Source: an uncultured Bacteroidales bacterium
GTDB taxonomy: Bacteria > Bacteroidota > Bacteroidia > Bacteroidales > FEN-979
DNA: 64,000 bases
NCBI GenBank assembly: GCA_903913885.1
Contig: CAIWMX010000040.1
Coordinates: 2,636 to 66,635 of the forward strand
Direction: 5' to 3'
Shown here: one piece after another, positions 1 to 64,000 of the stretch
How positions within the stretch are numbered: the first letter of the stretch is position 1
How the letters are laid out: each line of letters starts with the position of its first letter
The notes under the pieces: model-generated
Database searches by the model: none
The model's input: the letters and a program-made list of their open reading frames with translations, nothing else
What the model was told of the DNA's origin: nothing
Translations under genes and position numbers: made by a program

Positions 1-75
1 GCAAAAGGCGTTGAAAATGCATCCGCCTCCGACGGCGACCTGATGAAGGAGCTGATCTTCAAAATCCTCCACTGA
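1..75 (+). CDS. 3' end of an upstream gene cut by the window edge (product unknown)
   Basis: Frame 1 is open from base 1 to TGA at 73-75 (AKGVENASASDGDLMKELIFKILH*). It is too short to assign. Confidence 0.3.
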   Translation, partial: AKGVENASASDGDLMKELIFKILH

Positions 76-78
76 CCC

Positions 79-1875
79 TTATTCGACGCGGTAGTTGTAT
101 TCGGCTGAACGGTAGGTCTCCTCGATGATCCTGCTGTATTTCTCCACGATAAATTTCCGGCGGGGTTTCAGCGTTGGCGATATTTCACCGGTTTCGGTCG
201 ACCATACACTGTCGAGAAGCCTGAATTTCTTGATTTTGCTTGACTGGTCGAGGTCCAGGTTAAAGCGTTCGATCTCCTGCCTGATCCGGCGGATGATGTT
301 GGGGTTCTGCACTGCTTTTTCCCTCGAGCCAAAGGCGATGTGCTTCACCTCGCACCAGCTTTTCAGGTATTCAAAATTCGGCACGATCAGCGCTGCCGGG
401 AATTTCCGGTTCTCTCCCACCACCATGATGTGTTCGATGAAGGGCGACTCGTTGATGCGCTGCTCGATGGGTTGCGGGGCAATGTACTTGCCCCCGGATG
501 TTTTGAAGATCTCCTTTTTCCGGTCGGTGATCTTCAGGAACTTTCCATCCTCGATTACCCCGATATCGCCGGTATGAAACCATCCATCGGCATCGATGAC
601 TTCCGCCGTTTTCTCCGGCCGGTTCAGGTAACCCATCATGATGTTCGGTCCTTTGCAAAGGATCTCGCCGTCGTCGGCAATCTTCATCTGGTTGCCGGCA
701 AGCAGGGGGCCTACCGTCCCGAATTTCATGCCACCGGGTTCAAAACGGAAACAAGTAACGCCGGGCGACGTCTCAGTGAGCCCATAGGCTTCAATGATGG
801 GTATTTTTGCTGCCCAGAATACACGTGCAAGACGCGGGTGGAGGGAGGCACTGCCCGATACGATGAATTTAAGCTCGCCGCCCAAAGCAGCCCGCCATTT
901 GCTGAACACCAGCAGGTTGGCGATGAAGAGTTTTATGTCATAAAAGAAACCACGTTCATGGTTCAGCTCAAACTTGTGCCCCTGCCGCAAAGCCCAGAAG
1001 AACAGTACCTTCATGGGCAGGGGCAGGCTCCTTCCTTTGGATACGATCCGGTTGTAAATTTTTTCGAACACCCGGGGAACTGCGGCAAATCCATGCGGCT
1101 TAACCTCACGCAGGTAATCGGCGAGTTCATCAATGTCCTGTATATAATAAATCGAAACGCCGAATGACTGGTAGGTATACCCGGCGGTGCGTTCGTACAC
1201 ATGGCATAGCGGCAGGAAACTGACCACGCGGTCGTGCATCTTCAGGGGGGGAATTTCGGCCAGCGCCTGGTAATTGGTAACAAAATTGTTGTGCGACGAC
1301 ATCACTCCCTTGGGGCGGCCAGTGGTGCCTGAGGTATAGATCACCGTGGCCATGTCACCCGGCAGAATCGTTCGTTTGATCGCTTCAAGTTCGTAGGGTT
1401 CCGGGTAGTTTCTACCCAGTTCCACGATCTCTTTCCAGTTCCTGATCCCCTCAACAGGCTCGATCGAAAAAACGGCCTTCAACCTCTTAAGTTCAGGAAG
1501 TACATTTTTGATTCGCTGATAAATTTCAGCATCGGAAAAAACCAGGTACTCGATGTCTGCGTCATTAAAAATGTAGCGATAATTTTCTTCGCTGATCGTG
1601 GGATAGATAGGAACCTGTACCGCCCCGACCTGCAGGATCCCCATATCGAAAAAGTTCCATTCCGGGCAATTGACCATCAGGGTGGCGATCCTTGTTCCCC
1701 TGGTGATGCCCAGAGCAAGCAGGCCCAGGCTCACCCATTGACTGTAGTTGACATAATCTTCTGCCGAATAATGCATCCACACCCCCTCCTTTTTCACATT
1801 GAACAGGTCAGGGACGGAGCTGTACTCATCTTTGAACAACTCCAGCAGGTCAAATATCCGGGTAATGGGCTTCAT
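79..1875 (-). CDS. long-chain fatty acid--CoA ligase (AMP-dependent synthetase, FadD/FACL family), paralog 1
   Basis: 598-aa ORF with AMP-binding motifs YTSGTTGRPKGV, EAYGLTETSP, WFHTGDIG and C-terminal TPTLKPRRK. Confidence 0.9.
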   Translation of the reverse strand: MKPITRIFDLLELFKDEYSSVPDLFNVKKEGVWMHYSAEDYVNYSQWVSLGLLALGITRGTRIATLMVNCPEWNFFDMGILQVGAVQVPIYPTISEENYRYIFNDADIEYLVFSDAEIYQRIKNVLPELKRLKAVFSIEPVEGIRNWKEIVELGRNYPEPYELEAIKRTILPGDMATVIYTSGTTGRPKGVMSSHNNFVTNYQALAEIPPLKMHDRVVSFLPLCHVYERTAGYTYQSFGVSIYYIQDIDELADYLREVKPHGFAAVPRVFEKIYNRIVSKGRSLPLPMKVLFFWALRQGHKFELNHERGFFYDIKLFIANLLVFSKWRAALGGELKFIVSGSASLHPRLARVFWAAKIPIIEAYGLTETSPGVTCFRFEPGGMKFGTVGPLLAGNQMKIADDGEILCKGPNIMMGYLNRPEKTAEVIDADGWFHTGDIGVIEDGKFLKITDRKKEIFKTSGGKYIAPQPIEQRINESPFIEHIMVVGENRKFPAALIVPNFEYLKSWCEVKHIAFGSREKAVQNPNIIRRIRQEIERFNLDLDQSSKIKKFRLLDSVWSTETGEISPTLKPRRKFIVEKYSRIIEETYRSAEYNYRVE

Positions 1876-1901
1876 CCGGTTAAAACGAAATTTCGGTTTG
1901 T

Positions 1902-3668
1902 TTATACAAAGAGTTTCGCAATTTTATCCTCATATTTCTGGGCTATGACGTTTCTCTTCAGTTTCATTGTCGGGGTTATCTCCCCGGTGTCGAAGGTCCA
2001 TTCGGTATCCATGAGGTCCCAACTTTTAATTTTTTCAGTATCTCCCAGGCATTTGTTATACTTGTTGACCTCGGTTTGAAAACGCTTCCTGATGCGCGGG
2101 AGGTTGATCATCTCCGCATTGGTGGTGTAAGGAATCTCCTTAACGGTGCAGTAGGACCTGAGAAAAATGAAATCGGGGACAATGAGCGCTCCGGCAAACT
2201 TCTGGTGTTCGCCCACCACCACCATCTGGTCGATGAACAGCGATTCCTTGAAGGTGTCTTCGATGGGTTGCGGGCTGATATACTTTCCAAAAGAGGTTTT
2301 AAAAAGCTCCTTTTTACGGCCGGTGATCTTCAGATGCCCTTCAGGCTCAAACCGCCCCAGGTCGCCGGTGTGAAACCAGCCGTCGGAATCAATGGCACTG
2401 GCAGTCATCTCCGGCTCCTTGTAATAGCCCTTCATCACGTTGGGGCCCTTGCAGAGGATCTCGCCATCCTCCGCGATCTTCACCTCCACACCCTTCAGGA
2501 GCCTCCCGACGGTTGCAAATTTGGTCCCGTTTTCGGTCAGGTCGTTTACGGCAATAACAGGGGATGTTTCGGTAAGACCGTATCCCTCCAGGACATTGAT
2601 TCCTGCACAGGTGAACATCCTGGCCAACCTGGGTTGCAGTGCGGCCCCCCCGGAAACAACCAGGAGGTGTTTACCCCCCAGGGCAGCCCGCCATTTCGAA
2701 TAGACCAGCTTATCGTACAGTTTCCGTTTCAACTCATAAAACCACCCATTGGCGCCGTCGAGTTCATAACGCAGGGCCAGGTGCATGGCCCAGAAAAAGA
2801 ACCAGCGTTTTGCACCTGTCAGTTTATGCCCGGTCGAAAAGAGTTTATCGTAAATCTTCTCGAGCAACCGGGGCACCGTTGAGAGGATATCCGGCTGGAC
2901 CTCTTTCATGTTGTCGGTAATGGTCCCCAGGTTTTCGGCGTAATAAATGGAAAATCCAAGGTAATGATACAGGTAGTTCAGCATCCGTTCATAAACATGG
3001 CACAGGGGAAGGTAACTCACGGCCTTTGCCTCCTCGCCAAATGGCGGGATGTAAGCGCATACTTTGAAATTTGAAATGATGTTGTTGTGCGTCAGCATTA
3101 CGCCCTTTGGATTGCCAGTAGTTCCGGAAGTATAAATGATCGTGGCAACATCTTCAGGCATTACCGAGGCTTTCCGCGCATCGAGCAAGCTGGTGTTGGT
3201 ATTCTGTTTACCAAGCTCGATCAGGTCATTGAGATGTTTATGCTCATCATGGGCCTTGTAGGTAAAAACCCCGTTGATATGTGCAATCTCCGGCAGGATG
3301 TGCTGGATCTTGCGCAACAGCTCCTGCCCTGAAATGAACACATATTTGACCTCCGCGTGGTTGAGGATGTATTTGTAATCCGATTCACTGATGGTGGCGT
3401 ATATGGGAACATGAACCGCCCCCACCTGGAGGATGGCCATGTCGACGAAATTCCATTCGGCCCGGTTCGAACTGATCTGCGCTATCTTATCACCCGGCTG
3501 AACACCCATGGCCAGGAAACCAAAGCTGATGTTATCCACGATTTCACGGTACTGGCGGATGCTGTATTTTACCCACTCTCCGTTTTCCTTGGATGCGACA
3601 ACATCGGGTTTGGGTTTGAAGGCAGCCTCATGATAGGGCAACAGATCGAAAATGCGGGTTACTTCCAT
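1902..3668 (-). CDS. long-chain fatty acid--CoA ligase (AMP-dependent synthetase), paralog 2
   Basis: 588-aa ORF colinear with the neighbour (YTSGTTGNPKGV, EGYGLTETSP, WFHTGDLG, TPTMKLKRN). By eye roughly half of the positions are identical to paralog 1. Confidence 0.9.
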   Translation of the reverse strand: MEVTRIFDLLPYHEAAFKPKPDVVASKENGEWVKYSIRQYREIVDNISFGFLAMGVQPGDKIAQISSNRAEWNFVDMAILQVGAVHVPIYATISESDYKYILNHAEVKYVFISGQELLRKIQHILPEIAHINGVFTYKAHDEHKHLNDLIELGKQNTNTSLLDARKASVMPEDVATIIYTSGTTGNPKGVMLTHNNIISNFKVCAYIPPFGEEAKAVSYLPLCHVYERMLNYLYHYLGFSIYYAENLGTITDNMKEVQPDILSTVPRLLEKIYDKLFSTGHKLTGAKRWFFFWAMHLALRYELDGANGWFYELKRKLYDKLVYSKWRAALGGKHLLVVSGGAALQPRLARMFTCAGINVLEGYGLTETSPVIAVNDLTENGTKFATVGRLLKGVEVKIAEDGEILCKGPNVMKGYYKEPEMTASAIDSDGWFHTGDLGRFEPEGHLKITGRKKELFKTSFGKYISPQPIEDTFKESLFIDQMVVVGEHQKFAGALIVPDFIFLRSYCTVKEIPYTTNAEMINLPRIRKRFQTEVNKYNKCLGDTEKIKSWDLMDTEWTFDTGEITPTMKLKRNVIAQKYEDKIAKLFV

Positions 3669-3789
3669 AACAATCGGGGTTAACTTAATTGAAAATCAGA
3701 AAATGTGTGCAATGATAATGAAAAAAAATTACATGCGGTTTCATGGAACTCCGGGTTGAGAAAATCCCCCGGGGTTCCACGGGATTTGC

Positions 3790-3797
3790 TATTTTTG
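3790..3797 (+). promoter_or_regulatory. Bacteroidetes-type -7 promoter box (TAnnTTTG)
   Basis: tatttttg lies 19 nt upstream of the ATG at 3816. Confidence 0.45.
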
Positions 3798-3815
3798 GTT
3801 GTTTATTGTCAAACC

Positions 3816-4844
3816 ATGCCATACAGCCAATTCTATAAGGATAAAACAATCCTGGTCACCGGAGGTGCAGGTGCCATAGGCCGGAATCTCGTGGAGAAGT
3901 TAGCCCGGTTGCGAGCCGGTAAAATCATCATCCTGGATAACTTATCCTCCTCCTGCATCTGGAATATCCCCGATTATCAGAACGTCCTGTTTTTCAACGG
4001 GGATATCCGGGATGAGAACGATCTGAAACGGGTTTTCCATCATCGTCCGACCGTGGTTTTTCACCTGGCTGCCTTTTTTGCCAACCAGAATTCTGTTGAT
4101 TATCCCCTGGTTAGCGAGGATGTCAACAGCCGGGGTATGCTGAAGTTGCTTGAGTATTGCGTGATTTCCGGAAATATTGAAAGGTTTGTCTATACAAATA
4201 CTGAAGGCGGGGCTTACGGAAGCGATTGCACGATGCCCTATCGCGAGGAAGAGACCTCCCTGAGGCTGGGTTCACCCTACTACGTCTCAAAAATGGCCGG
4301 TGAAGCCTACTGCTGGTTTTATCATAACCACTACAGCCTGCCGGTTAGCGTTGTCAGGCTTTTTAACTCCTATGGCCCCGGCGAGGTGCCCGGGCAGTAC
4401 AGGAATGTTATTCCGAATTTTATATGGTGGGCGATGAAAGGACAACCCCTCCCCCTTACTGGTAACAAAACCATTTCCCGTGATTTCGTTTTTGTGAACG
4501 ATATCGTCGAAGGGATTCTGAGATCCGGATTTTTCCCCGAAGCGACCGGCACGCCCATCAACATTGCGACCGGGCAGGAAACCTTCATTTACGAACTTGC
4601 CGAACTGATCAACCTGAAAACCTCGAACCCGGCCGGCACACGGATCCTGCAGCAACGGAAATGGGACACCCGCGAAAAAATCATCGGGAACAATGAAAAA
4701 TGCCGTCGGATCCTGCAATTCGCCCCGGCAGCCATGCTTGATACCGGGCTTGATCTGACGATCGCATGGTTCCACAAAAACCGGGAAAACATCGACAGAA
4801 ACGCCGCATTCTTCCCCGGCCTGAACCCCGCACTCGATGTTTAA
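3816..4844 (+). CDS. NAD-dependent epimerase/dehydratase (extended SDR, nucleotide-sugar modifying)
   Basis: Rossmann motif VTGGAGAIGRNL and catalytic YxxxK (SPYYVSKMAGE). The internal ATG at 3816 is preferred over the ORF-track start 3705 because the conserved fold starts right after it and a -7 box precedes it. Confidence 0.85.
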   Translation: MPYSQFYKDKTILVTGGAGAIGRNLVEKLARLRAGKIIILDNLSSSCIWNIPDYQNVLFFNGDIRDENDLKRVFHHRPTVVFHLAAFFANQNSVDYPLVSEDVNSRGMLKLLEYCVISGNIERFVYTNTEGGAYGSDCTMPYREEETSLRLGSPYYVSKMAGEAYCWFYHNHYSLPVSVVRLFNSYGPGEVPGQYRNVIPNFIWWAMKGQPLPLTGNKTISRDFVFVNDIVEGILRSGFFPEATGTPINIATGQETFIYELAELINLKTSNPAGTRILQQRKWDTREKIIGNNEKCRRILQFAPAAMLDTGLDLTIAWFHKNRENIDRNAAFFPGLNPALDV

Positions 4845-4862
4845 CAATTTCGGGGCACACTG

Positions 4863-5987
4863 ATGATCATTGCTGTAAATACCCGGCTGCTGCTGAAGAA
4901 CAGGCTGGAAGGGATCGGGCGATTTTCCTTTGAAATCCTCAGGCGCATCACCATGGGCCACCCCGAACACACCTTCATCTTTTTCTTCGACCGGCCCTGG
5001 GACCCTCAGTTCATCTTTTCGGAGAATATCATACCGGTTGTCCTTTTCCCGCAGTCACGTCACCCTTTTTTGTGGTACTGGTATTTTGAATTTTCGGTTA
5101 CGGCGGCACTGAAAAAGTACAAAGCCGACATCTTCATCACCACCGACGGCTGGCTCTCAACCCGCACCCCCGTGAAAACCCTCCAGGTGCTGCACGACCT
5201 GCATTATGAAAATCACCCGGAGTTCCTGCCCTGGCTCGTAAGAAAATACTACCGCTATTTTTTCCCAAAGTTTGTCCGTAAAGCAACCCGGATCGTCACC
5301 GTGTCCGATTTCTGTAAAAATGAGATCGCTTCCCGGTACCGCCTCGACAGAAACCTGATCGATGTGGTGTATAACAGCACACGGGAAGAATATGGCCCGC
5401 TTACGCCCGATGAAATTGACGACACCCGGCAACAATATTCAGGCGGGGTGCCCTATTTCCTCTTTATCGGGCCGGTCCACCCGCGGAAAAACCTGGTGAA
5501 CGCAGTCAGCGCGTTCGTCAAATATAAAAAGGAATCAGGCGACAAAGCAAAACTGTTGGTGACAGGCGCTGCCATGTGGCGGAATTTCGGCGGAATGGTA
5601 ACGGTCAGCGAACCGGGCATCCTGCAGGATATCATGTTCACCGGCTACCTGCAGGATGAGGAGCTCCGGAAAGTCACCGGGGCCGCTCTTTCCCTGCTCT
5701 ATGTGTCATTTTACGAAGGGTTTGGCATACCGGTGCTGGAGGCGATGAGCTGCAACGTGCCCGTCATTGCCTCCAACCGGTCAGCCATCCCCGAAGTGGC
5801 CGGTGATGCCGCCCTGCTGGTTGATCCGGGCTCGGTGGAAGAAATTGCCGATGCCATGGCCGTCATCCGCCGGGATGATGACCTGCGGAGATCCCTGGTT
5901 CTGAAAGGAGCACGGAATCTGAAACGGTTTTCCTGGGATGTGTCGGCAGCTGCTTTCTGGAAAAGCGTCGTCCAAACGCTGGCGTGA
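4863..5987 (+). CDS. glycosyltransferase family 4 (GT-B, GT1/GT4 type)
   Basis: 374-aa ORF with C-terminal EGFGIPVLEAMSCNVPVIAS...EVAGDAALLVDP (E-x7-E type motif). Confidence 0.85.
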   Translation: MIIAVNTRLLLKNRLEGIGRFSFEILRRITMGHPEHTFIFFFDRPWDPQFIFSENIIPVVLFPQSRHPFLWYWYFEFSVTAALKKYKADIFITTDGWLSTRTPVKTLQVLHDLHYENHPEFLPWLVRKYYRYFFPKFVRKATRIVTVSDFCKNEIASRYRLDRNLIDVVYNSTREEYGPLTPDEIDDTRQQYSGGVPYFLFIGPVHPRKNLVNAVSAFVKYKKESGDKAKLLVTGAAMWRNFGGMVTVSEPGILQDIMFTGYLQDEELRKVTGAALSLLYVSFYEGFGIPVLEAMSCNVPVIASNRSAIPEVAGDAALLVDPGSVEEIADAMAVIRRDDDLRRSLVLKGARNLKRFSWDVSAAAFWKSVVQTLA

Positions 5988-7100
5988 TCAGACCAGCCTG
6001 CTCAGGCAATCCACAATTTTCTTTGCTGCATGCGCATCCCCGTATGGGTTGATCATCGTTGTCCGCTCCCTGCCCATGAAATGTCTGAACGCATCCAGGA
6101 TCTTCTCCCTGTTCATCCCGGTGAGGACCGAATAGCCCAGGTCGACCGATTCGCTGCGTTCAGTAACATCGCGGATAACGATCACGGGGATGTTAAATCC
6201 CGGGGCCTCTTCCTGTACCCCTCCCGAATCGGTGATGATCAGCCGGGTGGTTTCATACAACCTGTACATCTCTATCAGCCCCAGGGGCGGAATCACCCTG
6301 ACATTCGGATGATTCCCGAACAACTCACTTTGCAGTTCGTGCTGAATAAACGGGGTTTTATGAGAAATCCATGTAAAGTTCAGCGAGGGATATTCCTCCG
6401 CCAGCGTTTTCACCGTTTCAACAAGGATATGAAAATTGCCGTTCTGGTTTTCCCTGCGGTGGCAGGTGATCATGACGTTTGTGGCCGTAGCAGGGAAACC
6501 GGTGTCCTGCATGGGATCCCGGGGCTGTAAATCCAGAGGTTTCAGGTACTCAATCACATCGGCGATGGTGTTCCCGGTGATAACGATCCGCTCTTCAGTA
6601 ATGCCTTCCCGGAGCAGGTTTTCAGCTGCAACAGCGGTCGGGACGAAGTGCATGGCAGTGGTAAGCGAGATCATCCTGCGGAAATATTCTTCGGGAAAAG
6701 GATTCTCCATGTTGTGGGTCCTCAGCCCGGCTTCGATATGCGCAAAGGGGATTTCATTGAAGAAAGCGCTCATGGCGGCGCATGCACAGCTGGAGGTGTC
6801 GCCCTGCCCGATGATCATTTTGATCGTGTGTGTTTTCCGCAGATCATCGATGGCCTCCTGCAGCCCTGCCAGGATGCCGGCATAGGAGCGGCTAAGGGAA
6901 TTATGGTGGTTTTTTTCCTCCAGGGAGATATCTGGAGAAAAGTTGAACGTTAAAAGCAGGTCCCTGGTCATTTCGTGGTGTTGCCCCGTGAAAACATAGA
7001 CAAACTGCGTTTCCAGATTTTGCTTTTTAATTTCAACCATGACCGGAAGCAATTTGATAAATTCAGGACGGGTCCCGAAAATGACGAGATTTTTATCCAT
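5988..7100 (-). CDS. wecB: UDP-N-acetylglucosamine 2-epimerase (non-hydrolysing)
   Basis: N-terminus IFGTRPEFIKLLPV...TGQHHEM and overall length (370 aa) are typical of the WecB/MnaA family. Confidence 0.88.
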   Translation of the reverse strand: MDKNLVIFGTRPEFIKLLPVMVEIKKQNLETQFVYVFTGQHHEMTRDLLLTFNFSPDISLEEKNHHNSLSRSYAGILAGLQEAIDDLRKTHTIKMIIGQGDTSSCACAAMSAFFNEIPFAHIEAGLRTHNMENPFPEEYFRRMISLTTAMHFVPTAVAAENLLREGITEERIVITGNTIADVIEYLKPLDLQPRDPMQDTGFPATATNVMITCHRRENQNGNFHILVETVKTLAEEYPSLNFTWISHKTPFIQHELQSELFGNHPNVRVIPPLGLIEMYRLYETTRLIITDSGGVQEEAPGFNIPVIVIRDVTERSESVDLGYSVLTGMNREKILDAFRHFMGRERTTMINPYGDAHAAKKIVDCLSRLV

Positions 7101-8310
7101 TGGTTCCTGTTATCTGCTTGTAAAATTCAACCATTTTTTTTGCCGTGATTTCTGAATGATAACATGATTCACTGAGTTTCCTTGCATTGTCGCCGAATTC
7201 CCGGCACAGTTCGGGCGATTGGCAGCACCTGATCAGCTGGCCGGCAAAATCCTCCGGGGTGTCGGCGATCAGGATGTTTTTTCCATGCTCATATTCAATG
7301 CCCTGCGCCCCGATCGAGGTGGAAATGATGGTTTTTCCAAGGGCCAGCCCCTCGATGATCTTCGCCCTGATCCCGCTTCCCGACCACAGCGGCACCATCA
7401 TGATCTGCTTCTCCTCCTGGTATTGAAGCGGTGTATGAATGGCCCCGAGCACTTCAACCTGCTCCGACCTGTATTTATAAACCCACGCTGGCATGTCGTT
7501 GCCGGCGATGGAGAGTTTCATGGGCATCCCCTGCTGCACCAGGATCGGGTAGACAAAGTTAAAAAACCATTCAATGGCCTCGGCATTGGGCAGCCAGTTC
7601 ATCGATCCGAGGTGATAAACCACCGGGGGACCGTGGTATTGCCTTTGAAAATCATAGCCGCGGAGAAGGCAGTAATCGTATCCCATGGGGATGATCCTGA
7701 CGGGTGTTTTCGTGGAGAAAGATGTAAAAAGAGCGGCATCTTCCTTCGTCAGTGCCATGATTCCGTCAAGCCTGCCGGCAATGCCCTGTTCAAACTTTTT
7801 AAGCCGTGACGTGGCAATCCCGAGGAAACACTTTTTGAACGGGTTCCCGACCCCTTCCAGGTATCTCTCCCAGATGACGTATTCAACATTCTGCGGCCGC
7901 AGGATGATCTTCGCCCCGGTTGATTCCCTGATGGTGTCGATATAATTGCAGAGATAGAGATGTTCGAGCTGCACGATGTCATAATGCCCGGAGGAAAGGA
8001 CAGACCTAAGTTTTGCAGAAAAATCCGTGGATATGAACCGGCGCGTAAAATAGGATTCGCTGCCGAAAAGGTTAATCAGGATGGATAAAGGGTTGATCCG
8101 TGTATCGACGGTGACGCATTCAAAACCGGTGAGCCTTTTGTAATCTTCGGGCAGGGTGGCGGCATCGATAAAATTGCGGGTCGGGTTGATCGCCAGGGTT
8201 TTTACTTCGATATGATTTGCCATCAGCCCCAGGGTGGTATAATGCATCACCTGGGCGCCCCCGTCGGCAGGGGGGTACGGCATCTTATGACAAACCTGCA
8301 GAACTTTCAA
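7093..8310 (-). CDS. glycosyltransferase family 4
   Basis: 405-aa ORF starting MKVLQVCHKMPYPPADGGAQV, with a GT-B C-terminal half (SGSGIRAKIIEGLALGKTIIST). It overlaps wecB by 8 nt, which suggests an operon. Confidence 0.8.
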   Translation of the reverse strand: MKVLQVCHKMPYPPADGGAQVMHYTTLGLMANHIEVKTLAINPTRNFIDAATLPEDYKRLTGFECVTVDTRINPLSILINLFGSESYFTRRFISTDFSAKLRSVLSSGHYDIVQLEHLYLCNYIDTIRESTGAKIILRPQNVEYVIWERYLEGVGNPFKKCFLGIATSRLKKFEQGIAGRLDGIMALTKEDAALFTSFSTKTPVRIIPMGYDYCLLRGYDFQRQYHGPPVVYHLGSMNWLPNAEAIEWFFNFVYPILVQQGMPMKLSIAGNDMPAWVYKYRSEQVEVLGAIHTPLQYQEEKQIMMVPLWSGSGIRAKIIEGLALGKTIISTSIGAQGIEYEHGKNILIADTPEDFAGQLIRCCQSPELCREFGDNARKLSESCYHSEITAKKMVEFYKQITGTNG

Positions 8311-8881
8311 CGCCCTTGTCTTTAAGGATCAGCCCGGCCAGCTGGATTGCCGCCGTTTGGCACCCCTTTTCATTCAGGTGAACCCCGTCGAAAAAATCAT
8401 CGTCCTCAAACCCGAATTCAAAGGTTCTCAGGCTATTCGCTGCTGCCAGTTCCTTGATGCATTGGTTGAACTCGCTTACCCGGTCGTTCATGGCGTAGTT
8501 GTAGGGGTAAAACACCTGGCGCGTAAACCGGGGGATCTTCAGCAGGAGGATGTTGTTGCCGACAGAAAGCAGTCTCAGCTTAACGATCAGCTGCCGGTAA
8601 GCAATCATGAAATTCTCTGTGCTGACGCCATTTTTGATATCGTTGGTGCCGATCATCACGGTGATGATGCTCGGGTAGCAGTTTCTGAAATTATCCAGGT
8701 TCGGATCGATCGACCTGACCAGGTCAATGGTGGTGTAGCCGTTAACCGCATGATTGATCACATGCCAGCTTTTTTCCAGTTTTTTTCCGAGGATATCGCC
8801 GCAGAGCTCCGGGTAACCCAGGTAGCTCCTGGCACCAAAAGTAATGCTGTCGCCGAAAGACAGTAATGTTTCCCAGTTCAT
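8285..8881 (-). CDS. SGNH/GDSL hydrolase family protein (possible glycan O-acetyl esterase/transferase accessory)
   Basis: Block I FGDSITFG, block III GTND and block V DGVHLNEKG. It overlaps the downstream GT4 by 26 nt. Confidence 0.8.
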   Translation of the reverse strand: MNWETLLSFGDSITFGARSYLGYPELCGDILGKKLEKSWHVINHAVNGYTTIDLVRSIDPNLDNFRNCYPSIITVMIGTNDIKNGVSTENFMIAYRQLIVKLRLLSVGNNILLLKIPRFTRQVFYPYNYAMNDRVSEFNQCIKELAAANSLRTFEFGFEDDDFFDGVHLNEKGCQTAAIQLAGLILKDKGVESSAGLS

Positions 8882-8941
8882 CGTCAGCTGTGTTTCGACA
8901 AAGTTAACAAATATTGGCAGTTGATGGTTCGTTAAGTACAG

Positions 8942-9559
8942 CTATAGATTTGCAGAAAGTAATCTTGATTTTACCATTTTCCATTTACGCGTTTCGGGGT
9001 TCAGTTTGTATTTAGTTTCAGTCAACTGCCTGGCATTTGCATGGACCAAGGTTGTAAGCGTTCGATTTGCGTTATTGATACGAACAGGGAAATAAATCAT
9101 TTTTTCACTTAGGAATTTATCGAAAATGAATTCGCCATTGGCATCCCGAATATAAAACCGATACTCGGGCCCTCCATTTCCCCCGGAATTATTTTTTATG
9201 GCAAAATCATCTTTCCTGTCGAAATTAAAATCCGCTATAACAATATCTCCATAGTCATTATCCAGTGCAACTGAATCCTGATTAACATGGGTACTAAACG
9301 ACCTGACATTGCCGCAGTCGCTGAACGCATCACCAAAAATATATTCAGAACAGTATTGAATCTCCTGAATTAGCTTTGAAGACGATTTGACAAATATTGC
9401 AACCTTGATCACACACGAATCCATTTGAGGGTTCCTGTTAATTCTTTTGATTTCTATTTTGATATCAGATGTTTTTGAAAGTTCATGATGATTACATAGT
9501 TGTCCGTAAGACATTAAAAAGAAGCATGAGAGAAAATATACACATATGATTCTCACCAT
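8942..9559 (-). CDS. hypothetical secreted protein
   Basis: 205-aa ORF with an N-terminal hydrophobic signal (MVRIICVYFLSCFFLMSYGQ). No motif recognised. The gene is visibly AT-richer than its flanks. Confidence 0.55.
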   Translation of the reverse strand: MVRIICVYFLSCFFLMSYGQLCNHHELSKTSDIKIEIKRINRNPQMDSCVIKVAIFVKSSSKLIQEIQYCSEYIFGDAFSDCGNVRSFSTHVNQDSVALDNDYGDIVIADFNFDRKDDFAIKNNSGGNGGPEYRFYIRDANGEFIFDKFLSEKMIYFPVRINNANRTLTTLVHANARQLTETKYKLNPETRKWKMVKSRLLSANL

Positions 9560-9603
9560 TAGAGGCTGTTTAATTTTCGTTTTAAAATCCCGTCAGGGAT
9601 TTA

Positions 9604-9707
9604 ATATGGGTAGAAAAAAGGTTGAACTGCAAGGTATCGTCCCGTACGGGACGAAATTCCGTACAAAATGCTCTTCTTTTCTACCCATATTTTGTTCCTA
9701 CGGAACA
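9604..9707. repeat. hairpin/MITE-like intergenic element, copy 1 (core tcgtcccgtacgggacgaaat)
   Basis: Outer inverted repeat atatgggtagaaaa (9604-9617) / ttttctacccatat (9677-9690). Palindromic core at 9637-9657. Second small hairpin tgttcc-ta-cggaaca at 9693-9707. Confidence 0.7.
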
Positions 9708-9838
9708 AGTTTAGAAAAACCTATGAGGACCTATATTGCTCCAAAAAACAAGGTTCCAAAAATCCCTGAACCAATTTTCTTAATAACTGGTTTAGCATCT
9801 GGAACATCTAGTTCTTCTTTGCCGTTCTTCGTGTTGCA

Positions 9839-10597
9839 CTAAATTTTATGAAAATTCACTGCGCTGGCCTGCGCCGTGGGCATCAGCACCATGTCGTTCA
9901 CGTTCACATGGGCGGGAAGGGTGGTCACATAGTAAACGGCATCGGCAATATCTTCGGCCGAAAGCGGGGAAAACCCCTTGTAGACGTTTCCGGCCCGGGT
10001 TTCATCGCCCTTAAAGCGCACGAGCGAGAATTCGGTTTCGGCTGCCCCCGGGGCGATTTGCGTCACTTTGATGTTATGGGTAACCAGGTCGATCCGTGTT
10101 CCCTTGGTAATCGCGTCGACAGCAAATTTTGAACCGCAGTAAACATTGCCCATCGGGTAAACCTCTTTCCCGGCGACCGAACCGATGTTGATGATATGAC
10201 CCTGTTTGCGGGCCACCATGAGGGGCGAAACCATCCGGGTCATATATAGCAGGCCCTTGACGTTGGTATCGATCATCCGCTCCCAGTCGTCGACCACCCC
10301 TTCATGAACGGGGTTCATCCCCACGGCCAGCCCGGCGTTGTTGACCAGGACGTCGATCTCACGCCAGGGGCCGGTCAGCGATGCAACGGCTTGTTCAACC
10401 TCCGACAGGTTCCTGACGTCAAAACACAGCGGAAGGACTTCCACTCCGTAGGTTTTTCGCAGGTCATCGGCGAGTTCATCGAGCAGTTTTTGCCTGCGGC
10501 CGGTGATGATCAGGTTGTGCCCGTTTTGGGCAAATTTAGTGGCGATTGCCCTGCCAAAGCCGGAGGTGGTGCCGGTGATGAAGATGAGTTTGGTCAT
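9839..10597 (-). CDS. SDR family NAD(P)-dependent oxidoreductase (YdfG-like)
   Basis: ITGTTSGFGRAIA cofactor motif, NNAG, catalytic YCGSK; 252 aa. Confidence 0.88.
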   Translation of the reverse strand: MTKLIFITGTTSGFGRAIATKFAQNGHNLIITGRRQKLLDELADDLRKTYGVEVLPLCFDVRNLSEVEQAVASLTGPWREIDVLVNNAGLAVGMNPVHEGVVDDWERMIDTNVKGLLYMTRMVSPLMVARKQGHIINIGSVAGKEVYPMGNVYCGSKFAVDAITKGTRIDLVTHNIKVTQIAPGAAETEFSLVRFKGDETRAGNVYKGFSPLSAEDIADAVYYVTTLPAHVNVNDMVLMPTAQASAVNFHKI

Positions 10598-10612
10598 GGT
10601 TGGGATAAATTA

Positions 10613-10724
10613 AGGTAGCGAAATGGTGAGGTAGCGAGGTAGCGAAATGGTGAAATGGCAAAATGGTAAAATGGTAAAATGGCAAAATGGTAAAATGGCA
10701 AAATGGTAAAATGGTAAAATGGGG
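10613..10724. repeat. 8-bp tandem array (gaggtagc units, then aaaatggt/aaaatggc units)
   Basis: Direct reading: aggtagcgaaatggtgaggtagcgaggtagcgaaatggtgaaatgg followed by about 9 alternating aaaatggc/aaaatggt units. Confidence 0.9.
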
Positions 10725-10738
10725 AAACATTTAGCCGC

Positions 10739-10772
10739 TTTTTAATTTTTAATTTTAAATTTTTAATTTTTC
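10739..10772. repeat. AT-only 7-bp tandem array (ttaattt/taatttt) overlapping the purL stop
   Basis: ttttaatttttaattttaaatttttaattttt. The last purL codons (..EKLKI*) are read from this array. Confidence 0.8.
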
Positions 10773-13700
10773 CCTGATCCATTCCCGGGCGTTTACGAAC
10801 GCAGTTATCCAGGGAGTTACTTCGTCGGAGTGACGTTCACCGGGATAGTGGGGCCATTGCCAGGGCAGGACGGAATCTTCGAGGTGGGGCATGATGGCGA
10901 GGTGGCGGCCGTCGGCGGATGCGATGCAGGCGGCGTCGAACTGGGAGCCATTGGGGTTGCCGGGATAGCCGTGGTAGCTGAATTTTGCCGGAATATGGTA
11001 GTTGTGTTCCTCGTCGGGGAAGTTGAATTTTCCCTCGCCATGGGCGACCCAGATACCCAGTTTTGAGCCTGCCAGCGATTTCAGCATCACCGAGTTGTTT
11101 TCCATCACGTCGAGGCCGACGAAGGTGCATTCATATTTGTGGGAGTCGTTCCACGACATCCAGGGGTGCTTTTGGTGTTCAGGATAGATCAGGCCGAGGG
11201 CGACCATCAGCTGGCAGCCGTTGCACACGCCCAGGCTGAGGGTATCGTCGCGTTTGTAGAAGTTGTCGAGCGCCAGCCTGGCCTTGTCATTGTAAAGGAA
11301 TGCACCGGCCCAGCCTTTGGCCGAACCCAGCACGTCGGAGTTGGAGAAACCGCCAACGAAGGCGATCATGTTGACATCTTCGAGGTTTTCGCGTCCGGCG
11401 ATCAGGTCGGTCATGTGTACGTCCTTCACGTCGAAACCTGCAAGGTATAGCGCCCATGCCATGTCACGGTCGCGGTTCACGCCTTTTTCACGGATGATGG
11501 CAGCTTTCACGCCCGAAGGTTTCCTGCGTTTTGGATTGGTTCCGAACTGTCCGAAAGTTCCTTGAAAATGATCCGGAAATAAAAATTTCAGCGGTTGCTG
11601 CCTGTAGTTATTGTACCGTTCCAGCGCCAGTTTCTCACCCGACTGTTTCCGGTCGAAGAGATAAGATGTTTTGAACCATGTATCGCGCAGGGCATCGATG
11701 TCGAATAGATATTCCTGTTCTGCGTATTTAATTTTGACAGACCGGTTTTTGGTTATTTTTCCGATTGGGAAAACATCAAAATCAATAAAATCCGATTTTT
11801 TATTTTTAACTTTAAAGTTTACCGGGATTTCGCTACCTCGCCACCTCGCTACTTCGCTAACTCTTACTTGTACCACCACTCCCGGCTTCTCGCTGAACAG
11901 CACCCTGACGGGGTCCCCCACCCTGTCAGGGTCCCCCACCCTGTCAGGGTCCCCCACCCTGTCAGGGTCTCCCACCCTGTCAGGGTCCCCCACCCTGACG
12001 GGGTCCAGGTTATCCAGTTCCAGTGCGAGCCCGGTACCCGGAGTCGAGAATGTCATCTCGAGCAGCGTGGTGATCAAGCCCCCGGCAGCCACATCATGGC
12101 CTGCCAGAATGGCGCCCCGGCTGACAAGGTCCTGGAGGAATTCAAAAACGGCGGCAAAATAAGAGGCATCGGCCACATCGGGCACCTGATCTCCCAGCTG
12201 GCTGATGGACTGGGCAAAACTACTTCCGCCCAACTCAAAATCACACGTTGAAAAAGGAATGTATACCAGTACAGAATCCTCGTCCGGCACAAGGCACGGA
12301 CTCACCACCTTCTTCACATCCGACACCTCGCCAACGGCAGAAATGATCACCGTTCCCGGCGAATAAACAATTTTCCCGTCAGGGTATTTCTGGGTCATCG
12401 ACAGCGAATCCTTCCCAGTGGGAATGTTGATCCCCAGGGCGATGGCAAAATCGCTCACTGACTTCACGGCAGTATACAACCGGGCGTCTTCCCCGGGGTT
12501 CCTACAGGGCCACATCCAGTTGGCGCTCAGCGAAACGCCAGACAGACCGTGGGTAAGCGGCGCCCAGACCAGGTTCGACAACGCCCTTGCAATGGATAAG
12601 CGTGAACCGGCCGCGGGATCGATCAACCCCGCTACAGGCGCATGTCCCAGGGAAGTGGCAATGCCCTTTAGCCCCTGGTAGTCGAGCGCCGTAACGCCCA
12701 CGTTGTTCAGCGGGAGCTGGATGGCGCCGCACGTCTGCTGTTTGGCGATCTTCCCGCTTACGGCCCGGTCGACTTTGTTGGTCAGCCAATCCTTGCAGGC
12801 AACGGCTTCGAGCTGGAGAATCTGGTCAAGGTATTCAGAGACAAGGGTTTGATCGTATGCGAGTGACAAGTGACATGTGACATGTGACAAGTCAACCATG
12901 ATGGTTTTAGGCGGTTTTCCGAAGAAGTCGGCCAGTTTAAGGTCGATGGGATGTACCCCTTCCTTGTGATCTTCGAACACCAGCTGGTGATCGCCGGTGG
13001 TTTTTCCGACAAGATACATGGGTGCCCGCTCCCGTTCGGCGATCCCGCGCATCAGCGCGACATCGACATCGGCCAGGATCAGCCCCATGCGCTCCTGCGA
13101 TTCATTGCTCACGATCTCCTTTGCCGACAAAGTCGGATCTCCGATGGGCAGGCTGTCGATGTTTATGGTCCCGCCGGTTGCTTCCACCAGCTCCGACAAG
13201 GCATTGAGATGGCCGCCGGCTCCGTGGTCGTGGATGGAGACAATGGGGTTCTGCTCCATCTCCGTCATAGCCCTGATGGCGTTGAACACCCGCTTCTGCA
13301 TCTCGGGATTGGACCGTTGCACCGCGTTGAGTTCGATGGCATTGGCAAATTCGCCGGTAGCCACCGACGAAACGGCGCCGCCGCCCATCCCGATGCGGTA
13401 GTTGTCGCCCCCCAGCACCACGATCTGCTGTCCGGCTGCAGGTTCTTCCTTCAGGCTGTCGTGTTGTTTGGCGAACCCGATGCCTCCTGCCTGCATGATC
13501 ACCTTGTCGTACCCGTAAACCCGGTCCCCGGCGGCATGTTCGAAGGTAAGCAGCGATCCGCAGATCAGCGCCTGGCCGAACTTGTTGCCGAAATCGCTGG
13601 CGCCGTTGGAGGCCTTGATCAGGATCTCCTCCGGGGTCTTGTAGAGCCAGGGACGCGCTTCGACGCTTTTTTCCCACGAACGGGCGCCTTCGGTACGCGG

Positions 13701-14612
13701 GTATGAGGTCATGTAAACGGCCGTGCCGGCCATGGGAATGCTCCCCTTCCCTCCTGCCATGCGGTCGCGGATCTCGCCGCCGCTGCCGGTGGCTGCCCCG
13801 TTGAAGGGTTCTACGGTGGTCGGGAAATTATGGGTTTCCGCCTTCAGCGAGATGACGGAGTGAATGTCGCTGATCACGAAATAATCGGCCACATCCTGGC
13901 GCACGGGTGCGAACTGCTCGATGTCGGGCCCGAGGATGAAGGCGACGTTGTCCTTGTATGCCGAGACCAGGAAATCGGGATGTTCTTTGGCCGTTTTTTT
14001 GATCATGGCAAAGAGCGAATCATCCATCTCCTTCCCGTCGATGATGAAAGTGCCGTTGAAGATCTTATGCCGGCAATGTTCCGAATTAACCTGCGAAAAG
14101 CCAAACACCTCGCTGTCGGTGAGCCCCCGGCCAAGCTTGTGGCTCAACCCGATGAGGTATTCAATCTCCTCCCCGCTCAGCGCCAGCCCCTGCTGACTGT
14201 TATATCCTGCAATATCCTCAATAAACTGCACCGGCTCCGGATCATGCAGAATATGAAAAATCTCCTGGTCCAGCACCTCATACACATGCTGCAGCATCGG
14301 GTCAAACGGCTGCCTGTCCCCCTCAATTGTAAATCCTAAATCGTCAATCGTAGATCGAAAATCGTAAATCGAAAATTCCTCAATCCTTTTAATCCCGCCG
14401 ATTCCCATATTCTGCGTAATCTCCACCGCATTCGTGCTCCATGGTGTGACCATTTCACGGCGCGGGCCGATAAAGGTTCCCTGTAAAACAGGTTCGGCGA
14501 TGCATACCGCCTCGCCGAACAACCAAACCAGTTTCTGAACATCCTGCCCGCTGAGCCCCTGGCTGCTTTCAACAGCATAGTAACTTTCGGGATTTTTGAA
14601 AAATGTTATCAT
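10755..14612 (-). CDS. purL: phosphoribosylformylglycinamidine synthase, single-chain large type
   Basis: 1285-aa ORF with the N-terminal PurS-like region, two AIR-synthase-like repeats (ETHNFPTTVEPFNGAATGSGGEIRD, DHGAGGHLNALSE) and a C-terminal class-I glutamine amidotransferase (GVCNGCQ, HGEG). Confidence 0.97.
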   Translation of the reverse strand: MITFFKNPESYYAVESSQGLSGQDVQKLVWLFGEAVCIAEPVLQGTFIGPRREMVTPWSTNAVEITQNMGIGGIKRIEEFSIYDFRSTIDDLGFTIEGDRQPFDPMLQHVYEVLDQEIFHILHDPEPVQFIEDIAGYNSQQGLALSGEEIEYLIGLSHKLGRGLTDSEVFGFSQVNSEHCRHKIFNGTFIIDGKEMDDSLFAMIKKTAKEHPDFLVSAYKDNVAFILGPDIEQFAPVRQDVADYFVISDIHSVISLKAETHNFPTTVEPFNGAATGSGGEIRDRMAGGKGSIPMAGTAVYMTSYPRTEGARSWEKSVEARPWLYKTPEEILIKASNGASDFGNKFGQALICGSLLTFEHAAGDRVYGYDKVIMQAGGIGFAKQHDSLKEEPAAGQQIVVLGGDNYRIGMGGGAVSSVATGEFANAIELNAVQRSNPEMQKRVFNAIRAMTEMEQNPIVSIHDHGAGGHLNALSELVEATGGTINIDSLPIGDPTLSAKEIVSNESQERMGLILADVDVALMRGIAERERAPMYLVGKTTGDHQLVFEDHKEGVHPIDLKLADFFGKPPKTIMVDLSHVTCHLSLAYDQTLVSEYLDQILQLEAVACKDWLTNKVDRAVSGKIAKQQTCGAIQLPLNNVGVTALDYQGLKGIATSLGHAPVAGLIDPAAGSRLSIARALSNLVWAPLTHGLSGVSLSANWMWPCRNPGEDARLYTAVKSVSDFAIALGINIPTGKDSLSMTQKYPDGKIVYSPGTVIISAVGEVSDVKKVVSPCLVPDEDSVLVYIPFSTCDFELGGSSFAQSISQLGDQVPDVADASYFAAVFEFLQDLVSRGAILAGHDVAAGGLITTLLEMTFSTPGTGLALELDNLDPVRVGDPDRVGDPDRVGDPDRVGDPDRVGDPVRVLFSEKPGVVVQVRVSEVARWRGSEIPVNFKVKNKKSDFIDFDVFPIGKITKNRSVKIKYAEQEYLFDIDALRDTWFKTSYLFDRKQSGEKLALERYNNYRQQPLKFLFPDHFQGTFGQFGTNPKRRKPSGVKAAIIREKGVNRDRDMAWALYLAGFDVKDVHMTDLIAGRENLEDVNMIAFVGGFSNSDVLGSAKGWAGAFLYNDKARLALDNFYKRDDTLSLGVCNGCQLMVALGLIYPEHQKHPWMSWNDSHKYECTFVGLDVMENNSVMLKSLAGSKLGIWVAHGEGKFNFPDEEHNYHIPAKFSYHGYPGNPNGSQFDAACIASADGRHLAIMPHLEDSVLPWQWPHYPGERHSDEVTPWITAFVNAREWIREKLKI
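11831..11864. repeat. 8-bp tandem array inside the purL coding sequence
   Basis: cgctacctcg ccacctcg ctacttcg ctaactc, translated in purL as ..VSEVARWRGSE... It shares 15 nt (11827-11841) with the reverse complement of 10634-10648. Confidence 0.8.
11902..12006. repeat. 18-bp tandem array (approx 5.8 units) inside the purL coding sequence
   Basis: accctgtcagggtccccc repeated. Read in purL as DPVRVG-(DPDRVG)x4-DPVRV. Confidence 0.95.
12863..12891. repeat. 7-bp tandem array (gtgacaa/gtgacat x4) inside the purL coding sequence
   Basis: gtgacaagtgacatgtgacatgtgacaag, read in purL as ..LSHVTCHLSLA.. Confidence 0.8.
14330..14378. repeat. degenerate 7-bp tandem array (taaatcg-like x7) inside the purL 5' coding region
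   Basis: taaatcc taaatcg tcaatcg tagatcg aaaatcg taaatcg aaaattc, read in purL as ..YDFRSTIDDLGFT.. Confidence 0.7.
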
Positions 14613-14699
14613 AAGTTAACGGTCAAAGGTCTGAAAAAAGGAAAAAAGGCAATACGCAACAGACATTAGGCATTAGTCAGAAACTAAAAAGGTGCCCCT

Positions 14700-14766
14700 C
14701 ATTGTCTGCATTGTTTGCATTGTCTGCATTGTCTGCATTGTCTGCATTGCTTGCATTGTTTGCATT
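14700..14766. repeat. 9-bp tandem array (cattgtctg/cattgtttg, 7 units) between the trxB stop and the purL start
   Basis: Direct reading. Two unit variants alternate. The array ends 7 nt from the trxB stop codon. Confidence 0.92.
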
Positions 14767-14772
14767 CATTTA

Positions 14773-15708
14773 TCAGGCACCGAGAAACCTTTCAGCTTCG
14801 ATAGCTGCCATGCAGCCGGTACCGGCCGCGGTCACTGCCTGGCGGTAATGGTGGTCCTGCACGTCGCCGCACGCGAACACCCCGTCGATGCTGGTCTGGG
14901 TGGTGCCCGGTTTGGTTTTGATGTATGCCTGGTCGTCGAGTTCCACCTGTCCGGTGAAGATATCGGTGTTGGGTTTGTGGCCGATGGCGACAAAAAAGCC
15001 CATGAGTGCAAGGTCGCGCGCTTCTCCCGTCTTCACGTTGCGCACGCGCAGGCCGGTCACCCCGCTTTCATCGCCGAGCACCTCTTCAGGGGCGCTGTCC
15101 CAAATCATCTCGATATTTGGGGTGTTGAGCACCTTGTGCTGCATCGCCTTGGAGGCGCGCAGTTCACTGCGGCGGTGCACCATGTAAACCTTCCTGCAGA
15201 GCTTGGCAAGGTAGGTAGCCTCCTCGGCTGCCGTATCCCCACCGCCCACGATGGCCACATCCTGCCCGCGGTAAAAGAAGCCGTCGCACGTGGCGCATCC
15301 CGAAACGCCCATGCCCATGAATTTCTTCTCCGATTCGAGTCCCAGCCATTTGGCTGAGGCGCCGGTGGCGATGATCACCGATTCGGCGACGATGGTCCTT
15401 CCATCGTCGGCTTTGGCCGTGAACGGGCGTTTGGAGAAGTCGACCTCTGTCACCACGCCGCCGCGCACCTGGGTGCCAAACCGTTCAGCCTGTTCCTTAA
15501 ACTCTTCCATCATCTCAGGGCCGGTGATCCCTTTCGGGTAACCCGGGAAGTTCTCCACCTCGGTGGTGATGGTAAGTTGTCCGCCGGGCTGCATGCCCTG
15601 GTACATCACCGGTTTGAGGTCGGCCCTGGCAGCATAGATGGCAGCCGTATAACCCGCCGGGCCTGAGCCAATGATCAGGCAGCGGGCGGTTTCTGTATTT
15701 TCGCTCAT
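14773..15708 (-). CDS. trxB: thioredoxin-disulfide reductase
   Basis: 311 aa. FAD motif IIGSGPAGYTAA, redox-active CATCDG, NADPH motif VGGGDTAAEEA. Confidence 0.97.
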   Translation of the reverse strand: MSENTETARCLIIGSGPAGYTAAIYAARADLKPVMYQGMQPGGQLTITTEVENFPGYPKGITGPEMMEEFKEQAERFGTQVRGGVVTEVDFSKRPFTAKADDGRTIVAESVIIATGASAKWLGLESEKKFMGMGVSGCATCDGFFYRGQDVAIVGGGDTAAEEATYLAKLCRKVYMVHRRSELRASKAMQHKVLNTPNIEMIWDSAPEEVLGDESGVTGLRVRNVKTGEARDLALMGFFVAIGHKPNTDIFTGQVELDDQAYIKTKPGTTQTSIDGVFACGDVQDHHYRQAVTAAGTGCMAAIEAERFLGA

Positions 15709-15725
15709 AAAATAGTTTTATGCCA

Positions 15726-15733
15726 CAAAATTA
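15726..15733 (-). promoter_or_regulatory. Bacteroidetes-type -7 box for trxB
   Basis: The plus strand reads caaaatta, the reverse complement of TAATTTTG. It lies 18 nt upstream of the trxB ATG. Confidence 0.4.
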
Positions 15734-15791
15734 GGCAAAAAAAGGGAACCGGGCACCTTTGCCTCACCGGTTAAAGAATCTATTCACCGAT

Positions 15792-15824
15792 TTGTTGCAA
15801 AGATGAAAAAATTGCTTAAATTTG
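15792..15824 (+). promoter_or_regulatory. putative promoter of tRNA-Pro (-33 TTG / -7 TAnnTTTG)
   Basis: tttgttg at 15791-15797 and taaatttg at 15817-15824, with spacing of about 19 nt. The tRNA starts 35 nt downstream. Confidence 0.45.
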
Positions 15825-15858
15825 CAGCCTCAAACCGGAGAACGTTCCGGTGATCAAT

Positions 15859-15932
15859 CGGGGTGTGGCGCAGTTGGCTAGCGTACTTGCATGGGGTGCA
15901 AGGGGTCGGAAGTTCGAGTCTTCTCACCCCGA
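15859..15932 (+). tRNA. tRNA-Pro (anticodon GGG), CCA not encoded
   Basis: Hand-folded cloverleaf. Acceptor CGGGGTG/CACCCCG, D stem GCGC/GCGT, anticodon stem CTTGC/GCAAG with loop AT-GGG-GT (U33, G37). 5-nt variable loop, T arm GGAAG-TTCGAGT-CTTCT, discriminator A. 74 nt in total. Confidence 0.9.
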
Positions 15933-15941
15933 CTTGAAAAT

Positions 15942-15981
15942 AAACCACTTACAGAGATAACATCAAGTAAGTGGTTTTTTA
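15942..15981 (+). terminator. rho-independent terminator after tRNA-Pro
   Basis: Stem ccacttac (15945-15952) / gtaagtgg (15967-15974) followed by tttttt. Confidence 0.7.
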
Positions 15982-16064
15982 TTTGCATACAACTTCAATA
16001 TAACTTTTACCCTTTGATTTAACAGTAAGGAATTTTAGTATCGCCTTTCAAAGGTAAGCTCCGG

Positions 16065-16322
16065 CTACGAGCATCTTGCGCGCTTGATCAGGTTGTGCCA
16101 GTCGTGGAGTTGAAATCGATAATCAGTGTAGGAAAAAATGCCGAGTCCCTTGTTTGGATTGTCTCCGTAACATAAGATATCTGTGAGTTTTGGATCAAGC
16201 AGCCCGAATTTAAGTCGTTCAGGACATTCACACTCTTGGATGATGGCAATGTCAGGTTCAATCGCAAGACGGTGTGCCTTGCGGCGGAACGCCATGTTAC
16301 AGTTCCAGGTGATAAGCTTCAT
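16065..16322 (-). pseudogene. truncated endonuclease/exonuclease/phosphatase (EEP) family gene fragment
   Basis: The 85-aa ORF starts MKLITWNCNMAFRRKAHRLAIEPDIAIIQECE, the typical EEP N-terminus with catalytic N and E. It ends after about 75 conserved residues, whereas full-length family members are several-fold longer. Confidence 0.6.
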
Positions 16323-16404
16323 GCTTGCAGAAAATACAGCTAACTGTGTACGGATAAATAATAATCCAATGAATTAATGAGGGTATTATGACTGACATCC
16401 GACT

Positions 16405-17259
16405 TTAATCGATGTTCTTTAAAACCTTGTCAACATTTGTTATAAACGAAACCAAATATTTTGATATCATTTCTTGATCTGGTTGGGCAATATTCTGGAT
16501 GTCTTGACTTAATAATGGTGTTTTTAAAGTACCCCAAAGACTGTCATCGTATCTACCCCTGCCATCAACTAACTCTAACTTCGATTCAACTGCATGAGTT
16601 AATGCGTCAATATTTTGACTCAAATACTCATATTGTTTCCTCGTTATAAGACAAGTTAACCTTAAAAAATTTGATTTGCTGTTCCATATAAAACAGTCAT
16701 AATTAAGCTTAGGGGTTCTGAACACCACTTTCCCCTCCGCCCTTGAGAAATATATCTTTGCAGCTAATATGTCCCCAATCTCGGCACAGACAGTATCCTG
16801 CCATTTGACGTTGTTCTTAATGGGGGTAACGGTTTCACCTTTTGTGGGCTTGGTTTTATTAGGTTCTAAATACCGTTCATAATATTGCATCACATCAGCA
16901 TACTCTTCCTGGCTTTCGGTTTGGTAAGCAATGTCCAACGATTGACTATCAGAAGAATAGAGCAGATTCATTGAAGAAACTATCGCATAACGCTCATTGA
17001 TGTAAAGTTTTGTATGTAAGCCAGTTACCAAAACTGGATTATACCCTAATGATTTGACTTGCTCTAATGTGGTTTTCTGATCGGCTCGAATATAAAAATC
17101 CACAGGAATCTTCCGCTCCTTGAGATTATTAAAGCACTTTTGGATTTTCTTCCAGTTCGTGAAATCACAGTAAGGGGACACGATGATGACAAATTTATCT
17201 GCCTCATCTATCAATGTCATAATATCCCCAGAAATCTGGTTCGGCTTGATTAGCTTCAT
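16405..17259 (-). CDS. phospholipase D-family (Nuc/HKD) nuclease with uncharacterised C-terminal domain
   Basis: Single HKD-type motif HTKLYINERYAIVSSMN about 95 aa from the N-terminus, then about 170 aa with no recognisable motif. Start set at the ATG for MKLIKPNQ (17259) rather than the ORF-track start 17298. Confidence 0.7.
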   Translation of the reverse strand: MKLIKPNQISGDIMTLIDEADKFVIIVSPYCDFTNWKKIQKCFNNLKERKIPVDFYIRADQKTTLEQVKSLGYNPVLVTGLHTKLYINERYAIVSSMNLLYSSDSQSLDIAYQTESQEEYADVMQYYERYLEPNKTKPTKGETVTPIKNNVKWQDTVCAEIGDILAAKIYFSRAEGKVVFRTPKLNYDCFIWNSKSNFLRLTCLITRKQYEYLSQNIDALTHAVESKLELVDGRGRYDDSLWGTLKTPLLSQDIQNIAQPDQEMISKYLVSFITNVDKVLKNID

Positions 17260-17566
17260 AAAATAGGAACGGATAAAAGATTTTGTCAAAGGTATCAATA
17301 ACCTGAAAACCTTTGTGGAAATTACCGCCAGCTTCAGGAATCAATAATACTCCATACCGGGAATGTCTCAAAGCTGCTGTCCTTGATTGGACCGGAATAA
17401 TCAATGAAGGCATTTAATACCATACTAAACTTTGATATCTTTACACTGCCCTCAAAATGACTAAACTATTTCATACATGAGCTGCCAAAAATGAGTAAAA
17501 GAGAGACAAGCGTGAACATTGGAATACGCAAAACAAAAGTATTTATTACTGATAAAGTATATTAGT

Positions 17567-20203
17567 ATGCAGACACAATTTCAATATATCACTGATCTTG
17601 CCAGGCAATACAAGGAATATTCAGACCATCAGGATATTTTGTACCAGGCCGTTAATAACTTGCCGCAAAACATCATTGAAGATGTATTTAAGGAATACGG
17701 TGATCCGGAACGGGATTTTAAACCGGTTAACCTTGTGCGGGCGGAAGTTGCCCGCAGACTATTGCAAGGTGAGCCTGTTACTGAAGCACTTGTAAATGAA
17801 ATCAAAGAAAAAATAAGGATAAAGGACACTGCTTTTTTTAGCCATTACAATGAAAATTATCTTAAACAACTTACAGAATATGAGTTGTTTAAAAGGGATT
17901 TGTTTGCCAACTGGCAAAAACCATGGAGTATATTTCATACGTTTTTCTACAGGCTTGCATGGGGAAAGGAAAAAGAAACTGTTCAAACCTACCTGGAACA
18001 AATTGCCAGGGACCTATTGGTTCAACTTGATTTAAAGGATTACACGTTTCACAAAGTTGATTTCCAGGGGGCATCTAACTTCGGTAGTAGTCATTGCTGG
18101 ATCGCGTTATATCCCGTGACAAAAGAATCACATAAAGATAGTTATCAGTTTTTCCTAATGTTAAGTGCTGACCCGGAAGCAGGCATGGTTGCTGGTTTTT
18201 CGATCCGGGAGCCAAAGCCGAATAAATTAAAGAAAGTAAATTCTTATAATGAGTCACTGGAATATTTGAAAGAGCTAAAACATGAAATTGTCCAGCTGAA
18301 TAAGGAAAGCAGGAGCTATTTCAAGTTTGCCCCAGGCAGTCAGGCAAGCGAATGGAGGAAATTTCATGAGGAAGGTATTGCGGCAATAAGTTATAACAAT
18401 GTAAATCTGCAGGATCTAACACCCTTCAAATCACGAGAAGAAATAAATATTGCAGCCGGGTTGGAACCAGACAATTGGTCCAACAATACCTGGAACCTTT
18501 GGCTTTTTAAAAATGCCAATATTGGCGATGTGATTTTTGCCACAAAGGGGGTCAATACTTCCATTGGCATTGGAATCATCGAAGGCGGATACTATTATGA
18601 CGCATCAGAGAATGATTATCAGCACCGGCGGAAGATAAACTGGATAACCGATAAAGTATACCAGTATAAATCTGACACGTTAAAGACTTACAAAACACTG
18701 TTCCGGCCAGATACATTCAGTCCAACCAAGGTATGGGAATTTTTGCTTGGAGAATATGTCCGGTTATTCCCTGAGCTGGCTGACTTGTTTGAGAAACACA
18801 ACCTGAAATTCAAAACAACCTCGGCTGTGACCTCTACTGTTAATGAACCTGAAGAGGCATCAGATCCGGAAGCGGAAGAAAAAGAACCATTAAATTTCTG
18901 GTGGCTGAATGCCAATCCGAAAATCTGGCGAATCAGCGATAATAGCGAAGGGCAATGCCAATCCTATACAACACACAATGAAAAGGGGAATAAGCGCAGA
19001 ATCTATAAACACTTTGAAGAAGCCAGGCCGGGAGACCTGATCATCGGGTATGAAAGCACACCAACCAAGCAGATCAAAGCAATTTACGAAGTTACCAAAG
19101 GGATACATTTAGCAGAAGAAGGAGAAGAGATAGAATTTCAGTTAGTTGAAAAGCTTGAAATTCCAGTTCATTGGAACGACTTGAAAAACAATCCGGCCCT
19201 TCAGGACTGCGAGGTCTTTATTAACAATCAGGGGAGTCTTTTTAAACTCACCGAGCCGGAGTTTGATATCATTCGTGAGATTATTGATAACAAGAATATC
19301 ATCACCGAAATACTGTTGCAAAAAAGCAATATCAGGCAATACCGGTTTGCTGAAGATGCGGACAAACCCTTTATCAGCGAAACTGACTTTCTCCAAACCG
19401 TTGCACTCCTCAAACGGAAAAAGAACATTATCCTTCAGGGCCCGCCGGGGGTGGGGAAGACCTTCATTGCCCGTAAAATTGCCTATGAGATAATGCAGGA
19501 GGTGAACGACGTAAACATTGAGATGGTACAGTTTCACCAATCATACAGCTACGAAGATTTTATCCAGGGATTGCGTCCCACTCAAAAAGGGGGTTTTGAG
19601 CTGAAAGACGGCATCTTTTATTCATTTTGTCAGAAAGCCCTGGCACACCCTGATCGGCCATTCTTTTTTATCATTGATGAAATAAACAGGGGTAATCTAA
19701 GTAAGATTTTTGGGGAGTTGATGATGTTGATGGAGGCTGATAAGCGGCAGGAAAAATTTGCCCTGAAACTGACCTATGCAGAGGATGAAGAGGATCGTTT
19801 TTATGTGCCGGAAAACCTTTACATCATCGGCACCATGAACACGGCCGACCGTTCCCTGGCCATTGTGGACTATGCCCTTCGGCGTCGGTTCTCCTTCGTA
19901 ACCCTTCAACCAGACTATGGGGAAAATTTTCGTTCGTTCCTTACATCCAGGGGGCTTTCTGAAGCTATGACAGAACATATTTGTGCCTCCATCAGGAACG
20001 TTAACAACAAAATAAAGGATGATCCGAATCTTGGCGATGGGTTTCAGATTGGACACAGCTATTTTTGCACCTTCAAAACCGGAGAAGATGAACGAATATG
20101 GTGGAACGAAATTCTTGGGTTTGAGCTGAAACCCCTGCTGGAGGAAATTTGGTTTGATGACGCGAAAAGCGTTGATGAGACCTTCAACTTACTCTCCAGG
20201 TAG
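17567..20203 (+). CDS. mcrB: McrB-family AAA+ GTPase restriction subunit with extended multi-domain N-terminus
   Basis: The C-terminal 270 aa carry Walker A LQGPPGVGKTF, FFFIIDEINRGNLSKIFGELMMLME and IIGTMNTADRSLAIVDYALRRRFSF. From memory these are near-identical to E. coli McrB signature blocks. An ATG at 17567 is preferred over the TTG at 17519. Confidence 0.92.
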   Translation: MQTQFQYITDLARQYKEYSDHQDILYQAVNNLPQNIIEDVFKEYGDPERDFKPVNLVRAEVARRLLQGEPVTEALVNEIKEKIRIKDTAFFSHYNENYLKQLTEYELFKRDLFANWQKPWSIFHTFFYRLAWGKEKETVQTYLEQIARDLLVQLDLKDYTFHKVDFQGASNFGSSHCWIALYPVTKESHKDSYQFFLMLSADPEAGMVAGFSIREPKPNKLKKVNSYNESLEYLKELKHEIVQLNKESRSYFKFAPGSQASEWRKFHEEGIAAISYNNVNLQDLTPFKSREEINIAAGLEPDNWSNNTWNLWLFKNANIGDVIFATKGVNTSIGIGIIEGGYYYDASENDYQHRRKINWITDKVYQYKSDTLKTYKTLFRPDTFSPTKVWEFLLGEYVRLFPELADLFEKHNLKFKTTSAVTSTVNEPEEASDPEAEEKEPLNFWWLNANPKIWRISDNSEGQCQSYTTHNEKGNKRRIYKHFEEARPGDLIIGYESTPTKQIKAIYEVTKGIHLAEEGEEIEFQLVEKLEIPVHWNDLKNNPALQDCEVFINNQGSLFKLTEPEFDIIREIIDNKNIITEILLQKSNIRQYRFAEDADKPFISETDFLQTVALLKRKKNIILQGPPGVGKTFIARKIAYEIMQEVNDVNIEMVQFHQSYSYEDFIQGLRPTQKGGFELKDGIFYSFCQKALAHPDRPFFFIIDEINRGNLSKIFGELMMLMEADKRQEKFALKLTYAEDEEDRFYVPENLYIIGTMNTADRSLAIVDYALRRRFSFVTLQPDYGENFRSFLTSRGLSEAMTEHICASIRNVNNKIKDDPNLGDGFQIGHSYFCTFKTGEDERIWWNEILGFELKPLLEEIWFDDAKSVDETFNLLSR

Positions 20204-20206
20204 ACC

Positions 20207-21238
20207 ATGCAGATCCCTATCGAAAATATCTATTACCTGCTTTGCTACGCATGGAACAAGCTCGATGAGAAGGAGCGCGTAAACGTTTCCATAGATGACA
20301 AGACCGAACTCCTTGACCTGTTTGCCAAAATCCTGATCAATGCCACACGGTCCTTGCTGAAACGAGGGATTGACAAGAACTACATCGATCATACCGAAGA
20401 ACTGGCCGGGGTAAAGGGGAAACTCCAACTCAGCCAGACCCTGAAACGCAATTTACTCTTCAAGCAACGAACCATCTGCACCTTCGACCATTTTTCATCA
20501 AACATCCTTTCCAATAGGATCCTGGTGACAACCATCTACAGGCTGACGCGTACCAAAGATCTTGATAAAAAGTTAAAGACCGACCTCGTCGCCTTGCAGA
20601 GAATGCTGTCACACATTCAGCAGATTGAATTGACCGTAAACCTTTTCAAACAAATCCGGCTCAACAGGAATAATCGGTTTTATGGCTACATCATGAATGT
20701 ATGTCAGATTATCCTCGAAAACACACTTCCTACAGAGAAACCTGGTGTTTACAAATTCTCAGATTTTACCCGCGATGACCGCAAGATGAACCAGCTCTTT
20801 GAAGCGTTTATACGAAATTTTTACCGCATTGAACAGAAGAGGTTTCCTGCCGTGAAAAAAGAGACCATCCTATGGAAATTCGAAATCGAAGATACGGTAA
20901 GTCTTCATTATCTGCCACGAATGGAAACCGATATAACTCTGGAAAATGACAAGGAAAAGATCATCATCGATGCCAAGTTCTACAGGGAAACCATGGTTTT
21001 AAATTATAATAAAGAGAAGATAAAATCGGCCAACTTATACCAGCTGTTCAGTTACTTGTTAAATCAGGAGGATGGTACATCAAAAACACAGCAGGCGACC
21101 GGTATTTTACTTTATCCAACGATTGAAAATGAATACAACTTTCAGTTTCGATTTCAGCAACATCTAATTCAAATACGGACCATTAACCTAAATTCAAATT
21201 GGAGAAATATTTCAAAAACATTGTTGCAGATAATTTAA
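20207..21238 (+). CDS. mcrC: McrC-family restriction endonuclease subunit
   Basis: Starts 3 nt after the mcrB stop. N-terminus IENIYYLLCYAWNKL, and a C-terminal PD-(D/E)xK-like TDITLE...IIIDAKFY. Confidence 0.88.
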   Translation: MQIPIENIYYLLCYAWNKLDEKERVNVSIDDKTELLDLFAKILINATRSLLKRGIDKNYIDHTEELAGVKGKLQLSQTLKRNLLFKQRTICTFDHFSSNILSNRILVTTIYRLTRTKDLDKKLKTDLVALQRMLSHIQQIELTVNLFKQIRLNRNNRFYGYIMNVCQIILENTLPTEKPGVYKFSDFTRDDRKMNQLFEAFIRNFYRIEQKRFPAVKKETILWKFEIEDTVSLHYLPRMETDITLENDKEKIIIDAKFYRETMVLNYNKEKIKSANLYQLFSYLLNQEDGTSKTQQATGILLYPTIENEYNFQFRFQQHLIQIRTINLNSNWRNISKTLLQII

Positions 21239-21798
21239 ATCGTTGATAAGCATTATAGTAAATGATATTTTGCTGTTACCAATTAACCTGAAACCGTCTC
21301 AATCAGTTAAATTTTCATTTAATAAGATTTTATATGTTATGGTATAGTTCCATTTAACCATAATGAAAAATGTTTAACGACCACTATAATCTGTTTTGAC
21401 GTGTTATGTTTTTTATGAATTTGGATATAATGAAGTTTTAATAGTTGGACGATGGCCTTATCCTTCAGAATCAATAGATGCTCTTTCTTCACCATAACTA
21501 TGATTCAGAAATTATTATATTTTTACGAAGTATTTAGTGCCATACCAGGAAGTGACTTAAATTTGATTTTTCTGAAAGAAAAAAAACTTCCACAAGAAAC
21601 TTAGGAAATCGAGGACCATAGGATAAATTCAATTACTGGATTCTGGTTTTTGAAAATTGAACTGTATAGTTAAAAGACAATAAGATCAGTTCTTAAAGGT
21701 CAAAAAATAATTGTAAAAATTCGCTCTTCTGGAGTTGGTATCCAAAAGGCAATCGATTTTTTATACAAAAAAAATCGCAACCAATTTGATAAGAAACT

Positions 21799-22572
21799 AT
21801 GAAAGATGGACAACGACTTTGGACAAGAGAAGAACTGATCCTCGCTATAAATTTGTATTGTAAACTGCCATTTGGTAAACTTCACAGAACCAATCAGGAG
21901 ATACTAAAATTATCTCAGTTAATAGGCAGGACAGCAAGTTCCGTAACATACAAATTGGTTAATTTCGCAAGTTTAGACCCGAGTTTAAAAGCTCGGGGAA
22001 TTAAAGGTGCCTCAAATGCGAGTAAATTAGATAAGGAAATTTGGCATGAGTTTTATAACAATTGGGAGATTTTGCCATATGAAAGTGAAAAACTTAAAGC
22101 CTTTAAATACCACACATCAATTGAAAAAGAGTGTTTGATTGATGAAAACGAATTACCCAGAGAAGGGAAAGAGCGTGAACAAATTGTTAAAGCCCGGGTT
22201 AATCAATATTTTTTCAGACAGAGTATTCTTGCTTCATATAATTTCACTTGCTGTATCACCGGAATCAAGCAATCTGAACTCTTAATTGCCAGCCATATCA
22301 GACCTTGGGGATTGGATGAAAAAAACCGATTGAATCCAAGAAATGGAATTGCAATCAATGCACTTCATGATAAGGCTTTTGAAAACGGACTTTTAACAAT
22401 AACACCAGATTTTCAAATTAATATTTCCTCCATTTTGCTTAAACAAAATAATAACGAGATCATAAATAACTATTTTGTCAAATACCATGGTAGTAAAATG
22501 ACATTGCCTTCCCGATTTCTACCAGATACTGAATTCTTACATTATCATAATCTGGAACGATTTAAACCATAA
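21799..22572 (+). CDS. HNH endonuclease (HNH_2-type putative restriction endonuclease)
   Basis: 257 aa. C-terminal CCITG...LIASHIRPW...NGIAINALHDKAFENGLLTI matches the HNH_2 pattern (H-N-H with upstream Cys pair). The N-terminal approx 100 aa is helical and HTH-like. Confidence 0.75.
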   Translation: MKDGQRLWTREELILAINLYCKLPFGKLHRTNQEILKLSQLIGRTASSVTYKLVNFASLDPSLKARGIKGASNASKLDKEIWHEFYNNWEILPYESEKLKAFKYHTSIEKECLIDENELPREGKEREQIVKARVNQYFFRQSILASYNFTCCITGIKQSELLIASHIRPWGLDEKNRLNPRNGIAINALHDKAFENGLLTITPDFQINISSILLKQNNNEIINNYFVKYHGSKMTLPSRFLPDTEFLHYHNLERFKP

Positions 22573-22694
22573 TTCAGTAATTAAACATAATCCTATTTAA
22601 CCACTTATTAGAACCGTTTGATTGAAATATTGTAAAAGCCGACCTTTTTATCGCCCCGTAAGCATTAATTGAAGTTATTGCTATAGAAAGTTGC

Positions 22695-22702
22695 TATTTT
22701 TG
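22695..22702 (+). promoter_or_regulatory. Bacteroidetes-type -7 box
   Basis: tatttttg lies 14 nt upstream of the ATG at 22716. Confidence 0.4.
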
Positions 22703-22715
22703 TTTGATATCAACA

Positions 22716-23618
22716 ATGGTTATGGAAGACCAAATAAGACTTGCCGCTTTTAATTGGCTTAGAAATCAATCCGAAATTTATGAAGATGTTCTTCCACGGA
22801 GAATCCTGGAGTCGGGTTTCGAATTTCAAGGGGAGCGAGTAACGTTAATTGGGGCATCTGGCATTTGGAAACCACGACAATTTAAGAGCAGACCAATTTC
22901 AATTACAACAATATTGAATGGTCCATACCCGGATAAGATGTCGGATGGCTTCCTTTCATACAAGTATCGTGGAACCGATCCTAACCATAGGGACAATGTT
23001 GGGCTGAGGTTAGCGATGGAAACAAAAACACCATTGATTTACTTCGTCAATCTTTCACCAAGCAAGTATATGGCAAATTTCCCGGCCTATATTATCAATG
23101 AAAATCGTGCATTACATGAATTTACTGTTGCGCTGGATGAAGAAAAATACATTGGGGTTCCGATTGAAACGAACCAGGTAAACGAGCCTGCGGAGTTTTA
23201 TCGAAGGAAGTATATAACCACCTTAGTTGAGCAAAGAGCCCATCAACATTCATTTCGTTTACGGGTTTTCGCTGCGTACAAGTCGCAATGTTGTCTTTGT
23301 AAACTAAATCATACAGAACTACTTGACGCAGCACATATAATCCCGGATAATGAACCTAAAGGTGACCCAATCGTTCCCAATGGATTAACCTTATGTAAAA
23401 TTCATCATTCGGCGTTTGATGTTAATATCCTTGGAATTTCACCGGATTACAATATTCATATTCGTGAAGACATTCTTCAGGAGATTGATGGCCCGATGTT
23501 GAAACATGGCATCCAGTCTCTTGATAAACATAAAATAATCTTACCTGCAAGAAAACAGGACTATCCAGATAAGGAGCGTCTTGAAATGCGATTTGATAAA
23601 TTTCGAAAGGTCGGTTAA
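22716..23618 (+). CDS. HNH endonuclease with N-terminal SRA/PUA-like putative modified-base reader
   Basis: C-terminal CCLC...LLDAAHIIP...NGLTLCKIHHSAFD (HNH_2). The N-terminal GASGIWKP..ISI..GPYPDK..DGFLSYKYRGTDPNHRDNVGLRLAMETKTPLIYF is colinear with SRA-domain landmarks (my own pattern match). ATG at 22716 is preferred over TTG at 22704. Confidence 0.7.
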   Translation: MVMEDQIRLAAFNWLRNQSEIYEDVLPRRILESGFEFQGERVTLIGASGIWKPRQFKSRPISITTILNGPYPDKMSDGFLSYKYRGTDPNHRDNVGLRLAMETKTPLIYFVNLSPSKYMANFPAYIINENRALHEFTVALDEEKYIGVPIETNQVNEPAEFYRRKYITTLVEQRAHQHSFRLRVFAAYKSQCCLCKLNHTELLDAAHIIPDNEPKGDPIVPNGLTLCKIHHSAFDVNILGISPDYNIHIREDILQEIDGPMLKHGIQSLDKHKIILPARKQDYPDKERLEMRFDKFRKVG

Positions 23619-23641
23619 TATTCAGATTCCCCCCATTTTCC

Positions 23642-23649
23642 TATTTTTG
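23642..23649 (+). promoter_or_regulatory. Bacteroidetes-type -7 box
   Basis: tatttttg lies 21 nt upstream of the ATG at 23670. Confidence 0.45.
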
Positions 23650-23669
23650 CCTCACCCAAACCCACCCCC

Positions 23670-24386
23670 ATGTCAAAACACGAGGAGAAAGAGATCACCG
23701 GCGACGAGATCAAAAAGGAGTTCCAGGTTGAACGGATGATCCTGTTCAGCGACGCGGTATTCGCCATCGTCATCACCCTGATGGCCATCGAGATCAGGCT
23801 GCCCGAAACGGGCGGCAAGGAGGGCGCGCTGCCGCTGGCGCAGGCCCTGGAGCACCTGCTGCCCGTCATCGTTTCCTACTGCATCAGCTTTGTGTTTATC
23901 GGGGCCATCTGGTACCAGCACCTGCGGATGTTCAGCCTGCTGAAGGATTACGACCGCGGGTTGATCGTGCGCAACCTGGTGCTGCTCTTCTTCGTAAGCC
24001 TCTTCCCCTTCAGCTCCTCCGTGATCACGCACGAACAGGGAGGCATGACCGCCATGTTCTTCTACCTGGGTATCATCCTGCTTTCCGTCGCCGCACAATA
24101 TTTTTTGTACCGCTACATCCTGGTGGAGCGTCCCGGGCTCCGCATCAGCACCGGGATCGCGAAACATATGCAGGAACTGCGGAAACAAAAGATATCCCTG
24201 GTCAGCTTCGCCTCCACCTACGTGCTGATCACCCTCACCTCGCTGCTGATCACCAAACCGGAACTGAAACCGATGTCCGTCATGTGGATGGCCGTGTTCC
24301 CCTTCGTATACCGCTGGATGGCCGCGAAAAAGGCAAAACATGCCAAAGCCGGTGGGCCGGAAAATGGCGGGAAGCAAGCTGAATAA
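23670..24386 (+). CDS. TMEM175/DUF1211 family potassium channel
   Basis: Signature ERMILFSDAVFAIVITLMAIEIRLP near the N-terminus, about 6 hydrophobic helices, 238 aa. Confidence 0.82.
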   Translation: MSKHEEKEITGDEIKKEFQVERMILFSDAVFAIVITLMAIEIRLPETGGKEGALPLAQALEHLLPVIVSYCISFVFIGAIWYQHLRMFSLLKDYDRGLIVRNLVLLFFVSLFPFSSSVITHEQGGMTAMFFYLGIILLSVAAQYFLYRYILVERPGLRISTGIAKHMQELRKQKISLVSFASTYVLITLTSLLITKPELKPMSVMWMAVFPFVYRWMAAKKAKHAKAGGPENGGKQAE

Positions 24387-24404
24387 AATGGCTGCCTCAA
24401 CCCC

Positions 24405-24725
24405 CGGCCCCCTCGCCAGAATACCTCACCCCCCTGACCCCCTCTCCGCCCGGAGAGGGGGAGGAAAGTTGTTGAATCATTTATCAGTTTGAAGCAAAAT
24501 ACCTGCAAACCTCACCAATCCGAGAATCCACGGCACCAACATTTGATTCCATGAAAATAAACAATTCTCCCCCTCTCCGGGCGGAGAGGGGGTCAGGGGG
24601 GTGAGGTATGCCAGAGCGAGACGCCACTCGGAGAGGGGATCAGGGGGGGGAGGTATGCCAGAGCGAGACGCCGCCCGGAGAGGGGGTCAGGGGGGTAATT
24701 TATGCCAGAGCGGAGTCAGGACGTG
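24405..24725. repeat. GC-rich hairpin repeat cluster (ccctctcc-loop-ggagaggg + tcaggggggtgagg), inverted plus tandem copies
   Basis: An inverted copy at about 24412-24465 and three forward copies with about 47-bp period at about 24568-24725 (ggtatgccagagcgagacgcc...cggagagggggtcagggggg). They flank a roughly 100-bp unique spacer. Confidence 0.85.
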
Positions 24726-24870
24726 ATGTATTCCGGCCTGGCTCCTTCAATCACAGTGATCTGTCAGATTTTTTTGCTGATTCCGAAATCCATCCCTATC
24801 TTTACCTGTAAATTCAATAACACAACCTGCACGGCGAAAGTTCGGCGTTGGTTCATAAAACAGCCTTGTT

Positions 24871-25860
24871 ATGAAAACCCGGATCCTGCTCATCTTTTGC
24901 ATCGTATCAGCCGTCACGGCCAGCCTGATTGATGGCTGCAAAAAGTCAGACACTACAACACCAACCGTTCCCAACATCGTCATGGAGACCATCCAGGTTT
25001 CGGGCGTCACCGATGTTTCGGCCACCTGCGGCGGGCTTATTGCCAGCGACGGCGGCTCTACCATCACAGCCCGGGGCGTTTGCTGGGGAACGGGAACCAC
25101 CCCGACGGTGGCCGACACCAAAACGCTGGATGGCGCCGGCGCAGGCAGTTTTATCAGCACCATGCCGGGACTTACCCCCAACACGACCTATTTCGTGCGC
25201 GCCTACGCCACCAACAGCCTGGGCACCGCCTATGGCAGCACGATGTCGTTCAAAACCAAATACGGCACCGTAACCGACTTCGACGGCAATGTGTACCACA
25301 CCATCGGGATCGGCAACCAGCTCTGGCTGGTCGAAAACCTGCTGGTAACCCATTACTGCAACGGCGACCCGGTAAACAATGTCGTCGATGATTACGAATG
25401 GAGCATCCAGACGGAAGGGGCCTGGTGCGACTACTTCAACATCGTCTCCGATTTCGGAAGGCTCTATAATTTCTATGCCGTAGCCGACGCGCGCAAACTC
25501 TGCCCCTCCGGCTGGCATGTGCCTGCAGATGCCGACTGGGCCACCCTGATGACATTCCTGGGCGGCGATGCGGTTGCCGGCGGCAAGATGAAAGACCTGT
25601 TATCCTGGGCGAGCCCGAACACCGGCGCCACGAATGAAAGCGGCTTCACGGCGCAACCGGCCGGGATGCGGTTTGACCTTTCGGGCAGCTGGACGTTTTT
25701 CGGCATGAATTACACGAATTCCCTGTGGAGCTCAAGCGCAGTAACTGCGGATACGGCCCTGGCCCGCACCCTGAACTACAACCACGCCGATGTGTTGAAA
25801 TACAGGGACGTTAAAACCGCCGGCGAGTCGGTGCGCTGCATCAAGACCCAGGCACGGTAA
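24871..25860 (+). CDS. FISUMP (Fibrobacter succinogenes major paralogous) domain lipoprotein
   Basis: Lipoprotein signal ..ASLIDGC. The C-terminal half reads TDFDGNVYHTIGIGNQLWLVENL...GRLYNF...CPSGWHVPADADW...AGGKMK...VRCIK, typical of TIGR02145-type domains. Confidence 0.85.
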   Translation: MKTRILLIFCIVSAVTASLIDGCKKSDTTTPTVPNIVMETIQVSGVTDVSATCGGLIASDGGSTITARGVCWGTGTTPTVADTKTLDGAGAGSFISTMPGLTPNTTYFVRAYATNSLGTAYGSTMSFKTKYGTVTDFDGNVYHTIGIGNQLWLVENLLVTHYCNGDPVNNVVDDYEWSIQTEGAWCDYFNIVSDFGRLYNFYAVADARKLCPSGWHVPADADWATLMTFLGGDAVAGGKMKDLLSWASPNTGATNESGFTAQPAGMRFDLSGSWTFFGMNYTNSLWSSSAVTADTALARTLNYNHADVLKYRDVKTAGESVRCIKTQAR

Positions 25861-25880
25861 AACCGGTTTTCTCAAAAGAG

Positions 25881-27929
25881 CTAGCGTTTATGGGCCAACA
25901 AGTTCGACAGGGCCTCTTTTGTCTTTCCCGGTAGCGATATTCCGGCCCGTTCGATGTCGGCGATATCCCCCAGCGGGATGTTCTTCTGCTGTGCCGTTTG
26001 CCGAGCGAAGTCAAGGTTTCGTGAAGCCTGGTCGAAGTCGCCGTTCATCACGAAAGCCGCGGCAAGGCCAAGGAAGGCCTCGAGGCTGCCATTGTCGATG
26101 CGCAGGCAGTGCCTGAAATTGTCGATGGCCTTGGCGGTTTGCCCGCCCTCCAGTTGGCAGTTCCCAAGCACGGTGTACAGTTCGGGCCGGTACGGATCGA
26201 GCCTGATGCCCTTTTCGGCATACAGGGCGCAGGAATCAAATTTCATTTCACTCATCAGCATGATGCTCAGCCCGGTGCAGGCGGTCACATTTTCGGGTTC
26301 AATTTCAAGGACTTTTTTAAAATCCGCAACAGCCTGCCCGGCCTGCCCCATGTTGCCATAGGTGACGCCCCGGTTGAATAGCGCCTTCGCGTTCTTCGGA
26401 TCGAGCCTCACCGCCTCCGAAAAATCGGCGACCGCCTTTTCCGGCTGGCCCGTAAAGCCGTAAACCATGCCGCGGTCGGCGTATACCCCGGCTGATGCCG
26501 GACCGATGGCCAGGGCCGTGGTGTAATCTTCGATTGCCGGCCTCCACTCCTGACGGAGCGTGTAGGATATCCCCCGATTCACGTATGGCTCAAAACTCCG
26601 TCCGGGATACTGGTCAATCACATTGCTCCAAAGCGACACGCCATCTTCCCAAACGTGGCTGCGTGAAAAGGTCACAGGCACGCAAACAAGAGCGAGAAGC
26701 GACAGCACGGAGAGGACCACGATCCTTTTTCTTTCGTCTTTTTTCACCAGCGATTGGGCACACCACACCACGATGAAGATCAGCCCGAAGTAAGGGATGT
26801 AGGAATACCTGTCGGAAAAAAAGGTTATCCCCACGGCAAAGATCTGCAGCAGGAAGAAAATGTTGACGAGGAAGAACATCATGCCGAAGGCAATCACCCT
26901 GCCCTTCTTTGCCGACCGGTACACCGCGAAGATAAGGGCCAAAAGCAATACCGGGTTAATAAACCGTATCCATACCATGGTGAAGCCTGTCATCACCGGG
27001 TAGGGATAGATGGCGCTCTGGGCATAGGGAACCACGAATTTGACCAGGTAGCCGCTGAAGGCATACAGCGCATAAAAAACCCGGTCGGAAAGCGACAACA
27101 TTTTGTCGGCCTGCAAAAACTCGGGCAGCTTCAGCCCGACCCTGTAGAGAATCAGTATTCCCGCCAGTCCGAAGATCAGGGAGAGCACGAAATAGGGTAT
27201 CTTCTCCGTAATGAGCTTCACCCGGAAAGGCCGTTGCAGCAGGAAATCGATAAGGAGCAGGGTCAGCGGCAGGGTAACAGCTTCAATTTTTGAGAGTAGC
27301 GATCCAAGGAATAACAGGATACTGTAAAGCAGGAGCCTGGAATTACGGACAGGACCGGTGACATAGCGGATGTACATGATGATGGAAGCCATGTAGAACA
27401 CGCCATAAAGCACATCTTTCCGTTCGGTGATCCAGGCTACCGATTCAACGCGCATGGGATGGATCCCGAAGAGCAGCGCGCCGAATACCGCATACACCAG
27501 GTCGATCCCAAGCATCTGCAGGATCCTGAAAACGAGCAGCGTGCACAGGATGTGCAGGAGCAGGTTCGTTACATGGAACGGCAGCGGGTTCTCGCCAAAG
27601 AGCCGGTATTCGATGGCGAAGGTAAGCAACGGCAGCGGGACATAACTGCCGTTCACGGGCCGGGTGAACATCTGGCGCACATGCTCCCCGGTGGGTTCCT
27701 TCACCAGCGGGTTGGCTGTCACATATTTTTCGTCATCCCAGGTTGGCATGAACCCGCCTTTGAGCGCGGGGAAAAAGGAGATAAACGTGACAACCGCAAT
27801 CACGAGGCCATAATAGAATGTCCTGGAGGTGAAAAATTGTCTCCAGTTTTCAGGCAGGACTGTCAGCATTTCAGGAGATTTTTCAACCGGCACCCGTGTT
27901 TGTGCGGCTGGGATGTTGCTCTTTGCCAT
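25881..27929 (-). CDS. polytopic membrane protein with C-terminal TPR repeats (TMTC/PMT-like GT-C glycosyltransferase candidate)
   Basis: About 10-12 hydrophobic segments followed by about 7 TPR-like repeats (AIEDYTTALAIGP.., AVADFSEAVRLDPKNAKALFNRG..). Start set at MAKSNIPAAQ (27929) instead of the ORF-track start 28088. Confidence 0.7.
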   Translation of the reverse strand: MAKSNIPAAQTRVPVEKSPEMLTVLPENWRQFFTSRTFYYGLVIAVVTFISFFPALKGGFMPTWDDEKYVTANPLVKEPTGEHVRQMFTRPVNGSYVPLPLLTFAIEYRLFGENPLPFHVTNLLLHILCTLLVFRILQMLGIDLVYAVFGALLFGIHPMRVESVAWITERKDVLYGVFYMASIIMYIRYVTGPVRNSRLLLYSILLFLGSLLSKIEAVTLPLTLLLIDFLLQRPFRVKLITEKIPYFVLSLIFGLAGILILYRVGLKLPEFLQADKMLSLSDRVFYALYAFSGYLVKFVVPYAQSAIYPYPVMTGFTMVWIRFINPVLLLALIFAVYRSAKKGRVIAFGMMFFLVNIFFLLQIFAVGITFFSDRYSYIPYFGLIFIVVWCAQSLVKKDERKRIVVLSVLSLLALVCVPVTFSRSHVWEDGVSLWSNVIDQYPGRSFEPYVNRGISYTLRQEWRPAIEDYTTALAIGPASAGVYADRGMVYGFTGQPEKAVADFSEAVRLDPKNAKALFNRGVTYGNMGQAGQAVADFKKVLEIEPENVTACTGLSIMLMSEMKFDSCALYAEKGIRLDPYRPELYTVLGNCQLEGGQTAKAIDNFRHCLRIDNGSLEAFLGLAAAFVMNGDFDQASRNLDFARQTAQQKNIPLGDIADIERAGISLPGKTKEALSNLLAHKR

Positions 27930-28148
27930 GGTTACTGTTATTGCTTTGAACGGGGTAAAAATATAAAAATTTGACCTGTTATCATGGTACCTGATAAAAT
28001 TAACCAGATTGGAATTCTGATTGATCACGGTCATATCCGGAAATCTGCAAATAACCTGGAAAATACCCGGTGCAGATATTGTTACCATAAAGAGGATAAA
28101 GAATTTAATCTAGGTTTCTGGGCGAATTACAAATATCCCGGCAAAGCT

Positions 28149-28266
28149 GGCCCCATAGGGGCCATATGTTGGTAGCATGGTCCCGGGTAATACAATCTCG
28201 TCCCGTACGGGACGAAATGAGGGTCATGCCATCCAATATTCTACCAACATATGATGCCTCCGGCAT
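28149..28266. repeat. hairpin/MITE-like intergenic element, copy 2 (core tcgtcccgtacgggacgaaat)
   Basis: Core at 28198-28218 is identical over 21 nt to 9637-9657. Outer inverted repeat catatgttggtag (28163-28175) / ctaccaacatatg (28241-28253). Small flanking hairpins ggcccc-ata-ggggcc and atgcc-tcc-ggcat. Confidence 0.75.
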
Positions 28267-28391
28267 AAAGTCCCCGGACTCGAGCAAAAAATTGCTGTTA
28301 TCAAACGACCATTCTAAAAATGGAACTCCGTAACAGGCAAAAAAAATGGCCTCCGCGATAACGGAAGCCATCTCGTTACAACAAATCGTTG

Positions 28392-29444
28392 TTAGATCTT
28401 TACAATTTTGTTGACCACAACCTGCTTGTCGAAGGTGAAGCGGATGTAATAGACACCCGGGGCAAGAACATGTGTAAGGGCATCGAGTTCGCCGGTATGA
28501 AGACCTTCGGTCTGGATCTGGTTTTTAACAAGACGCACGCTGTATTTGCCCGACATGTCATACACGTCGATGGAAACCGGCAGCTGTTTTCTCAGGAAAT
28601 AGTTGTAGGTAAGTTTTTCGCGGAAAGGGTTCGGGAACACGATCACCGAAACATCGGAGGTTTCAACCTGGCTTCCCGGGGTAGTCGCACCGGCGGTGGT
28701 GTTGCCGTCGTTATGCTGTGTGGTATTGGTGTAAGCCGTTTTAGTGATCTCAGGAGCTCCGCCGCTATAGCGGTTTTCAACGATACCGATATTCATCACC
28801 GGGTACCTGAAACCGGGGGCGTACCAGAAATATTTAACGATGTTGATCTCGGTGGTGCCGCATTTGTTGATCTGCAGTCCTTTTTTCACGGATTTAACCC
28901 GCAGAACGTTTTTAATGACCATATCCGGCATGATGAGGGTGCCATAGGCATCGGCTGTTACCGTGTTGGTTCCGCTGAAATCGATCCGGTAATCGCCGTT
29001 AAAAAAGGCAACGCCGGTAAAAGGATCGGTGAACTGGTCGCCGTATGAAAACGGGTATTTCATTTTTATCACAGGATCAGAATAATTCAGGGTCATCTTT
29101 TTCTCCGTGTTGACATAACCGCGTTCTTCGAGCATATTCACGTTTGAATTCATGAAATAGTCGTAACCGTTGTCTTTAAGGAGCACATTGTATTCGGAAA
29201 CCCCGGCAGTTTTCAGGTTGGAGGCGGGCTGCAGCACACTCGGCAGGCTTTTCCCGGAATACTGCACTTTTGAGAAATCCCAGATCTGGTTGGGGCCGTC
29301 GTTTCCCGGCTCAACGAACTGAATCTCCCGGTAGGCGGACGAATCGCCTGCCGCCAGGCTGTTATTCCTGTATGTCAGGGTGTTCTGGGCGAACATCCCC
29401 AGCGACATCAATAATAAGATAGAGGTAAAGCGTATATTTTTCAT
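28392..29444 (-). CDS. T9SS type-A C-terminal sorting domain-containing secreted protein
   Basis: Signal peptide MKNIRFTSILLLMSLGMFAQ. C-terminus VFPNPFREKLTYNY...VSIDVYDMSGK...LAPGVYYIRF. Confidence 0.8.
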   Translation of the reverse strand: MKNIRFTSILLLMSLGMFAQNTLTYRNNSLAAGDSSAYREIQFVEPGNDGPNQIWDFSKVQYSGKSLPSVLQPASNLKTAGVSEYNVLLKDNGYDYFMNSNVNMLEERGYVNTEKKMTLNYSDPVIKMKYPFSYGDQFTDPFTGVAFFNGDYRIDFSGTNTVTADAYGTLIMPDMVIKNVLRVKSVKKGLQINKCGTTEINIVKYFWYAPGFRYPVMNIGIVENRYSGGAPEITKTAYTNTTQHNDGNTTAGATTPGSQVETSDVSVIVFPNPFREKLTYNYFLRKQLPVSIDVYDMSGKYSVRLVKNQIQTEGLHTGELDALTHVLAPGVYYIRFTFDKQVVVNKIVKI

Positions 29445-29603
29445 AGGATATCATTTTTTTACAAAAATAGCTATTTTTTCATGGGCTGGAATTTTAATTT
29501 GTTAAATTTTTGCTAAAAGTGGCTTAACAATTTCATTCACCGGACTCCCTGTGGTGCCGGTGATTTTGGTATCTTTACCGCAATTTAACGAAACCTCTTT
29601 GAT

Positions 29604-30440
29604 ATGAAATATATAGGAGCACATGTAAGCGCATCCGGTGGTGTTGAAAACGCACCGGTAAATGCGCATGAGATCGGGGCAAAAGCCTTCGCCCTGTTCA
29701 CGAAGAACCAACGCCAGTGGAAATCGGCGCCGCTTGCCAAGAGCAGCATCGTCCTTTTTAAGGAGAACTGCGAAAAATTCGGCTTTAAGCCCTTGCATAT
29801 ACTTCCTCACGACAGCTACCTGATCAACCTGGGCCACCCCGAGCAGGAAGGGCTGGATAAATCGCGGGAGGCATTCCTTGATGAGATGAGCCGGTGCGAA
29901 GAGCTTGGCCTCGACCGGCTGAACTTCCACCCGGGAGGATCGCTGGCGAAGATCAGTGACGAGGAGTGCCTGAAGCGTATTGCCGAATCAATCAACATCA
30001 CGCTTGACCAAACCAGGGGTGTGATCGCGGTGATCGAGAATACGGCCGGCCAGGGCAGCAACCTGGGGTTCAAATTTGAGCAGATCGGGTTTATCATCAG
30101 CCTGGTGGAAGACAAGAGCCGGGTGGGTGTCTGCATTGATACCTGCCACTCCTTTGCCGCAGGGTATGATCTCACATCCGATGAGGCGTTTACCGCCACC
30201 TTCAGGAATTTCGAAGAGGCCATTGGTTTTCAATACCTGAAGGGCATGCACATCAACGATTCGAAGAAGGGGTTGGGAAGCCGGGTCGACCGCCACGACA
30301 GCCTTGGAAAAGGCACGCTGGGACTCGAGGTATTCAGGAGGCTGATGCACGACCCCCGGTTCGACGATATTCCCCTGATCCTCGAAACCCCCGATGAAAC
30401 CATCTGGAAGGAGGAAATCCAGCTGTTATACAGCCTCTAA
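29604..30440 (+). CDS. nfo: deoxyribonuclease IV (endonuclease IV)
   Basis: 278 aa. [32 protein letters not shown] and HINDSK match the Nfo metal-binding blocks. Confidence 0.95.
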
Positions 30441-31499
30441 GCGCTCAAGCAAAGCTTCCGACAGTTTCCATAACTGCCTGCAGTTCGCCTGATCGGCCGC
30501 CTTTTCATCCACCTCTTTCCTGCTCATCAGGAAAAGGTAGTCGAAGGATTTTCCCTCCTCATCGGGGGAGGCAGCCAGGTAGCTCACCGGGACAGCCGCT
30601 TTGGCCGGCGACCTGAAGAAGATACCGAACACCAGCCTGAGCAGCGGTGTGAAAACCTTCGGGGCTTCACGTGCAATGTTTGAATTGACAGGCCCGGGAC
30701 AAAGGGCGAACACAGATGCACTGACCATTGCACCCGTATTTATCCGGCGCGACAGTTCCACGGCAAAGGTGGTGAGCAGCAGTTTGTAATATCCGTAAAG
30801 TTCTATGGACTTCCCGATCTGGTAATCGCGGTATTTCCCAAAATCGTTCCATTCAAATTTTTCAGGATTGCGGTGGCTTTCGGATGCCACGAAAATGATC
30901 CGCGGAATAACAGGATTCAACCCGTCAGCAACAGCTGCGGTCTGGTTCTGCTGAACCTGCGGCTGGCAAGTGATTTCGCGGTTTGCAAAACAATGGTTTT
31001 CAATAAGCAACTTCAAAAAAATGAATTTCGAGAAGTAATTCACCATAAACATCTCTTCCAGCCCCTGCGGTGTCTTCCGGCTTTGTTTGGGAACGATCCC
31101 GGCATTGCACACCAGGATGTCGATTCCGCCTCCTCCCCCGCTTCCCGTGCCGGTAGTTTTACGGATATTCTCTACCAACTGCCTGATCGAGCGGGTATCG
31201 GCGAAGTCAACCTGCAGCATATGAACATCCTGGTTCCCTGAAAGCTTTTTCACCAGCTCGCCCTTTTCGGGGATGCCGCTGCGGCAGGCCATGATCAGAC
31301 TGGCTCCTCTTTTTGCCATATCAACCGCCACGGCAAACCCCAGGCCTGAACTTGCCCCGTCGACCAGCACGGTCTTGCCGTCGAGACGGTCTGACGGTTT
31401 CAGTTCTCCCGCCGGTTCATGTTTGCGGAAGAGGTCGCTTATCCCTGTGAGGGTTGCCGACACGGGGTTGTTGTATTTTTTCTGCTTTTTATCTGCCAT
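30426..31499 (-). CDS. SDR family oxidoreductase (long form, 357 aa)
   Basis: [13 protein letters not shown] cofactor motif and LVCNAG. There is an unusual Gly-run insertion [10 protein letters not shown] before the NAG block. It overlaps the upstream sulfotransferase gene by 11 nt. Confidence 0.75.
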
Positions 31500-32808
31500 A
31501 ATGGTTGTTGAATATTTCCTGGTAACGGGTGGTGTGTTGGTCGATATCGGCTTCGGTCAGTCCAAAATCTGCCAGCGCGTAATGGTGCATCCCGTTTTTA
31601 CGGTGCGGGTGTTCCAGTTCATGCTGCCTGAATTTTTCAGCCAGTTCCGGCGTCATGCCCCCGTTCTGCTTATAGATCAGGGATAACGCATCTACGGAAT
31701 CGCTGAGAAGGTCCTTGTAAAAGATATCGGTAAACCTGGACTCATTCCCGTCCTTCAACCGGTATTCCAGCGCCTGTTCAAGCATGTAGCCCGTTTTGCG
31801 CACCCAGTGTGCGGCAACCTGCCGCTCGTCGACCTCGTTGCTGAAGATCCTCCGGTTGCAGGTAACCATGCTCAGGAACGATGGCACCGATTCATACAGG
31901 CTCCGGTGGGGCCACACGAAATGCACCTCCCCAAAGTTTTTTTCTATCAAACCCGGGAATTCGAGATGGTGCGGGGTTTTCAGGATCCACCGTTTGGCCG
32001 GTTTTATCCACTGAAGGAATTTCAGCAGCTTCGCGGCGTAGGCATAGGCGGGCGACTGGTCGGTGTTTTCGAGCCACGACGAATAGGAAGGCACATGCAT
32101 CATGGCTTCCGGCGTGGTGCTCAGGAAGCTGACGTCGAGCATGAGGATGTCCTCTTCCGGCTGCATGGCGTCGATGGGATGGATCGCAAAAAACCCGGGC
32201 GACATGAGTTTCAGGGCCTTCACGGAGATGCTGGCGACGGAGGGGCGTTTGTCGCGGGGGTGGGGGTATGGTTGTTGTAAATGGTGATCGGGTGACAGGG
32301 TGATAGGGTGACAGGGTGACAGGTCATACAGGTCCAGGTTCATCGGCATGGGGTTGATCACCTCCCAACTGGGGATGACGCGGTGGTCGGGGTCGACGGC
32401 AAGCAGGCGCTGGAGCTTGGTGGTGCCGGTTCGCTGCAGCCCGACGATGATCCAGGCGGGGCAAAGCTCCTGCTCAAGGATCTCCGGGTGCTTTTTGAAG
32501 AAATACTCGGCCCGGAGCCGGATACCGAGCAGACTGACAAACCGTTCGCCTGTGATGAACCGCCCGATCGGATGTAGATTCGCCTCCTCATTCACGGCTT
32601 GTAACAGTCTGTCGAGCGGCTCATCCATGAAATCCTTCCCCAGGTCAGTCAGCCCGGTGCTCTTCCTGGCTGCGCGAATCAGTCCGTCTTTGTCCAGGCT
32701 GATGCGTGTGCCTGCGGCATAGGTTCCCTGCCAGATGCGGTTGATCGCGCTGAACCATGCCGGGCTTTGGCTGAATTGCTTAATGGTGGTGGGGTTAGAG
32801 GAGGTCAT
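31489..32808 (-). CDS. sulfotransferase family protein
   Basis: 5'-PSB-like loop IVGLQRTGTTKLQRLL; 439 aa. Contains an in-frame microsatellite-derived insert. Confidence 0.75.
   Translation of the reverse strand: MTSSNPTTIKQFSQSPAWFSAINRIWQGTYAAGTRISLDKDGLIRAARKSTGLTDLGKDFMDEPLDRLLQAVNEEANLHPIGRFITGERFVSLLGIRLRAEYFFKKHPEILEQELCPAWIIVGLQRTGTTKLQRLLAVDPDHRVIPSWEVINPMPMNLDLYDLSPCHPITLSPDHHLQQPYPHPRDKRPSVASISVKALKLMSPGFFAIHPIDAMQPEEDILMLDVSFLSTTPEAMMHVPSYSSWLENTDQSPAYAYAAKLLKFLQWIKPAKRWILKTPHHLEFPGLIEKNFGEVHFVWPHRSLYESVPSFLSMVTCNRRIFSNEVDERQVAAHWVRKTGYMLEQALEYRLKDGNESRFTDIFYKDLLSDSVDALSLIYKQNGGMTPELAEKFRQHELEHPHRKNGMHHYALADFGLTEADIDQHTTRYQEIFNNHYGR
32283..32322. repeat. 8-bp tandem array (ggtgacag-like x5) inside the sulfotransferase coding sequence
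   Basis: ggtgatcg ggtgacag ggtgatag ggtgacag ggtgacag, read in the gene as ..DLSPCHPITLSPDHH.. Confidence 0.85.
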
Positions 32809-32836
32809 CGGGGGTTATGGGGTTTGGTGGGCGGGT

Positions 32837-32908
32837 GGACAGGCGGACAGGCGGACAGGTGGACAGGCGGACAGGCGGACAGGTGGACAGGCGGACAGGT
32901 GGACATGG
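32837..32908. repeat. 8-bp tandem array (ggacaggc/ggacaggt, 9 units), intergenic
   Basis: Direct reading. The last-base unit pattern is C C T C C T C T, then a degenerate unit. Confidence 0.92.
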
Positions 32909-32930
32909 GCACAGATGAACAGAAATTAGT

Positions 32931-32961
32931 AATTTTTAATTTTTAATTTTTAATTTTTAAT
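32931..32961. repeat. AT-only 7-bp tandem array (aattttt x4) abutting a stop codon
   Basis: aatttttaatttttaatttttaatttttaa ends at the stop of the 32961-34139 gene. Confidence 0.85.
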
Positions 32962-34139
32962 TATTTCTCCTCCCTTTTCACTTCGCAACAAGGCTCGACT
33001 ACTGCCCTGTCCCCTGCTTTGATCCTGTACCACCTCCACAACATGGTGCCTTCGTTGTGGCCGCAGGTGTTGATCCAATTAGGTGTTCCCGGGTCGGTGT
33101 GGGCGACGACGACCTTTACGGAGCCGTCGGGTTCATATATGGCAGTGGCTTTATTGATGCAGATGGTGAAATAACGGTAATCGAGCGATTCCATCCAGTA
33201 GTTGTTGAGCTGGAAGTTCCATGAATCGCAGTCAGGCGGTTTAACCGTGATCACGAGCGATTCATTGTCCGCCAGTTTCCAGTAACTGTGGTAATAAATA
33301 ATGCTGGCATCGCCCCCTGCCGCATTTGACACCTCAGGGTCAAACAGGGGGAGTTTGTTGGTATGTTTCTGAAATCCGTTGGCCCACCTGGCAAAGAGTA
33401 AAGAAGCCCCTGCCACGAACATCGACGCGGTTTTCAGTCCTTCGTCGATCATGGCAGGCGTTATAGGTTCGGGTGCTGTGCGGCCATCGAGGTTTTCAAT
33501 AGTGATTTCCGACGGTGTCTCAGTAAAACGGTCCAGGAAGGTCTGTCGAACCATCACCATCGAGGTTGCTGGTTCAGTTTTCAGCCAGTTTTTGCCGGTG
33601 GGCGTGGGGCCCAGGATAATCTCAAAGCTGCCGTCATCGTCAATGACCAGGTCGGTGTGTTCAAGCACGCCACAGGGCGACATTCCCCCGGTGGTGCCAT
33701 AATTGCCGTTTTGAGTAAAAAACCCTATGTAGTGCACCGAATTCCGTTTCCCGCGGATGCGATAGCTGTATTTCCCGCTGATCTGGGCATTGAAGTAATA
33801 GTTGTCAGGGTTATCTGCCCCCATTTTCACTGTTTCATGAGCCAGCCGGCGCAATACCGGGAATGCCGGGTCGCAGTACTCCACGAATGCCTCCAGTCCG
33901 CCGCGCGTGAGCCGGGTGAGGTAACGCAGCCCTTCGGCCTGGTTGAAAGCGTCCCGCGGTGTGCCCGGGTACATGAGCGAGGCGCCGGCCGATTTCAGGT
34001 TATCGCAAAATTCATCCCATGATTTACCGATTACCACGCGCTGCGCATGGATGTCGTCTTCCGTTTTCCCCCGGAGTTTTAAACCGAATTGACGGAAGGC
34101 CTTCAGCATGCCCAAAAAGAGAAACAAGAGCTTTCTCAT
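32961..34139 (-). CDS. hypothetical protein, DUF1214-like (assignment tentative)
   Basis: 392-aa ORF. Blocks such as GADNPDNYYF, GKNWLKT and PNWINTCGHNEGTMLWRW resemble DUF1214-type proteins as I remember them. No catalytic motif recognised. Confidence 0.5.
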   Translation of the reverse strand: MRKLLFLFLGMLKAFRQFGLKLRGKTEDDIHAQRVVIGKSWDEFCDNLKSAGASLMYPGTPRDAFNQAEGLRYLTRLTRGGLEAFVEYCDPAFPVLRRLAHETVKMGADNPDNYYFNAQISGKYSYRIRGKRNSVHYIGFFTQNGNYGTTGGMSPCGVLEHTDLVIDDDGSFEIILGPTPTGKNWLKTEPATSMVMVRQTFLDRFTETPSEITIENLDGRTAPEPITPAMIDEGLKTASMFVAGASLLFARWANGFQKHTNKLPLFDPEVSNAAGGDASIIYYHSYWKLADNESLVITVKPPDCDSWNFQLNNYWMESLDYRYFTICINKATAIYEPDGSVKVVVAHTDPGTPNWINTCGHNEGTMLWRWYRIKAGDRAVVEPCCEVKREEK

Positions 34140-34188
34140 GTTGAATATTATTACCTATTATTGCAGAATCGGCAAAGATAGAAAAATC

Positions 34189-34992
34189 ATGGCATCACTT
34201 TTGGAACAATATGGAAAATGGGCCCTCGTGGCAGGCGCTGCCGAAGGGATCGGCGCAGGTTTCACCAGGTCGCTTGCAGCCGCCGGGTTTAACATTATTC
34301 TCGCTGACCGGGATGAAAAAGCGATGCATGACCTTGCCCTGGAAATTAAACGGGATTATCATACGGAATCGGTGGAGCTGCACCTCGACCTGGCTGCAGC
34401 CGATGCCGAAGCGCAATGCATGAAGGCTGCTTCGGCCGCCGACTGCCGACTATTGGTCTATGTTGCTGCGTACAGCAAGGTTCGCCGTTTTACCGACCTC
34501 GACCGCCGCGACCTCGATGGGTTCCTGTCGGTCAACATGAGGACGCTGCTCTACCTGGTCCACAGTTTTTCGAACCGGCTGATCGCTGCAGGCAAACCCG
34601 GTGGTATTGTGCTGGTGTCATCGCTGGCCGGCCTGTTCGGCCCGCAGTATGTCGCAACCTACGCGGCCACCAAATCGTTCAGCATCCGGCTGGCTGAAGC
34701 ACTTCACGACGAGCTGAAGTCCAATGGCATCGACATCACGGTGTGCTGCTCGGGCACCGTTTCGACGCCGACCTACCGGGAAAGCAATCCCAGTTTCGAT
34801 AAAATGAAACCATCCTTTATGACACCGGAAGCAGTTGCCGGGTATGCACTGAGCCAGCTAGGGGTAAAAACCATCTGCATCCCCGGCCTGGTTAACCGCC
34901 TGCAATATTTCTTCCTGATGAACCTGATCCCCCGTTCGCTGGCAAGACAGCTGGTCAACAACGCGATGAAAAAAATGTATGGGTCGATATAA
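34189..34992 (+). CDS. SDR family oxidoreductase
   Basis: LVAGAAEGIGAGF and YAATKSF (YxxxK). ATG at 34189 is preferred over the ORF-track start 34108, which would overlap the divergent gene. Confidence 0.82.
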   Translation: MASLLEQYGKWALVAGAAEGIGAGFTRSLAAAGFNIILADRDEKAMHDLALEIKRDYHTESVELHLDLAAADAEAQCMKAASAADCRLLVYVAAYSKVRRFTDLDRRDLDGFLSVNMRTLLYLVHSFSNRLIAAGKPGGIVLVSSLAGLFGPQYVATYAATKSFSIRLAEALHDELKSNGIDITVCCSGTVSTPTYRESNPSFDKMKPSFMTPEAVAGYALSQLGVKTICIPGLVNRLQYFFLMNLIPRSLARQLVNNAMKKMYGSI

Positions 34993-35010
34993 ATTTACCA
35001 GATAATTTCG

Positions 35011-35018
35011 TATATTTG
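35011..35018 (+). promoter_or_regulatory. Bacteroidetes-type -7 box
   Basis: tatatttg lies 28 nt upstream of the ATG at 35046. Confidence 0.4.
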
Positions 35019-35045
35019 TGGGGAATATCAGGTTATAAACACAAT

Positions 35046-36422
35046 ATGATACGGCGAAATATCCTCACCGACCTTTTAAACCACCTCCCGGCACCTGAAA
35101 TCACCGTGATCACCGGCCCGCGCCAGGTCGGTAAAACCACGCTGATGCAGCAGATGGCCGGCCATCTTGCCGGCAAGGGCCTGCCGGTTATTTTCCTGCA
35201 CCTCGACAACGAAGCCGACGCCCTGGTCATGGCAACCCAGGCATCCCTGCTTAACCTGATCGGAACGCCGTCCGCGAACGGAAAAACCTATGTATTCATC
35301 GATGAAATCCAGCTGAAGGAAAACGCTGGTTTGTTCATGAAGGGTTTGTATGATATGGACCTCCCGGTAAAATTCATCCTTTCCGGTTCCGGTTCCCTTG
35401 AACTGCGGGCAAGTATCCAGGAATCGATGGCCGGCCGAAAGCGCATGTTCGAAGTGATGCCGGTCAGTTTCTTTGAATTTGCCGATTTCCGCACGGGATA
35501 CAACCATTCCGCCTACCTCGATTCATTCCTGATGAACGATCTTCCCGGCGCGCTCGCCCTGCTCAACGAATACCTCAACTTCGGCGGGTACCCGCGGGTG
35601 ATCATGGCCTCATCGCTTCATGAGAAGATGGATGTCATCAACGAAATTTACCAGTCGTATATGACACGCGACATCGACACGCTGCTGAAGGGCCACGGCC
35701 CTGAAGTGTATGGCCGGATGATGTGCCTGCTTGCCGCCCAAACCGGCGGGATGATCAACCTTTCGATGCTTTCCAACGAAACCAGGGCTGCGCTGCCAAC
35801 GATCCAAAAGTACCTGTGGTTCGCCGAACGCACTTTCTTCCTTAAGATGATCCCCCCGTTGCATGGCAATAAGATCAAGGAGATCACCAAATCGCCGGTG
35901 GTCTACTTCGTTGATCACGGGATGCGAAACTTCGCGATCAGGATGTTCGGCAACATCCATAACCACCGCGATCATGGCTTTGTTTTTCAAAACCTGGTCT
36001 GCACGTTGCTTCTCGATACACTCCAGCGTCATATCTACGACCTGCATTTCTGGCGCACCACCAACAAGGCTGAAGTCGATTTCGTGATCGAACGGTATGA
36101 AAATCCTTTACCTGTCGAAGTAAAATATTCCTCGCTGAAAAAGCCAGAAATAACGCGTTCGCTGCGCAGCTTCATCGATCATTACCATCCCACCGATGGC
36201 TGGGTGATCAACCTCACCTATTCAGGCGAACTGGTGATTGATAATACCACAGTACATTTCATCCCGTTTTTCAGGCTTCGTCCCTTCCTGGAAGCCATAC
36301 GCACAGAACCCGAGCGGCTTTTCCGGGTTTCGGAGCAGGAGGTCATCTACCGGCTGATGCAACCCCCAACAGCTGGGAGGCTGCATAAGAAGAACCTTTA
36401 TAGCAAGGGCGAAAGGAATTAA
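35046..36422 (+). CDS. AAA family ATPase with DUF4143-type C-terminal domain (COG1373-like)
   Basis: Walker A ITGPRQVGKTTL, Walker B VFIDEIQ, C-terminal FWRT..KAEVDFV. Confidence 0.8.
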   Translation: MIRRNILTDLLNHLPAPEITVITGPRQVGKTTLMQQMAGHLAGKGLPVIFLHLDNEADALVMATQASLLNLIGTPSANGKTYVFIDEIQLKENAGLFMKGLYDMDLPVKFILSGSGSLELRASIQESMAGRKRMFEVMPVSFFEFADFRTGYNHSAYLDSFLMNDLPGALALLNEYLNFGGYPRVIMASSLHEKMDVINEIYQSYMTRDIDTLLKGHGPEVYGRMMCLLAAQTGGMINLSMLSNETRAALPTIQKYLWFAERTFFLKMIPPLHGNKIKEITKSPVVYFVDHGMRNFAIRMFGNIHNHRDHGFVFQNLVCTLLLDTLQRHIYDLHFWRTTNKAEVDFVIERYENPLPVEVKYSSLKKPEITRSLRSFIDHYHPTDGWVINLTYSGELVIDNTTVHFIPFFRLRPFLEAIRTEPERLFRVSEQEVIYRLMQPPTAGRLHKKNLYSKGERN

Positions 36423-36547
36423 CCTGTCGGTCAACAGGCTGATTAGCCCATGTCTGACTGAAAAAACCCTTGACTTTCCTGCCCCGGTTCCTTATCTTTA
36501 CTATGTTTTTCATTCCTTCCTTATTCACAAATAAAACCATATCCATC

Positions 36548-37993
36548 ATGAACCCATTCAAAAAACTGGCCATCCTGCTGTTATTGACAGCGCTGGCCGG
36601 CGCTCTCACGCCCTGGCACGGGCAGTCGGCGCCACCCGGCAACAAGCGCTACACGCTGTACGCCCCGCTTAACTTCAACGGCACCCCTGTCGAATGCAAC
36701 AGCTATCTCACCTGGCAGAAACCCCAGCTGCCCGGGGGAGGCACCCCTGCCGGACTGGCAGGGTACAACATATACAGGGACGGCAGCCTGGTTAAGGGCA
36801 TCAGCAGCGGGGAAACGCTCTATTGGTATGATTATTCGCTGGCAACTGGGACCTATTCATACACCATCACAGCCAGTTACGACCTGGCAGCGTATGGTTC
36901 GCCTGGCCAGTTCGGTGAATCGCCGCCATCCGGGCCGGTCAGCATAATTATGAATTGCGACTTCCCTTTCCCATTTTACGAATCATGGGACATGGGCAAT
37001 TTCAGTGGCTATTCCTGGCAGTTTCATCCATCGCAGTTAAACTGGGTTGTCGCCACAAACCAGGGAAACCCCGCGCCCACCGCAATGTTCAACGGCAGTC
37101 CCGGCGTAACGAATTATGAGTCAAGGCTCGAGAGTTTCAGTTTGTACGGGAAACCCTATTTGTGTGCAAACATGTTCCTGGAGTTCGACTATAAACTTGC
37201 GGATTTTACAACCAGTGGTACGGAAAAACTGGAGGCGGAATATTTTATCGATAACACCTGGTACCCGGTGTTCGAAATCACGAATGTGGGATCAACCGGC
37301 TGGGTTCATCAGAAGATCGATATTTCACAAACTGTGGGGAAACAGTTTAAAGTCGGGTTCAGGGCTTCCGGCCTCAACAGCGGCAACATCGCCAGCTGGT
37401 CGGTTGATAACATCCGTGCATATGCTTTATGCAAGGGCCCTGCCGGATGCGGTTATTCCAAATCAGGAAACACGGTGCACCTTTTCTGGCAGCATCCCGA
37501 CTGCGACAGCCTGCAGGGGGTGATGGGGTACAATGTTTACAGGAGGGATCTTCCCGGGGTTACCTACACCAAACTCAATGCTCCCCTTGTCACAGGTTAC
37601 TATTTCGACGATGTTATTCCCATAGGGTTTCCATATACGCAGTTTAAATATTTGATCGAAGCGATGCACTTTGACCTGCTAACCAACTCTTTTCTCTGCG
37701 GTGCGTTTTGCGACACGCTTGATGTTGACCTTACCCAGGGAATTCCCACAAAAGTCAAGCCACAAACTACTGTCTTTCCGAATCCTGCGAACGACTATAT
37801 TACGGTTCAGAGTAATGTCCCGCTGGGCCTGTGTGAACTGCTTACCGCATCAGGACAAATTGTGGGTTCCTGGACAGGTGGGAAAAAGATAACCCTGACC
37901 ATTCCCGTATCGGCGCTTTCGCCGGGGATTTACATGATCAGGGTTCGCAATGGTTCAGAATCGTTTACCAGGAAGATAGCCGTTATGCATTAA
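36548..37993 (+). CDS. T9SS type-A C-terminal sorting domain-containing secreted protein
   Basis: Signal peptide MNPFKKLAILLLLTALAGA. C-terminus VFPNPANDYITVQS...LSPGIYMIRV. Confidence 0.8.
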   Translation: MNPFKKLAILLLLTALAGALTPWHGQSAPPGNKRYTLYAPLNFNGTPVECNSYLTWQKPQLPGGGTPAGLAGYNIYRDGSLVKGISSGETLYWYDYSLATGTYSYTITASYDLAAYGSPGQFGESPPSGPVSIIMNCDFPFPFYESWDMGNFSGYSWQFHPSQLNWVVATNQGNPAPTAMFNGSPGVTNYESRLESFSLYGKPYLCANMFLEFDYKLADFTTSGTEKLEAEYFIDNTWYPVFEITNVGSTGWVHQKIDISQTVGKQFKVGFRASGLNSGNIASWSVDNIRAYALCKGPAGCGYSKSGNTVHLFWQHPDCDSLQGVMGYNVYRRDLPGVTYTKLNAPLVTGYYFDDVIPIGFPYTQFKYLIEAMHFDLLTNSFLCGAFCDTLDVDLTQGIPTKVKPQTTVFPNPANDYITVQSNVPLGLCELLTASGQIVGSWTGGKKITLTIPVSALSPGIYMIRVRNGSESFTRKIAVMH

Positions 37994-38026
37994 AAAAAAT
38001 GAATATTGAATATGGAACATTCTGGA

Positions 38027-38072
38027 ACCCCTCCCGCCCCTCCCCTTGAAGGGGAGGGTCAGGGGAGAGGTC
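38027..38072. repeat. single copy of the GC-rich hairpin repeat family seen at 24405-24725
   Basis: cccctccccttgaaggggagggtcaggggagaggtc. It has the same hairpin plus tcagggg..gagg tail architecture and sits between two convergent genes. Confidence 0.7.
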
Positions 38073-38132
38073 ATTTACTGCCAGCGACCTTCATTTAAAC
38101 TTCAAAATTCGTTGCTCAATATTCGATATTCA

Positions 38133-39479
38133 TTACCTCTCTTCGAGCGGGATATAGTTCCTTGGCGGCTCAACGGTTTTATACGCCGGCCGTATGATGC
38201 GGCGTCCGCTGATCATCTCTTCAAGCCGGTGGGCGCACCATCCGCTGATGCGGGAGATGGCGAACAACGGGGTGTAGAGTTCTTTTGGGATCTTCAGGCA
38301 CTCATATACAAAGCCGGAATAGAAGTCAACGTTGGGGGAGATCAGCTTATCCTGGGTTCCTTTGAATTCATAGAAGATCTCGGGCCCGATACGCTCGATC
38401 GATTCGTAGAGCGCCATTTCATCCTGGCGGCCTTTTTCGATGGAGAGCAGGCGGGCTTTTTCCTTCAGCAAAATGGCCCTCGGATCGGAAACAGTGTACA
38501 CGGCATGCCCGAATCCGTAGATTTTCCCTGATTTATCGTGAACCTCCTTGCGCGTGATTTTGCGAAGGTATTCTGCCACCTCGTCATCGTTGGCCCAGTT
38601 TTTTACGTTGGCCTTGATATTTTCCATCATCTCGATCACCTGGATGTTGGCCCCGCCGTGCAATGGTCCCTTGAGGGAGCCGATGGCTGCCACGATGGCC
38701 GAATAGGTGTCGGTGCCGCTCGAACTGACCACGCGCGTGGTAAAGGTTGAATTATTCCCCCCGCTGTGTTCTGCGTGAAGCACAAGCGACAGGTCAAGCA
38801 ACTCAGCCTCCAGGGAGGTATAGTCGTTGCCCTTGAGCATATACAGGAAGTTCTCTGCTGTGCTCAGCTTCTTGTCGGGATAGCGCACGGTGAGTGTATC
38901 GTAATAGATCAGGTGGCGCATCGAATGGTACGAATAGACCGCGATGGTCGAGATCTTGGCGATCAGGCTGATCGATTGCCTCAGGATATTCTCGATGGTA
39001 GTGTCATCTGCCTTTTCATCGAGGGTGTAAAGCGCCAGGATCGACCGAGCCAGCATGTTCATGATATCCTTGCCTTTCATGGTGAGGATCATGTCGCGGT
39101 TGAAATTCTCAGGCAGGGCGCGTTGTTCGGCCAGGCCGGCAGAAAACCGGTCAAGCTCATCTTTCAGCGGAAGGCGGCCGAATAGCAGCAAAAACACGGT
39201 TTCGTCAAAGCCGGGGCGTTTTGCCGCCTGGCACCCGCGAACGAGGTCTTTGATATCAATACCACGGTAAATCAGTTTGCCGTCGATGGCTTCCAGCTTA
39301 CCGTCGATCTTATCATATCCAACCACACTACCCACACGCGTGAGGCCGACGAGCACGCCGGTATGGTCAGCGTTGCGCAATCCGCGCTTTACATCGAACT
39401 GTTTAAACAGGGTTTCATCAATTTTGCAGGAGTCTTCAGACAGTACTGCAAGGTCTTTCAGGAAATCGTCTATGATCAT
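38133..39479 (-). CDS. gltA: citrate synthase
   Basis: 448 aa. LHAEHSGGNNSTFT, GPLHGGAN and GFGHAVY active-site blocks. Confidence 0.93.
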   Translation of the reverse strand: MIIDDFLKDLAVLSEDSCKIDETLFKQFDVKRGLRNADHTGVLVGLTRVGSVVGYDKIDGKLEAIDGKLIYRGIDIKDLVRGCQAAKRPGFDETVFLLLFGRLPLKDELDRFSAGLAEQRALPENFNRDMILTMKGKDIMNMLARSILALYTLDEKADDTTIENILRQSISLIAKISTIAVYSYHSMRHLIYYDTLTVRYPDKKLSTAENFLYMLKGNDYTSLEAELLDLSLVLHAEHSGGNNSTFTTRVVSSSGTDTYSAIVAAIGSLKGPLHGGANIQVIEMMENIKANVKNWANDDEVAEYLRKITRKEVHDKSGKIYGFGHAVYTVSDPRAILLKEKARLLSIEKGRQDEMALYESIERIGPEIFYEFKGTQDKLISPNVDFYSGFVYECLKIPKELYTPLFAISRISGWCAHRLEEMISGRRIIRPAYKTVEPPRNYIPLEER

Positions 39480-39487
39480 ACGCTTAT

Positions 39488-41749
39488 CTATTTTAGGGTT
39501 TTCATGTAATTTAAGGCGCTTCCCGACTTGAACCAGTGGATCTGCAGGTCGCTGTAACTATGGTTAATTGAAATTTCTTCGCTGCTGCCGTCGGCATGGC
39601 GAAGTCTTAAGGTCAGCTGTTTCCCGGGGCTCAGGGTGCCAAGCCCTTCCAGGTCAAACACATCATCTTCCCTGATTTTGTTGTAATCGGCAGAATCCGC
39701 GAAGGTGAGCGCGAGCATTCCCTGCTTTTTAAGGTTGGTTTCATGGATGCGCGCAAACGATTTCACGAGCACAGCCCGAACGCCGAGGTGGCGTGGTTCC
39801 ATGGCCGCATGTTCGCGTGAAGAACCTTCACCGTAATTTTCATCGCCAACGATCATCGTGGGAATTCCCTGTGCCTTGTAAAACCGCGCGGTTTTCGACA
39901 CTTCGCCGTATTCTCCTGTATCCGGGTTCTTCACCGCGTTGGTTTTCTCGTTGAAGAAGTTAACCGCCCCCATCAGCAGGTTGTTGGAGATGTTGTCGAG
40001 GTGTCCGCGGAATTTCAGCCAGGGACCGGCCATAGAAATATGGTCGGTGGTGCATTTTCCCTTTGCCTTGATAAGCAGCTTCATCCCGGTGATATCTTTG
40101 CCGTCCCATGCATCAAAAGGCTCAAGCAGCTGCAACCGGTCGGAAAGCGGGTTTACACTTACCTTTATTTCCGAAGAATTGGCCGGAGGTGCCAGGTACC
40201 CGGGATCTTTGACGTCGAAGCCGTTGACGGGAAGTTCCCAGCCGCTCGGTTCGTCCAGTTTCACCTGCTGTCCGGATTCATTGACCAGAAAGTCGGTGAG
40301 TGGATTGAATGTGAGGCTGCCGGCCAGCGTCAGGGCGGTAACGATCTCAGGCGAGGAGATAAAGCTGTGCGTGCCTGCATTGCCGTCGTTCCGTTTGGCG
40401 AAATTCCGGTTGAATGAATTCAGGATGGAATTTTTCCGGTCGGGATTGTCAATTTTCCGCGACCACTGACCGATGCACGGTCCGCAGGCATTGGCCATGA
40501 CCACACCGCCGATGCTGTTGAACACGTCGAGCAATCCGTCGCGTTCGCAGGTATAACGAATTTGTTCCGAACCGGGTGTGACCACGAATTCTGCTTTTAC
40601 CTTCAGGTGCTTTTCACCCGCTTGCTTTGCAACAGAAGCCGCCCTCGAGATATCCTCATACGAAGAGTTGGTGCAGGAACCGATCAGGCCGACTTCAAGC
40701 GTTTCAGGATAACTGTTCTCCTTTACAAATGCCTTGAATTCAGAGATCGGGTGTGCCACATCCGGTGAGAAAGGCCCGTTGATGTAGGGCTCCACCTCCG
40801 AGAGGTTGATCCGGATGAACTGGTCGTAATATGCAGCAGGGTCCTGACAAACCTCTGCATCCGGCGCAAGATAAGCGGCATAGCGATCAGCCAGCGCCGA
40901 TACTTCACTGCGCCCGGTGGCGTCGAGATACGCCTTCATTTTCTGGTCGTAGCTGAAAACCGAACAGGTTGCCCCAATTTCGGCCCCCATGTTGCAGATG
41001 GTCCCTTTTCCAGTACAGGAAAGCGAGTCAGCACCTTCGCCGAAATACTCCACGATAAAACCAGTGCCGCCCTTGACGGTAAGGATCCCGGCAAGCTTGA
41101 GGATAACATCCTTGGCCGAAGCCCATCCACTCAGTTTCCCGGTGAGTTCGACGCCAAGCACTTTAGGCATTTTCAACTCGAGCGGCATGCCCGACATCAC
41201 ATCCACGGCATCGGCGCCGCCAACGCCTATGGCAACCATGCCCAGCCCACCGGCATTAGGCGTGTGCGAATCGGTACCGATCATCATCCCGCCCGGGAAT
41301 GCATAATTTTCAAAGATCACCTGGTGTATGATCCCGGCTCCCGGTTTCCAGAACCCGATGCCATATTTTGCCGATACTGTTTCAAGAAAATCATATACTT
41401 CCTTGTTCTGTACCATGGCTGTAGCCAGATCACTCTTAACCCCAAGCTGGGCCTGGATCAGATGATCGCAATGCACGGTTGAGGGAACGGCAGCACTTGC
41501 CCGGCCAGCTGTCATAAACTGAAGCAGCGCCATCTGGGCTGTAGCATCCTGCATGGCCACCCGATCAGGCAGGAAATTGACATAATCGACACCCCTGGCG
41601 TATGGATTTGACGTGTGGGTGTCGAACAAGTGACCATAAAGTATCTTTTCCGTAAGCGTAAGTGGCTTGTTCAGCAGGGTCTTCGCCAGGACGACACCCT
41701 GTGAAATTTTTTCGTAAGTGTTTTGTATTAAATTGATATTCAATAACAT
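39488..41749 (-). CDS. aconitate hydratase (mitochondrial-type, approx 750 aa)
   Basis: [21 protein letters not shown] and CGPCIGQW Fe-S ligand blocks. Its size and layout match the monomeric mitochondrial-like aconitase described for Bacteroides. Confidence 0.93.
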
Positions 41750-41866
41750 AATAAAATTATATTTAACGTAGACTAAATGAGATTTTTAGAAGTTTAGATG
41801 TAAATGCTATTATTGGAAATAACGTGTTAAATTTATGAAAAATTTCATCCCCAAACCAATTTTACA

Positions 41867-44800
41867 ATGCCACAATTAGAATCTCTGCTTGAAGAATGGA
41901 AAATCGTTAAAAAAAAGGATAAAAGCAGCCATCTCCAGGCACTGAAAATTATTGAAACGACAGAAAAGATTTTCGCATCAGGCATTGAGGGCACAGTGCG
42001 GAATTCGTTCTGGTTCGAATTTCTCGATCTGACCCGGAAATCCCTTTTCCTTAGCGCACTTGACACCCCTGTAGAACGGTCGAGATGGGCCGATGTTGTA
42101 TTCAGAATCATTCAGCATACGAATTACGACCTTCGCGACCTGATGGAGCAGCGTGTTGCGGAGCATCCCAACCATATTTTATTCAAGGACATGTCGTCGG
42201 CTGTCGCAATTGACTGGACATACGATCAGATATACCGCCATCTCCGGGAAATTGCCAGCCTGTTTTACAAATCGGTAGCGACGGCACCCAGGGTCGCCAT
42301 TTACAATGAAAACTGCCTGGAAGGGGCCTGTACCGACCTGGCCTGCCTGATGTTCGATATTTATGACACGCCGCTCAGTCCGCATTTCAAGGCGGACATC
42401 CTGCTGCCGATTTTCAATGAACTCAAAATCAACATTGCCCTGGCCGACACCGACGAACGATTATCCGTCCTGCTTAAGATCAGGGAACAGGCTGAAATTA
42501 AATTCATAATCTTTTCCCTGCAGCCGGTCAATGCCAAAACGCGTGATGTCAGGTACCTCGTTGAAGAGAGCAAGAAGATCTCCCGGTGGGATATGGATGT
42601 AATCCTTGCAAGGCAACCGGTGAGAATAAACAACCAGGTCGCCACCACCATGTTCACCTCGGGCAGTACGGGGCTCCCCAAGGGAGTTTCCTTTTCCATA
42701 TATAATATTGTATCAAAACGGTTCGCCCGCGCCGCTGCCGTGCCGGAAGCGGGAGATGAAGTATTCCTCTGCTACCTGCCTTTATTTCATACGTTTGGAA
42801 GATACCTGGAACTGACTGGTTCCATCTTCTGGAGCGGGACTTACATTTTTGCCGGGAACACCTCTTCGGAAACCCTGCGTTCGCTCTTCCCGAAGATGCA
42901 CCCGACAGGATTTATCAGCATTCCGTTACGCTGGCAGGAACTTTATGAACATTGCCAGGAGGTAATCAGCAACGTTGAAAGCCAGGAACTCAGGGAGCAG
43001 GCGGTTCGCGATGTCGTAGGCTCCCGGTTGCATTGGGGGTTATCGGCCGCAGGTTACCTCGACCCGGCAGTATTCCGTTTTTTTAATCAATATGGTATAC
43101 ACCTCAACAGTGGTTTCGGGATGACGGAAGCCACCGGCGGCATCACCATGACACCTCCGGGCAAATACAAGGAGTTTTCAGTGGGGGTTCCCCTACCGGG
43201 CGTTCAAACCAGGCTCACCCCCGACTCGGAACTTGAAATAAGTGGCCATTACATAGGTGCTTACTTAGAAACAGCCGCCCCGGGCGAGGTAATCCCATAC
43301 CCTGTTTCACCTGCGGCCGATCGGTGGCTTTCGACAGGGGATGTGTTCAAACAAGCCGCTGACGGCTATTTTGAGATTGTTGACCGGGTGAAGGATATTT
43401 ACAAGAATAATCGCGGCCAGACTGTTGCGCCGCAGGTCATCGAAAAGAAATTCAACAAAGTGCCTGGTATCAAAAACGTGTTCCTCGTCGGCGATAACAG
43501 GCCTTACAATGTACTGCTTATTGTCCCGGACCATACGGATCCCCTGTTTAATTCTCTTGAGGCACAAAACCTGTCGGAATATTATCACCAGATCGTGATG
43601 GCCGCAAATACCGATGTGGCGCCCTATGAGCGGGTCATCAACTTCACGGTGCTCGACCGTGACTTCAGCCCGGAGAAAGGTGAACTGACCCCGAAGAACT
43701 CGTACAACCGGAAAGCAATCGAAACAAATTTCAAGGAGGTTGTTGAAACCCTTTACCAGAGTAACAGTATCAATATAGCAGCAAAAGATTTCTCGATCAT
43801 CATCCCGAAATGGTTTTTCCGCGACCTGGGCATCCTTGAGACCGACATACGGTATGAACGACAGCAACTGGTCAATCGCCGCAACGGATCAAAGCTGAGT
43901 TTCAGCAGGCTTAAAGGGAACTGGTACCGGATCGGGCACCTCAAGTACCACATCGAATCAAACCAGATCGACCTCGGTACCTTGACCCGGCAACCCAAGA
44001 TATGGATCGGGAACCCGGCCCTGATCGCCTTCTGCCCCGTCAAGGAGGGCTGGGATCTCTCCATGGGCGCCTTTTCCTCCAGCATATCCATCGCCGGGTT
44101 CAGGCAACTCGACGAAAAAGCCTTCCCGGTCATCAAAACCATACGCGACCAGCAGCTGATCCAGGCGAACTACCTGCTTTTCCGCACCTATTTCCGCGGA
44201 TTCGAGGAGGCATACAAGGCTACCGACGAACTCGGAAAAATCCTCATCAGCGCTGAACCCAGGCTGGCCATCGCCATCAGGCACAGGCTCGAAGCGCTTG
44301 CCACGCATCCCGAGGAGGAGATCAGGTGCCTTGCCTATCGCCTGATCCTGCTGAAAGCGCCAAAGCCGGAAGAGATTCAGTTCATGCCTACCTTCATCGA
44401 ATCGGGCCTCTCCTTTCTCAACGAAAATTCGATTCGCGAGATAGCATCCGGCAATTTCGGGAAACACAGGCTGGATGCCCTGAAACAGCGGCTTTACTGG
44501 TACCGGACCCACCTCAGCTGGCCAGCCTCAAAACGTCACCGGCGGGCCTTTGAAGACGTGCTGGGACTGCTTTACAATTTCGCAGTGCTGCACCTTGAAT
44601 ATTACGTCCCTGTGCGGGCTGAGCTTTCAAGATGGATCCTTCACAGGGAGGACCCCTATCTCTCAAAAAAAGCAGAGGCCTATTTCTACAAGCTTGCCGC
44701 AGTTTTCGAAAAGGAGATTGACAGCAAATCAACACGCAGTACCATTTCCGACTGGAAATCAAAACTGGTCTTTGAGCACGGAATATCAGATCTTGAAAAA

Positions 44801-46462
44801 CAACGTGTTACCAAAATATTCCAATCCACGACGTTCCTGAAGGAGAGTATCATCCTCACCTTCAGCGAACCCGATTTCAAGCTCAGCGACGTGCCGGATA
44901 AAGGGATCTGGATATTACGATTGCTGGCTTTCAAGGAGTTCAAGCATTACAGGCTGTCCATCAATACGAATGCAGGCAAGCATTTTGACCTGCATATGGT
45001 GATGAGCGAAAACCCGCAATTCAAGCCAAATCCCGACACTTTCTACTGGCTGGCCTCCCTTGCCGGGTTCCCATACGGCCCCGCCGTCGCGCCGATCCTG
45101 GGCAGCAGCAGGCCAAACCTTGGCGTGCTTACCACGCAATACATCGGCGGGTTATCAGCCTGGGACAAGATCCGTGAATTATCTGAAATTCATCGTTCTT
45201 CGGGATATGTCGGTGGCAATGCCTGGAAAAAAATATTTATCAGGTCGTTTGCGGTCACCTTTAAAGCCTGGCACCACAGCGGGCGCCAGATTGTGCCGGG
45301 AGCGATATCGCCTGCCAACGTAGCCATCCCGGAGATGGATTTCAAGGGAAGCGCAGTCGTTTTGTCGCTGGCCGGGTGGTCGGTGTACAAAAACACCCTC
45401 TCCCTGGTTTATCCCATGGTGCAGGATTATTATGCCAAAATATCCTCGATCTACCCACTGTGCCATAAGCTGCTTGATATCAACTGGATCTTCGACGCAT
45501 GCATCGAAGCGCTCGGAAAGGAAGAAGCCACGCTGTTCCTGGAGCAGTTGCAGCATGACCTGAAAGCAAAGCCGGTAACCTGCTTTGATGCGACGGATCT
45601 CCAGGCGCACCTCGACCATTACCTGGCTGTGACCATCAAACGATATTACCTGCCAGTTTCACTCTACAGCGCCGTCGACCAATTTCAGGACTGGTACAAG
45701 ATCAACCCGCTTACCACGGCTGCAGCCAAGGAACAAACACTCATCGAACTGATGGAATTGTACAAGATCCACCAGTACGCAGAACTGGCCCGGTACTTCT
45801 TTTACCGGCACACCTACTTTGCAGATGCCGCGGAGGAGATTCACGAAGCCTTCGACCGGCTGCTTGAGAAAATGGAAGGAAATCCCGACGGGCTAGCCAT
45901 CCAGCTGGTTGAACTCTCAGACCTGCAATCAGCCTTGCACGATAACGACGACCGCAACATCTTCAGCAGGATGGTGTTTCCCAGGTTACAGGGGGAACAG
46001 GGGATCGATTTCATGAAAATCGGTGAAAACAGGAAAGAGCATCTCGTGGTAAGGTTCCCCATCCAGGATAAATCGGGCAGGCACTACATCCTGCGCGAGC
46101 CGATCGAAGCCCGCGAAACCGGGCAGCTCTACCAGCTTTTCTTCCGTGAAAACTATCCCAAGGACATTTCAGACCATGATCATCAGTATGTACTGACCGA
46201 TGAAAACGAAAAGATCGTCGGCGGAATCACCTTCAGGCACATTGAAGATCACAACATTTTACTCGACGGGATCGTGGTAACCTCCTCACTCCAGGGCAAT
46301 GGCATTGCATCCGGGATGATCGAAAAATTCTTTGCCAGCATGGCGGCCCGGGGTGCGGAGTTCGTAAAAGCACATTTCCTGTTCGGCAATTATTACCTGA
46401 AACATTTCTTTGAAGTGGACAAGAAATGGGGGGCGTTGATCAAAACCCTGAAAAAGTTGTAA
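41867..46462 (+). CDS. 1531-aa multidomain protein: N-terminal AMP-dependent synthetase/ligase, approx 750-aa unknown middle region, C-terminal GNAT acetyltransferase
   Basis: AMP-binding motifs MFTSGSTGLPKGVSFS, GFGMTEATGG, LSTGDVF..DGYFEIVDRVKD within about aa 90-640. GNAT motif A LQGNGIASGMIEKF within the last approx 130 aa. One uninterrupted ORF. Confidence 0.8.
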   Translation: MPQLESLLEEWKIVKKKDKSSHLQALKIIETTEKIFASGIEGTVRNSFWFEFLDLTRKSLFLSALDTPVERSRWADVVFRIIQHTNYDLRDLMEQRVAEHPNHILFKDMSSAVAIDWTYDQIYRHLREIASLFYKSVATAPRVAIYNENCLEGACTDLACLMFDIYDTPLSPHFKADILLPIFNELKINIALADTDERLSVLLKIREQAEIKFIIFSLQPVNAKTRDVRYLVEESKKISRWDMDVILARQPVRINNQVATTMFTSGSTGLPKGVSFSIYNIVSKRFARAAAVPEAGDEVFLCYLPLFHTFGRYLELTGSIFWSGTYIFAGNTSSETLRSLFPKMHPTGFISIPLRWQELYEHCQEVISNVESQELREQAVRDVVGSRLHWGLSAAGYLDPAVFRFFNQYGIHLNSGFGMTEATGGITMTPPGKYKEFSVGVPLPGVQTRLTPDSELEISGHYIGAYLETAAPGEVIPYPVSPAADRWLSTGDVFKQAADGYFEIVDRVKDIYKNNRGQTVAPQVIEKKFNKVPGIKNVFLVGDNRPYNVLLIVPDHTDPLFNSLEAQNLSEYYHQIVMAANTDVAPYERVINFTVLDRDFSPEKGELTPKNSYNRKAIETNFKEVVETLYQSNSINIAAKDFSIIIPKWFFRDLGILETDIRYERQQLVNRRNGSKLSFSRLKGNWYRIGHLKYHIESNQIDLGTLTRQPKIWIGNPALIAFCPVKEGWDLSMGAFSSSISIAGFRQLDEKAFPVIKTIRDQQLIQANYLLFRTYFRGFEEAYKATDELGKILISAEPRLAIAIRHRLEALATHPEEEIRCLAYRLILLKAPKPEEIQFMPTFIESGLSFLNENSIREIASGNFGKHRLDALKQRLYWYRTHLSWPASKRHRRAFEDVLGLLYNFAVLHLEYYVPVRAELSRWILHREDPYLSKKAEAYFYKLAAVFEKEIDSKSTRSTISDWKSKLVFEHGISDLEKQRVTKIFQSTTFLKESIILTFSEPDFKLSDVPDKGIWILRLLAFKEFKHYRLSINTNAGKHFDLHMVMSENPQFKPNPDTFYWLASLAGFPYGPAVAPILGSSRPNLGVLTTQYIGGLSAWDKIRELSEIHRSSGYVGGNAWKKIFIRSFAVTFKAWHHSGRQIVPGAISPANVAIPEMDFKGSAVVLSLAGWSVYKNTLSLVYPMVQDYYAKISSIYPLCHKLLDINWIFDACIEALGKEEATLFLEQLQHDLKAKPVTCFDATDLQAHLDHYLAVTIKRYYLPVSLYSAVDQFQDWYKINPLTTAAAKEQTLIELMELYKIHQYAELARYFFYRHTYFADAAEEIHEAFDRLLEKMEGNPDGLAIQLVELSDLQSALHDNDDRNIFSRMVFPRLQGEQGIDFMKIGENRKEHLVVRFPIQDKSGRHYILREPIEARETGQLYQLFFRENYPKDISDHDHQYVLTDENEKIVGGITFRHIEDHNILLDGIVVTSSLQGNGIASGMIEKFFASMAARGAEFVKAHFLFGNYYLKHFFEVDKKWGALIKTLKKL

Positions 46463-46479
46463 TTTTGCGCAGGGATTAC

Positions 46480-46563
46480 GAAGGACGAAGGACGAAGGAT
46501 GTGGGACGTGGGACGAAGGATGAAGGACGAAGGACGTGGGACGAAGGACGTGGGACGTGGGGA
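46480..46563. repeat. 7-bp tandem array (gaaggac/gtgggac, 12 units) between the large fusion gene and icd
   Basis: Direct reading. Two unit types are interleaved (A A A' B B A' A A B A B B'). Confidence 0.92.
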
Positions 46564-46627
46564 AAGTTGAATTTAGGGTTTGGAATTTTGAGTTTTTGAT
46601 ATTTTTTTTTAATTAAACAATAATTTT

Positions 46628-47893
46628 ATGACTGGAGAAAAGATTACGTTAATAAATGACAAAATTTCAGTTCCGGATTTCCCGGTGATCCCTTTTATTG
46701 AAGGCGACGGTACCGGACCCGACATCTGGAGTGCCAGCGTACGCGTTATAGACGCCGCTGTTGAAAAAGCCTACCAGGGAAAACGTAAAATTGTGTGGAG
46801 AGAAGTGCTGGCCGGCGAGAAAGCTTTCGTCCAGACCGGGGAATGGCTGCCACAGGAAACGCTTGATGTGATCAGGGAATACCTGGTGGCCATCAAGGGA
46901 CCGCTCACCACGCCGGTTGGCGGGGGGATTCGTTCTCTGAACGTAGCCCTGCGGCAGATTCTCGACCTGTATACCTGCGTCAGGCCGGTTCGTTATTTCC
47001 AGGGAGTTCCCTCCCCTGTCAAGCGTCCGGAGACCACCGACATGGTCATTTTCCGTGAGAATTCAGAAGACATCTATGCCGGCATCGAATGGATGCAGGG
47101 CACCCCTGAAGTTGAAAAGGTCATCCGTTTCCTGATCGATGAAATGGGTGTAAAAAAAATTCGTTTCCCTGAGTCATCCTCCATCGGGATCAAACCGGTA
47201 TCGAAAGAGGGTACTGAACGCCTTGTGAGGGCAGCGATCCTTTATGCCATTGAGCATAAAAAACCTTCCGTAACGCTGGTTCACAAAGGGAACATCATGA
47301 AATTCACCGAAGGGCAATTCAAACAGTGGGGCTATGAACTTGCCGAACGTGAATTCGGCGACAATGTCTTCACCTGGCTTCAGTACGACAAAGTGAAGGC
47401 CAAAGACGGCGAAGCGGCTGCGGAAGTACTCCAGAAAGAAGCCATATCACAGGGTAAGATCATTGTCAAGGATGTAATTGCCGATGCTTTCCTACAGCAG
47501 ATCCTGACCCGCCCGGCTGAATATTCAGTAATCGCCACACTCAACCTCAACGGTGATTACATCTCTGATGCGTTGGCAGCAATTGTCGGTGGTATTGGAA
47601 TCGCACCGGGCGCCAACATCAACTACATAACGGGCCACGCCGTTTTTGAAGCGACCCATGGCACAGCTCCCAAATATGCGGGGAAAGACCAGGTGAACCC
47701 GGGGTCGGTCATCCTGTCGGGTGTGATGATGCTGGAATATATGGGCTGGATGGAAGCCGCTTCAATGATCGTTAAAGGTCTTGAAGGGGCCATCCGGAAC
47801 AAACGGGTAACCTACGATTTCGAAAGGCTGATGGAAGGTGCGACAAAACTTAAATGTTCTGAATTCGGTACGGAAATCATCGCCAACATGTAA
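46628..47893 (+). CDS. icd: NADP-dependent isocitrate dehydrogenase (homodimeric prokaryotic type)
   Basis: 421 aa. [45 protein letters not shown]. Confidence 0.95.
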
Positions 47894-47947
47894 AGTTTCC
47901 AGGGTGACCGCAAAACGCTCCGCCCTGAAAAACAACCAACAATCATC

Positions 47948-47988
47948 AAAAAAAACGGGGCGGCCAAAATGGTCGCCCCTGATTTTTT
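47948..47988. terminator. bidirectional rho-independent terminator between icd and the PorP/SprF gene
   Basis: 9-bp stem ggggcggcc (47957-47965) / ggtcgcccc (47971-47979), loop aaaat. It is flanked by an A-run upstream and a T-run downstream. Confidence 0.7.
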
Positions 47989-47992
47989 GTTC

Positions 47993-49099
47993 CTAGTAGA
48001 ATGACGGACATTCCATCGGACCTCCGCCCCTGCGGCCAGCGCCACCGGGCAAATATCCTCCGCCACCACCACCGCCAAAGATCGAAAGTTTATCAAATTC
48101 CAGGATCAGGCTGATTTCATGCGCGCCACCGGTACCCTGCAGTGCTCCAGAAACCTGGAGATCATAACTGTACATGAATTTGAGGTTCATATCTTCATAA
48201 AAGGAGTACCGATATCCGGCAACCAGTGCAACGGCACTGTTCACAACGCCGGTCATGGTTGATTTGTACCAGCCACCTACGTAGATATTGTATTTCAGCA
48301 AGTTGAGGCCAATCTGCAGGGAATTCAGGTTTGCCTGGCTCTGATAGATCCCGCCAAGGTTGAATTTCAACGGGTCGTCGCCGCCACGACTCATGGCAGA
48401 AGAAGAACTGCCACCGGGGCCGGAAACGACAATAAGATCAAACTGTCCAACCCACTTGCGTGGATACTGCGAAGAACCAGATGAAAGGAAACTCACATCC
48501 GGTTGGAAGATATGGTCAACCCCCAATCCGATATTTCCACTTATATTTCCCTGCGGATTGATGAATTGCAATACGCCTCCTACGCCAAAGTCAGGCACAA
48601 CGCGTTTGTTGGCATCCGGGGGGACAAATGACGACTGGTAAATATTTCCGTATTTGCCACTCAGCTGATCAGCAAAAACAAGGTCGCCCCAGTTTACTGT
48701 ACGCTGCATGATACCAGCTTTGATCCCCAGCTGGCTTACCATGAAACTGGTAAGCGGGATACGAACGCCAATAGTGAGTGCTGCGCCAAAGTTCTTGATC
48801 AATCCTGCACCAGGGGTATCCTGGTTGATCATGATCCCAACTCCTCCTGAGCCCGGCAGATTCCGGTCGCCCAGGTCGGCAGAAAAATAGTATGACTTAA
48901 AGGGATTTGGCAAACTGGGCCATTGATCGCGAAACAGGAAACGGGCACGTAATCCGCTGTTGATCCCAGTGTATGCCGGGTTATAGTATATCGGCGTGCT
49001 GAAATACTGAGAGTAATTCATGTCCTGGGCATAAGTGCCGGGAGCAATTCCAAGCATACTCAGTATTACAAGGATCGGGAATATAAATCGTTTTTTCAT
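47993..49099 (-). CDS. PorP/SprF family type IX secretion system membrane protein
   Basis: Signal peptide, then QDMNYSQYFSTPIYYNPAYTG...RARFLFRDQWPS, typical of the PorP/SprF N-terminus. It lies immediately downstream of a type-B CTD gene. Confidence 0.85.
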   Translation of the reverse strand: MKKRFIFPILVILSMLGIAPGTYAQDMNYSQYFSTPIYYNPAYTGINSGLRARFLFRDQWPSLPNPFKSYYFSADLGDRNLPGSGGVGIMINQDTPGAGLIKNFGAALTIGVRIPLTSFMVSQLGIKAGIMQRTVNWGDLVFADQLSGKYGNIYQSSFVPPDANKRVVPDFGVGGVLQFINPQGNISGNIGLGVDHIFQPDVSFLSSGSSQYPRKWVGQFDLIVVSGPGGSSSSAMSRGGDDPLKFNLGGIYQSQANLNSLQIGLNLLKYNIYVGGWYKSTMTGVVNSAVALVAGYRYSFYEDMNLKFMYSYDLQVSGALQGTGGAHEISLILEFDKLSIFGGGGGGGYLPGGAGRRGGGPMECPSFY

Positions 49100-49117
49100 T
49101 TAGAAAGTTGTTAGCGA

Positions 49118-52100
49118 TTATCGGATTAAAGTCACTGTACCCATGGTCTTGCCGGAATTTGCACCACCATTATCAGAACCGTTCCAGGGAGATTCATCCA
49201 CAAAAAGGGCATTAATTCTCCACATATAGTTGCCCTGCGGCATCAGGTTACCTTCAAATGTGCCGTCCCATCCTTCGGTCGGAACACCCTTGTCGTCAAG
49301 TTTGGTCGATTCCCACATCAGGTGGCCCCAGTTGTCAAATACTGTGACATGATATTGCTTGAGGTTCACCCCGATTGGCTGGAATAACCTGATTCCAAGG
49401 CTGGTACTTGCAGGAGCAAATGCGTTGGGCACAAAGAGCCCCTTGAACAACAGCTTATATTCATAGAATGTGGTATCGGTGCAGTCAAACTCGTTATGAG
49501 AGATCAACTTGATAACGTAGGATCCATCTTCTGTGAACGTGGCCACAGGATTTGTTTCCGTTGATGCCTTGCCGTTCCCGAACTCCCAGTTGTAGGTATT
49601 CGTTCCGCCAGTCAGGTTATTCAGTTTGACCTGGCCCTGTTTGCCGTCATACCCATTAACGATGGTAAATGAACTGACGGGTGTGATATTGACCCTCACC
49701 GCTGAATCAACCGTATCGATACAACCGTAGTGGTCTTTTACAATCATGCGGACAGTCCACAGCCCGGTGGTATCGTACTTGTAACTCGGATCCTTGATGG
49801 TGGCCGAATCCCTGAGTGTGGTCGGGTCGCCAAAGAACCAGCGCCATTTTGCAATGGTTGTGTCGGAAACAAGTGATTTATCTGTAAAGAAGGTCGGATC
49901 ACCCTTGCAGGCCGTCGTATTCTCAAAATGTGCGGCAGGCAATCCGAAAACCCGTGTCGGCTTGGTCAGCGAATCCTTACAGCCATATTTATTCATAACC
50001 ACCAGTTTGACATTGTAAATGCCGGCGGTATCAAACATATGCGACGGGTTCTTGCGGAGAGCCGTATCGTTTGCCTTCGGGCTGAAAGTCCAGTTCCACG
50101 TGATGTTCTTTTCTCCCCATGTTTTTGAAGTGTCCCTGAAAAGCGATATCTGTTTCAGACAGGTAGGAACATTGGAGAAATAGGTCTTTGGTGTCGGATG
50201 GATCTTCACCGAAGTTGACATGCTGTCGACAATGGTTGCCCCGTCAATCAACGCCTGGATGGCCAGGTTGACATGGTAGGTTCCGGTATCGCTAAAGGTG
50301 TGGTAGATGGGTGTTTTATGCTTGGAATAGGTTGTATCCTTGCCATCGCCCCAAGTCCAGTGCCACTGGGTAATCTTGGAAACAGGCAATGAACTGTCGG
50401 CAAAAGCGATCTTGTATCTTGCACAGAGCGTATCTTTATTCGTATAGACAGCCTGGATGCAAGCGAAACGCCGCACACTTCTTGTAATACTGTCGATACA
50501 GCCATGCGTGTTTGTGATGACCAGCTGTACCGGATAAACGCCAGGGGTAACATAGAGGTGGGCAGTATCTCCCGGTCCCGGGGCAAGGATGGTCGTGGAT
50601 GTACCATCTCCCCAATTCCACAGCCAGCTGGCAATGGATCCCGATCCCGAATACTGCGTGGAATCGAAGACGTGGACAGAACTGTCGCATGGCGTGGAAA
50701 CGAACCTGTACAAAGGCTTAGGCGCTGCATATACCTGAATCTCCTGGTAAACGCTGTCGGCGCAGTTATCTGAATTATAGGCCTTCATCCTTACAGCATA
50801 TATCCCGGGTCCGGTGAAAATATGGGATGGACGGTACAAGTATGATTTATTGTTGGGTCCGGAAGCAGGGTCGCCAAAGTTCCAGGATACGGAATAGAGT
50901 GAATCGCCCAGGGCCTTGTTTACAGGATAGAAATGGGTCGGATATCCCTGGCAAACAGTATCATGCGTGAAGGTGAATCTGAACCCGGGCTTCACATGAA
51001 CGCTGTCGACGATGGTATCGATGCATCCATAGGTATCAGTCACGATCAGGGTAACCAAATAAGTAGTATCGGTTACCGGGAAGGTAAATGACGGGTTCTG
51101 GATATTTGAGGTGTAACCTGGTGTAAATATCCATTCACGGGTTGTTATGGCCGACCCGGTTGCTGTTGACTGATCCTGAAAGTCCACTTTGCCTTTGGGG
51201 CAGTTGAATGAGAGGTACGAGAACGCGCTGACCGGTTTCGGACGCGATATTACAGGTATGGTAACTGAATCGGAACAGTTGAACAGGTTCTTCACCGTCA
51301 GCTTGACCTGGAATGTTCCGGAAGTTGTAAACACGTGAATCGGGTTTTTAATGGTAGCCGGAGGAGTTCCGTCGCCGAAATCCCACAACCAGCTCTGTAT
51401 ACTGCTGCCAGGCACGGTTGAAAGGTCGGTGAATTGTGTTCCTGCATTAATACATGCCGGGTCGTACTGGAACATGGCCGTTGGCTTAGGATTCACATTG
51501 ATCTGCAGGGTGGTGTCCTTGGTGCACTGGTGCGAGTTTGTCACAGTCAGTTTGACGTTGTATGTTCCCTGGGTATTATAGATATGTGTCGGGTTCGGAA
51601 GCGTGGAGGTATTGTTTGCCCCGCTTGATGGATCACCGAAGTCCCAGTCCCAGGAAACGATTGTTCCTGAAGCCGTGGTTGAAGCATCGGTGAACTGGGT
51701 TGGGCTGGCCATACAAGCTGTGTCAGCCGAGAAAATGGCAGCAGGCGCAGGGTTAACCGTGATTGTTTTACCGCCTACAATACTGTCAAGACAGCCATTG
51801 GCATTCGTTACCACCAGCCTGACAATGAACGGGCCGCCTACGGTGAATGCATGCGTCGGGTTTTGGGTGGTCGACGTATTGTTGACACCTGAAGCCGGGT
51901 CGCCGAAATTCCAATGCCATATGGTGATGGCAGGTCCGCCATTGGTTTGCGAAAGATCGGTAAACTGTAGCGAGATACCGGCACATGGTGTCGGACCAGT
52001 AGAGAAATTGGCTATAGGATGGAAGCCGACTTGTACAAGGTTAACTTTCTCGTTCGTACAATTGTCGGAAGTTGTAATGGTAAGTTTTACACTGTAATTA

Positions 52101-55100
52101 CCACCATTGGTAAATTTATGCCTGACATTCTGGCTCGCCGGGAAGTTCACCGTAATAACGGGTGTGCCGTCGCCAAAATCCCATTCCCATTTCTTGATAT
52201 ACCCGTGAGGCGTGGTCGACAGATCGTTGAACTGAACAGAGTCTCCCGCACAGTTTGGTGAAGAGAAACTGAACGATGAAACGGGTTTGCCAAGAACCAG
52301 AACCTGTTTGGTGGTATCTTTCATACAACCAAGTGCCGTGGTAACTGTCAGTTTAACCGTATAGGTATTGGCCGTGGCATAAAGGTGCGTCGGGCTGATG
52401 CCGGTACTGGTGATGCCATCGCCAAAATCCCACAGGTGCGCAACTGCGCTGGCACTCGACTGGTCGGTGAAGGTAGTCATACTGCCCTGGCATACCGTGT
52501 CGGCTTTAAAGTTGGAAGTCGGCCTGGCGTTGATTGCAATTGTTTGGATCAGGGTATCCTTACAACCGTTCCCGTTGGTTACGATCAGCCTTACAGCATA
52601 TGAAGGAGGACTGGCGGCTGAGAACTGGTGAATTGGATTTTGTACAGTAGCTGTGTTGTTCATACCTGATGCTGCATCTCCGAAATTCCAGTTCCATGTC
52701 TGTATGCTTCCACCGCCGTTGGTTTGCGACAGGTCGGTAAACTGAACCGGCTGGTTGTCGCAGAGGGTGCTGGAATACGAGAAGTTGACAATAGGCCTGG
52801 GAACGCTGGTAACGACTTTTGAAACAACGCCGATACACCCGGTCGTAGTGGTTACCGTGAGGGTTACTGTGTGCGAGGTGGAATTTCCAACGAAAGTATG
52901 GGTTACACTCGGGTTGGCAGGGAACGTGATGGTAGCATTCTGGCCGTCGCCAAAATCCCATACCCAGGTTTGTATTGAAGCTGAATAGCCGGTGGGTACA
53001 TATGCCTGGTTATAAAAATTCACTGGCGTACCAACACAACTTGCCGGGGAGAACGAGAAATCAGAAATTGGTTTCGGGTTAACAAGTACCTGTTTCGTGA
53101 CGGTATGGATACACCCGTTTGAATTGGTTACTGTAAGCGTAACACTGAAATTTCCATAGGTGGCATAGTTGTGTTGCGGTGACTGGGCGGTCGATGTGCC
53201 TCCGTCTCCGAAGTTCCACGCATAGGAAACAATGGTAGTTGCTCCCGGGGTGGAAGAGCCGTCGGTAAAGGTGGTCGGACTGCCTTCGCATGCGCTTGAG
53301 AAGGTGAAGTTGGCCGTGGGCAGCGCGTTCACCGTTACGGTGGTCGAGTATGTATTGACACATCCGTTTGAACTTGTAATGGTCAGGGTAACAACAAACG
53401 AACCTACCGTGGTGAATGAATGACTTGGGTTCTGCAAAGTAGAGTTGTTGCTGGCTCCCGACAGCGGGTCGCTAAAGTTCCAGGCCCATGTCTGAATGAT
53501 GCCACCACCGTTCGTCTGCGACAAGTCTGTAAACAATACCGACTGACCTATGCAGGTGGTATTCGAATAAGAGAAGTTGGCGATGGGCGACGGAATGCTT
53601 GTGACTGTTTTCGTAATGGAGTCAATACATCCATTTGTCGTCCTTACCTTCAGTTTTACTGCATGCGAGACCGCTGTGCCGGCAAACGTATGCGTGATAT
53701 TCGGGTTGCCCGGGAAGTTAATCGTTACAAGGGCTGAACCATCGCTGAAATCCCAGATCCACTGGTCAATGTACGATGAAAATCCTGTAGGTACGAATGA
53801 CTGGTTATAGAAGTTTACAGGGTTACCCACGCAACTTGCCGGTGAATAGGTGAAATCGGGAACCGGCAGGGGGTTAACCAAAACGAGTTTAGTAATGGTG
53901 TGGATACACCCGTTCGAATTGACCACCGTAAGTGTCACTGAATAGGTTCCGAAAGAGCCGTAAGTATGTGTTGGTGACTGGAGATTAGATGATTGACCGT
54001 CGCCAAAATCCCACGAATCGGAAACGATCGAGGTACCACCAGGGGTGGTGGAAGTATTGGTAAAGATTGTCGCGGTGCCTGCACATGCGGCAGTATTGGT
54101 GAAATTCGCTGCAGGTAGTGCGTTGATGACCACCGTAGTAGAATAGGTGTTGACACAACCGTTGGAGCTGGTGATGGTCAGGGTCACGAGGAATGAACCT
54201 GCACTGGTAAATGCATGGCTGGGGTTTTGCAAGGTTGAGTTGTTGCTGGCTCCCGACACCGGGTCGCTGAAACTCCATGCCCAGTTCTGGATGCTGCCGC
54301 CACCGTTGGTTTGCGACAGGTCGGTAAAGTTTACCAACTGCCCGAGACAGGTAGTGGTTGAGTATGTGAAATTTGCAATGGGCGATGGAATACTGGTAAC
54401 TGTCTTCGAGATGGAGTCAACACAGCCATTGGTGGTGGTTACCTTCAGTTTGACAATATGAGAAATCGCAGTTCCGGCGAAGGTATGTGTCATGTTTGGA
54501 TTACCCGGAAAATTAACTGTAACCAAAGCTGTTCCGTCGCCAAAATCCCAAACCCACTGGTTTATGTAGGATGAGAATCCAGACGGAACAAACGACTGGT
54601 TGGTGAAAGTTACAGGGTTCCCAATGCAACTTGCGGGGGAATAGGTAAAATCAGGCACAGGTTTGGGATATACTACAACCTGTTTGCTGATGGAATGGAT
54701 ACATCCGTTCGAGTTGACAATGGTTAATGTAACGGTATATGTACCATAGGACGCATAGGTATGAACCGGTGACTGAAGGTTGGATGTTCCACCGTCGCCG
54801 AAATTCCAGTCGTATGAGATGATAGATGGTGCATTGGCCGTTGAAGCGTCGGTGAAGACCGTAGAGTTGTTTTCACATGCAGTGGTGTTGGTAAAATTGG
54901 CAACCGGCAGGCTGTTGATGGTGACTTGTACAGTATCGGCCCTGGTACAACCGTTGGTACTCATAATGTTCAGGACAACCGTAAAGGTCCCTGCAGCAGT
55001 AAACGAGTGATTCGGATTTTGCAGGGTGGAGGTATTGTTGGCGCCCGATAACGGATCGCCGAAATTCCAGTTCCAGGTTTGGATGCTGCCGCCGCCATTG

Positions 55101-58100
55101 GTCTGTGAGAGGTCGGTAAATGCGACAATCTGGCCGAGACAGGTGGTATTGGAGTAGCTGAAGTTGGCTATGGGCGACGGGATGCTGTTCACCGTTTTTG
55201 TAATGGAATCGGTACATCCGGTTGTTGTTGTAACGATCAGTTTTACAACGTGCGATGTTGCGGTTCCGGCAAAGGTGTAAGTAACGTCAGGGGAGGTCGG
55301 GAAGTTGATGGTCTGGCGGGCCGAACCATCACCGAAATCCCATACCCATTTATTGACATAGCCTGAGAATCCTGCAGGAATGAATGACATATCCGTAAAA
55401 GTAACCGGGTTCCCGATACATCCCGATGGGGAGAACGTGAACTGGGCCACCGGGTTAGGATGTACTGTTACCTGCTTGGTGACAGTGCTCATACAACCAT
55501 TCAGGTTGATGATATTCAGCGTGACATTGTAAATTCCATAAGTTGCATAAGTATGCAGCGGCGACTGAAGGGTTGAAGTTCCTCCATCACCAAATGTCCA
55601 TGAATAGGAAGTAATGGCAGCGGCGTTAGCCGTTGAATTATCGGTAAACTGGGTGGAAGATCCGGCGCAGGTGGTTGTAGCCGTAAAATCAGCCACCGGA
55701 AGTTTGTTAATTACAATGGGAATGGTGTCGTAGCTGTAACATCCGTTGGCGTTGGTAACCTTGAGAATCACATTGTATGTGCCATCCAGTGCGAAGGTAT
55801 GCGACGGGCTGGGTGATGTGGAGGTATTATTCAAACCTGATCCGGGGTCTCTGAAATCCCATAACCATCCGACGATATTTCCACCGCCGTTGGTTTGCGA
55901 AAGATCATGAAATTGTACAACCTGGGTGGCACAGGTAGCAGTGCCTGGCAGAACTTCAAAGGCTGCAGTAGGTGAAGGAATAAGGTTTACTACGTGGACA
56001 ATTGAATCCTTGCATCCGTAGTTGGACGTCACGGTAAGCCTGACAGGGAATGAATAAACGCCGGTTGGGAAAATATGCGTTACATTGGCTGAAGCAGGTA
56101 AGTGTATGGTTGTGGAGGTACCATCGCCCCAGGTCCACACCCAGGTGCTGTCGTAGCCGGGGAAGCCGGCAGGCACATACGACTGGTCGGTGAACTGAAC
56201 AGGCAGTCCGTCGCAGGTAGGCGAAGCGAATGAGAAGCCGGGAACCGGCTGCGGCATGATATTGACGGTTTTAGTTATAGAATTGGTACAACCGTTCAAA
56301 TCGGTAACGGTAAGCCTGGATGTGTAGGTGCCGGCGGCGCCATAAAGGTGGGCTGCTGATATCGGATTTCCTGAATGGGCAGTGGCATCGCCAAAGTCCC
56401 AATCCCAGGTAGCAATATTCGCAGGGGTCATCACGACGAGGTTGGCATTGAAATTTACAACCTGGTCGAGGCAGCTGTTTTGGGTCATCGTGTAGTCAAC
56501 CGGCACCGGTGCATGTATCCACACATCTTTTGACAGGGTATCTGTACAGTTGTTCACATTGTCGGTTACCCGCAACAAAACGTGATAATGTGTATTTGAA
56601 TTGGTGAATACGTGCGAGGGATTCTGCAGTACAGAAGTCTGGTTGATGCCGGAACCAGGATCTTTAAAGTCCCAGAACCAGTCAATGATATTCCCTGAGG
56701 TAGAGAACGAAAGATCGGTGAAAAAGACGGCCTGGTCTGCACAGGCATAGGTATTCGGGAAAGCGGCGTTGTTTGAAAACGTAAAATTGGCCGTAGGCAG
56801 CGGATAAACAACGACCTGGATGCTGAACGACTCAAAGAAATTAGTAATATAAGTTACGGTGCGGGTCACTGTGTAGGTGCCGGCCGCGGTATACGGATGG
56901 GTGGCAAAGATAGGGAATGCCAGGGGAGGCAGGTAGGTTACAACAACCCCGTCGCCGAAATCCCATACTTCCTTAACGATGTTGCCACCTGGAACCTGGG
57001 GTGTAAAATGCATGGTATCTGCCACGCATTTGGGGGAATCTGTGGTAAAGAAAGCCGATTGGGTGCCCAGGATAATAATCTGTTTCTGAATGCTGTTTGA
57101 ACATCCGTTTACGTAATCGGTCGCTGTAAGGGTGACCTGGAAATTTCCGGGGCCCTGATATACATGCGAAGGATTCACACCATAACCGTGGGTTCCGTCG
57201 CCATAATCCCACACGAGGTTGTTCCCGACATTGCCGCTGATGATGGTTTCATTAAACAGGATCTCCCAGTTCTGTGTTCCGTTCTGATAGGTAAAGTCAA
57301 CAACAGGTTTCGGGTTGACCACCAAAGGCGGACTGATCGTATAGGTATTGATGCATCCGTCGGTATTGGTAACGGCCAGACTCACCGAATAGGACCCGAG
57401 CGCGCTGAACATATGGGTTGGGTTGGGGTCGGGTGAACTGTTTGACCCTGACAGCGGATCCCCGAAGTTCCAGAGGAAGTTGGTAATCTGGGTACCACCG
57501 TTCAGTGTACTGGTGTTGGTAAAGGCAACAGCTTCGCCAAGGCAGGCGTTCCCAACGAGGAAACTGGCCATCGGACCGGGGTTCACTGAAACCGGTTTGA
57601 TAAAATATTCTGAAACGCAATTGTTCGAGTTGGTCACCCTCAGTTTTGCACTGTAGGTGCCAAGGGCCAGGTACTGGTGCGATATTAACTCGGCAGGGTT
57701 GGTGCTGACATAGGAAGTACCATCCCCGTAGATCCACTCCAGTTGGGTGATGGTGCCAACCGGGGTAACGGATGTATTGGTGAAAAATGACGGGCTGCCG
57801 ATACAGGCAACGGTATTGGTGAAGGATGCGGAAGGAACGGTATTATCAATAGTAATGTCTTTGGTAAAAGTAGATGTACAGTATGGTGTGTTGACAACGG
57901 TAACTTTTACGTGGTGAACGCCGAATGTACTGAACACATGGGATACCGTTGGAACGGTTCCGGTGTTGACAATGTTGCTTGATCCGGAGGAAGGATCATC
58001 GAAATCCCATTCATAATAGCGGATATGAATGTTGGGATCGGGGTTGGTTACGGGTTTGGGTAATGAAGCTGAGGCATCGAACGCTATCGGGTTGTAAAGG

Positions 58101-58816
58101 CAGTTGTTTGGCTGCGGTTGTGCTGTGTTGGTAAAGGTGGCGACCGGTTTGAACAGGTCGGGGTTTACATAAACGTAATCGGTGATCATGTCAGACTGAC
58201 CGGCTGAATTGGTAACTGTGAGCACGACAGTATAAGTAACGCCTGCTGTGGTCGGGAAGGTATGTTGTAAAACGCCGTAGGCGACTCCAATTCCGGTTAC
58301 AACAGGTGATCCGTCGCCGAAATTCCAGCTATAGGTAACAGAAGGATCGGCAGAAACGGAAACATTTCCCGTGAAATTCACAATATTGTAATAGCAACCG
58401 CCAGTGGGGTCAAATTCATAATAAAAATAGGCATGGAGCAACGGCTGTACCGTTATGGTTTTCGAAGTCACTTTGCCCACGCATCCCGTAAACGTCGGAT
58501 CGTTGTTCCATTCAGTAAGTTGAATGGTATAGGTCCCTACGGAGAGCCATTTAACCTGGAGCTGGTTTTGGTTGGTGGCGCCAACAATGGTTCTTCCGGC
58601 CACGGGAGTCACAACCCATTGATACGAATGGGTCGGGGTTCCGGTGGTGGCCGGCGTTGAATAAACGTAATTGACCAGGGAGGCATTCTGATCGCAGGCA
58701 ATGTCAGCGCCCGTAATGGTTGGCTGTGTGTCCGGACAGTCCTGTGCCCATAACATGGGTGTTGCTGCAACAAGCAAGAAGGACAGGAGAATGCAGCGGA
58801 ATAATCGATGGAACAT
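49118..58816 (-). CDS. giant PKD-repeat cell-surface protein with type-B T9SS (gliding-motility-associated) C-terminal domain
   Basis: 3232-aa ORF with a signal peptide and roughly three dozen PKD-like modules carrying W.FGDG / NP.H.F motifs. C-terminus FVPNAFAP...VTVFDNWGHLMWES...WDGTFEGNLMPQGNYMW...GTVTLIR. Confidence 0.9.
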   Translation of the reverse strand: MFHRLFRCILLSFLLVAATPMLWAQDCPDTQPTITGADIACDQNASLVNYVYSTPATTGTPTHSYQWVVTPVAGRTIVGATNQNQLQVKWLSVGTYTIQLTEWNNDPTFTGCVGKVTSKTITVQPLLHAYFYYEFDPTGGCYYNIVNFTGNVSVSADPSVTYSWNFGDGSPVVTGIGVAYGVLQHTFPTTAGVTYTVVLTVTNSAGQSDMITDYVYVNPDLFKPVATFTNTAQPQPNNCLYNPIAFDASASLPKPVTNPDPNIHIRYYEWDFDDPSSGSSNIVNTGTVPTVSHVFSTFGVHHVKVTVVNTPYCTSTFTKDITIDNTVPSASFTNTVACIGSPSFFTNTSVTPVGTITQLEWIYGDGTSYVSTNPAELISHQYLALGTYSAKLRVTNSNNCVSEYFIKPVSVNPGPMASFLVGNACLGEAVAFTNTSTLNGGTQITNFLWNFGDPLSGSNSSPDPNPTHMFSALGSYSVSLAVTNTDGCINTYTISPPLVVNPKPVVDFTYQNGTQNWEILFNETIISGNVGNNLVWDYGDGTHGYGVNPSHVYQGPGNFQVTLTATDYVNGCSNSIQKQIIILGTQSAFFTTDSPKCVADTMHFTPQVPGGNIVKEVWDFGDGVVVTYLPPLAFPIFATHPYTAAGTYTVTRTVTYITNFFESFSIQVVVYPLPTANFTFSNNAAFPNTYACADQAVFFTDLSFSTSGNIIDWFWDFKDPGSGINQTSVLQNPSHVFTNSNTHYHVLLRVTDNVNNCTDTLSKDVWIHAPVPVDYTMTQNSCLDQVVNFNANLVVMTPANIATWDWDFGDATAHSGNPISAAHLYGAAGTYTSRLTVTDLNGCTNSITKTVNIMPQPVPGFSFASPTCDGLPVQFTDQSYVPAGFPGYDSTWVWTWGDGTSTTIHLPASANVTHIFPTGVYSFPVRLTVTSNYGCKDSIVHVVNLIPSPTAAFEVLPGTATCATQVVQFHDLSQTNGGGNIVGWLWDFRDPGSGLNNTSTSPSPSHTFALDGTYNVILKVTNANGCYSYDTIPIVINKLPVADFTATTTCAGSSTQFTDNSTANAAAITSYSWTFGDGGTSTLQSPLHTYATYGIYNVTLNIINLNGCMSTVTKQVTVHPNPVAQFTFSPSGCIGNPVTFTDMSFIPAGFSGYVNKWVWDFGDGSARQTINFPTSPDVTYTFAGTATSHVVKLIVTTTTGCTDSITKTVNSIPSPIANFSYSNTTCLGQIVAFTDLSQTNGGGSIQTWNWNFGDPLSGANNTSTLQNPNHSFTAAGTFTVVLNIMSTNGCTRADTVQVTINSLPVANFTNTTACENNSTVFTDASTANAPSIISYDWNFGDGGTSNLQSPVHTYASYGTYTVTLTIVNSNGCIHSISKQVVVYPKPVPDFTYSPASCIGNPVTFTNQSFVPSGFSSYINQWVWDFGDGTALVTVNFPGNPNMTHTFAGTAISHIVKLKVTTTNGCVDSISKTVTSIPSPIANFTYSTTTCLGQLVNFTDLSQTNGGGSIQNWAWSFSDPVSGASNNSTLQNPSHAFTSAGSFLVTLTITSSNGCVNTYSTTVVINALPAANFTNTAACAGTATIFTNTSTTPGGTSIVSDSWDFGDGQSSNLQSPTHTYGSFGTYSVTLTVVNSNGCIHTITKLVLVNPLPVPDFTYSPASCVGNPVNFYNQSFVPTGFSSYIDQWIWDFSDGSALVTINFPGNPNITHTFAGTAVSHAVKLKVRTTNGCIDSITKTVTSIPSPIANFSYSNTTCIGQSVLFTDLSQTNGGGIIQTWAWNFSDPLSGASNNSTLQNPSHSFTTVGSFVVTLTITSSNGCVNTYSTTVTVNALPTANFTFSSACEGSPTTFTDGSSTPGATTIVSYAWNFGDGGTSTAQSPQHNYATYGNFSVTLTVTNSNGCIHTVTKQVLVNPKPISDFSFSPASCVGTPVNFYNQAYVPTGYSASIQTWVWDFGDGQNATITFPANPSVTHTFVGNSTSHTVTLTVTTTTGCIGVVSKVVTSVPRPIVNFSYSSTLCDNQPVQFTDLSQTNGGGSIQTWNWNFGDAASGMNNTATVQNPIHQFSAASPPSYAVRLIVTNGNGCKDTLIQTIAINARPTSNFKADTVCQGSMTTFTDQSSASAVAHLWDFGDGITSTGISPTHLYATANTYTVKLTVTTALGCMKDTTKQVLVLGKPVSSFSFSSPNCAGDSVQFNDLSTTPHGYIKKWEWDFGDGTPVITVNFPASQNVRHKFTNGGNYSVKLTITTSDNCTNEKVNLVQVGFHPIANFSTGPTPCAGISLQFTDLSQTNGGPAITIWHWNFGDPASGVNNTSTTQNPTHAFTVGGPFIVRLVVTNANGCLDSIVGGKTITVNPAPAAIFSADTACMASPTQFTDASTTASGTIVSWDWDFGDPSSGANNTSTLPNPTHIYNTQGTYNVKLTVTNSHQCTKDTTLQINVNPKPTAMFQYDPACINAGTQFTDLSTVPGSSIQSWLWDFGDGTPPATIKNPIHVFTTSGTFQVKLTVKNLFNCSDSVTIPVISRPKPVSAFSYLSFNCPKGKVDFQDQSTATGSAITTREWIFTPGYTSNIQNPSFTFPVTDTTYLVTLIVTDTYGCIDTIVDSVHVKPGFRFTFTHDTVCQGYPTHFYPVNKALGDSLYSVSWNFGDPASGPNNKSYLYRPSHIFTGPGIYAVRMKAYNSDNCADSVYQEIQVYAAPKPLYRFVSTPCDSSVHVFDSTQYSGSGSIASWLWNWGDGTSTTILAPGPGDTAHLYVTPGVYPVQLVITNTHGCIDSITRSVRRFACIQAVYTNKDTLCARYKIAFADSSLPVSKITQWHWTWGDGKDTTYSKHKTPIYHTFSDTGTYHVNLAIQALIDGATIVDSMSTSVKIHPTPKTYFSNVPTCLKQISLFRDTSKTWGEKNITWNWTFSPKANDTALRKNPSHMFDTAGIYNVKLVVMNKYGCKDSLTKPTRVFGLPAAHFENTTACKGDPTFFTDKSLVSDTTIAKWRWFFGDPTTLRDSATIKDPSYKYDTTGLWTVRMIVKDHYGCIDTVDSAVRVNITPVSSFTIVNGYDGKQGQVKLNNLTGGTNTYNWEFGNGKASTETNPVATFTEDGSYVIKLISHNEFDCTDTTFYEYKLLFKGLFVPNAFAPASTSLGIRLFQPIGVNLKQYHVTVFDNWGHLMWESTKLDDKGVPTEGWDGTFEGNLMPQGNYMWRINALFVDESPWNGSDNGGANSGKTMGTVTLIR
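51400..56300. repeat. tandem approx 790-bp (three-PKD-module) super-repeat, approx 6 copies, inside the giant gene
   Basis: The segment encoding DLSQTNGG recurs at about 51944, 52721, 53510, 54306, 55100 and 55892, a spacing of 777-796 bp. The protein copies are colinear over about 260 aa. Confidence 0.8.
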
Positions 58817-59056
58817 AAGTTTGGAATTTGTAGACGGTTACGCTCTGTTGTTTTATACTCAAATGTACGACAAAAGTTTCACTCAAAAGGTTGCCTGTAA
58901 GGTCAAAATCCTGTGGATATAATTTCTACAGAATCTCTGAATCAACAAAATTAACAAATTATTAATAAATATCGACATCAACAGACAACCCTAACACAAA
59001 TATTTTTGTCAGAATATAAAAGAGTTGAAATAATTTTGTTTTTGCTTGAATCCTTG

Positions 59057-59064
59057 TATTTTTG
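59057..59064 (+). promoter_or_regulatory. Bacteroidetes-type -7 box
   Basis: tatttttg lies 21 nt upstream of the ATG at 59085. Confidence 0.4.
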
Positions 59065-59084
59065 CACTTACCAATCCAAATCTC

Positions 59085-59402
59085 ATGAAAAAGTTAGCCA
59101 TTGCCCTCTCAGTCCTCGTTGTAGCCTCATTTTCAATCCTTTCGGGTTGTGTGAAAAAAACGACAGAAGATCCCTGCAGCGGGAAAGGTGTTTTAAATGT
59201 CGAAAATAAACTTGATTCCGCAATATCGGTTAAAGTTGTGCAGACCCACAACACCATGACCGTTGAGAAGAACTACACGCTCCCTTTTTTATTAGCTGGA
59301 AATCAACCTTATAAATTAACAATCGATGGTCCCCAATACCATCTGGATACCACTTTCATGGTTCTTTTCTGCGATAATAAATTGTTTGTGGTTACAAAGT
59401 AA
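59085..59402 (+). CDS. small hypothetical lipoprotein
   Basis: MKKLAIALSVLVVASFSILSGC lipobox, 105 aa. The internal ATG is preferred over the ORF-track start 59046. Confidence 0.55.
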   Translation: MKKLAIALSVLVVASFSILSGCVKKTTEDPCSGKGVLNVENKLDSAISVKVVQTHNTMTVEKNYTLPFLLAGNQPYKLTIDGPQYHLDTTFMVLFCDNKLFVVTK

Positions 59403-59407
59403 GCCGC

Positions 59408-60979
59408 TTATTTTTCAAAACTGAGTTTGCTGAAATAAAACACAAGACGCTTGTTATTTGAGGGAATTACAATATTTTTTATTTCCTGGTAACCATACGT
59501 GATAAAATAGTTTCCATACCAGGGAACTATTTTGCTTTTTGTCTCGGAAATAATTTTATCATCCGGGTATAAAAGATCGATGGGGGCAAAATCGGGTTTT
59601 TCCACCACGGTATTTTCATGAATGATCTTGGTTCCGGCCATTCCATCGGTGATATAACAAAGTGCAAGATCATCTCCGGCCGGGAATACAACGACTTTCT
59701 GCGACAGGTCCATTGAAACGACGTTCCTTATCTCGAACGTGTTGTCCCACAGCAATTTCCCGTCTTTGTCGAACCCTGTAACGAGGGTATTGAAAAACCG
59801 GTATCCGTCAAAAACTGAGAAACTGTTCGTATATGGCCGGCCGTAATAGTCAAAATCGGTAAAACTTTCGGTATGATACTGGGGGGCATAAATTTCAGCC
59901 GCTAAAATATACTGGTCATGCCAAGTGAAAACATCATGCAACAGGAGCGAAAAATCAACCGAATATTCATCAAGCGGCTTGTTTTTCTTCAGTGCTTTCT
60001 TTTTGAGGCTGATCATATCATGTTCATTCAGCAATGCGGTCGCACTGCCCATTTCAAGAAAGTTATAATAGGTAACTGATTGCTGAACCCCGTTCCTGAT
60101 AAGGCTTGCGAAGAACCCGGCAGATTCATCCGTCACTTTGTTCTTTTGTCCGGGTGTTGTTACCTCCTGTCCGTAGCTTCCCAGGATAAGTTCCGACCCT
60201 GATTGTCCTGTTAAGTATTTCACATGGGTCAGGTTGTGGTTAATATCCTGGGTACCGACCGGCACTTCGCGTTTTATTGCCCCAATCGTATCGTAACGGA
60301 CAAGATAATGCTCGAGTAATTTTTTTGAAATCTGGCGGCTCACGACCGTTAAAACCGTATGAGAGGCTGAATCGGGTTGCATCCACCTGACCGAGATCTG
60401 GTTTCCCTGTCCAAGGGGGTAAGTACGTACAACGCCTGAAACCAGTTTCATATTAAGCAGTTTCCCTGCCTGGCCTTTGACGTTAAAGGCCAGCCAGCCC
60501 ATGCCCTCCCTGATTCCAAAACCGACCACCTCGGCATCCGCCTGGATTTTAGCGAAGTTGAGAATCATGGTGCCTTTACTGAAGCCGATGCGAAGAATTT
60601 CAAAGTCATTTTCGGTCCCCCGTGATTTTCCCGTATGTACAAAAAGCAAGGCAAGGGTATCGGCCGTAAACTGATGGAACCTGAAATCAAGTTCATTTAG
60701 AACGGGAACACTCTTAACCCATACCAACTGCAGGTTTGTATCGTAGAGGGAAAAGTACCATTTTACCCTTGCGTCATCGGCCATTTCCTGGCTCCTGAAA
60801 AAGACTATCATTCCCCTTGCGCCGCAGGGAATGATCCGGTACGTTTCATTGACCGACCGGGCAGGGATTTCAATTCGTAGCGGTTTATCGCTGATTTCTT
60901 TACCGGTGGTTCCCTGCGCCATTAATGAAAATGCAGGCAGCCCTGACAGGATTAACAGCATATACAGGATTCGTCGCAT
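59408..60979 (-). CDS. hypothetical secreted protein
   Basis: Long ORF with signal peptide MRRILYMLLILSGLPAFSLMAQ. No motif recognised. Start placed at the internal ATG by ORF-track arithmetic (the track start at 61003 is non-ATG). Confidence 0.55.
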   Translation of the reverse strand: MRRILYMLLILSGLPAFSLMAQGTTGKEISDKPLRIEIPARSVNETYRIIPCGARGMIVFFRSQEMADDARVKWYFSLYDTNLQLVWVKSVPVLNELDFRFHQFTADTLALLFVHTGKSRGTENDFEILRIGFSKGTMILNFAKIQADAEVVGFGIREGMGWLAFNVKGQAGKLLNMKLVSGVVRTYPLGQGNQISVRWMQPDSASHTVLTVVSRQISKKLLEHYLVRYDTIGAIKREVPVGTQDINHNLTHVKYLTGQSGSELILGSYGQEVTTPGQKNKVTDESAGFFASLIRNGVQQSVTYYNFLEMGSATALLNEHDMISLKKKALKKNKPLDEYSVDFSLLLHDVFTWHDQYILAAEIYAPQYHTESFTDFDYYGRPYTNSFSVFDGYRFFNTLVTGFDKDGKLLWDNTFEIRNVVSMDLSQKVVVFPAGDDLALCYITDGMAGTKIIHENTVVEKPDFAPIDLLYPDDKIISETKSKIVPWYGNYFITYGYQEIKNIVIPSNNKRLVFYFSKLSFEK

Positions 60980-61010
60980 GGCAGCATTACTTGAGTGGGA
61001 CAAAAGTAGT

Positions 61011-61045
61011 TAAAAAAAAAGGTTGCCCGCAAGAGGCAACCTTTT
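61011..61045 (-). terminator. rho-independent terminator downstream of the 61064-62674 gene
   Basis: Stem ggttgcc / ggcaacc with a 7-nt loop. The plus-strand A-run at about 61011-61020 gives a T-run on the minus strand. Confidence 0.6.
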
Positions 61046-61063
61046 CTTTGACAAGGCAACAAT

Positions 61064-62674
61064 TTACTGAACGATCAGTTTCTTTACCTCGGTTGTTTTA
61101 GTAGCAGGCGAATAAACCTGTACAAAATAAATCCCAGCCGGCATTGAGCTGATATTCATCGAATAGCGTTGCAGGTCTGTAGAAGTCTCCAGGACAACGG
61201 CGCCAAGCATCGAAAGTACTTTTACTTCCTTACGATTGTTATCGCTGAATATGAGCGAGCATTTCCCGGAAGCGGGGTTGGGGCTCACCGAAAAGCTGTT
61301 TTCCCTGGCGGTATGATCATTCACACCCTGGATAAGGTCGCCTGTAATTACGATGTCATCCAGTTCCCAAGTTGATGCGGCAGTGGCATCGGAGGTATAT
61401 TTAAACCCGATATACACATGTGTACCGCTGGTACCGCTCACATTCACATTGCCTGAAGGTGCCCATACGAAATTCCCGGCTGACCATGCAGGAGCCAAAG
61501 CAGTCCATGTAAAATCACCCGGGTTTGTCACCCCGTCATAATCGTTTGAAATAAGGCATTCCAATGGCGCTCCTGTGTATTTGTAGGCTGAAACAAAGGA
61601 AAGGGCCTCATTGTTGTAGAGGTTGAAGTTCATGGCAGGAGAAATAAGCCAGTCTTCGTTTACATTGTTCGCACCGCCAGCATAACCACTCATGCTGGTA
61701 AACGGGTTGCCGGCTAAGTGGATGGAATCAATGCTCCAGACCTGTGCGCCAGTTACGTTTTTAACAATCCAGTTTGAAAATGTTTTGTTGGTAAAATGGA
61801 TGCTGTCGATAATCGTGGTCGGAGGTGTGGTAGCTGAAGCCGAGGGGGCTGTTCCATCGGTTTTGTAGTTGATGAGTGCACCGGAGTTGGTATAGGGAAA
61901 GATTTTAAAGTAGTATTTTTTATTCGAAGGCAGACTGCCAAAGGCAGCATGCTGAACGCCCTTAAGAATGTTAAGCGCACCATGCCCATCGGCAAGGTTT
62001 GGATCATCCGATACCGGGGTTCCGTCGACAGGGGCCGTAATGTTGTTCTGATCGCTGGCCAGGATGAGGTAGGCAATCGGCAGCTGAGCTCCTGTAGCAT
62101 CCGTCCAGGTAAGGGAGATATTGAATGGTGACGGAGTGGCTGTAAAGGCAGTGGGGTAATTGGTGGGTTCAGGTACAGGACCACCGCTATATGCTGTCCA
62201 GACCACGTTATCCACAGTTACCTGGCCCGAATTTAAACTGTCAGCCTGTTGTAAAAGAATCGTGAAGTCCCCGGGTGCATTAACAGTGATTGGACCTGAA
62301 TGGTTCAAGGCTCCCTGGGTTGTACTGACCACATTGCCAACAAGAAGGCCATTAACAAGAATATTCAGGTTAACGTGGGTTGTAAAAGGTTGTTTATAAT
62401 CGAACTGCAACGTACCGCACCCATTGTGCAACGTGCCTGTCAGTATCTTTGACATCGGATTTCTGGCCTTGCCCAGGGTGGGTGACGGGGCGGTTATAAC
62501 TGAATCGCCGCGGCATTGTTTGTAGGTCCATGTAGAGCCGTCCAATCCTAAAAAGGTACCGTCATGATAGGCATTTGCAGTTTCGGGATAATTGGTAAAA
62601 GGTTCGTTACCCTGCCCAAATGCCCATACACAAGCGGTCAGGAAAATTATCAGCGTTAGTAATTGTTTTTTCAT
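61064..62674 (-). CDS. T9SS type-A CTD secreted protein with choice-of-anchor-J-like and Fn3-like regions
   Basis: Signal peptide, NEDWLISPAMNF block, and C-terminus VSPNPASGKCSLIF...MPAGIYFVQV. Confidence 0.75.
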   Translation of the reverse strand: MKKQLLTLIIFLTACVWAFGQGNEPFTNYPETANAYHDGTFLGLDGSTWTYKQCRGDSVITAPSPTLGKARNPMSKILTGTLHNGCGTLQFDYKQPFTTHVNLNILVNGLLVGNVVSTTQGALNHSGPITVNAPGDFTILLQQADSLNSGQVTVDNVVWTAYSGGPVPEPTNYPTAFTATPSPFNISLTWTDATGAQLPIAYLILASDQNNITAPVDGTPVSDDPNLADGHGALNILKGVQHAAFGSLPSNKKYYFKIFPYTNSGALINYKTDGTAPSASATTPPTTIIDSIHFTNKTFSNWIVKNVTGAQVWSIDSIHLAGNPFTSMSGYAGGANNVNEDWLISPAMNFNLYNNEALSFVSAYKYTGAPLECLISNDYDGVTNPGDFTWTALAPAWSAGNFVWAPSGNVNVSGTSGTHVYIGFKYTSDATAASTWELDDIVITGDLIQGVNDHTARENSFSVSPNPASGKCSLIFSDNNRKEVKVLSMLGAVVLETSTDLQRYSMNISSMPAGIYFVQVYSPATKTTEVKKLIVQ

Positions 62675-62696
62675 CTTTGTTTGGATTAATAAATGA

Positions 62697-64000
62697 TTAT
62701 TGGTTGATTAGTTTTTGCGTATTTATAAGGCCTGATTTCTCATCTGTCACCTGGATAAAATAGAGCCCTTTTGAGAGATCAGGCAGATTCAGATTGAGGG
62801 TGTGCGCACTGCTTTTAGCGGAATACACGGTTGTTCCGGTGCCGGATAAAACTGCAATGTCATAGGAAGAGTTCCCCGCGAAGGTCAGTTTAAAGCACCC
62901 GGCTGTGGTTGGATTCGGGCTGACAGAAAAGTTGCTCTTCCCGTTCAGTCCGGCGATTCCGCTCGGACCCACCTGGATGAACAACGGTTTATACTTTTTA
63001 CTGGTACCGGCATTGTTGGTCACGGTCAGTGTTACATCATAACTGCCCAGCACATGGTAGGATACCGGGGGAGGATTTTGTCCGTTGAACGTATCAGGCA
63101 CCCCCCTTTCAAATTCCCAGAACCAGGTTGCGGCGTTGGAAGACGATGCATCTGTAAAGGTGACTGACTGCCCTATCACGATGGTTGAATCGCTTGCATG
63201 GAAGTTGGCTACAGGCATGTAGGAACATCCGGCCAGCGGTGATGCAAACAAAGAATCGCCAAGGGCTGTTTTAGACTGGTATTCAATGGCATGGCGCCAG
63301 TTGGATGCCAATGCATTGTTTGAATTCGGGTCGCAGAGTTCCAGTGACGGACCTTTGCCGTTTGCCAGGGTATCCCAGGGCAGGGTCGGTAAATAGTAGA
63401 CAGAATCGAGCACATACCCGTAAAGGTCTTTCAGTACGATGGCTTCTCCCTGGTTGGTAAGCGCCCCTCCTGCGTTCCATTGCAGGGAAGGAACATTGTA
63501 GGCATTGGTGATGTAAGCCGAACTTTTTGCCACCATTACATAACCCTGCGGGTTGAGCGTCATCGACGGGAAGGTAAAATCAACACCCTTGCTGAAATAA
63601 AAGCCCTGCATGTTCACCGGTTGGGCACCGTTGTTATACAATTCAATAAACTCGAGAGAATCGGTGCCAATAATCGGCGACCGGTAATTGATCTCGGTAA
63701 TGACGATGGGTGCATTAGTAGGCCCGGTAACATGAATATAGTTATTCTTGCAGGTTGTTGCTGTTCCCCACTGATTTGTAGCGGTCAGGCAAACGGTATA
63801 ATCGCCCGTGTAGTTATAGGTAATGCCGGTTGGGTTCATAAGGGTCGAAGTATTGGGGATGCCTCCGTTAAAAGACCATGCCCAGGTATCAGGGCAATAT
63901 TTGGTTGAGTCGAAGAAATTGATTGACTGCCCTATTGAAATATTCACACTGCTGGCAGAAAAATTGGGCAGCGGTGGCATAATTTCGCATAGTGTGCTGA
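62697..64000 (-). CDS. T9SS type-A CTD secreted protein with PKD modules and a lamin-tail-like domain (5' end outside the window)
   Basis: The frame stays open upstream of the first Met to the window edge. VITEINYRS...SLEFIELYNNG resembles LTD domains. Two PKD-like modules. C-terminus VSPNPTTAGCFKLTF...LSKGLYFIQV. Confidence 0.75.
   Translation of the reverse strand, partial: STLCEIMPPLPNFSASSVNISIGQSINFFDSTKYCPDTWAWSFNGGIPNTSTLMNPTGITYNYTGDYTVCLTATNQWGTATTCKNNYIHVTGPTNAPIVITEINYRSPIIGTDSLEFIELYNNGAQPVNMQGFYFSKGVDFTFPSMTLNPQGYVMVAKSSAYITNAYNVPSLQWNAGGALTNQGEAIVLKDLYGYVLDSVYYLPTLPWDTLANGKGPSLELCDPNSNNALASNWRHAIEYQSKTALGDSLFASPLAGCSYMPVANFHASDSTIVIGQSVTFTDASSSNAATWFWEFERGVPDTFNGQNPPPVSYHVLGSYDVTLTVTNNAGTSKKYKPLFIQVGPSGIAGLNGKSNFSVSPNPTTAGCFKLTFAGNSSYDIAVLSGTGTTVYSAKSSAHTLNLNLPDLSKGLYFIQVTDEKSGLINTQKLINQ

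Follow-up and report, generated by a model that had tools for sequence, protein, structure and literature searches.

Short-unit tandem arrays in the spacers and enzyme loops of an uncultured Bacteroidales bacterium resemble long simple sequence repeats

The STRR (short tandemly repeated repetitive) heptamers of heterocystous cyanobacteria, with units such as CCCCAGT, TTGGTCA and CAACAGT, are tandem arrays that lie mostly between genes. Contingency loci in Haemophilus and Neisseria have units of 1–5 nt in surface and virulence genes, which they switch on and off. Vioque (1997) reported STRR within the gene for RNase P RNA. Long simple sequence repeats (LSSR) have units of 5–11 nt and slippage was proposed as their origin; as summarised in PMC4679880, the top genomes of that survey were those of Burkholderia, cyanobacteria, Actinobacteria and Xanthomonas (Mrazek et al. 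2007), and heptamer-rich genomes are an already known category (Mrazek 2007 via PMC4679880; Rehm 2015, PMC4692102). The GGGNATC heptamers of Xanthomonas and Nostoc favour spacers of aligned ORFs, no more than some 50 bp from a start or stop codon or overlapping the stop, and are variable in unit number (Rehm et al. 2015, PMC4692102). TAACTGA direct repeats occur in Beggiatoaceae, cyanobacteria and five Bacteroidetes, including Paludibacter and Flexibacter, and are absent from relatives with the same gene order (MacGregor 2015, PMC4679880).

We analysed a 64-kb stretch of DNA from an uncultured lake Bacteroidales bacterium (64,000 nucleotides, hereafter the window). Tandem Repeats Finder (TRF) called 11 arrays at a score of at least 50, six of them in four spacers of co-directional genes and five in frame within genes:

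10613–10722, purL→SDR spacer: composite 8-bp array, GGTAGCGA/AATGGTGA grading into AAATGGTA/AAATGGCA, about 14 units
10739–10771, overlapping the purL stop codon: TAATTTT ×4.7, encoding the C-terminal ...EKLKI and the stop
11830–11863, − strand: 8-bp TCGCTACC ×4.2, in frame in purL, encoding SEVARWRGSEI
11901–12006, − strand: 18-bp array ×5.9, translated in frame in purL as (DPDRVG)n
12862–12892, − strand: 7-bp AGTGACA ×4.4 (sense TGTCACT), in frame, separating the AIRS_C and PurM_N-like domains of purL
14325–14376, − strand: 7-bp AATCGTA ×7.4 (sense TACGATT), in frame in purL, peptide IYDFRSTIDDLGFTI
14700–14766, trxB-like→purL spacer: 9-bp CATTGTCTG/CATTGTTTG ×7.4
32283–32323, − strand: 8-bp GGGTGACA ×4–5, in frame in the hypervariable loop of a sulfotransferase gene, peptide LSPCHPITLSPDHH
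32810–32913 (core 32834–32905, ×8.6), spacer preceding the sulfotransferase gene: 8-bp GGACAGGC/GGACAGGT
32930–32962, overlapping the stop codon of a DUF1214 gene: TAATTTT ×4.7
46478–46561, between an AMP-binding/GNAT gene and icd: 7-bp GGACGAA and GGACGTG mixed, about 12 units

A sequence-only reading of this DNA had claimed six intergenic and five coding arrays. All six intergenic arrays are present, with coordinates that agree within a few bases, and the five coding arrays are real, four in loops or linkers of purL and one in the sulfotransferase loop. That reading had also placed the array density far above expectation, which the counts bear out: 50 Markov-1 simulations gave a mean of 0.36 arrays and a maximum of 2, against 11 in the window, and arrays of period 6–10 number 10 per 64 kb in the window versus 1.5 per 64 kb in the purL neighbourhoods of 76 other Bacteroidia (1.31 Mb in total), a difference of about 7-fold. 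Loci of close relatives stand 10- to 14-fold above the other Bacteroidia, with 14–21 such arrays per 64 kb in L037, L002 and L003, densities that are biased upward because all of these loci are centred on purL, itself an array hot spot. Head-to-tail units of 7, 8 and 9 bp in 4–14 copies (TRF), exceeding chance, together with over-representation at the level of the lineage (10–21 arrays per 64 kb for the window and its close relatives, 1.5 for the 76 other loci), place the arrays among LSSR and VNTRs. Heptamers account for 5 of the 11; the other periods are 8, 9 and 18 nt, and TRF also called higher-order periods of 16, 24 and 28 nt, including a 24-nt period at 32810–32913, where decayed copies flank both edges, and a 28-nt period at 46478–46561. 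These higher-order periods and decayed edge copies fit block-wise duplication. The placement in co-directional spacers was not a significant bias (4/4 array spacers versus 13/20 spacers of at least 50 nt; hypergeometric p ~0.15).

With the cyanobacterial STRR the window arrays share tandem units of about 7 bp (true heptamers only in part), several families per genome, a mostly intergenic location and tolerance inside variable parts of functional genes. They differ in phylum, since the gene content and the closest relatives are those of Bacteroidales/Bacteroidota MAGs, in unit sequence, which matches none of the STRR units given above, in that units of 8 and 9 bp occur as often as those of 7 bp, and in showing in-frame arrays in protein-coding loops and direct copy-number change between strains. 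Contingency loci likewise have hypermutable repeats of non-multiple-of-three length in or just upstream of genes, but here the genes are housekeeping genes, only frame-preserving alleles were seen and OFF alleles were not found. The LSSR are alike in unit length class, in having heptamers as the commonest unit and in lineage over-representation; units that are not multiples of three were rare in coding sequence in that survey, so far as its summary conveys (Mrazek 2007), and are frequent in enzyme loops here. GGGNATC heptamers and the window arrays both occupy spacers of aligned ORFs, lie near or over start or stop codons and vary in unit number. Most units here, however, lack G-tracts (TAATTTT, AAATGGTA, CATTGTCTG, TACGATT), and there is no bias toward four units. 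Judged by sequence alone, a GGGNATC-like G3N5 quadruplex motif is confined to the GGGTGACA octamers (32290–32316, + strand, antisense to the gene) and one decayed edge (32810–32835), the only places with at least four G3+ tracts and short loops; the other nine arrays lack them, and we rejected G-quadruplex formation as a general explanation. The TAACTGA system resembles this one in having heptamer arrays just upstream of starts and a sporadic distribution that includes Bacteroidetes, but it has one dominant unit in one orientation, read as a regulator binding site, whereas here there are many units in both orientations, and TAACTGA itself is absent from the TRF arrays of the window. The earlier statement that no equivalent had been described in Bacteroidota does not hold, as TAACTGA and other heptamer arrays were reported in five Bacteroidetes (MacGregor 2015, PMC4679880). 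We conclude that the window arrays belong with the STRR of cyanobacteria, the heptamer repeats of Xanthomonas and Nostoc and the TAACTGA repeats known from a few members of the Bacteroidetes.

No exact record of the PurL of the window was found, its best homologue being 78% identical; contigs of the same species were instead located with the sulfotransferase, SDR and icd proteins. These contigs are almost without SNPs, and every indel above 3 nt adds or removes whole units in one of three arrays. In L599 the array at 32810–32913 is longer by 40 nt, or five octamers (9 versus 14 units), with 1 SNP in 21.3 kb. The purL 18-mer array is longer by 18 nt in L606, L607 and L610 with 0–3 SNPs, and in L606/L607 this gain of one 18-mer accompanies 0 SNPs in 12.7 kb. 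The icd array is shorter by 42 nt, or six heptamers, in L618 (6 versus 12 units), and is replaced by a scaffold gap in L614; one further variant of the spacer is known from gene coordinates alone. Among PurL 90% clusters, in-frame variants with (SAVGSQQ)1, 2, 3 or 6 and with two DPVRVV units more or fewer occur at 96–99.9% identity, the polymorphic DPVRVV array of cluster 8 being related to the (DPDRVG)n of the window, and in P0200 the whole site-1 insert is replaced at 96% identity. Whole-unit gain and loss therefore outpaces point mutation, and the process of expansion and contraction proposed from the sequence is seen directly between near-identical strains. Some arrays were invariant: the TAATTTT array at 32930–32962 showed no variation among strains, and neither did the purL→SDR arrays in 7 contigs (the composite array at 10613–10722 is the same in 7/7), so not every array is demonstrably unstable. 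An origin of the arrays as assembly or sequencing artefacts, which frequent contig breaks or N gaps inside arrays might suggest (L602, L603, L608, L614, L621), is exceedingly improbable, since the same arrays come from independent samples and assemblers, the reading frames of purL and the sulfotransferase are intact, and orthologous arrays occur in other species.

We favour the view, with a probability of roughly 0.68, that the arrays are VNTR-like long simple sequence repeats with units of 7–9 bp and one 18-bp derivative, changing by slippage or unequal exchange, and that no dedicated function is needed to account for them. Slipped-strand mispairing or unequal exchange would create arrays and alter their length by whole units or blocks of units. 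Repair or removal of arrays may be inefficient in this lineage, in which case they would build up wherever sequence is unconstrained: in co-directional spacers, in the last codons of genes and in surface loops or interdomain linkers of proteins. Within genes, only alleles whose total length preserves the frame would survive, so that a 7- or 8-bp unit would be read in three frames and give 7- or 8-residue peptide repeats. A point change in one unit would pass to the other units of its array, and at times to arrays close by in that genome, through slippage or conversion, and effects on the expression of downstream genes would be possible by-products.

The purL arrays sit at domain boundaries or indel-rich loops. 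The array at 11830–11863 lies between the synthetase and glutaminase parts of PurL, and L037 has GCGAAATG ×4.8 at the orthologous site. The 18-bp unit that follows includes the palindrome ACCCTG-T-CAGGGT. At 12862–12892 all three frames are read (SHVTCHLSL), and the corresponding site in L037, L003, L082 and L083 has heptamers of the GTCAC type. The array at 14325–14376 forms a variable loop inside the Pfam N-terminal-domain match of purL, a site with heptamer-encoded peptides in most clade members. Lake MAGs with 66–78% PurL identity show the same array style, often at the same permissive sites. In orthologous spacers of relatives, arrays are absent or have different units: L082 has a CATTTTAC array between purL and SDR, and the trxB-like→purL spacer, 161 nt in the window, does not exceed about 73 nt in most relatives (shortest 18–21 nt) or contains other units (L088, L084, L621), so the array at 14700–14766 is a lineage-specific gain. 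An AAAATTA array at the purL stop is shared with L037 and L003. At one PurL site the encoded repeat differs across the clade as its DNA unit does, with NYELRIT from (AATTACG)3, KYEVRST from (AAGTACG)3 and IYDLRFT from (ATTTACG)3; the units undergo concerted evolution at the DNA level. Homologues of the sulfotransferase have a loop of 38 to 93 aa and carry repeat-encoded peptides across the clade, so that repeat-encoded loops are clade-wide in two unrelated proteins. Together with the array-rich loci of L037, L002 and L003, these homologues bear out the sequence-only reading in that the arrays are STRR-like and typical of the lineage, not peculiar to one locus.

The same reading held that each array uses its own unit, which stands in part: the units are diverse, but three recur within the window. 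TAATTTT appears twice, 22 kb apart, each time at a stop codon beside an octamer array; the unit at 11830–11863 is the reverse complement of that at 10613–10645 (GGTAGCGA, two occurrences in inverted orientation); and GACAGG/CCTGTC forms a core shared by the arrays at 11901, 32290 and 32837. More broadly, of 77 array pairs with the same period inside a single genome, 16 differ at no more than one base, where 2.07 were expected, and the unit families GTCAC.., ..TACG, CCTGTC and GCGA turn up again in other species and at other sites. Slippage in place alone, starting from arbitrary seeds, is therefore insufficient without conversion, template switching or sequence preference. An active process specific for sequence families, through ectopic conversion, template switching, nick-primed synthesis or RNA-templated addition, might make and spread arrays so that genome-preferred units colonise sites. 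This would explain unit sharing far in excess of chance, including GATGCAG-type heptamers at three purL sites and the downstream spacer of L085 in both orientations, the reuse of CGTCACG in L003, L083 and L084 and of AATTCAA in L088, the paired TAATTTT arrays, and a PurL linker that is encoded by heptamers even where it matches outgroups in length. We consider it unlikely. Arrays that share units are mostly a few kb apart, for which ordinary conversion suffices, the units of the window fall into seven or more families, and no candidate enzyme was identified. A special core was not demonstrated either: GTCACNN ×4 matched at least 120 viral contigs, and also metagenome contigs, but heptamer arrays with the control cores GCTAC, GACTC and ACCTG came close to this lower bound (61, 116 and 102 viral contigs), so we claim no core specificity and set aside a special role for GTCAC. 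An extended form, in which an active process copies genome-specific 7–8 bp units between arrays and seeds new permissive sites, with the arrays serving as expression-tuning unstructured spacers in a phylum without Shine-Dalgarno-led initiation and as evolvable enzyme linkers, is distinctly unlikely; template switching, ectopic conversion and a dedicated nicking, polymerase or reverse-transcriptase activity are candidates for such copying.

The intergenic arrays could instead be cis-regulatory or post-transcriptional elements, such as binding sites or unstructured leaders, with copy number acting as a tuning knob or contingency switch. Each precedes a start codon, by 15 nt for SDR (start at 10597; genes on the − strand), 29 nt for the sulfotransferase, 67 nt for icd and 88 nt for purL, and two such arrays differ in copy number from strain to strain. 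Of 200 shuffles of the CCUGUCC leader, 198 were more structured than the leader itself, and just upstream of the icd array lies TAATTTTG, which we take to match the consensus of the Bacteroidetes −7 promoter box. Positions and proposals are also similar for the TAACTGA repeats (PMC4679880) and the GGGNATC heptamers (PMC4692102). Against a regulatory role, the orthologous spacers of relatives are short (down to 18–21 nt, and mostly no longer than about 73 nt), array-free or filled with unrelated units, the same unit families are found in coding loops, which could hardly play such a part, unit strand and composition are inconsistent relative to the gene, and the flanking genes have unrelated housekeeping functions. 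An Rfam scan of the window matched only a tRNA at 15859–15932 and nothing at the arrays, and folding of the four array spacers was no better than that of shuffles (z = −0.35, −0.11, +2.07 and +1.07). We therefore rejected a structured RNA or known RNA family, and found nothing in favour of an array-recognising protein, as had been suggested, or of an RNA with that role. A terminator or promoter role was likewise rejected, as a scan for sigma-70 and terminator signals, which does not model Bacteroidetes promoters, gave none above shuffles and none in the array spacers; the trxB-purL-SDR spacers are without a terminator-like site.

Frameshifted OFF alleles were not found, and only frame-preserving alleles were seen, in a sample biased to intact ORFs. 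DNA was read for a single truncated PurL ORF (P0157, L621), and here the Ns of a scaffold gap lie inside the array. In P0178 and P0181 the ORF starts directly after the site-1 array on short contigs, likely a contig or gap artefact, and in P0188 the break falls 40 residues past site 2, outside the array. A phase-variable contingency locus in purL was rejected on these grounds, and regulation by the intergenic arrays appears rather unlikely overall.

We also considered whether the arrays derive from or belong to miniature mobile elements of the MITE or REP type instead of being locally generated repeats. A distinct intergenic hairpin element (CCCCTCTCC...GGAGAGGGG) is present in the window at 24424–24712; L002 carries it as an in-frame insert at the same sites of purL, similar G-rich sequences are inserted in L001, and inverted pairs of GTCAC arrays form long hairpins in soil contigs. 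However, the window arrays have no terminal inverted repeats, target duplications or conserved flanks, change in place by whole units between strains and vary in unit sequence from array to array. MITE and REP elements have defined ends and a repeated module; in the array spacers no inverted arms were found save an A/T palindrome near icd, and the flanks are unrelated. A mobile origin is thus very unlikely.

Read as slippage-prone long simple sequence repeats, the arrays belong to a kind that is already known, and their notable aspect is the clade-wide, in-frame colonisation of enzyme loops. Non-triplet repeats can inhabit essential enzymes, in permissive loops of PurL and the sulfotransferase, where three frames are read, and the peptide sequence of these loops would be set by concerted evolution at the DNA level, not by protein-level selection. 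Arrays of this kind disrupt short-read assemblies, yield spurious gene truncations in MAGs and inflate apparent protein divergence, and they could act as MLVA-like, high-resolution strain markers for these uncultured populations. With many related MAGs and multiple strains already public, the clade is a tractable system for heptamer-class repeats and could help explain why 7–9 bp repeats flourish in some bacterial lineages.

Tandem Repeats Finder (TRF) reported every array that the sequence-only reading had listed, with coordinates off by a few bases, giving 11 arrays in 64 kb at a TRF score of at least 50. Array sequences were inspected visually and as register-aligned repeats.

10613-10722, intergenic array
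10739-10771, intergenic array
14700-14766, intergenic array, 9-bp unit
32810-32913 (core 32834-32905), intergenic array
32930-32962, intergenic array
46478-46561, intergenic array
11830-11863, coding array, purL
11901-12006, coding array, purL, 18-bp unit
12862-12892, coding array, purL
14325-14376, coding array, purL
32283-32323, coding array, sulfotransferase gene
24424-24712, separate repeat, 47-nt unit x2.8 with a partial inverted copy
49118-58816, minus strand, ORF of 3232 aa with many PKD-type repeats (Pfam labels), followed by a PorP/SprF gene

First-order Markov simulations of the window (n = 50) yielded a mean of 0.36 arrays and a maximum of 2. Real DNA is the better control: arrays with a period of 6-10 and at least three copies number 10 in the window, compared with 1.5 per 64 kb across the purL neighbourhoods (1.31 Mb in total) of 76 other Bacteroidia; the proposal that the density is far above bacterial expectation holds on both measures. 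TRF also detected higher-order periods (16, 24 or 28 nt) in several arrays. Many units are used, but the claim that each array has its own unit was too strong: TAATTTT occurs twice, a GACAGG/CCTGTC core occurs in three arrays, and the octamer GGTAGCGA makes up two short arrays, inverted relative to each other (10613-10645 and 11830-11863) and 1.2 kb apart. The GGTAGCGA arrays flank both sides of the glutaminase-domain part of purL.

The genes beside the arrays are ordinary, encoding an SDR, PurL, a thioredoxin-reductase-like flavoprotein, a sulfotransferase, a DUF1214 protein, an AMP-binding/GNAT protein and isocitrate dehydrogenase. Four spacers hold the six intergenic arrays and all four separate co-directional genes, with 15-88 nt from array to next start codon; both TAATTTT arrays overlap the upstream gene's stop codon. 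With such positions, it is possible that the intergenic arrays exert a regulatory side-effect. On the minus (gene) strand, the 14700-14766 array contains seven in-phase ATG codons opening a short ORF (MQAMQTMQTMQTMQTMQTMRGTFLVSD*) directly upstream of purL, which is probably incidental and, if transcribed, would be a uORF. An Rfam search matched only a tRNA, no terminator-like hairpins were found in the trxB-purL-SDR spacers, and the four array spacers fold no better than shuffles, with two folding worse. A G-quadruplex motif fits only a single array and the decayed edge of one array, and was rejected as a general explanation.

The five coding arrays, four in PurL and one in the sulfotransferase, are all in frame, and where the unit is 7 or 8 bp, all three frames are read to give 7- or 8-residue peptide repeats. 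The window PurL is a single chain of 1285 aa (typically about 1227-1230 aa), with arrays in a loop of its N-terminal domain that is rich in indels, at the AIRS_C/PurM_N-like domain junction and at the synthetase/glutaminase junction.

The nearest genomes are MAGs of uncultured Bacteroidales/Bacteroidota from lakes or sediments (PurL identity 66-78%), and they preserve the trxB-like/purL/SDR gene order. The style extends beyond the window, as had been supposed: TRF found 14-21 arrays per 64 kb in these relatives, at loci centred on purL, a hot spot. Among 120 homologues, most clade members carry repeat-encoded peptides at the PurL site following RIEEF (IYDLRFT, NYELRIT, KYEVRST, VTRHASR, SAVGSQQ, IVNRKSS, EIRNPKS and MQDAGCK). 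The first three are encoded by (ATTTACG)3, (AATTACG)3 and (AAGTACG)3, so that a single base change has been propagated to every copy and alters three residues jointly; the DNA repeat, not the peptide, is thus the unit of evolution. The sulfotransferase loop parallels this site: its length runs from 38 aa (minimal homologues) up to 93 aa, and its inserts have 8-residue periodicity.

Spacer turnover is quick. The trxB-like to purL spacer is 161 nt with its 9-mer array in the window and about 73 nt or less in most relatives (minimum 18-21 nt), while three relatives (L088, L084, L621) have gained other units there. The purL to SDR octamer array is shared with L082 only, and the purL stop carries an AAAATTA array in the window, L037 and L003 alike. 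In the relative L083, a MmeI/Eco57I-type restriction-modification gene (13828-17649, 1273 aa) occupies the equivalent purL to SDR spacer. The purL match of a Paludibacteraceae MAG (L053, 10001-14766) spans 4766 nt instead of the usual 3680 or so, and therefore includes about 1 kb of inserted sequence, be it an intein, a mobile element or a misassembly.

Same-species contigs from several lake metagenomes were found by exact sulfotransferase, SDR and icd protein matches (no exact source-species PurL record was found) and aligned to the window. The suggested expansion process, with copy-number polymorphism between strains, is borne out by whole-unit changes: L599 (21.3 kb, 1 SNP) has +40 nt in array 32834-32905 (14 versus 9 octamers), L606/L607 (12.7 kb, 0 SNPs) have +18 nt, one more purL 18-mer, and L618 (7.3 kb, about 0.9% divergent, 65 SNPs) has -42 nt, its icd-upstream array being six heptamers shorter. 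Every indel above 3 nt in these contigs lies within an array and comprises whole units. The icd-upstream spacer has another length in one further contig (from gene coordinates only), and a 190-nt version in L614 is a scaffold gap. Neither the arrays of the purL to SDR spacer nor the coding arrays with 7- and 8-bp units varied in this strain sample. Within relatives' 90%-identity PurL clusters, in-frame copy-number variants are common, such as (SAVGSQQ)1, 2, 3 or 6 and plus or minus two DPVRVV units; in one member, 96% identical, the insert is wholly different.

Contig ends or N gaps often fall inside arrays, which fits length heterogeneity within samples and accounts for some truncated gene calls. 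Among truncated purL ORFs examined, no frameshifted alleles were found; one, read as DNA, has a scaffold gap within an array and another breaks outside arrays. The purL frame change in L003 (about 7345-7351, near residue 1119) is not within any array and is probably an assembly error or pseudogene.

Among same-period array pairs in the same genome, 16 of 77 had units at most one mismatch apart (rotation and strand allowed), whereas 500 letter-shuffles of the units averaged 2.07 such pairs and never exceeded 7. GATGCAG-type heptamers recur at three PurL sites and the downstream spacer of L085, CGTCACG in L003, L083 and L084, and AATTCAA in L088. An active process that spreads arrays could produce such sharing, but we consider it unlikely: most unit-sharing pairs lie a few kb apart, so conversion between neighbouring arrays or template switching could suffice. 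Four copies of GTCACNN were found in at least 120 metagenome contigs (38-68% G+C among the matches listed) and at least 120 viral contigs, versus 61-116 viral contigs for three control cores; heptamer arrays are thus widespread and GTCAC has no demonstrable special status. In five high-GC soil contigs (L095, L110, L116, L121, L130), GTGAC-type and GTCAC-type arrays form inverted pairs 35-60 nt apart, giving long hairpins with stems of tandem heptamers (e.g. L110 1275-1349); in three of them (L110, L116, L121) a stop triplet, counted irrespective of frame, is found no more than about 12 nt from the pair.

Mobile-element character was rejected for the arrays, which have no inverted termini or common flanks. 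The separate 24424-24712 repeat, with a core hairpin CCCCCTCTCCG..CGGAGAGGGGG followed by GTCAGGGGGGTGAGG, looks like a REP/MITE-type element that also tolerates in-frame insertion. Its core is in frame at two sites of L002 purL (peptides ...PSPQGEGS.. and ..PSPEGEGR..), and many clade PurL and spacer sequences have similar G-rich LPSPxGEGSGVG inserts. The 3232-aa ORF is likely type IX secretion cargo, with no relation to the arrays.

The simplest account is that the arrays are slippage-type long simple sequence repeats (LSSRs) gathering in the lineage's unconstrained DNA. Such repeats would pile up where DNA is unconstrained, and purifying selection would keep the frames of intragenic arrays. 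The observation holds up and the sequence-only reading was largely right, but the arrays fall into a known class, with published parallels that include Bacteroidetes. The arrays are of the same kind as cyanobacterial STRRs, and both enter functional genes; Vioque reportedly found in 1997 an STRR inside the RNase P RNA gene. They also match LSSRs (Mrazek 2007, as summarized in PMC4679880) and the Xanthomonas/Nostoc heptamers, which vary in unit number and favour spacers of aligned ORFs and start/stop codon positions (PMC4692102). The sequence-only reading knew of no described equivalent in Bacteroidota; MacGregor reported TAACTGA arrays, again of the same kind, in five Bacteroidetes (PMC4679880). 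What is new is the clade that hosts the arrays, the fact that 8- and 9-bp units play an equal role, the strain-level hypervariability observed directly, and the way non-triplet repeats, translated in all three frames, have colonized enzyme loops across the clade.

Follow-up and report, generated by a model that had tools for sequence, protein, structure and literature searches.

Surveys of bacterial repeats describe units that are not multiples of three as kept from the middle of genes and, where present there, as on/off switches. The purL gene described here is a counter-case, in which 7- and 8-bp arrays lie in the middle of a conserved metabolic enzyme, pass through all three frames, are retained at shared sites throughout a clade and vary by frame-preserving length steps only. 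The housekeeping proteins of the eukaryotes Plasmodium and Dictyostelium contain low-complexity inserts, which extreme base composition drives and which are mostly trinucleotide or homopolymer codon runs. They resemble the purL case in that repeat-derived, poorly conserved loops are tolerated between conserved enzyme blocks. The heterocyst-forming cyanobacteria reportedly contain STRR heptamer arrays, described by Vioque in 1997, which are also said to lie inside the RNase P RNA gene. These, too, are said to be dispersed, lineage-specific heptamers able to occupy an indispensable gene at its tolerant periphery, but they belong to another phylum with other units, and their host gene codes for an RNA, so that no frame or stop-codon filter applies. 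Membership of the purL arrays in the STRR was rejected, as the relatives are Bacteroidales and the units are TACGATT, TGTCACW, GGTAGCGA and AAAATTA, which presumably differ from the published STRR units.

The long simple-sequence repeats (LSSR) of prokaryotes (Mrazek and co-workers 2007), as summarized in PMC4679880 and PMC4692102, contain 5-11-nt units, with units in coding regions being multiples of three and heptamers lying mostly in spacers. Within the scope of these summaries, the purL arrays resemble LSSR in tandem 7-9-nt units, prominent heptamers, many arrays per genome, sporadic phylogeny and the slippage proposed, whereas they differ in that the 7- and 8-mers are translated within a conserved enzyme, at recurrent sites, and reach 21 copies in one relative. 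As in LSSR, head-to-tail repeats of 5-11-nt units beyond chance length were found, the 18-mer lying outside that unit range, followed by copy-number polymorphism among close relatives (the 18-mer within the species, the 7-mer sites within clusters).

The TAACTGA direct repeats were found in Beggiatoaceae, cyanobacteria and five Bacteroidetes, nearly all of them intergenic with a marginal intragenic share, and those upstream of start codons were proposed to act in regulation (MacGregor 2015, PMC4679880). They share with the purL arrays a single heptamer at many loci, mostly by gene starts and stops, one translatable orientation and the breaking of assemblies (PMC4679880), but the proposed upstream role is inapplicable to arrays within purL, and TAACTGA was not the consensus unit of any TRF array in the window. 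[quoted passage not shown] Like the purL arrays, they are spread over the genome, vary in copy number and occasionally occur as inverted pairs, whereas the purL units are without G-tracts. Repeat-mediated indels within genes are also found in the phase-variable loci of Haemophilus, Neisseria and Campylobacter and in C. jejuni purF/apt, where in-frame duplications and deletions are viable and hypervariation was observed (PMC4611032). The purL arrays differ from these in being decayed, in units of 7-18 nt and in that neither on/off alleles nor signs of adaptive heterogeneity were seen.

The purL gene and its product

The window, which is the whole stretch of 64,000 nucleotides, contains the large purL gene.

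10755..14612, (-) strand: purL, large phosphoribosylformylglycinamidine synthase, an intact ORF of 1285 aa (ORF list and NCBIfam NF003672)

The host is an uncultured lake bacterium of the freshwater Bacteroidales, and the nearest relatives of its PurL were found in Bacteroidales MAGs. In the NCBIfam scan, PurL residues 9-1279 matched NF003672 with a score of 1395 bits (cut-off 783), and the match covered the N-terminal, linker, synthetase and glutaminase parts, as in a large PurL. The TIGR01735 score of 1077 was slightly below its cut-off of 1123, as expected given 57 extra residues. PurL structures were matched in a PDB search at E 1e-199, and the AF2 model gave a TM of 0.74-0.75 with 1t3t/9n9w, the AF2 models reaching a moderate mean pLDDT of 52 and 66. 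The GVCNGCQL and MPHLED motifs were found to be invariant in the alignment A1; they contain C1133, H1243 and E1245, which we take, from StPurL, to be the glutaminase nucleophile and the His/Glu region. Judged by the NF003672 score, the invariant catalytic-region columns and the predicted PurL fold, the array-bearing PurL is a functional enzyme.

Insertion of a mobile element or intein was rejected. No intein or transposase model was matched in the NCBIfam scan of PurL, which returned PurL-family models alone; the precomputed Pfam domains of close homologs were PurL domains throughout, and direct reading of the flanks showed the arrays to be bordered by neither terminal repeats nor target duplications.

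Tandem arrays within purL

The arrays and the associated insert within purL were found at the following positions, from the 5′ to the 3′ end of the gene.

14325..14378, (-) strand: site 1, (TACGATT)n, 7.4 decayed copies, 30% GC (TRF 14325-14376, period 7, 77% matches)
12862..12892, (-) strand: site 2, (TGTCACW)n, 4.4 copies (TRF period 7, 91% matches)
11901..12006, (-) strand: site 3, 18-mer array, 5.9 copies (TRF period 18, 93% matches)
11830..11863, (-) strand: site 4a, (GGTAGCGA)-type 8-mer, about 4 copies (TRF x4.2, period 8, 80% matches)
11784..11825, (-) strand: site 4b, AT-rich insert PVNFKVKNKKSDFI, net +14 aa against insert-free orthologs, 21% GC, adjoining the 8-mer
10739..10771, (-) strand: (AAAAATT)n, TTTTTAA x4.7, across the purL stop codon (TRF)

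Four tandem arrays in the ORF had been reported in an earlier note, and all four were recovered in place by TRF (7-mer x7.4, 7-mer x4.4, 18-mer x5.9 and 8-mer x4.2); the odd low-complexity peptides which it quoted are present in the ORF translation, whereas its term essential for purL is an assumption. Two further repeat-linked pieces, the 14-aa AT-rich insert and the stop-codon 7-mer array, were found in addition. Arrays with a TRF score of at least 47 occurred at a mean of 0.02 per gene in 500 codon-shuffles of purL, against three in the observed gene (48, 62-68 and 177), followed by the 8-mer at 41-47.

Insertions were measured against eight insert-free Bacteroidota PurLs, and the net insertions were found to sum to 57 aa. 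The description of all four arrays as inserts held for site 1 (+13 aa) and for the 18-mer (+27 aa), but in the alignment the site 2 7-mer and the site 4a 8-mer were length-neutral replacements of variable native residues. The placement of the arrays in linker or surface regions, proposed in the note, was borne out by alignments and models for sites 1 and 2 and for the 18-mer, which lie in loops between conserved blocks, whereas the 8-mer peptide was modelled as a helix.

Four of the five 7- or 8-mer arrays lying inside genes of the window were found in purL, which makes up 6.5% of its coding DNA (binomial about 8e-5), and none was found in the window's genes of 3232 and 1531 aa. The neutral passenger model fails to account for this enrichment.

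Array sites and encoded peptides

Site 1 was found to code for IYDFRSTIDDLGFTI, with a net gain of 13 aa at aa 84-96. In the predicted structure it occupies the loop that joins strands 74-82 and 108-114, with pLDDT below 50 at 87-99 against about 90 for the domain. The TACGATT array of the relative L037 begins at the same nucleotide, followed by the presence of related units in L003 and L093 (TRF), and a YDLRFTN-like peptide was aligned here in 13 of the 25 relatives. The repeat insert was present in most close relatives and missing from others, P0013, P0004 and P0002 among them. At least 120 metagenome contigs, with GC contents of 34-68%, contained exact (TACGATT)x3.5, and at those metagenome loci where a (TACGATT)n array falls within a long stretch free of stops, it is read as IYDLRFT. 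The neighbours of (TACGATT)n arrays resemble ordinary housekeeping genes, as judged by eye.

Site 2 was found to code for SHVTCHLSL in place of a variable linker segment (aa 574-584), with zero gap against the insert-free orthologs; in the AF2 model it is a coil linking a strand to a helix. The relatives contained TCGTCAC x5.9, ACGCGTC x4.3 and GATGCAR x8.7 at this site (TRF). An SRVTRHASLVY-type peptide was common to many relatives, and the length at the site was kept.

Site 3 was found to code for DPVRVG(DPDRVG)4DPVRV, a net gain of 27 aa, and from the alignments the array is plainly an expanded native DPVRV motif. The internal 18-mer units form a perfect 6-bp palindrome, and the ssDNA fold of the array was predicted at -36.8 kcal/mol (z = -4.8). 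The block had a pLDDT of 44 in the AF2 model, against 69 (86-88 further out) and 83-93 in the flanking blocks. Two alleles of 5.9 and 6.9 copies were found in conspecific contigs, which are identical over 12.9 kb with one 18-bp unit as the sole difference; the in-frame variation that the earlier note had named as possible for this array was thus directly seen.

Site 4a was found to code for SEVARWRGSE without net length change. The peptide was common to relatives (SEVAKW, GEMAKWR), the SEVAKW type occurring in many of them, and SEVARWR was predicted as a helix (block pLDDT 82, AF2). The partly conserved, helix-modelled peptide hints at constraint at the protein level. Site 4b had a block pLDDT of 51-54 (AF2), and AATTAAA x2.7 was found by TRF at the homologous place in L003. 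Site 4b is probably a decayed AAAATTA-type array, with periodicity under the TRF threshold.

Both the C-terminal LKI of PurL and its TAA stop are encoded by the stop-straddling array, and the PurL of relatives ends in QLKIKN or EKLKNS in the alignment. The AAAATTA unit of the stop-straddling array also forms an array at 32930-32964. The spacer downstream of purL was found to be filled with the following arrays.

10613..10722, (+) strand: 8-mer arrays AGGTAGCG x4.1 and AAATGGTA x9.8 (TRF)

The exact 15-mer at 11827-11841 recurs as its reverse complement at 10634-10648 and belongs to a 36-nt inverted match of site 4a with the spacer at 10613-10648 (30/36, score 47; shuffles mean 14.2, max 26). 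The site-4 array of L037 also aligns to this spacer, with a score of 52. The earlier suggestion that the purL and spacer arrays form one repeat population agrees with the 36-nt inverted paralog and with the recurrence of AAAATTA at 32930-32964.

Variation among relatives and reading frame

In freshwater Bacteroidales MAGs whose PurLs are 66-78% identical, these sites were likewise found to contain DNA-level 7- and 8-mer arrays, of up to 21 copies. Such arrays were present at purL sites in L037, L003, L002, L093 and L094; none was found in more distant Bacteroidota PurLs, most Bacteroidota orthologs being without inserts. The purL of L094 contained GATGCAG x19, x8.7 and x21.6 at three sites, and no GATGCAG array was found in the other genes of its 15-kb locus. 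In L003 the GTCACGC unit was present at both site 1 and site 2, and TACGAWT and CGTCACG, found in the purL of some genomes, were found near other genes in L093. Insert sequence and length at sites 1, 3 and 4 were highly variable, from 0 to about 50 aa with unrelated units.

Lineages of >90% identity were found to contain length differences at the array sites and differing C-terminal tails, and a few had a different called start. The indels at array sites within these clusters were 7 aa, 12 aa (a 36-nt super-unit or 2 x 18 nt) and other in-frame lengths, whereas the 7- and 8-mers of the host species were invariant in the few conspecific contigs available. Copy numbers come from short-read assemblies in which several contigs stop inside arrays and one scaffold has an N-gap, so that allele calls are possibly partly assembly-dependent. 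The net extra length in purL was a multiple of three, and orthologous purL arrays stay in frame across species 73-78% identical. No frameshifted allele was found among the conspecific contigs or cluster members, a small sample of compared assemblies, not reads; the apparent truncated allele P0156 was rejected as a scaffold N-gap inside an array.

The ribosome reads straight through the purL arrays, so that in the 7- and 8-mers all three frames are passed and peptides with a period of 7 or 8 aa result. TACGATT and TGTCACT were found to be circularly without stops on the coding strand, whereas the opposite strand contains stops. The single 8-mer unit of site 4a with a TAG potentially in frame reads TGG.

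Origin of the arrays

The purL arrays are quite probably long simple-sequence repeats that owe their spread to slippage and to template switching nearby, with selection sparing those that keep the frame, are free of stops and lie in tolerant loops. The sequence patterns suggest that arrays would nucleate and change length through slipped-strand mispairing, which the hairpin-prone 18-mer units may favour according to their ssDNA fold. Arrays may be copied nearby through template switching or ectopic conversion, and such local copying would account for the inverted paralog at a distance of 1.1 kb and for the recurrence of a single heptamer at three sites in the L094 purL. Purifying selection on PurL would purge variants that shift the frame, create stops or fall in structured regions, and the survivors would be passenger low-complexity loops, located in surface loops and at a domain junction. 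They represent a genuine, though probably passive, oddity of genome evolution, and we infer that the arrays are not an on/off switch. Within purL they are restricted to a handful of fixed positions.

The use of the 7- and 8-bp arrays as a contingency locus, with a reversible frameshift switching purine synthesis off and on in subpopulations, is very unlikely. A one-unit change would shift the frame, as read directly from the sequence, the site 1 array is close to the N-terminus (aa 79-96), the usual zone of enrichment for phase-variable repeats (Lin and Kussell, PMC3315296), purine genes of C. jejuni vary at high frequency (PMC4611032), and several contigs break off at arrays; but the C. jejuni variants are themselves in-frame, as are all full-length alleles of the conspecific contigs and cluster members, with an N-gap as the lone candidate, and as are orthologous arrays across species 73-78% identical. 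Long pure tracts were also lacking, the arrays being short and decayed (4-7 copies, 77-91% matches) and so less prone to slippage. An assembly or binning artefact is extremely improbable: although short-read assemblies break at arrays, the purL sequence including its arrays was identical across independent metagenome assemblies from other samples and different pipelines, which rules out an artefact of any single assembly; the arrays are also in frame within an intact conserved ORF, and other species carry orthologous arrays.

Selection on the protein, with loop and linker lengths tuning PurL (domain spacing, assembly or solubility, for example) and the DNA periodicity merely reflecting origin, appears doubtful. 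The same sites recur throughout the clade, the SEVAKW- and SRVTRHASLVY-type peptides are widely shared, the length of site 2 is constant, the model gives the 8-mer peptide a helical form, and the purL enrichment has no other explanation. Against this, sites 1, 3 and 4 vary wildly, some close relatives are without the site-1 repeat insert, most Bacteroidota orthologs have no inserts, and model confidence is low at the inserts. Active seeding, in which a lineage-specific recombinase, reverse-transcriptase-like copier or small mobile unit plants 7-8-nt arrays with a preference for purL, would fit the recurrence of a unit at more than one site within a gene (L094, L003), the inverted copy nearby, the unit vocabulary common to different loci (TACGAWT, CGTCACG) and the wide spread of (TACGATT)x3.5 across GC contents. 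We consider it unlikely, since no associated candidate gene was found, the (TACGATT)n neighbours look housekeeping by eye, the arrays are without terminal repeats or target duplications, and the 18-mer was plainly expanded from native coding sequence. There is also a slim chance that the arrays are more than passengers, with a lineage-specific cis copy-and-paste process acting in both orientations, purL as its preferred landing zone clade-wide, and evolvable or even switchable loops as the product; such a process may also lie behind the spread of (TACGATT)n and similar units across the bacteria.

The purL arrays provide a natural experiment on the tolerance of a multidomain enzyme to junk at loops and domain junctions, on stop codons and frame as a filter on microsatellite spread, and on local array propagation through template switching or otherwise. 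They also matter in practice, since short-read assemblies are interrupted at arrays of this kind and gene calls in MAGs are split by them.

Spacer upstream of purL

The intergenic spacers of the host lineage were found to be full of arrays like those in purL, and the trxB-purL spacer was filled with a 9-mer array.

14700..14766, (-) strand: 9-mer CAGACAATG x7.4 (TRF)

In L093 the trxB-purL gap was found to be 44 nt, holding a 14-mer x2.8, followed by a gap of 3 nt downstream of purL.

Tandem arrays within the purL gene

The gene purL (10755-14612, minus strand) was found to encode a large PurL (phosphoribosylformylglycinamidine synthase) of 1285 aa, which matched NCBIfam NF003672 over residues 9-1279 (1395 bits) as well as the human and Salmonella PurL structures (E 1e-199 to 1e-190). 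The four tandem arrays that the earlier note had placed within the gene were all recovered by Tandem Repeats Finder (TRF), and the peptides it had quoted from them were present in the translation. A further array was found at the stop codon.

Tandem arrays of purL (window coordinates)
14325-14376, minus strand: site 1, 7-mer TACGATT (TRF period 7, 7.4 copies, 77% matches)
12862-12892, minus strand: site 2, second 7-mer (TRF period 7, 4.4 copies)
11901-12006, minus strand: site 3, 18-mer (TRF period 18, 5.9 copies, 93% matches)
11830-11863, minus strand: site 4a, 8-mer (TRF period 8, 4.2 copies)
10739-10771: TTTTTAA array at the purL stop (x4.7)

Three purL arrays were found with a TRF score of at least 47 (48, 62-68 and 177), followed by the 8-mer at 41-47, against a mean of 0.02 arrays of that score expected from 500 codon-shuffled versions of purL. 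The Rfam scan of the window contained a tRNA gene (15859-15932) as its sole match, and the promoter and terminator scans around purL were at background level.

Successive units of a 7- or 8-mer array are read in different frames, all three in turn, so an array can be translated only if no rotation of its unit contains a stop codon. The units TACGATT and TGTCACT were found to be stop-free in every rotation on the coding strand and to contain TAA or TGA on the opposite strand. The 8-mer GGTAGCGA contains TAG, and the sole unit in which TAG would be in frame reads TGG (AGG TGG CGA). In a set of 80 metagenome loci matching (TACGATT)x3.5 exactly, the arrays lying within a long stop-free stretch were read as IYDLRFT.

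Arrays in related genomes

The closest PurL proteins were 66-78% identical and 1227-1331 aa long, and belonged to Bacteroidales/Bacteroidota MAGs. The organism itself was absent from the species-representative genome collection, in which the best locus was 76% identical and the nearest loci were those of the lake-water MAGs L037, L001 and L003. In the protein alignment of relatives (A1), many were found to contain low-complexity peptides with 7-residue periods at exactly matching positions.

Low-complexity peptides of relatives and the repeats that they translate
YDLRFTN: (TACGAWT)n
VTRHASR: (GTCACGC)n
SLVTCHS: (TCACTTG)n
IQYSIFN: (ATTCAAT)n
MQDAGCK: (ATGCAGG)n
KLKIKN: found at the C-terminus

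The homologous sites of the related loci L037, L003, L002, L093 and L094 carried DNA-level arrays, with starts within a few nt of one another. The purL of L037 contained ATTTACG x4.3, TCGTCAC x5.9, GCGAAATG x4.8 and AATTAAA x3.7, that of L003 contained AATTACG x4.1 with CGTCACG x9.1, ACGCGTC x4.3 and AATTAAA x2.7, and that of L094 contained GATGCAG-type arrays of x19.1, x8.7 and x21.6. No arrays were found in purL of the more distant Bacteroidota L004, L007, L011 and L021; matching peptides were thus not encountered without DNA periodicity in unrelated taxa, and the microsatellite origin proposed in the earlier note was upheld.

Insertions and their position in the protein

Net insertions were defined by alignment to eight Bacteroidota PurLs that lack inserts and are 1224-1234 aa long.

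Net insertions in PurL
aa 84-96: 13 aa, site-1 7-mer
aa 872-898: 27 aa, 18-mer
aa 930-943: 14 aa, AT-rich stretch of 21% GC adjoining the 8-mer (whole purL, 55.6% GC)
last three residues, LKI: encoded by TTTTTAA x4.7 (10739-10771), which is the source of the stop codon too

These insertions total 57 aa, which explains the 1285 aa of this protein against the ~1228 aa of insert-free PurLs. No length was gained at the second 7-mer (aa 574-584) or the 8-mer (aa 918-928), where the insert-free orthologs contained ordinary variable residues. Thus four of the six repeat-linked segments were net insertions; of the four in-frame inserts claimed from the sequence, the site-1 7-mer and the 18-mer add length, whereas the second 7-mer and the 8-mer were length-neutral in the eight-ortholog alignment. 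The 14-aa low-GC insert and the stop-straddling array are repeat-linked pieces beyond those four.

The AF2 model of residues 1-640 (model A) was poor overall, with a pLDDT of about 90 in the N-terminal domain, and that of residues 86-1285 (model B, a 1200-aa construct) had a mean pLDDT of 66 and a pTM of 0.68, and matched 1t3t and 9n9w with TM 0.74-0.75. In model A, site 1 was found in the loop joining strands 74-82 and 108-114 (pLDDT <50 at 87-99), which places it after the N-terminal domain's first compact beta-alpha unit, a unit that could be read from the modelled fold as PurS-like. In model B, the 18-mer region formed a block of pLDDT 44, adjoined by blocks of 69 and 83 and, further out, of 86-93, and the AT-rich insert had a block pLDDT of 51-54; alignment with human PurL put the 18-mer in a short loop preceding the conserved LFSE(K/E)PG strand. 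Site 2 was modelled in B as coil, with a strand on one side and a long helix on the other, and the 8-mer peptide SEVARWR as helix (block pLDDT 82). The placement of the arrays in linker or surface regions given in the earlier note agreed with the loop or coil at site 1, site 2 and the 18-mer; the 8-mer was the one modelled as helix.

Copy-number variation and reading frame

When full-length PurLs were compared inside clusters of 90% identity or more, length differences were found at the array sites and the C-terminal tails; a few members also had different N-termini, reflecting the position of the called start. The indels were of 7, 12, 19, 24 and 35 aa at site 1, 12 aa at the DPVRV site and 7 aa at the IQYSIF site, and frame-preserving super-units of 21 and 36 nt (L093, L094) and of 21 nt (window) were found within the purL arrays.

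The exact purL protein was not on record, and conspecific contigs were found through exact matches to TrxB and SDR, the proteins encoded next to it. Compared with the window over 12.9 kb, L081 and L082 contained no mismatch and a single difference of 18 bp, one additional 18-mer unit giving a PurL of 1291 aa. The 18-mer likewise had 6.9 copies in L089, a strain with three SNPs, and L090, from a different sample, carried the window allele. The in-frame variability predicted for the 18-bp array was thus borne out; the unit-number variation sought among sister strains was found in the 18-mer but not in the 7- and 8-mer arrays, which were invariant across all conspecific contigs covering them. The internal 18-mer units (CCCTGACAGGG) were a perfect palindrome, which the flanking native units (CCCCGTCAGGG) lacked, and the single-stranded array was predicted to fold at -36.8 kcal/mol (z = -4.8).

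Several contigs terminated within arrays (11937/11938, about 11855 and 10616). At least two independent assemblies (L083, L084) ended at exactly 14428, within the conserved PWSTNAVEITQNMGI coding stretch and about 50 nt short of the site-1 array, and a third contig, known without its DNA, stopped after about 61 purL codons, roughly where these end; strain variation and graph tangling are possible causes. The strain variant L088 (1-4088 against window 9563-11938) contained an identical SDR protein; 14 SNPs lie immediately downstream, and past 9563 the gene is a different one (ETF alpha). This marks a recombination or rearrangement breakpoint adjoining the purL locus.

Frameshift alleles were suspected from gene calls beginning just past site 1 (P0156, P0205, P0208); the P0156 contig, the sole one of the three checked, contained an N-run within the array and no frameshift. 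This scaffold gap (L215, about 2830-2930) interrupts the site-1 array in the purL of a relative, so that the gene caller starts P0156 at a Met past the array. Truncated database PurL entries may, perhaps often, be array-induced artefacts. A long match in L053, considered as a big insertion, was a tblastn over-extension beyond the normal stop.

Origin of the repeat units

The 15-mer that the earlier note had reported as shared in inverted orientation (11827-11841 and 10634-10648) was exact, and was found to be part of a 36-nt ungapped match with 30 identities between the site-4a array and the plus strand of the spacer downstream of purL (10613-10722), which is filled with 8-mer arrays. The alignment score was 47 (shuffles: mean 14.2, maximum 26), and the site-4 array of L037 aligned to the same spacer with a score of 52. 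The AAAATTA unit at the purL stop formed another array at 32930-32964. In L094 one heptamer occupied three purL sites, and the other genes of the 15-kb locus contained no 7-mer arrays; in L003, GTCACGC was present at both site 1 and site 2. Units arising de novo by slippage of local sequence would be unrelated, so the shared-unit patterns speak for copying between nearby places. The 18-mer is the exception, being an expansion of native coding sequence.

Heptamer-rich simple-sequence repeats are already known, and are reported to be concentrated in spacers, with units of multiples of three favoured within genes (PMC4679880; PMC4692102), and mid-protein repeats are suppressed (PMC3315296). Spacer heptamer arrays were reported earlier in some Bacteroidetes, and purF and apt of C. 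jejuni show hypervariation through in-frame indels (PMC4611032). A search of the open-access literature found no account of 7/8-mer arrays being translated at recurrent sites in a conserved enzyme. The translated arrays of purL are real and well characterised, and most probably represent an unusual, though passive, product of repeat dynamics acting under purifying selection.

Distribution beyond purL

Arrays with a period of 7-9 and 4 copies or more were found in four spacers and two genes of the window, namely purL (three, and the stop-straddling one) and a sulfotransferase-family gene (32283-32323). Thus four of the five genic arrays were in purL, which makes up 6.5% of the window coding DNA (binomial estimate about 8e-5), and the genes of 3232 and 1531 aa contained no such arrays. 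Tolerant loops together with cis-spread may, as a conjecture, explain this enrichment.

The island at 32283-32962 contained GGGTGACA x4.2 inside the sulfotransferase-family gene (CDS 31489-32808, minus strand, about aa 162-175), followed by GGACAGGC x8.6 and TAATTTT x4.7 in the adjoining spacer, the latter with a unit identical to that of the purL stop-codon array. The spacer at 46478-46595 was filled by ACGAAGG x10 and GGACGTG x9, and a near-identical unit, GGACGAG/GGACGAA x5.9, was present in the purL flank of L002 (7959-8013), so that genomes have a unit vocabulary in common at different loci.

The metagenome scan gave 0 matches to the 35-mer that lies between the 18-mer array and the 8-mer array. 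The exact 25-mer (TACGATT)x3.5 was found in at least 120 metagenome contigs (loci L095-L174 among them), which had 34-68% GC and came from soil, peat, lake and other sample sets. It was situated mostly at the start or stop of a gene and in a minority inside genes, read as IYDLRFT, for example at one common site of the homologous TPR-containing membrane proteins of the three loci L124, L128 and L161. The neighbours, judged by eye only, resembled ordinary housekeeping genes rather than transposases.

A G-rich 47-mer x2.8 in the spacer 24582-24712 and a 21-mer x1.9 in the preceding gene (24215-24254) are a repeat class distinct from the 7-9-mers. The region 17567-21238 was found, from the gene table of L081, to contain a McrBC-type restriction system with an 878-aa McrB-like AAA protein carrying an EVE domain and a 343-aa McrC.

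Follow-up and report, generated by a model that had tools for sequence, protein, structure and literature searches.

What is the AT-rich patch that begins directly behind a proline tRNA gene in this DNA from an uncultured Bacteroidota, how did it come to lie there, and what would its genes do? The patch occupies positions 15942-23625 of the window, by which we mean the whole 64-kb stretch analyzed here. An initial annotation had read it as a horizontally acquired defense islet that stacks several nuclease systems. Our results support a real, horizontally acquired cluster of predicted anti-phage DNA-cutting genes, and we consider it probable that this is a mosaic, integrase-less defense islet with four independent DNA-targeting nuclease units, none of them accompanied by a methyltransferase.

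Composition, borders and variability of the site

The islet has a GC content of 38.6%, compared with 51.1% in the rest of the window, and no other 7.7-kb interval of the stretch is as low (the minimum lies at 15901), which bears out the sharp drop described initially behind the tRNA. Within the islet, 400-nt windows range from 27 to 47% GC, against 55-63% in the left flank (13000-15600) and 52-60% in the right flank (23600-26600). The AT-richness thus stands, but the 57-67% first given for the flanks is slightly high against the 52-63% measured, and the window-wide background is about 51% rather than about 60%. Third codon positions show the same contrast: GC3 ranges from 29 to 53% over the six ORFs of the islet and averages 42.5%, compared with an average of 63.6% in 30 other ORFs (Mann-Whitney p = 3e-4). 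Composition is also uneven from module to module, with 37% GC in the PLD gene, 41-42% in mcrBC, 28% in the spacer that follows, 34% in HNH1 and 40% in HNH2.

The left anchor is the tRNA-Pro gene (anticodon GGG; 15859..15933, forward strand; ARAGORN, Rfam tRNA 55.7 bits), the presumptive hotspot target, and the islet sets in 2-3 nt past it. A terminator-like hairpin with a T-run follows on the same strand (15939..15980; inverted repeat I19, 14-nt arms, 93% complementary). The islet ends at the stop codon of its last gene, 51 nt ahead of TMEM175. Across this right border (23619..23669, forward strand) composition returns to the host level: GC in 80-nt windows climbs from 0.38 to 0.47-0.72, with the upturn at about 23620. 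The border includes the TMEM175 promoter box, a TAnnTTTG element (TATTTTTG) 28 nt upstream of the TMEM175 ATG.

We compared the site with that of relatives in which trxB is 88-91% identical, synteny on the purL side is kept and the tRNA is the same. The tRNA-Pro(GGG) is identical in L010, L012 and L013/L015, and similarity to the window stops 2-3 nt past its 3' end. What follows differs each time. L010 has an island of at least 9.7 kb (28-42% GC) with primase-like and AAA_25 genes; in L012 the island is at 30-38% GC and contains HTH_17, ParB_N-N6_N4_Mtase and DUF3987; L013/L015 have DUF4160/DUF2442 genes, and there a peptidase C10 gene separates trxB from the tRNA. Because L010 and L012 each carry a different hairpin and T-run at this point, the hairpin of the window is part of the variable DNA and lies outside the conserved tRNA region. 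The differing content of the relatives, together with the low-GC homes of the HNH homologues described below, supports horizontal acquisition of a defense islet at the tRNA. The initial annotation had proposed a search for an empty trxB-tRNA-TMEM175 junction; none was found among the relatives, in which the site is instead variably occupied. The insertion event is for this reason one that we infer rather than see.

The islet is an accreted and decayed mosaic, not one fresh insertion. The single compact unit first envisaged is contradicted by the uneven GC of the modules, by a gene truncated at the tRNA edge and by a junction between HNH2 and TMEM175 that recurs with a 95% identical HNH2. We propose that the islet would have accumulated in a variable hotspot 3' of tRNA-Pro(GGG). 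An alternative, to which we accord a lesser but still substantial probability, is that it represents the decayed cargo end of an integrative element (an island, satellite or ICE) that entered at tRNA-Pro by means of an integrase and later lost the integrase, the att repeat and other genes. The islands of the mobile-element type found at the same tRNA in relatives (primase-like, AAA_25, HTH_17, DUF3987) are in keeping with such an origin, as are the EEP gene cut at the tRNA-proximal edge and the fact that every variant carries a terminator hairpin of its own directly after the tRNA. Yet neither a remnant of an integrase nor an att-like repeat of at least 12 nt is present in the window. Furthermore, GC varies by module and the HNH pair is found elsewhere in another orientation, both of which suggest that the islet was built up piece by piece and did not arrive as a single element. 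Domain and repeat searches agree with the absences noted initially. Neither the islet ORFs nor the ORFs of 200 aa or longer across the 64-kb window contain a methyltransferase, integrase or transposase domain, and no stretch of at least 12 nt from the tRNA or the sequence flanking it is repeated within the islet or at the right-hand border.

The McrBC operon, a PLD-fold nuclease and a gene remnant

The gene identifications of the initial annotation (a truncated EEP gene, a PLD nuclease, mcrBC and two HNH_2 nucleases) all hold in HMM, tblastn and fold searches. The genes mcrB (17519..20203, alternative ATG 17567) and mcrC (20207..21238), both on the forward strand and separated by 3 nt, form an operon. 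McrB places several N-terminal domains before an AAA+ GTPase (AAA_5, 1.4e-25; NCBIfam McrB, 2e-96 across residues 602-883) and shares with the E. coli K-12 prototype the Walker A (GPPGVGKT at 641), Walker B (DEINR at 720) and NTAD (at 774) motifs. The full protein scores 323 bits, under the E. coli-type equivalog cut-off of 637, because only the GTPase part aligns. Its reader region comprises DUF8426, a PDC-S02-like stretch (273-380, 1.4e-9) and an EVE domain (459-587, 32.7 bits, cut-off 23), whereas E. coli McrB carries DUF3578; the DUF8426 match, like that to McrB_lid, is a precomputed one. McrC matches Pfam McrBC (1.3e-36) and the NCBIfam McrC equivalog (342.1 bits, cut-off 338), and shows a D...DAK nuclease motif. 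A reader fused to the N-terminus of McrB, a DUF2357/PD-(D/E)xK McrC and an upstream mcrB in a tight operon are all features of EVE-McrB/McrC systems. Family membership and the EVE reader thus suggest that this McrBC is modification-dependent. If it works as E. coli McrBC does, the N-terminal readers would bind modified bases, the GTPase ring would translocate DNA and the PD-(D/E)xK nuclease of McrC would cut.

Upstream of mcrBC lies a predicted solitary two-domain PLD nuclease on the reverse strand (16405..17298), for which the likelier start is the ATG at 17259 (284 aa). Its PLDc_2 score of 20.4 bits is under the Pfam cut-off of 27, yet 52 of the 70 family members match PLDc_2, and a few match the RE_NgoFVII PLD model. 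The AlphaFold2 (AF2) model (pLDDT 90.8) has an N-terminal single-HKD PLD-fold domain and a C-terminal alpha/beta domain. Foldseek matches include Zucchini, NucT, Nuc, SauUSI and BfiI (E 3e-6 to 3e-5); residues 1 to about 135 have the fold of Nuc, NucT and Zucchini and of the nuclease domains of BfiI, NgoAVII/NgoFVII and SauUSI. As in other single-HKD nucleases, each chain has a single HKD-type motif, in which H, K, S and N do not vary; the family-invariant residues are H82, K84, E89, S96 and N98, and the motif reads HxK(x)4E where the canonical one is HxK(x)4D. The protein presumably forms a single active site by dimerization, in the manner of Nuc and BfiI. Like BfiI it has an attached second domain, but this differs from the B3-like domain of BfiI and NgoAVII. 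No match to any known modified-base reader was detected for the C-terminal domain, the sole leads being weak BFVD matches to MotA, DUF5655 and Alc-like small phage proteins; this domain would select the substrate. The family comprises about 212 clusters scattered across genomes, with the nearest member 42% identical, and one homologue lies within a clear defense island alongside AbiEii, DUF1156, PLDc_2-SNF2 and Mrr_N.

Between this gene and the tRNA lies a dead endonuclease/exonuclease/phosphatase (EEP) gene fragment (16065..16322, reverse strand), which retains approximately the N-terminal third of the gene. It has 85 aa, compared with 237 aa in one full-length homologue; tblastn aligns residues 1-77 with annotated EEP proteins at 40-47% identity (E down to 2e-12), and HMM searches gave no match. 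The 131 nt that separate it from the tRNA hold no coding remnant. The fragment is probably debris left by a deletion at the tRNA edge. On the other side of mcrBC, a geneless 560-nt spacer (21239..21798, 28.4% GC) has ORFs of at most 61 aa and no Rfam match; its several sigma-70-like matches do not count as evidence of function. This spacer is probably both the joint between modules that were acquired separately and the HNH1 promoter region.

Two HNH nucleases and modification dependence

HNH1 (21799..22572, forward strand), a predicted solitary nuclease, joins a helical N-terminal domain (residues 1 to about 100) to a VcaM4I-type HNH_2 domain (HNH_2, 2.9e-9). It matches the PADLOC HNH family PDLC04132 over its full length (6.6e-92). 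The nuclease domain is clearly homologous to that of VcaM4I (PDB 6yex), an EVE-HNH enzyme of the TspA15I group (7e-10 for the nuclease region; 8.8e-25 over about 110 residues with the family profile). Both proteins are single chains that pair a sensor with an HNH domain, although HNH1 lacks the EVE domain. Its N-terminal 100 or so residues have no match in Pfam or PDB, and conserved positions there are W8, Y20, R44, K52, N55 and D60. HNH1 combines a VcaM4I-type nuclease with a different, putative DNA-sensing domain.

HNH2 (22704..23618, forward strand; likely start ATG 22716) is a predicted SRA-like reader fused to an HNH_2 nuclease (HNH_2, 1.3e-8; AF2 pLDDT 84.9), with TATTTTTG 21 nt upstream of its ATG. 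In Foldseek searches the best PDB match of the model is TagI (6ghs, E 2.6e-6), an SRA-HNH modification-dependent endonuclease with which it aligns across both domains, followed by VcaM4I and ScoMcrA. The N-terminal domain matches SRA domains of plant SUVH5, bound to 5mC or 5hmC DNA, with probability 1.0, at a modest TM-score (about 0.48, target-normalised; rmsd about 7 A). Like TagI, HNH2 is encoded alone, with no accompanying methyltransferase. In sequence the two can hardly be recognized as similar (profile E 0.16, limited to the nuclease part), and HNH2 belongs to a very large, highly conserved family of its own, with more than 7500 homologue clusters at 55-95% identity that the sources name 'putative restriction endonuclease'. 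The structural model suggests an SRA-like-HNH enzyme similar to TagI, which is likely to flip out 5mC or 5hmC and to cut nearby.

The initial annotation had considered all effectors modification-dependent. This is retained for McrBC, from its family and EVE domain, and for HNH2, from the SRA-like-HNH model with TagI as the best PDB match; for the PLD nuclease and HNH1 it is a guess from the absent methyltransferase. Either or both might instead be orphan Type II-like or otherwise sequence- or structure-specific enzymes, perhaps silenced or inactive, might be defense nucleases that respond to a trigger other than base modification, or might have no part in defense, as homing or repair enzymes. 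A PADLOC/REBASE-derived HNH model for Type II restriction enzymes (PDLC03546) indeed matches HNH1 (1.8e-40), the PLD fold also occurs in Type II enzymes, BfiI among them, and neither the N-terminal domain of HNH1 nor the C-terminal domain of the PLD protein resembles a known modified-base reader. Moreover, a Neisseria gonorrhoeae homologue, 46% identical to HNH1, adjoins vsr and what is left of a C5-methyltransferase gene within the pheS-pheT R-M site (PMC7973814). We nevertheless think this reading rather unlikely. An active sequence-specific restriction enzyme without a methyltransferase would be lethal, yet both families keep their catalytic residues without variation; in the gonococcus, too, a working partner is lacking, since the methyltransferase is truncated; other homologues are solitary or lie amid defense genes, with no methyltransferase adjacent in those stretches; and the nuclease domain of HNH1 comes closest to the one in VcaM4I, a modification-dependent enzyme.

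The two HNH genes also have homologues that neighbor each other in the contigs L022/L023, which at about 37% GC resemble a donor; the HNH2 homologue there is 89% identical in aa and 82% in nt, the HNH1 homologue 76% and 70%. This recurrence in a different genome context raises the question of whether the two genes form one system, in which two readers and two nucleases cooperate. Such an arrangement seems quite improbable: the genes are convergent in L022/L023, with a 75-aa ORF between them, and in tandem in the window, so that joint transcription is not a conserved feature; L020/L021 have HNH2 by itself; plasmid records number 9 and 3 for the two families, with zero overlap; and the solved TagI and VcaM4I each unite reader and HNH nuclease in one polypeptide (PMC7897488).

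Age of the islet and known parallels

The order HNH2-TMEM175-Fib_succ_major is also present in a contig with a 95% identical HNH2. Because the HNH2-TMEM175 junction is common to both at only this identity, HNH2 at least is no recent arrival. That the low-GC genes are ancestral to the lineage, their AT-richness stemming from selection or silencing with no acquisition at the site, is highly improbable: this conserved order, the 100% identity of metagenome contigs from two samples over 19.2 kb that include the islet, and the failure to find an empty site would all agree with it, but relatives have quite different content behind the same tRNA, islet GC3 is 21 points under the host mean, the nearest HNH1 and HNH2 homologues reside in unrelated contexts in contigs of about 37% GC, and the PLD family is both scattered and distant.

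The mosaic defense islet that we favor has known parallels in the E. coli mcrBC-hsd-mrr 'immigration control region' and the core defense hotspots of P. aeruginosa (PMC10250203). Like tRNA-linked islands and defense hotspots, the site is fixed near conserved genes and receives different AT-rich foreign sets in each relative, and several restriction-type systems are stacked in the islet. Unlike known hotspots, it has no integrase, recombinase, att repeat or methyltransferase-bearing system, and it is small (7.7 kb) and partly decayed. The gene combination, initially held to be of more interest than any single gene, is not unusual: no other EVE defense architecture is as common as EVE-McrB, which abounds in Bacteroidetes and frequently has additional domains (PMC7641849), and PUA-type modification-dependent nucleases and PUA-nuclease fusions are typically not adjacent to methyltransferases (PMC6765204). 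A tRNA-hotspot island of Type IV-style nucleases, whose defense role we infer, is an ordinary kind of defense island; any novelty is mild and resides in the two poorly understood nucleases alone.

Composition and borders of the islet

The islet between the tRNA-Pro(GGG) gene and the TMEM175 gene (15942-23625) has a GC content of 38.6%, compared with 51.1% for the rest of the 64-kb window; no other 7.7-kb stretch is as low, the minimum being at 15901. Measured in 400-nt steps, GC content ranges from 27 to 47% in the interior, from 55 to 63% in the left flank and from 52 to 60% in the right flank. The sharp drop described in the initial annotation is therefore real (38.6 versus 51.1%); its figure for the flanks was slightly too high, the background being nearer 51%. 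Codon usage follows the same trend: GC3 is 29-53% in the six islet ORFs (mean 42.5%) and averages 63.6% (sd 8.9) in 30 other ORFs (Mann-Whitney p = 3e-4).

Both edges are well defined. On the left, the islet begins at the 3' end of the tRNA gene (15859-15933), directly followed by a hairpin with a T-run (15939-15980). The right edge is the stop codon of HNH2 (23618), and GC content recovers over the next 40 nt or so; the TMEM175 ATG (23670) is preceded, at a distance of 28 nt, by a TAnnTTTG box of the Bacteroidetes type, TATTTTTG. Inside the islet, mcrC and HNH1 are separated by a 560-nt spacer of 28% GC (21239-21798), which matches no Rfam family, shows no terminator and has ORFs of 61 aa at most. 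This spacer could be a junction of modules, or else a promoter region that has been silenced.

Closest to the tRNA lies an 85-aa ORF on the minus strand (16065-16322), which had been proposed to be a truncated endonuclease/exonuclease/phosphatase (EEP) gene. Searches of Pfam, PADLOC, NCBIfam, PHROGs and PDB sequences returned no match to this ORF, and its identity was confirmed only by tblastn against plasmids, where residues 1-77 align with the N-terminus of annotated EEP proteins (identity 40-47%, E as low as 2e-12). A full-length homologue has 237 aa, so that the proposal holds: the ORF is a dead gene retaining residues 1-77 only, short of the full-length EEP catalytic domain. No coding remnant is seen in the 131 nt between the ORF and the tRNA.

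Occupation of the tRNA-Pro flank in relatives

Several features of an integrase-mediated tRNA island are present here, namely the position at a tRNA 3' end, the atypical composition and the variability among relatives; an integrase and a flanking tRNA-derived direct repeat are absent. Neither the islet nor any window ORF of at least 200 aa contains a methyltransferase, integrase or transposase domain. When the islet and its borders were searched by k-mer, blastn and repeat detection for a duplicate of the tRNA 3' end, nothing reached 12 nt, and the matches of up to 11 nt were at chance level. These domain and repeat searches agree with the initial reading of the sequence, which had noted the lack of all four elements.

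The window belongs to an uncultured population of Bacteroidota. Over a 19.2-kb stretch that takes in the islet, it is matched at 100% identity by metagenome contigs from two JGI samples. The best named matches to trxB, the gene to the left of the tRNA, come from Bacteroidota or Bacteroidales MAGs, and the window itself carries Type IX secretion genes. We compared relatives in which trxB is 88-91% identical and synteny is kept on the far side (purL, adh_short and two AMP-binding genes). Similarity to the window ends 2-3 nt past the tRNA, where each variant has its own hairpin and T-run. In one contig (L010, 1-9770), the tRNA is identical and gives way to DNA of 28-42% GC, at least 9.7 kb long, with primase-like (DUF6371/Zn_ribbon_16), AAA_25 and AntA-like genes. 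Another (L012, 1-6817) has an identical tRNA and then an island of 30-38% GC encoding an excisionase-like HTH_17 protein, ParB_N-N6_N4_Mtase and DUF3987. In two further contigs (L013 and L015), trxB and the tRNA are separated by a peptidase C10 gene, and DUF4160/DUF2442 genes lie past the tRNA; L008 and L011 stop within 1.6 kb of trxB. Since similarity stops at the tRNA and the variants differ, the 3' flank of tRNA-Pro is a hotspot whose foreign DNA differs among relatives. The L010 and L012 islands resemble integrative mobile elements, whose distal ends lie beyond the DNA compared.

No empty trxB-tRNA-TMEM175 junction was found, either by capped TMEM175 scans of genome and metagenome contigs or by walking from trxB homologues, which led to variably occupied sites; the matches listed in the scans all belonged to the source population or to relatives lacking synteny (55-67% identity). 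Two short contigs considered as empty sites (L004 and L005) were rejected, as both carry the HNH2 end. The nearest non-conspecific copies of HNH2 (89% identity in amino acids, 82% in nucleotides) and HNH1 (76% and 70%, respectively) are neighbours in two contigs of about 37% GC (L022, 866-3837, and L023), which fits a low-GC donor pool. There the two genes are convergent, with a 75-aa ORF between them, an orientation that differs from that in the window; the upstream gene is NucS_C-like (332 aa), and a ParD antitoxin gene is close by.

Horizontal acquisition, as first proposed for this islet, is thus well supported by the variably occupied tRNA site, the low GC3 and the low-GC contigs that host the HNH copies. 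It does not look like one recent event, however, because the modules differ in GC content, the EEP gene is cut at the tRNA edge, and the order HNH2-TMEM175-Fib_succ_major recurs in a contig with an HNH2 of only 95% identity. A metagenome contig (L006, 1355-2609) is identical to window positions 22881-24234 and then departs from the window within TMEM175, past residue 188, continuing as unrelated high-GC DNA with an ORF of 326 aa. It represents an insertion-bearing strain variant or else an assembly chimera.

Nucleases of the islet

The mcrB (17519-20203) and mcrC (20207-21238) genes lie 3 nt apart on the plus strand, in one operon. The AAA+ GTPase of McrB is recognized by AAA_5 (1.4e-25) and, over the GTPase part, by the NCBIfam McrB model (2e-96); it displays a Walker A motif GPPGVGKT at 641, a Walker B motif DEINR at 720 and NTAD at 774. 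Its partner McrC, of the DUF2357 plus PD-(D/E)xK type, matches Pfam McrBC (1.3e-36) and the NCBIfam McrC equivalog (342.1 bits versus a cut-off of 338). The AAA_5, EVE and McrBC matches all exceed their Pfam cut-offs. The long N-terminus of McrB combines a precomputed DUF8426 match, a stretch resembling the PADLOC candidate PDC-S02 (273-380) and a reader domain, EVE (PF01878, residues 459-587, 32.7 bits versus a cut-off of 23). There is no internal duplication, residues ~270-430 and the EVE region showing no mutual similarity, and the N-terminal 576 aa have no match among PDB sequences. EVE-McrB proteins with extra domains have been described as the commonest EVE defence architecture and as abundant in Bacteroidetes (PMC7641849; see also PMC11090510). 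By analogy with E. coli McrBC, whose mechanism is summarized in PMC11090510, the reader domains of the McrB ring would recognize modified bases, GTP hydrolysis would drive translocation and McrC would cut.

HNH2 (22704-23618, plus strand) belongs to a very large and highly conserved family of more than 7500 clusters, with the source name 'putative restriction endonuclease'. Its nuclease domain matches HNH_2 (1.3e-8) and carries the invariant residues C192, C195, H207, N222, C227, H230 and H231. The N-terminus has no Pfam SRA or PUA match, and a profile search against PDB sequences reached the nuclease part only. When we submitted an AF2 model (pLDDT 84.9) to Foldseek, the best PDB match was the SRA-HNH enzyme TagI (E 2.6e-6), followed by SUVH5 SRA domains, VcaM4I and ScoMcrA. 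The SUVH5 domains, bound to 5mC/5hmC DNA, align with probability 1.0, but at a modest target-normalized TM-score of ~0.48 and an rmsd of ~7 A. HNH2 shares with TagI-like enzymes the lack of a nearby methyltransferase: none is present in the islet or window, and none next to the homologues in four other contigs (L020-L023). As in TagI, the putative SRA-like domain would flip a modified cytosine and the HNH domain would cut nearby.

HNH1 (21799-22572, plus strand) is an HNH_2-type nuclease; the PADLOC HNH family PDLC04132 covers it from end to end (6.6e-92), and a Type II REase HNH model also matches it (1.8e-40). We considered PDLC04132 as a MADS component and dropped the idea, as the MADS preprint makes no mention of HNH. 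The nuclease domain of HNH1 is of the type found in VcaM4I, an EVE-HNH enzyme (PMC7897488), with 6yex matched at 7e-10 by the single sequence and at 8.8e-25 by the family profile. HNH1 shares this domain with the EVE-HNH group (VcaM4I/TspA15I) but lacks EVE: residues 1-136 have no EVE/PUA match in Pfam (E up to 10), none of the 60 family members scanned contains EVE/PUA, and the family profile matched PDB sequences in the nuclease part alone. The N-terminal ~100 aa are conserved across the family, yet as an isolated segment they gave nothing but noise in Pfam (E up to 10). HNH1 may be pictured as a VcaM4I-type nuclease that would be guided by its own putative N-terminal sensor.

A 249-aa homologue of HNH1 (46% identity) is found in the Neisseria gonorrhoeae sequence NZ_CP119142, a chromosome filed as a plasmid (L024, 3950-5741). 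It is flanked by pheS and pheT and comes right behind vsr and the remnant of a truncated C5-cytosine methyltransferase gene, at a position that in meningococci is the site of the NmeDI restriction-modification system (PMC7973814). This context calls for caution about HNH1, as it shows that members of its family can occur within restriction-modification loci. The gonococcal gene appears to have taken the place of the restriction gene together with the methyltransferase's 3' portion. We rejected the identification of HNH1 and of this homologue as R.NmeDI, a protein of 351 aa that its authors set in a PD...(D/E)XK context (PMC2095814).

The PLD nuclease gene (16405-17298, minus strand; likely start at ATG 17259) encodes a two-domain protein of 284 aa. 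The islet protein scores 20.4 bits with PLDc_2, under the Pfam cut-off of 27; of 70 relatives, 52 match PLDc_2 (E up to 1, best 4.7e-8). Residues H82, K84, E89, S96 and N98 are invariant in the family and form an HxK(x)4E...SxN motif; compared with the canonical HxK(x)4D(x)6GSxN, the H, K, S and N are kept, but the +7 position is the invariant E89 and G is replaced by S. A confident AF2 model (pLDDT 90.8) has a PLD fold: Foldseek (E 3e-6 to 3e-5, probability 1.0) aligns it with Zucchini, NucT and Nuc, and also with the nuclease domains of PLD type in SauUSI and BfiI. As in Nuc and BfiI, two identical chains probably join to make up a single, composite HKD site.

The C-terminal ~130 aa of the PLD protein, which probably select the substrate, are modelled as alpha-beta4-alpha-beta2-alpha. 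Pfam searches of the isolated segment (E up to 10) gave noise, the profile reached only the nuclease part of PDB sequences, and BFVD contributed only weak matches to small phage proteins (MotA, DUF5655, Alc). We may hypothesize a double-wing-like DNA-binding fold. The family is small (~212 clusters; nearest member 42% identical), and the few members with a source name are mostly from Bacteroidota, plus one Ignavibacterium. Homologues are solitary: one lies in a defence island with AbiEii, DUF1156, PLDc_2-SNF2 and Mrr_N, and two in unremarkable contexts.

A cognate DNA methyltransferase, the hallmark of Type I, II and III restriction-modification systems, is lacking in the islet and in all window ORFs of at least 200 aa. 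PUA-type modification-dependent enzymes are stated to lack a neighbouring methyltransferase as a rule (PMC6765204). With no methyltransferase to protect the host, every islet enzyme must either depend on a mark absent from the host or be restrained in some other way. The argument holds for McrBC, with its recognizable reader, and for HNH2, whose probable reader resembles an SRA domain. The proposal that all effectors are modification-dependent is accordingly backed for these two and, for HNH1 and the PLD protein, is a hypothesis only.

Known counterparts and other features of the window

Defence islands are stacks of restriction-type systems, and every element of this islet has a known counterpart: EVE-McrBC, SRA-HNH and EVE-HNH enzymes, single-HKD nucleases and defence hotspots. 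Modification-dependent enzymes that join a sensor to an HNH domain, both SRA-HNH and EVE-HNH, have been reported (PMC6765204, PMC7897488), and defence hotspots at tRNA or core genes are already described (PMC10250203). The islet is thus a clean, well-delimited case of a known pattern, in which defence genes occupy a hotspot and modification-dependent nucleases come without methyltransferases. It marks tRNA-Pro(GGG) beside trxB as a variable hotspot in an uncultured Bacteroidota lineage; the practical value of this is modest.

What remains novel are the putative sensors at the N-terminus of HNH1 and the C-terminus of the PLD protein, and the recurring HNH1-HNH2 neighbourhood. That the ~100-aa HNH1 and ~130-aa PLD domains are new kinds of foreign-DNA sensors, with HNH1 and HNH2 perhaps a recurrent pair, is a speculative and rather unlikely reading. 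If true, four methyltransferase-free nucleases, each tuned differently, would be combined in the islet, and two of them would found uncharacterised classes of restriction enzymes, either modification-dependent or otherwise triggered. Should the two sensors read new DNA modifications, they might serve as reagents for mapping such marks. Both families are compact and solitary, with conserved catalytic residues, and make cheap candidates for architecture-guided screening, an approach that yielded TspA15I, ScoA3IV and other enzyme groups (PMC6765204).

Elsewhere in the window, a cluster of ~6.1 kb (3705-9559) lies between a 588-aa AMP-binding gene and a 252-aa adh_short gene. It comprises genes for an NAD-epimerase, two or three glycosyltransferases and a UDP-GlcNAc 2-epimerase, and a 205-aa ORF of 36% GC that matches no Pfam family. 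As the AMP-binding and adh_short genes are adjacent in all examined relatives (L008, L010-L015), this cluster represents a second lineage-specific insertion. Two ORFs without Pfam match are also poor in GC: 8942-9559 (36%), in a 1-kb bin of 39% (9001-10000), and 59408-61003 (45%), likewise in a 39% bin (59001-60000). Finally, an AAA_14/DUF4143 ATPase gene (35016-36422) is located among metabolic and secreted-protein genes, with no evident defence neighbours.

Follow-up and report, generated by a model that had tools for sequence, protein, structure and literature searches.

Of the restriction systems that depend on DNA modification, McrBC systems are among the most abundant, and the N-terminal domains of McrB set their target. 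In the 64,000-nucleotide stretch of DNA analysed here (the window), from an uncultured Bacteroidales bacterium, an mcrB gene encodes about 585 amino acids ahead of its GTPase core, raising the question of what this long N-terminus consists of and what it might recognize. The open frame spans 17519 to 20203 (+) and the gene itself encodes 878 aa plus stop (Table 1). A TTG start at 17519, which would give 894 aa, was rejected because homologues, at 872-880 aa, begin at the ATG, their N-termini aligning with residue 1 of its product. The mcrBC islet, which is low in GC and adjoins tRNA-Pro, has a PLD-like gene as well as two HNH genes, and the ORFs scanned in it include no methyltransferase.

Table 1. 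Positions of mcrB, its modules and mcrC in the window.
Feature	Position	Strand	Basis
mcrB, M1-M2-linker-EVE-GTPase	17567..20203	+	ORF, translation, NCBIfam McrB 323.6 bits over aa 586-867, homologue alignment
Module 1a (M1a), aa 1-130, all-helical subdomain	17567..17956	+	AF2 helices 2-128, pLDDT >89
Module 1b (M1b), aa 131-247, helix, five-strand antiparallel meander, helix	17957..18307	+	AF2 model, alignment
Module 2 (M2), aa 250-414, predicted EVE/YTH-like PUA-superfamily domain, PF28530	18314..18808	+	AF2, Foldseek, PADLOC, hhalign
Acidic, poorly conserved linker, aa 415-442	18809..18892	+	pLDDT ~57
Module 3 (M3), EVE domain, aa 443-571	18893..19279	+	Pfam PF01878
McrB AAA+ GTPase core, aa 586-867	19322..20167	+	NCBIfam NF008457, AAA_5 1.4e-25
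mcrC, 343 aa	20207..21238	+	NF007277, Pfam McrBC 1.3e-36

[quoted passage not shown] As a whole-protein equivalog NF008457 has a cut-off of 637, which this McrB misses since its N-terminus is unlike that of E. coli. The motor carries Walker A GPPGVGKT (aa 625-632, 19439-19462), Walker B FFIIDEINR (aa 700-708) and an NxxD (NTAD) signature, MNTADRS (aa 757-763, 19835-19855). Four base pairs beyond the mcrB stop begins mcrC, whose product scores 342.1 bits against the equivalog model NF007277 (cut-off 338) and contains the nuclease motif ...ETDITL...IIIDAKFY, with D-x-K at aa 265-267. GTPase and nuclease motifs are both intact, and the locus as a whole is very probably a conventional McrBC system that restricts modified DNA, its motor bearing three separate N-terminal modules.

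The division of the N-terminus into three modules, also proposed by the sequence-only reading, is real: matches from a search covering 1.84 billion representatives begin or end near aa 247 and near aa 420. The strings that had been quoted for the modules all lie where they had been placed, with VDFQGASNFGSSHCWIALYP at aa 164-183 of module 1 (18056-18115), YFKFAPG at aa 251 of module 2 (18317) and NFWWLNANPKIW at aa 443, the start of module 3 (18893). The modules move independently among homologues. Among 150 representatives we found more than 25 module architectures on McrB GTPases, including M1-GTPase (12), M2-GTPase (3), M1-M2-GTPase (9) and M1-M2-EVE-GTPase (8), as well as X-M2-M2-EVE-GTPase, and nearly all partner proteins have AAA_5 together with a Walker A of McrB type. 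Databases hold the triple architecture many times over, in about 110 orthologue clusters of 865-885 aa, so that it is not unique, and it is rare per genome (1/401 in the phylum). The only cluster names met with were 'McrB', 'MoxR-like ATPase' and 'hypothetical'. Across 109 orthologues, identity is 65-68% for module 1, 67% for module 2, 85% for module 3 and 83% for the GTPase, and 37% on average for the linker, which has the highest column entropy of all segments; purifying selection acts on all modules.

Module 3 is an EVE domain. It had been read as EVE/PUA-like, and PF01878 matches it over profile positions 1-144 of 145, scoring 32.7 bits with the full-length protein and 36.9 bits with the segment alone (cut-off 23), which establishes the fold.

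Module 2, searched as aa 249-442, matched no Pfam model, the EVE model included, at E<=10; its placement comes from structure and distant profile comparison. Its AF2 model (pLDDT 90.8) gave 33 Foldseek matches in the PDB at E<=1e-3, all of them EVE domains, YTH domains or the EVE-HNH enzyme VcaM4I, with probability 1.0. The top matches comprise PH1033, MJECL36, YTH domains (m6A-RNA readers among them) and, within the top 6, VcaM4I (6yex); TM-scores to EVE/YTH structures are moderate, at 0.45 query-normalized and up to 0.60 target-normalized. Comparison of modules 2 and 3 by hhalign returned 54% probability (E 1.3e-4), a distant profile similarity, and BLASTP between them recovered only the overlap present in both query pieces. 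By its predicted model, then, module 2 has the fold of an EVE/YTH-like PUA barrel, which upholds the beta-barrel proposed for it earlier but moves its end from 18660 to about aa 414 (18808). The family signature is YWKYSPG..W, SNxxWNLxLFKxAxIGDVVFA and LFRPDTFSPT, and the aromatic positions W263, F314, Y342, W359, F379 and F384 are conserved. Newer precomputed annotation places module 2 in a separate new family, PF28530, assigned via fragment lengths; we found no literature on PF28530 or PF28529. Positions 9-121 of five PADLOC PDC-S02 models match aa 257-364 (best E 5e-10), and in protein P0173 module 2 is joined directly to a NOV_C/DUF3883 nuclease domain, occurrences that give the layout of single-chain reader-nuclease enzymes. 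The N-domain of COG4127 may be related to module 2, and one of the two PUA modules could be an inactive spacer. A profile match of module 2 to parathion hydrolase (E 0.95) was set aside as noise.

Module 1 is an uncharacterized two-lobed domain and the sole novel element of the protein. Its AF2 model is confident (aa 1-247, pLDDT 95). In the family alignment the helical lobe conserves N30, Y44, P53 and N55, with R58 invariant (PVNLLR motif), and the alpha/beta lobe has the signature VDFxGxxNFGSxxCWIALYP...SHxxAYQLF, in which F166, G173 and G210 are invariant and W178 and Q194 occur at >=90%. Our searches found it almost exclusively as the N-terminal part of McrB-type GTPases. No Pfam family matched module 1 at E<=10, aa 1-442 (modules 1 and 2) had no match in the Pfam and NCBIfam copies searched, and a sequence search with aa 1-611 against all PDB chains returned nothing. 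No Foldseek match of module 1 in the PDB reached E<=1e-3, and in BFVD the best, at E 0.08, was not significant, only small uncharacterized phage proteins being returned. Two profile matches were discarded: one of the helical lobe to TcaR, a MarR-type regulator (E 0.0038, aa 23-110), which covers a K/E-rich helical stretch and has no same match in Foldseek, and one to a designed helical bundle, counted as noise.

What module 1 does is the point on which readings diverge, and one of them, somewhat less likely than not, is that the family is a new DNA- or modified-base-recognition domain, whose alpha/beta half may be an extremely divergent McrB-N/DUF1054 offshoot with a W178/Y193 pocket and whose helical lobe has no counterpart. 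We propose a reader role for two reasons, the place of the module in the protein and the M1-GTPase architectures. Because many homologues are plain M1-GTPase proteins, module 1 may, judging by these architectures, be sufficient as a reader by itself.

A narrower reading, which we think rather unlikely, makes aa 131-247 an outright, if very divergent, member of the DUF3578/McrB-N and DUF1054 class, with a base flipped into a pocket of W178, Y193 and L197, corresponding to W49, Y64 and L68 of E. coli. In E. coli McrB-N, a DUF3578 domain also called 'ADAM', these three residues and Y117 form the base pocket, and alpha1 and alpha3 lie against the convex face of an antiparallel sheet of five strands (PDB 3SSC; Sukackaite et al. 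2012, PMC3424535). The order of elements in the predicted M1b model (helix, five strands, helix) is that of the published structure, and its best compact Foldseek matches, below significance, are the DUF1054 structures 3mqz and 2a8e, which are published structural neighbours of McrB-N. However, two helices enclosing a meander of five strands make a simple motif that recurs; M1b has no alpha2 helix and no evident counterpart of Y117, Y193 is replaced by H, F, I, V or D in part of the family, and 3ssc is not among the best 50 Foldseek matches of module 1. The sequence-only reading had likewise likened module 1 to DUF3578, and that claim failed every sequence test. PF12102 (DUF3578/MrcB_N) matched neither module 1 nor any of 26 relatives at E<=10, nor anything in a six-frame search of the source genome, and hhalign gave a probability of 0.3-0.6% against a 4-sequence DUF3578 alignment and insignificant results against E. 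coli McrB-N and a 27-sequence DUF2461 alignment, although these hhalign negatives are weak because the control, DUF3578 against DUF2461, was negative too, this structural class being invisible to hhalign. In addition, P0152 carries module 1 and then a separate DUF3578 in one chain. The model-based likeness of M1b to McrB-N is a fold-level hint only.

It is also doubtful, to our minds, that module 1 is not a nucleic-acid reader at all but a regulatory, assembly or sensor domain (acting, for example, in autoinhibition, oligomerization or phage-protein sensing), leaving modules 2 and 3 as the only readers. Such a role would fit the lack of significant similarity to known DNA- or base-binding folds, the helical bundle that makes up more than half of the module, and its nearly constant position as the outermost N-terminal module, often upstream of recognized readers (M2, EVE, Mrr_N, DUF3578). 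Against it, the motor is preceded by module 1 alone in the 12 M1-GTPase proteins of the 150 representatives, the same position is held by a DNA-binding domain in the McrB family, M1b shares its element order and its best compact matches with McrB-N, and the conserved surface residues include the aromatic or basic R58, W116 and W178.

For the protein as a whole, the best explanation, and very probably the right one, is an NxxD McrB motor with three separately folding, separately mobile target-recognition cassettes, partnered by McrC. The McrB, an NxxD AAA+ GTPase, would act as a hexamer that translocates DNA and is activated by McrC, a PD-(D/E)xK nuclease. Modules 2 and 3, tethered to each other via the flexible acidic linker, would each take a flipped-out modified base into an aromatic pocket in the manner of solved EVE/YTH domains, and module 1 would add a third DNA contact. 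A hexamer could thereby display up to 18 reader modules, which might widen the range of modifications recognized, raise avidity, or both, before GTP-driven translocation and then cleavage of invading modified DNA by McrC. It is plausible that three readers broaden specificity; DNA binding by module 1, the set of modifications recognized and an additive or combined mode of action are matters that we infer. That the target is not DNA but modified RNA, a proposal made for the YTH/EVE-bearing CoCoNuT relatives of McrBC, would agree with the binding of modified RNA by EVE and YTH domains in many contexts and with the m6A-RNA readers among the top structural matches of module 2, but is very improbable: the CoCoNuT branch is defined by an NxD GTPase signature, long coiled coils and tandem nucleases, whereas this McrB has the canonical NxxD (NTAD) and no coiled-coil region in the module 1 and 2 models or the Pfam scan, which led us to reject CoCoNuT membership, McrC fits the E. 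coli-type equivalog model with its D-x-K nuclease motif kept, and the literature treats EVE-McrB and EVE-HNH enzymes as DNA restriction enzymes.

Among known systems, E. coli K-12 McrBC (EcoKMcrBC) shares the mcrB-mcrC order, the NxxD AAA+ GTPase and an N-terminal target-recognition region before the motor, and the core studied here fits the E. coli-derived McrB model (324 bits), with McrC above its equivalog cut-off. E. coli McrB differs in having a single 160-aa DUF3578 reader in place of about 585 aa in three modules, none of which matches the DUF3578 model; McrB-N and M1b have at most the element order in common. The EVE-McrB fusions likewise carry EVE directly upstream of the GTPase. Bell et al. 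2020 (PMC7641849) report that no defence-related EVE architecture is commoner and that these fusions abound in Bacteroidetes, 'with additional domains often present'. The sequence-only reading had left open whether the exact triple architecture was already known; common as it is in databases, the literature covers it only in such general terms, and neither module 1, module 2 nor this string of modules is described in the portions consulted of that paper or of the McrBC census of Bell et al. 2024 (PMC11090510). Compared with those portions, the present analysis delimits the additional domains, folds them as predicted models and tallies their shuffling. Literature searches likewise found no experimental characterization of the M1-M2-EVE-GTPase architecture, and no binding or restriction results for the studied McrB or any member of the M1 or M2 families.

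A PUA-superfamily reader on an McrB motor is also seen in Thermococcus gammatolerans, whose McrB has a YTH-like N-terminal domain (Hosford, Bui and Chappie 2020, PMC6970917, as cited by Bell et al. 2020); the structural neighbours of module 2 are of the same YTH/EVE kind. The archaeal protein has one reader, in contrast to two tandem PUA-type modules plus module 1 here, and its structure is absent among the 50 Foldseek matches listed for module 2. VcaM4I and other EVE-HNH or PUA-nuclease enzymes (PMC7897488, PMC6765204) resemble module 2 through the 6yex match and the M2-NOV_C fusion of P0173, but they are single-chain reader-nucleases without a motor, whereas here a GTPase bears the readers and the nuclease, McrC, is a protein of its own. 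The PADLOC candidate defence protein PDC-S02 is alike at the domain level only, its N-domain matching module 2; it is about 310-346 aa long and lacks the McrB GTPase. By title and abstract, the literature on PDC-S02 comprises general defence surveys, with no functional test found in them.

The protein as a whole is unsurprising to a specialist, and its interest lies in its modules. Confident AF2 models now exist for modules 1 and 2, both of which have no family in the Pfam and NCBIfam copies searched, and module 2 (PF28530) can henceforth carry the annotation of an EVE/YTH-like reader. The cassettes shuffle among McrB motors as interchangeable parts. Module 1 is well folded, conserved and found almost only on McrB-type proteins, and it has no Pfam model or solved relative, which recommends it for structural and binding studies; it might also yield new reagents for detecting DNA modifications. 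If module 1 is indeed a new reader, the McrB studied here would join three reader types on one motor, and M1-GTPase proteins would constitute an unrecognized specificity class of Type IV restriction enzymes.

The ATG chosen for mcrB is the right start, since more than 100 homologues of 872-880 aa align with its product P0001 from residue 1. As the sequence-only reading had claimed, the motor of this McrB protein is confined to the C-terminal end: it fills the last ~290 aa, with ~585 aa ahead of it, and the NCBIfam McrB model aligned over aa 586-867 only. Each sequence string cited in that reading was likewise found where it had been placed. The mcrC product retains the D-x-K nuclease motif and passed the NCBIfam McrC equivalog cut-off (342.1 bits versus 338).

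Positions of genes along the window, and of domains and motifs within P0001
Feature	Position	Strand	Basis or remark
tRNA-Pro	15859-15933		low-GC islet starts directly after
PLD-like gene	16405-17298	-	islet; opposite to mcrB
Open frame	17519..20203	+	ORF scan of window
mcrB (P0001, 878 aa)	ATG at 17567	+	translation
mcrC	20207..21238		begins 4 bp past mcrB stop
HNH_2 endonuclease, first	21799-22572		PADLOC HNH model PDLC04132, 6.6e-92
HNH_2 endonuclease, second	22704-23618		adjoins first
EEP-nuclease fragment			islet member
M1 strands 1-5	aa 159-164, 177-183, 193-199, 204-209, 220-223		AF2 model
EVE (PF01878)	aa 443-571		Pfam
AAA_5	aa 620-775		Pfam
Walker A, GPPGVGKT	aa 625		intact
Walker B, FFIIDEINR	aa 700		intact
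McrB signature NxxD, MNTADRS	aa 757		intact

mcrB belongs to a low-GC stretch (window 15859-24000, GC 0.37-0.43 versus ~0.52) that is a typical pile of modification-dependent nucleases, with no methyltransferase among the islet ORFs scanned. Its two HNH_2 proteins have N-terminal domains unlike each other, and both scored 54-60 bits against the NCBIfam 'phosphorothioated DNA-binding restriction endonuclease' model, below the cut-off of 180. An 85-aa ORF (MKLITWNCNMAFRRK..., 16065-16322, minus strand) had no match in a Pfam search. Outside the islet, the product of purL (10755-14612, minus strand) contains at least five copies of a translated tandem repeat, RVGDPD, and an ORF at 14692 opens with repeated IVC units (window 14692-14770), the translation of a 9-mer DNA array that lies between trxB and purL.

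We searched aa 1-445 of P0001 against 1.84 billion cluster representatives (E<=1e-3) and obtained 1638 matches, whose matched stretches showed clean breaks: many proteins cover aa 1-247 alone and many others aa 247-420 alone, indicating that these two segments, M1 and M2, are independent, mobile domains. Almost all of their partner proteins contain a McrB-type Walker A and AAA_5. Local HMMs for M1, M2, the EVE module and the GTPase, run over the best 150 representatives, revealed more than 25 architectures, including M1-GTPase (12 proteins), X-M2-X-GTPase (10), M1-M2-GTPase (9), M2-GTPase (3), M2-EVE-GTPase, X-M2-M2-EVE-GTPase and others. The complete M1-M2-EVE-GTPase arrangement recurs in eight of these 150, P0001 included. 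Among individual relatives, P0253 has two M2 copies and an EVE ahead of the GTPase. Outside the 150-representative tally, P0125 has M1-M2 followed, where the EVE would stand, by a segment that by eye resembles Mrr_N, then the GTPase; P0162 places the EVE before M2, relatives of ~990 aa have an extra Mrr_N, and P0152 follows M1 with a genuine DUF3578.

The reading of the third module, M3, as an EVE/PUA-like domain is confirmed, for it scored above Pfam's gathering threshold for EVE across the full model (32.7 bits in context, 36.9 bits when excised). For M2 (aa 250-414), sequence searches of the local Pfam and NCBIfam copies and of PDB gave no match; in PADLOC it resembled PDC-S02, a candidate defence protein, over that protein's N-terminal domain (E 5e-10). 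An AlphaFold2 model of M2, built from a 37-sequence alignment, was confident (pLDDT 90.8), with order extending to ~aa 410. With this model Foldseek gave 33 PDB hits at E<=1e-3 (probability 1.0, target-normalised TM up to 0.60), among them the EVE-type proteins PH1033 and MJECL36, VcaM4I, which is an EVE-HNH restriction enzyme, and the YTH domains from YTHDC1, YTHDF2 and Mmi1. Profile-profile comparison aligned M2 with M3 across the helix-GD-strand core (54% probability, E 1.3e-4). Another relative, P0173, lacks the GTPase and joins M2 directly to a NOV_C/DUF3883 domain, a nuclease domain of PD-(D/E)xK type, so that the protein is laid out like a single-chain reader-nuclease enzyme. Given the structural matches, the similarity to M3 and the NOV_C fusion, M2 is, by its predicted structure, an EVE/YTH-like PUA-superfamily module, in agreement with the earlier PUA-like reading. 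Precomputed annotation includes PF28530 and PF28529, two families outside our local Pfam copy. Fragments with M1 alone (<=294 aa) have no Pfam family and those of >=341 aa, reaching into M2, carry PF28530, which thus corresponds to M2; PF28529 is missing from a 575-aa fragment that keeps the EVE and PF28530, placing it beyond aa 575 (window 19300-20200).

M1 is a confident, conserved domain, seen in our searches almost exclusively on McrB-type proteins, with no curated family or solved relative: it matched no Pfam family, the newest precomputed set included, and its structure search returned nothing at E<=1e-3 in PDB or BFVD. Its AF2 model (pLDDT 95.2, pTM 0.90) comprises a helical lobe, with helices between aa 2 and 128, followed by a helix (131-153), five strands and a final helix (227-247). 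The family signature VDFxGxxNFGSxxCWIALYP...SHxxAYQLF falls on strands 1-3, and five residues, R58, F166, G173, G210 and N245, do not vary among 26 diverse members.

The earlier suggestion that M1 resembles DUF3578 (PF12102), the McrB-N class, failed every sequence test, and only a hint at the level of fold survives. PF12102 had no match at E<=10 in M1 and 26 relatives and none in a six-frame search of the genome itself, and hhalign of M1 against E. coli McrB-N (from NC_000913) or a small DUF3578 alignment gave <1% probability. Such tests have low power for this structural class, however, because a control alignment of DUF3578 with DUF2461 was likewise negative. In the AF2 model, the alpha/beta half of M1 (M1b, aa 131-247) has the element order of McrB-N except for alpha2, and the best compact Foldseek matches of M1 were two DUF1054 structures, 2a8e and 3mqz, the latter at probability 0.82 with an rmsd of 3.5 across 91 columns. 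The hhalign register, at an insignificant score, pairs W178, Y193 and L197 with W49, Y64 and L68, which are pocket residues of McrB-N (PMC3424535). Fold-level kinship of M1b to McrB-N, hinted at by these features, is possible but less likely than not.

Comparison of P0001 with 109 orthologues of 865-885 aa yielded mean identities of 65-68% for M1, 67% for M2, 85% for M3 and 83% for the GTPase, versus 37% for the acidic linker (aa 415-442). No module looks decayed, as all three are conserved well above the linker. The M1-M2 block has diverged about twice as much as the M3-GTPase block, a mosaic that could stem from quicker evolution of M1 and M2 or from a recombination seam near the linker. An M1 profile search of 401 genomes across the phylum matched only the genome of origin, and this sporadic distribution fits mobile defence islands as carriers.

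P0001 fits the published picture of EVE-McrB, which a passage of Bell et al. (2020, PMC7641849) describes as the commonest defence-related EVE fusion, plentiful in Bacteroidetes and 'with additional domains often present'. Our analysis adds the module boundaries, a fold assigned to M2, a count of the architectures into which the modules are shuffled and the identification of M1 as a domain. M1 is the part of P0001 most worth experimental work. In E. coli McrBC, target DNA is bound through N-terminal domains, translocation is driven by the GTPase hexamer, and McrC makes the cut. RNA as the target, as proposed for the CoCoNuT branch of McrBC, is unlikely here, given the NxxD GTPase signature, the lack of a coiled coil and the E. 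coli-type McrC partner. By analogy with the DNA-targeting E. coli system, the modules of P0001 would bind target DNA, its hexamer translocate and McrC cleave; M2 and M3 would each receive a modified base through base flipping, and M1 might make a third contact. Six subunits would then display up to 18 reader modules, and such multiple readers may widen the target range, raise avidity or demand combined marks.
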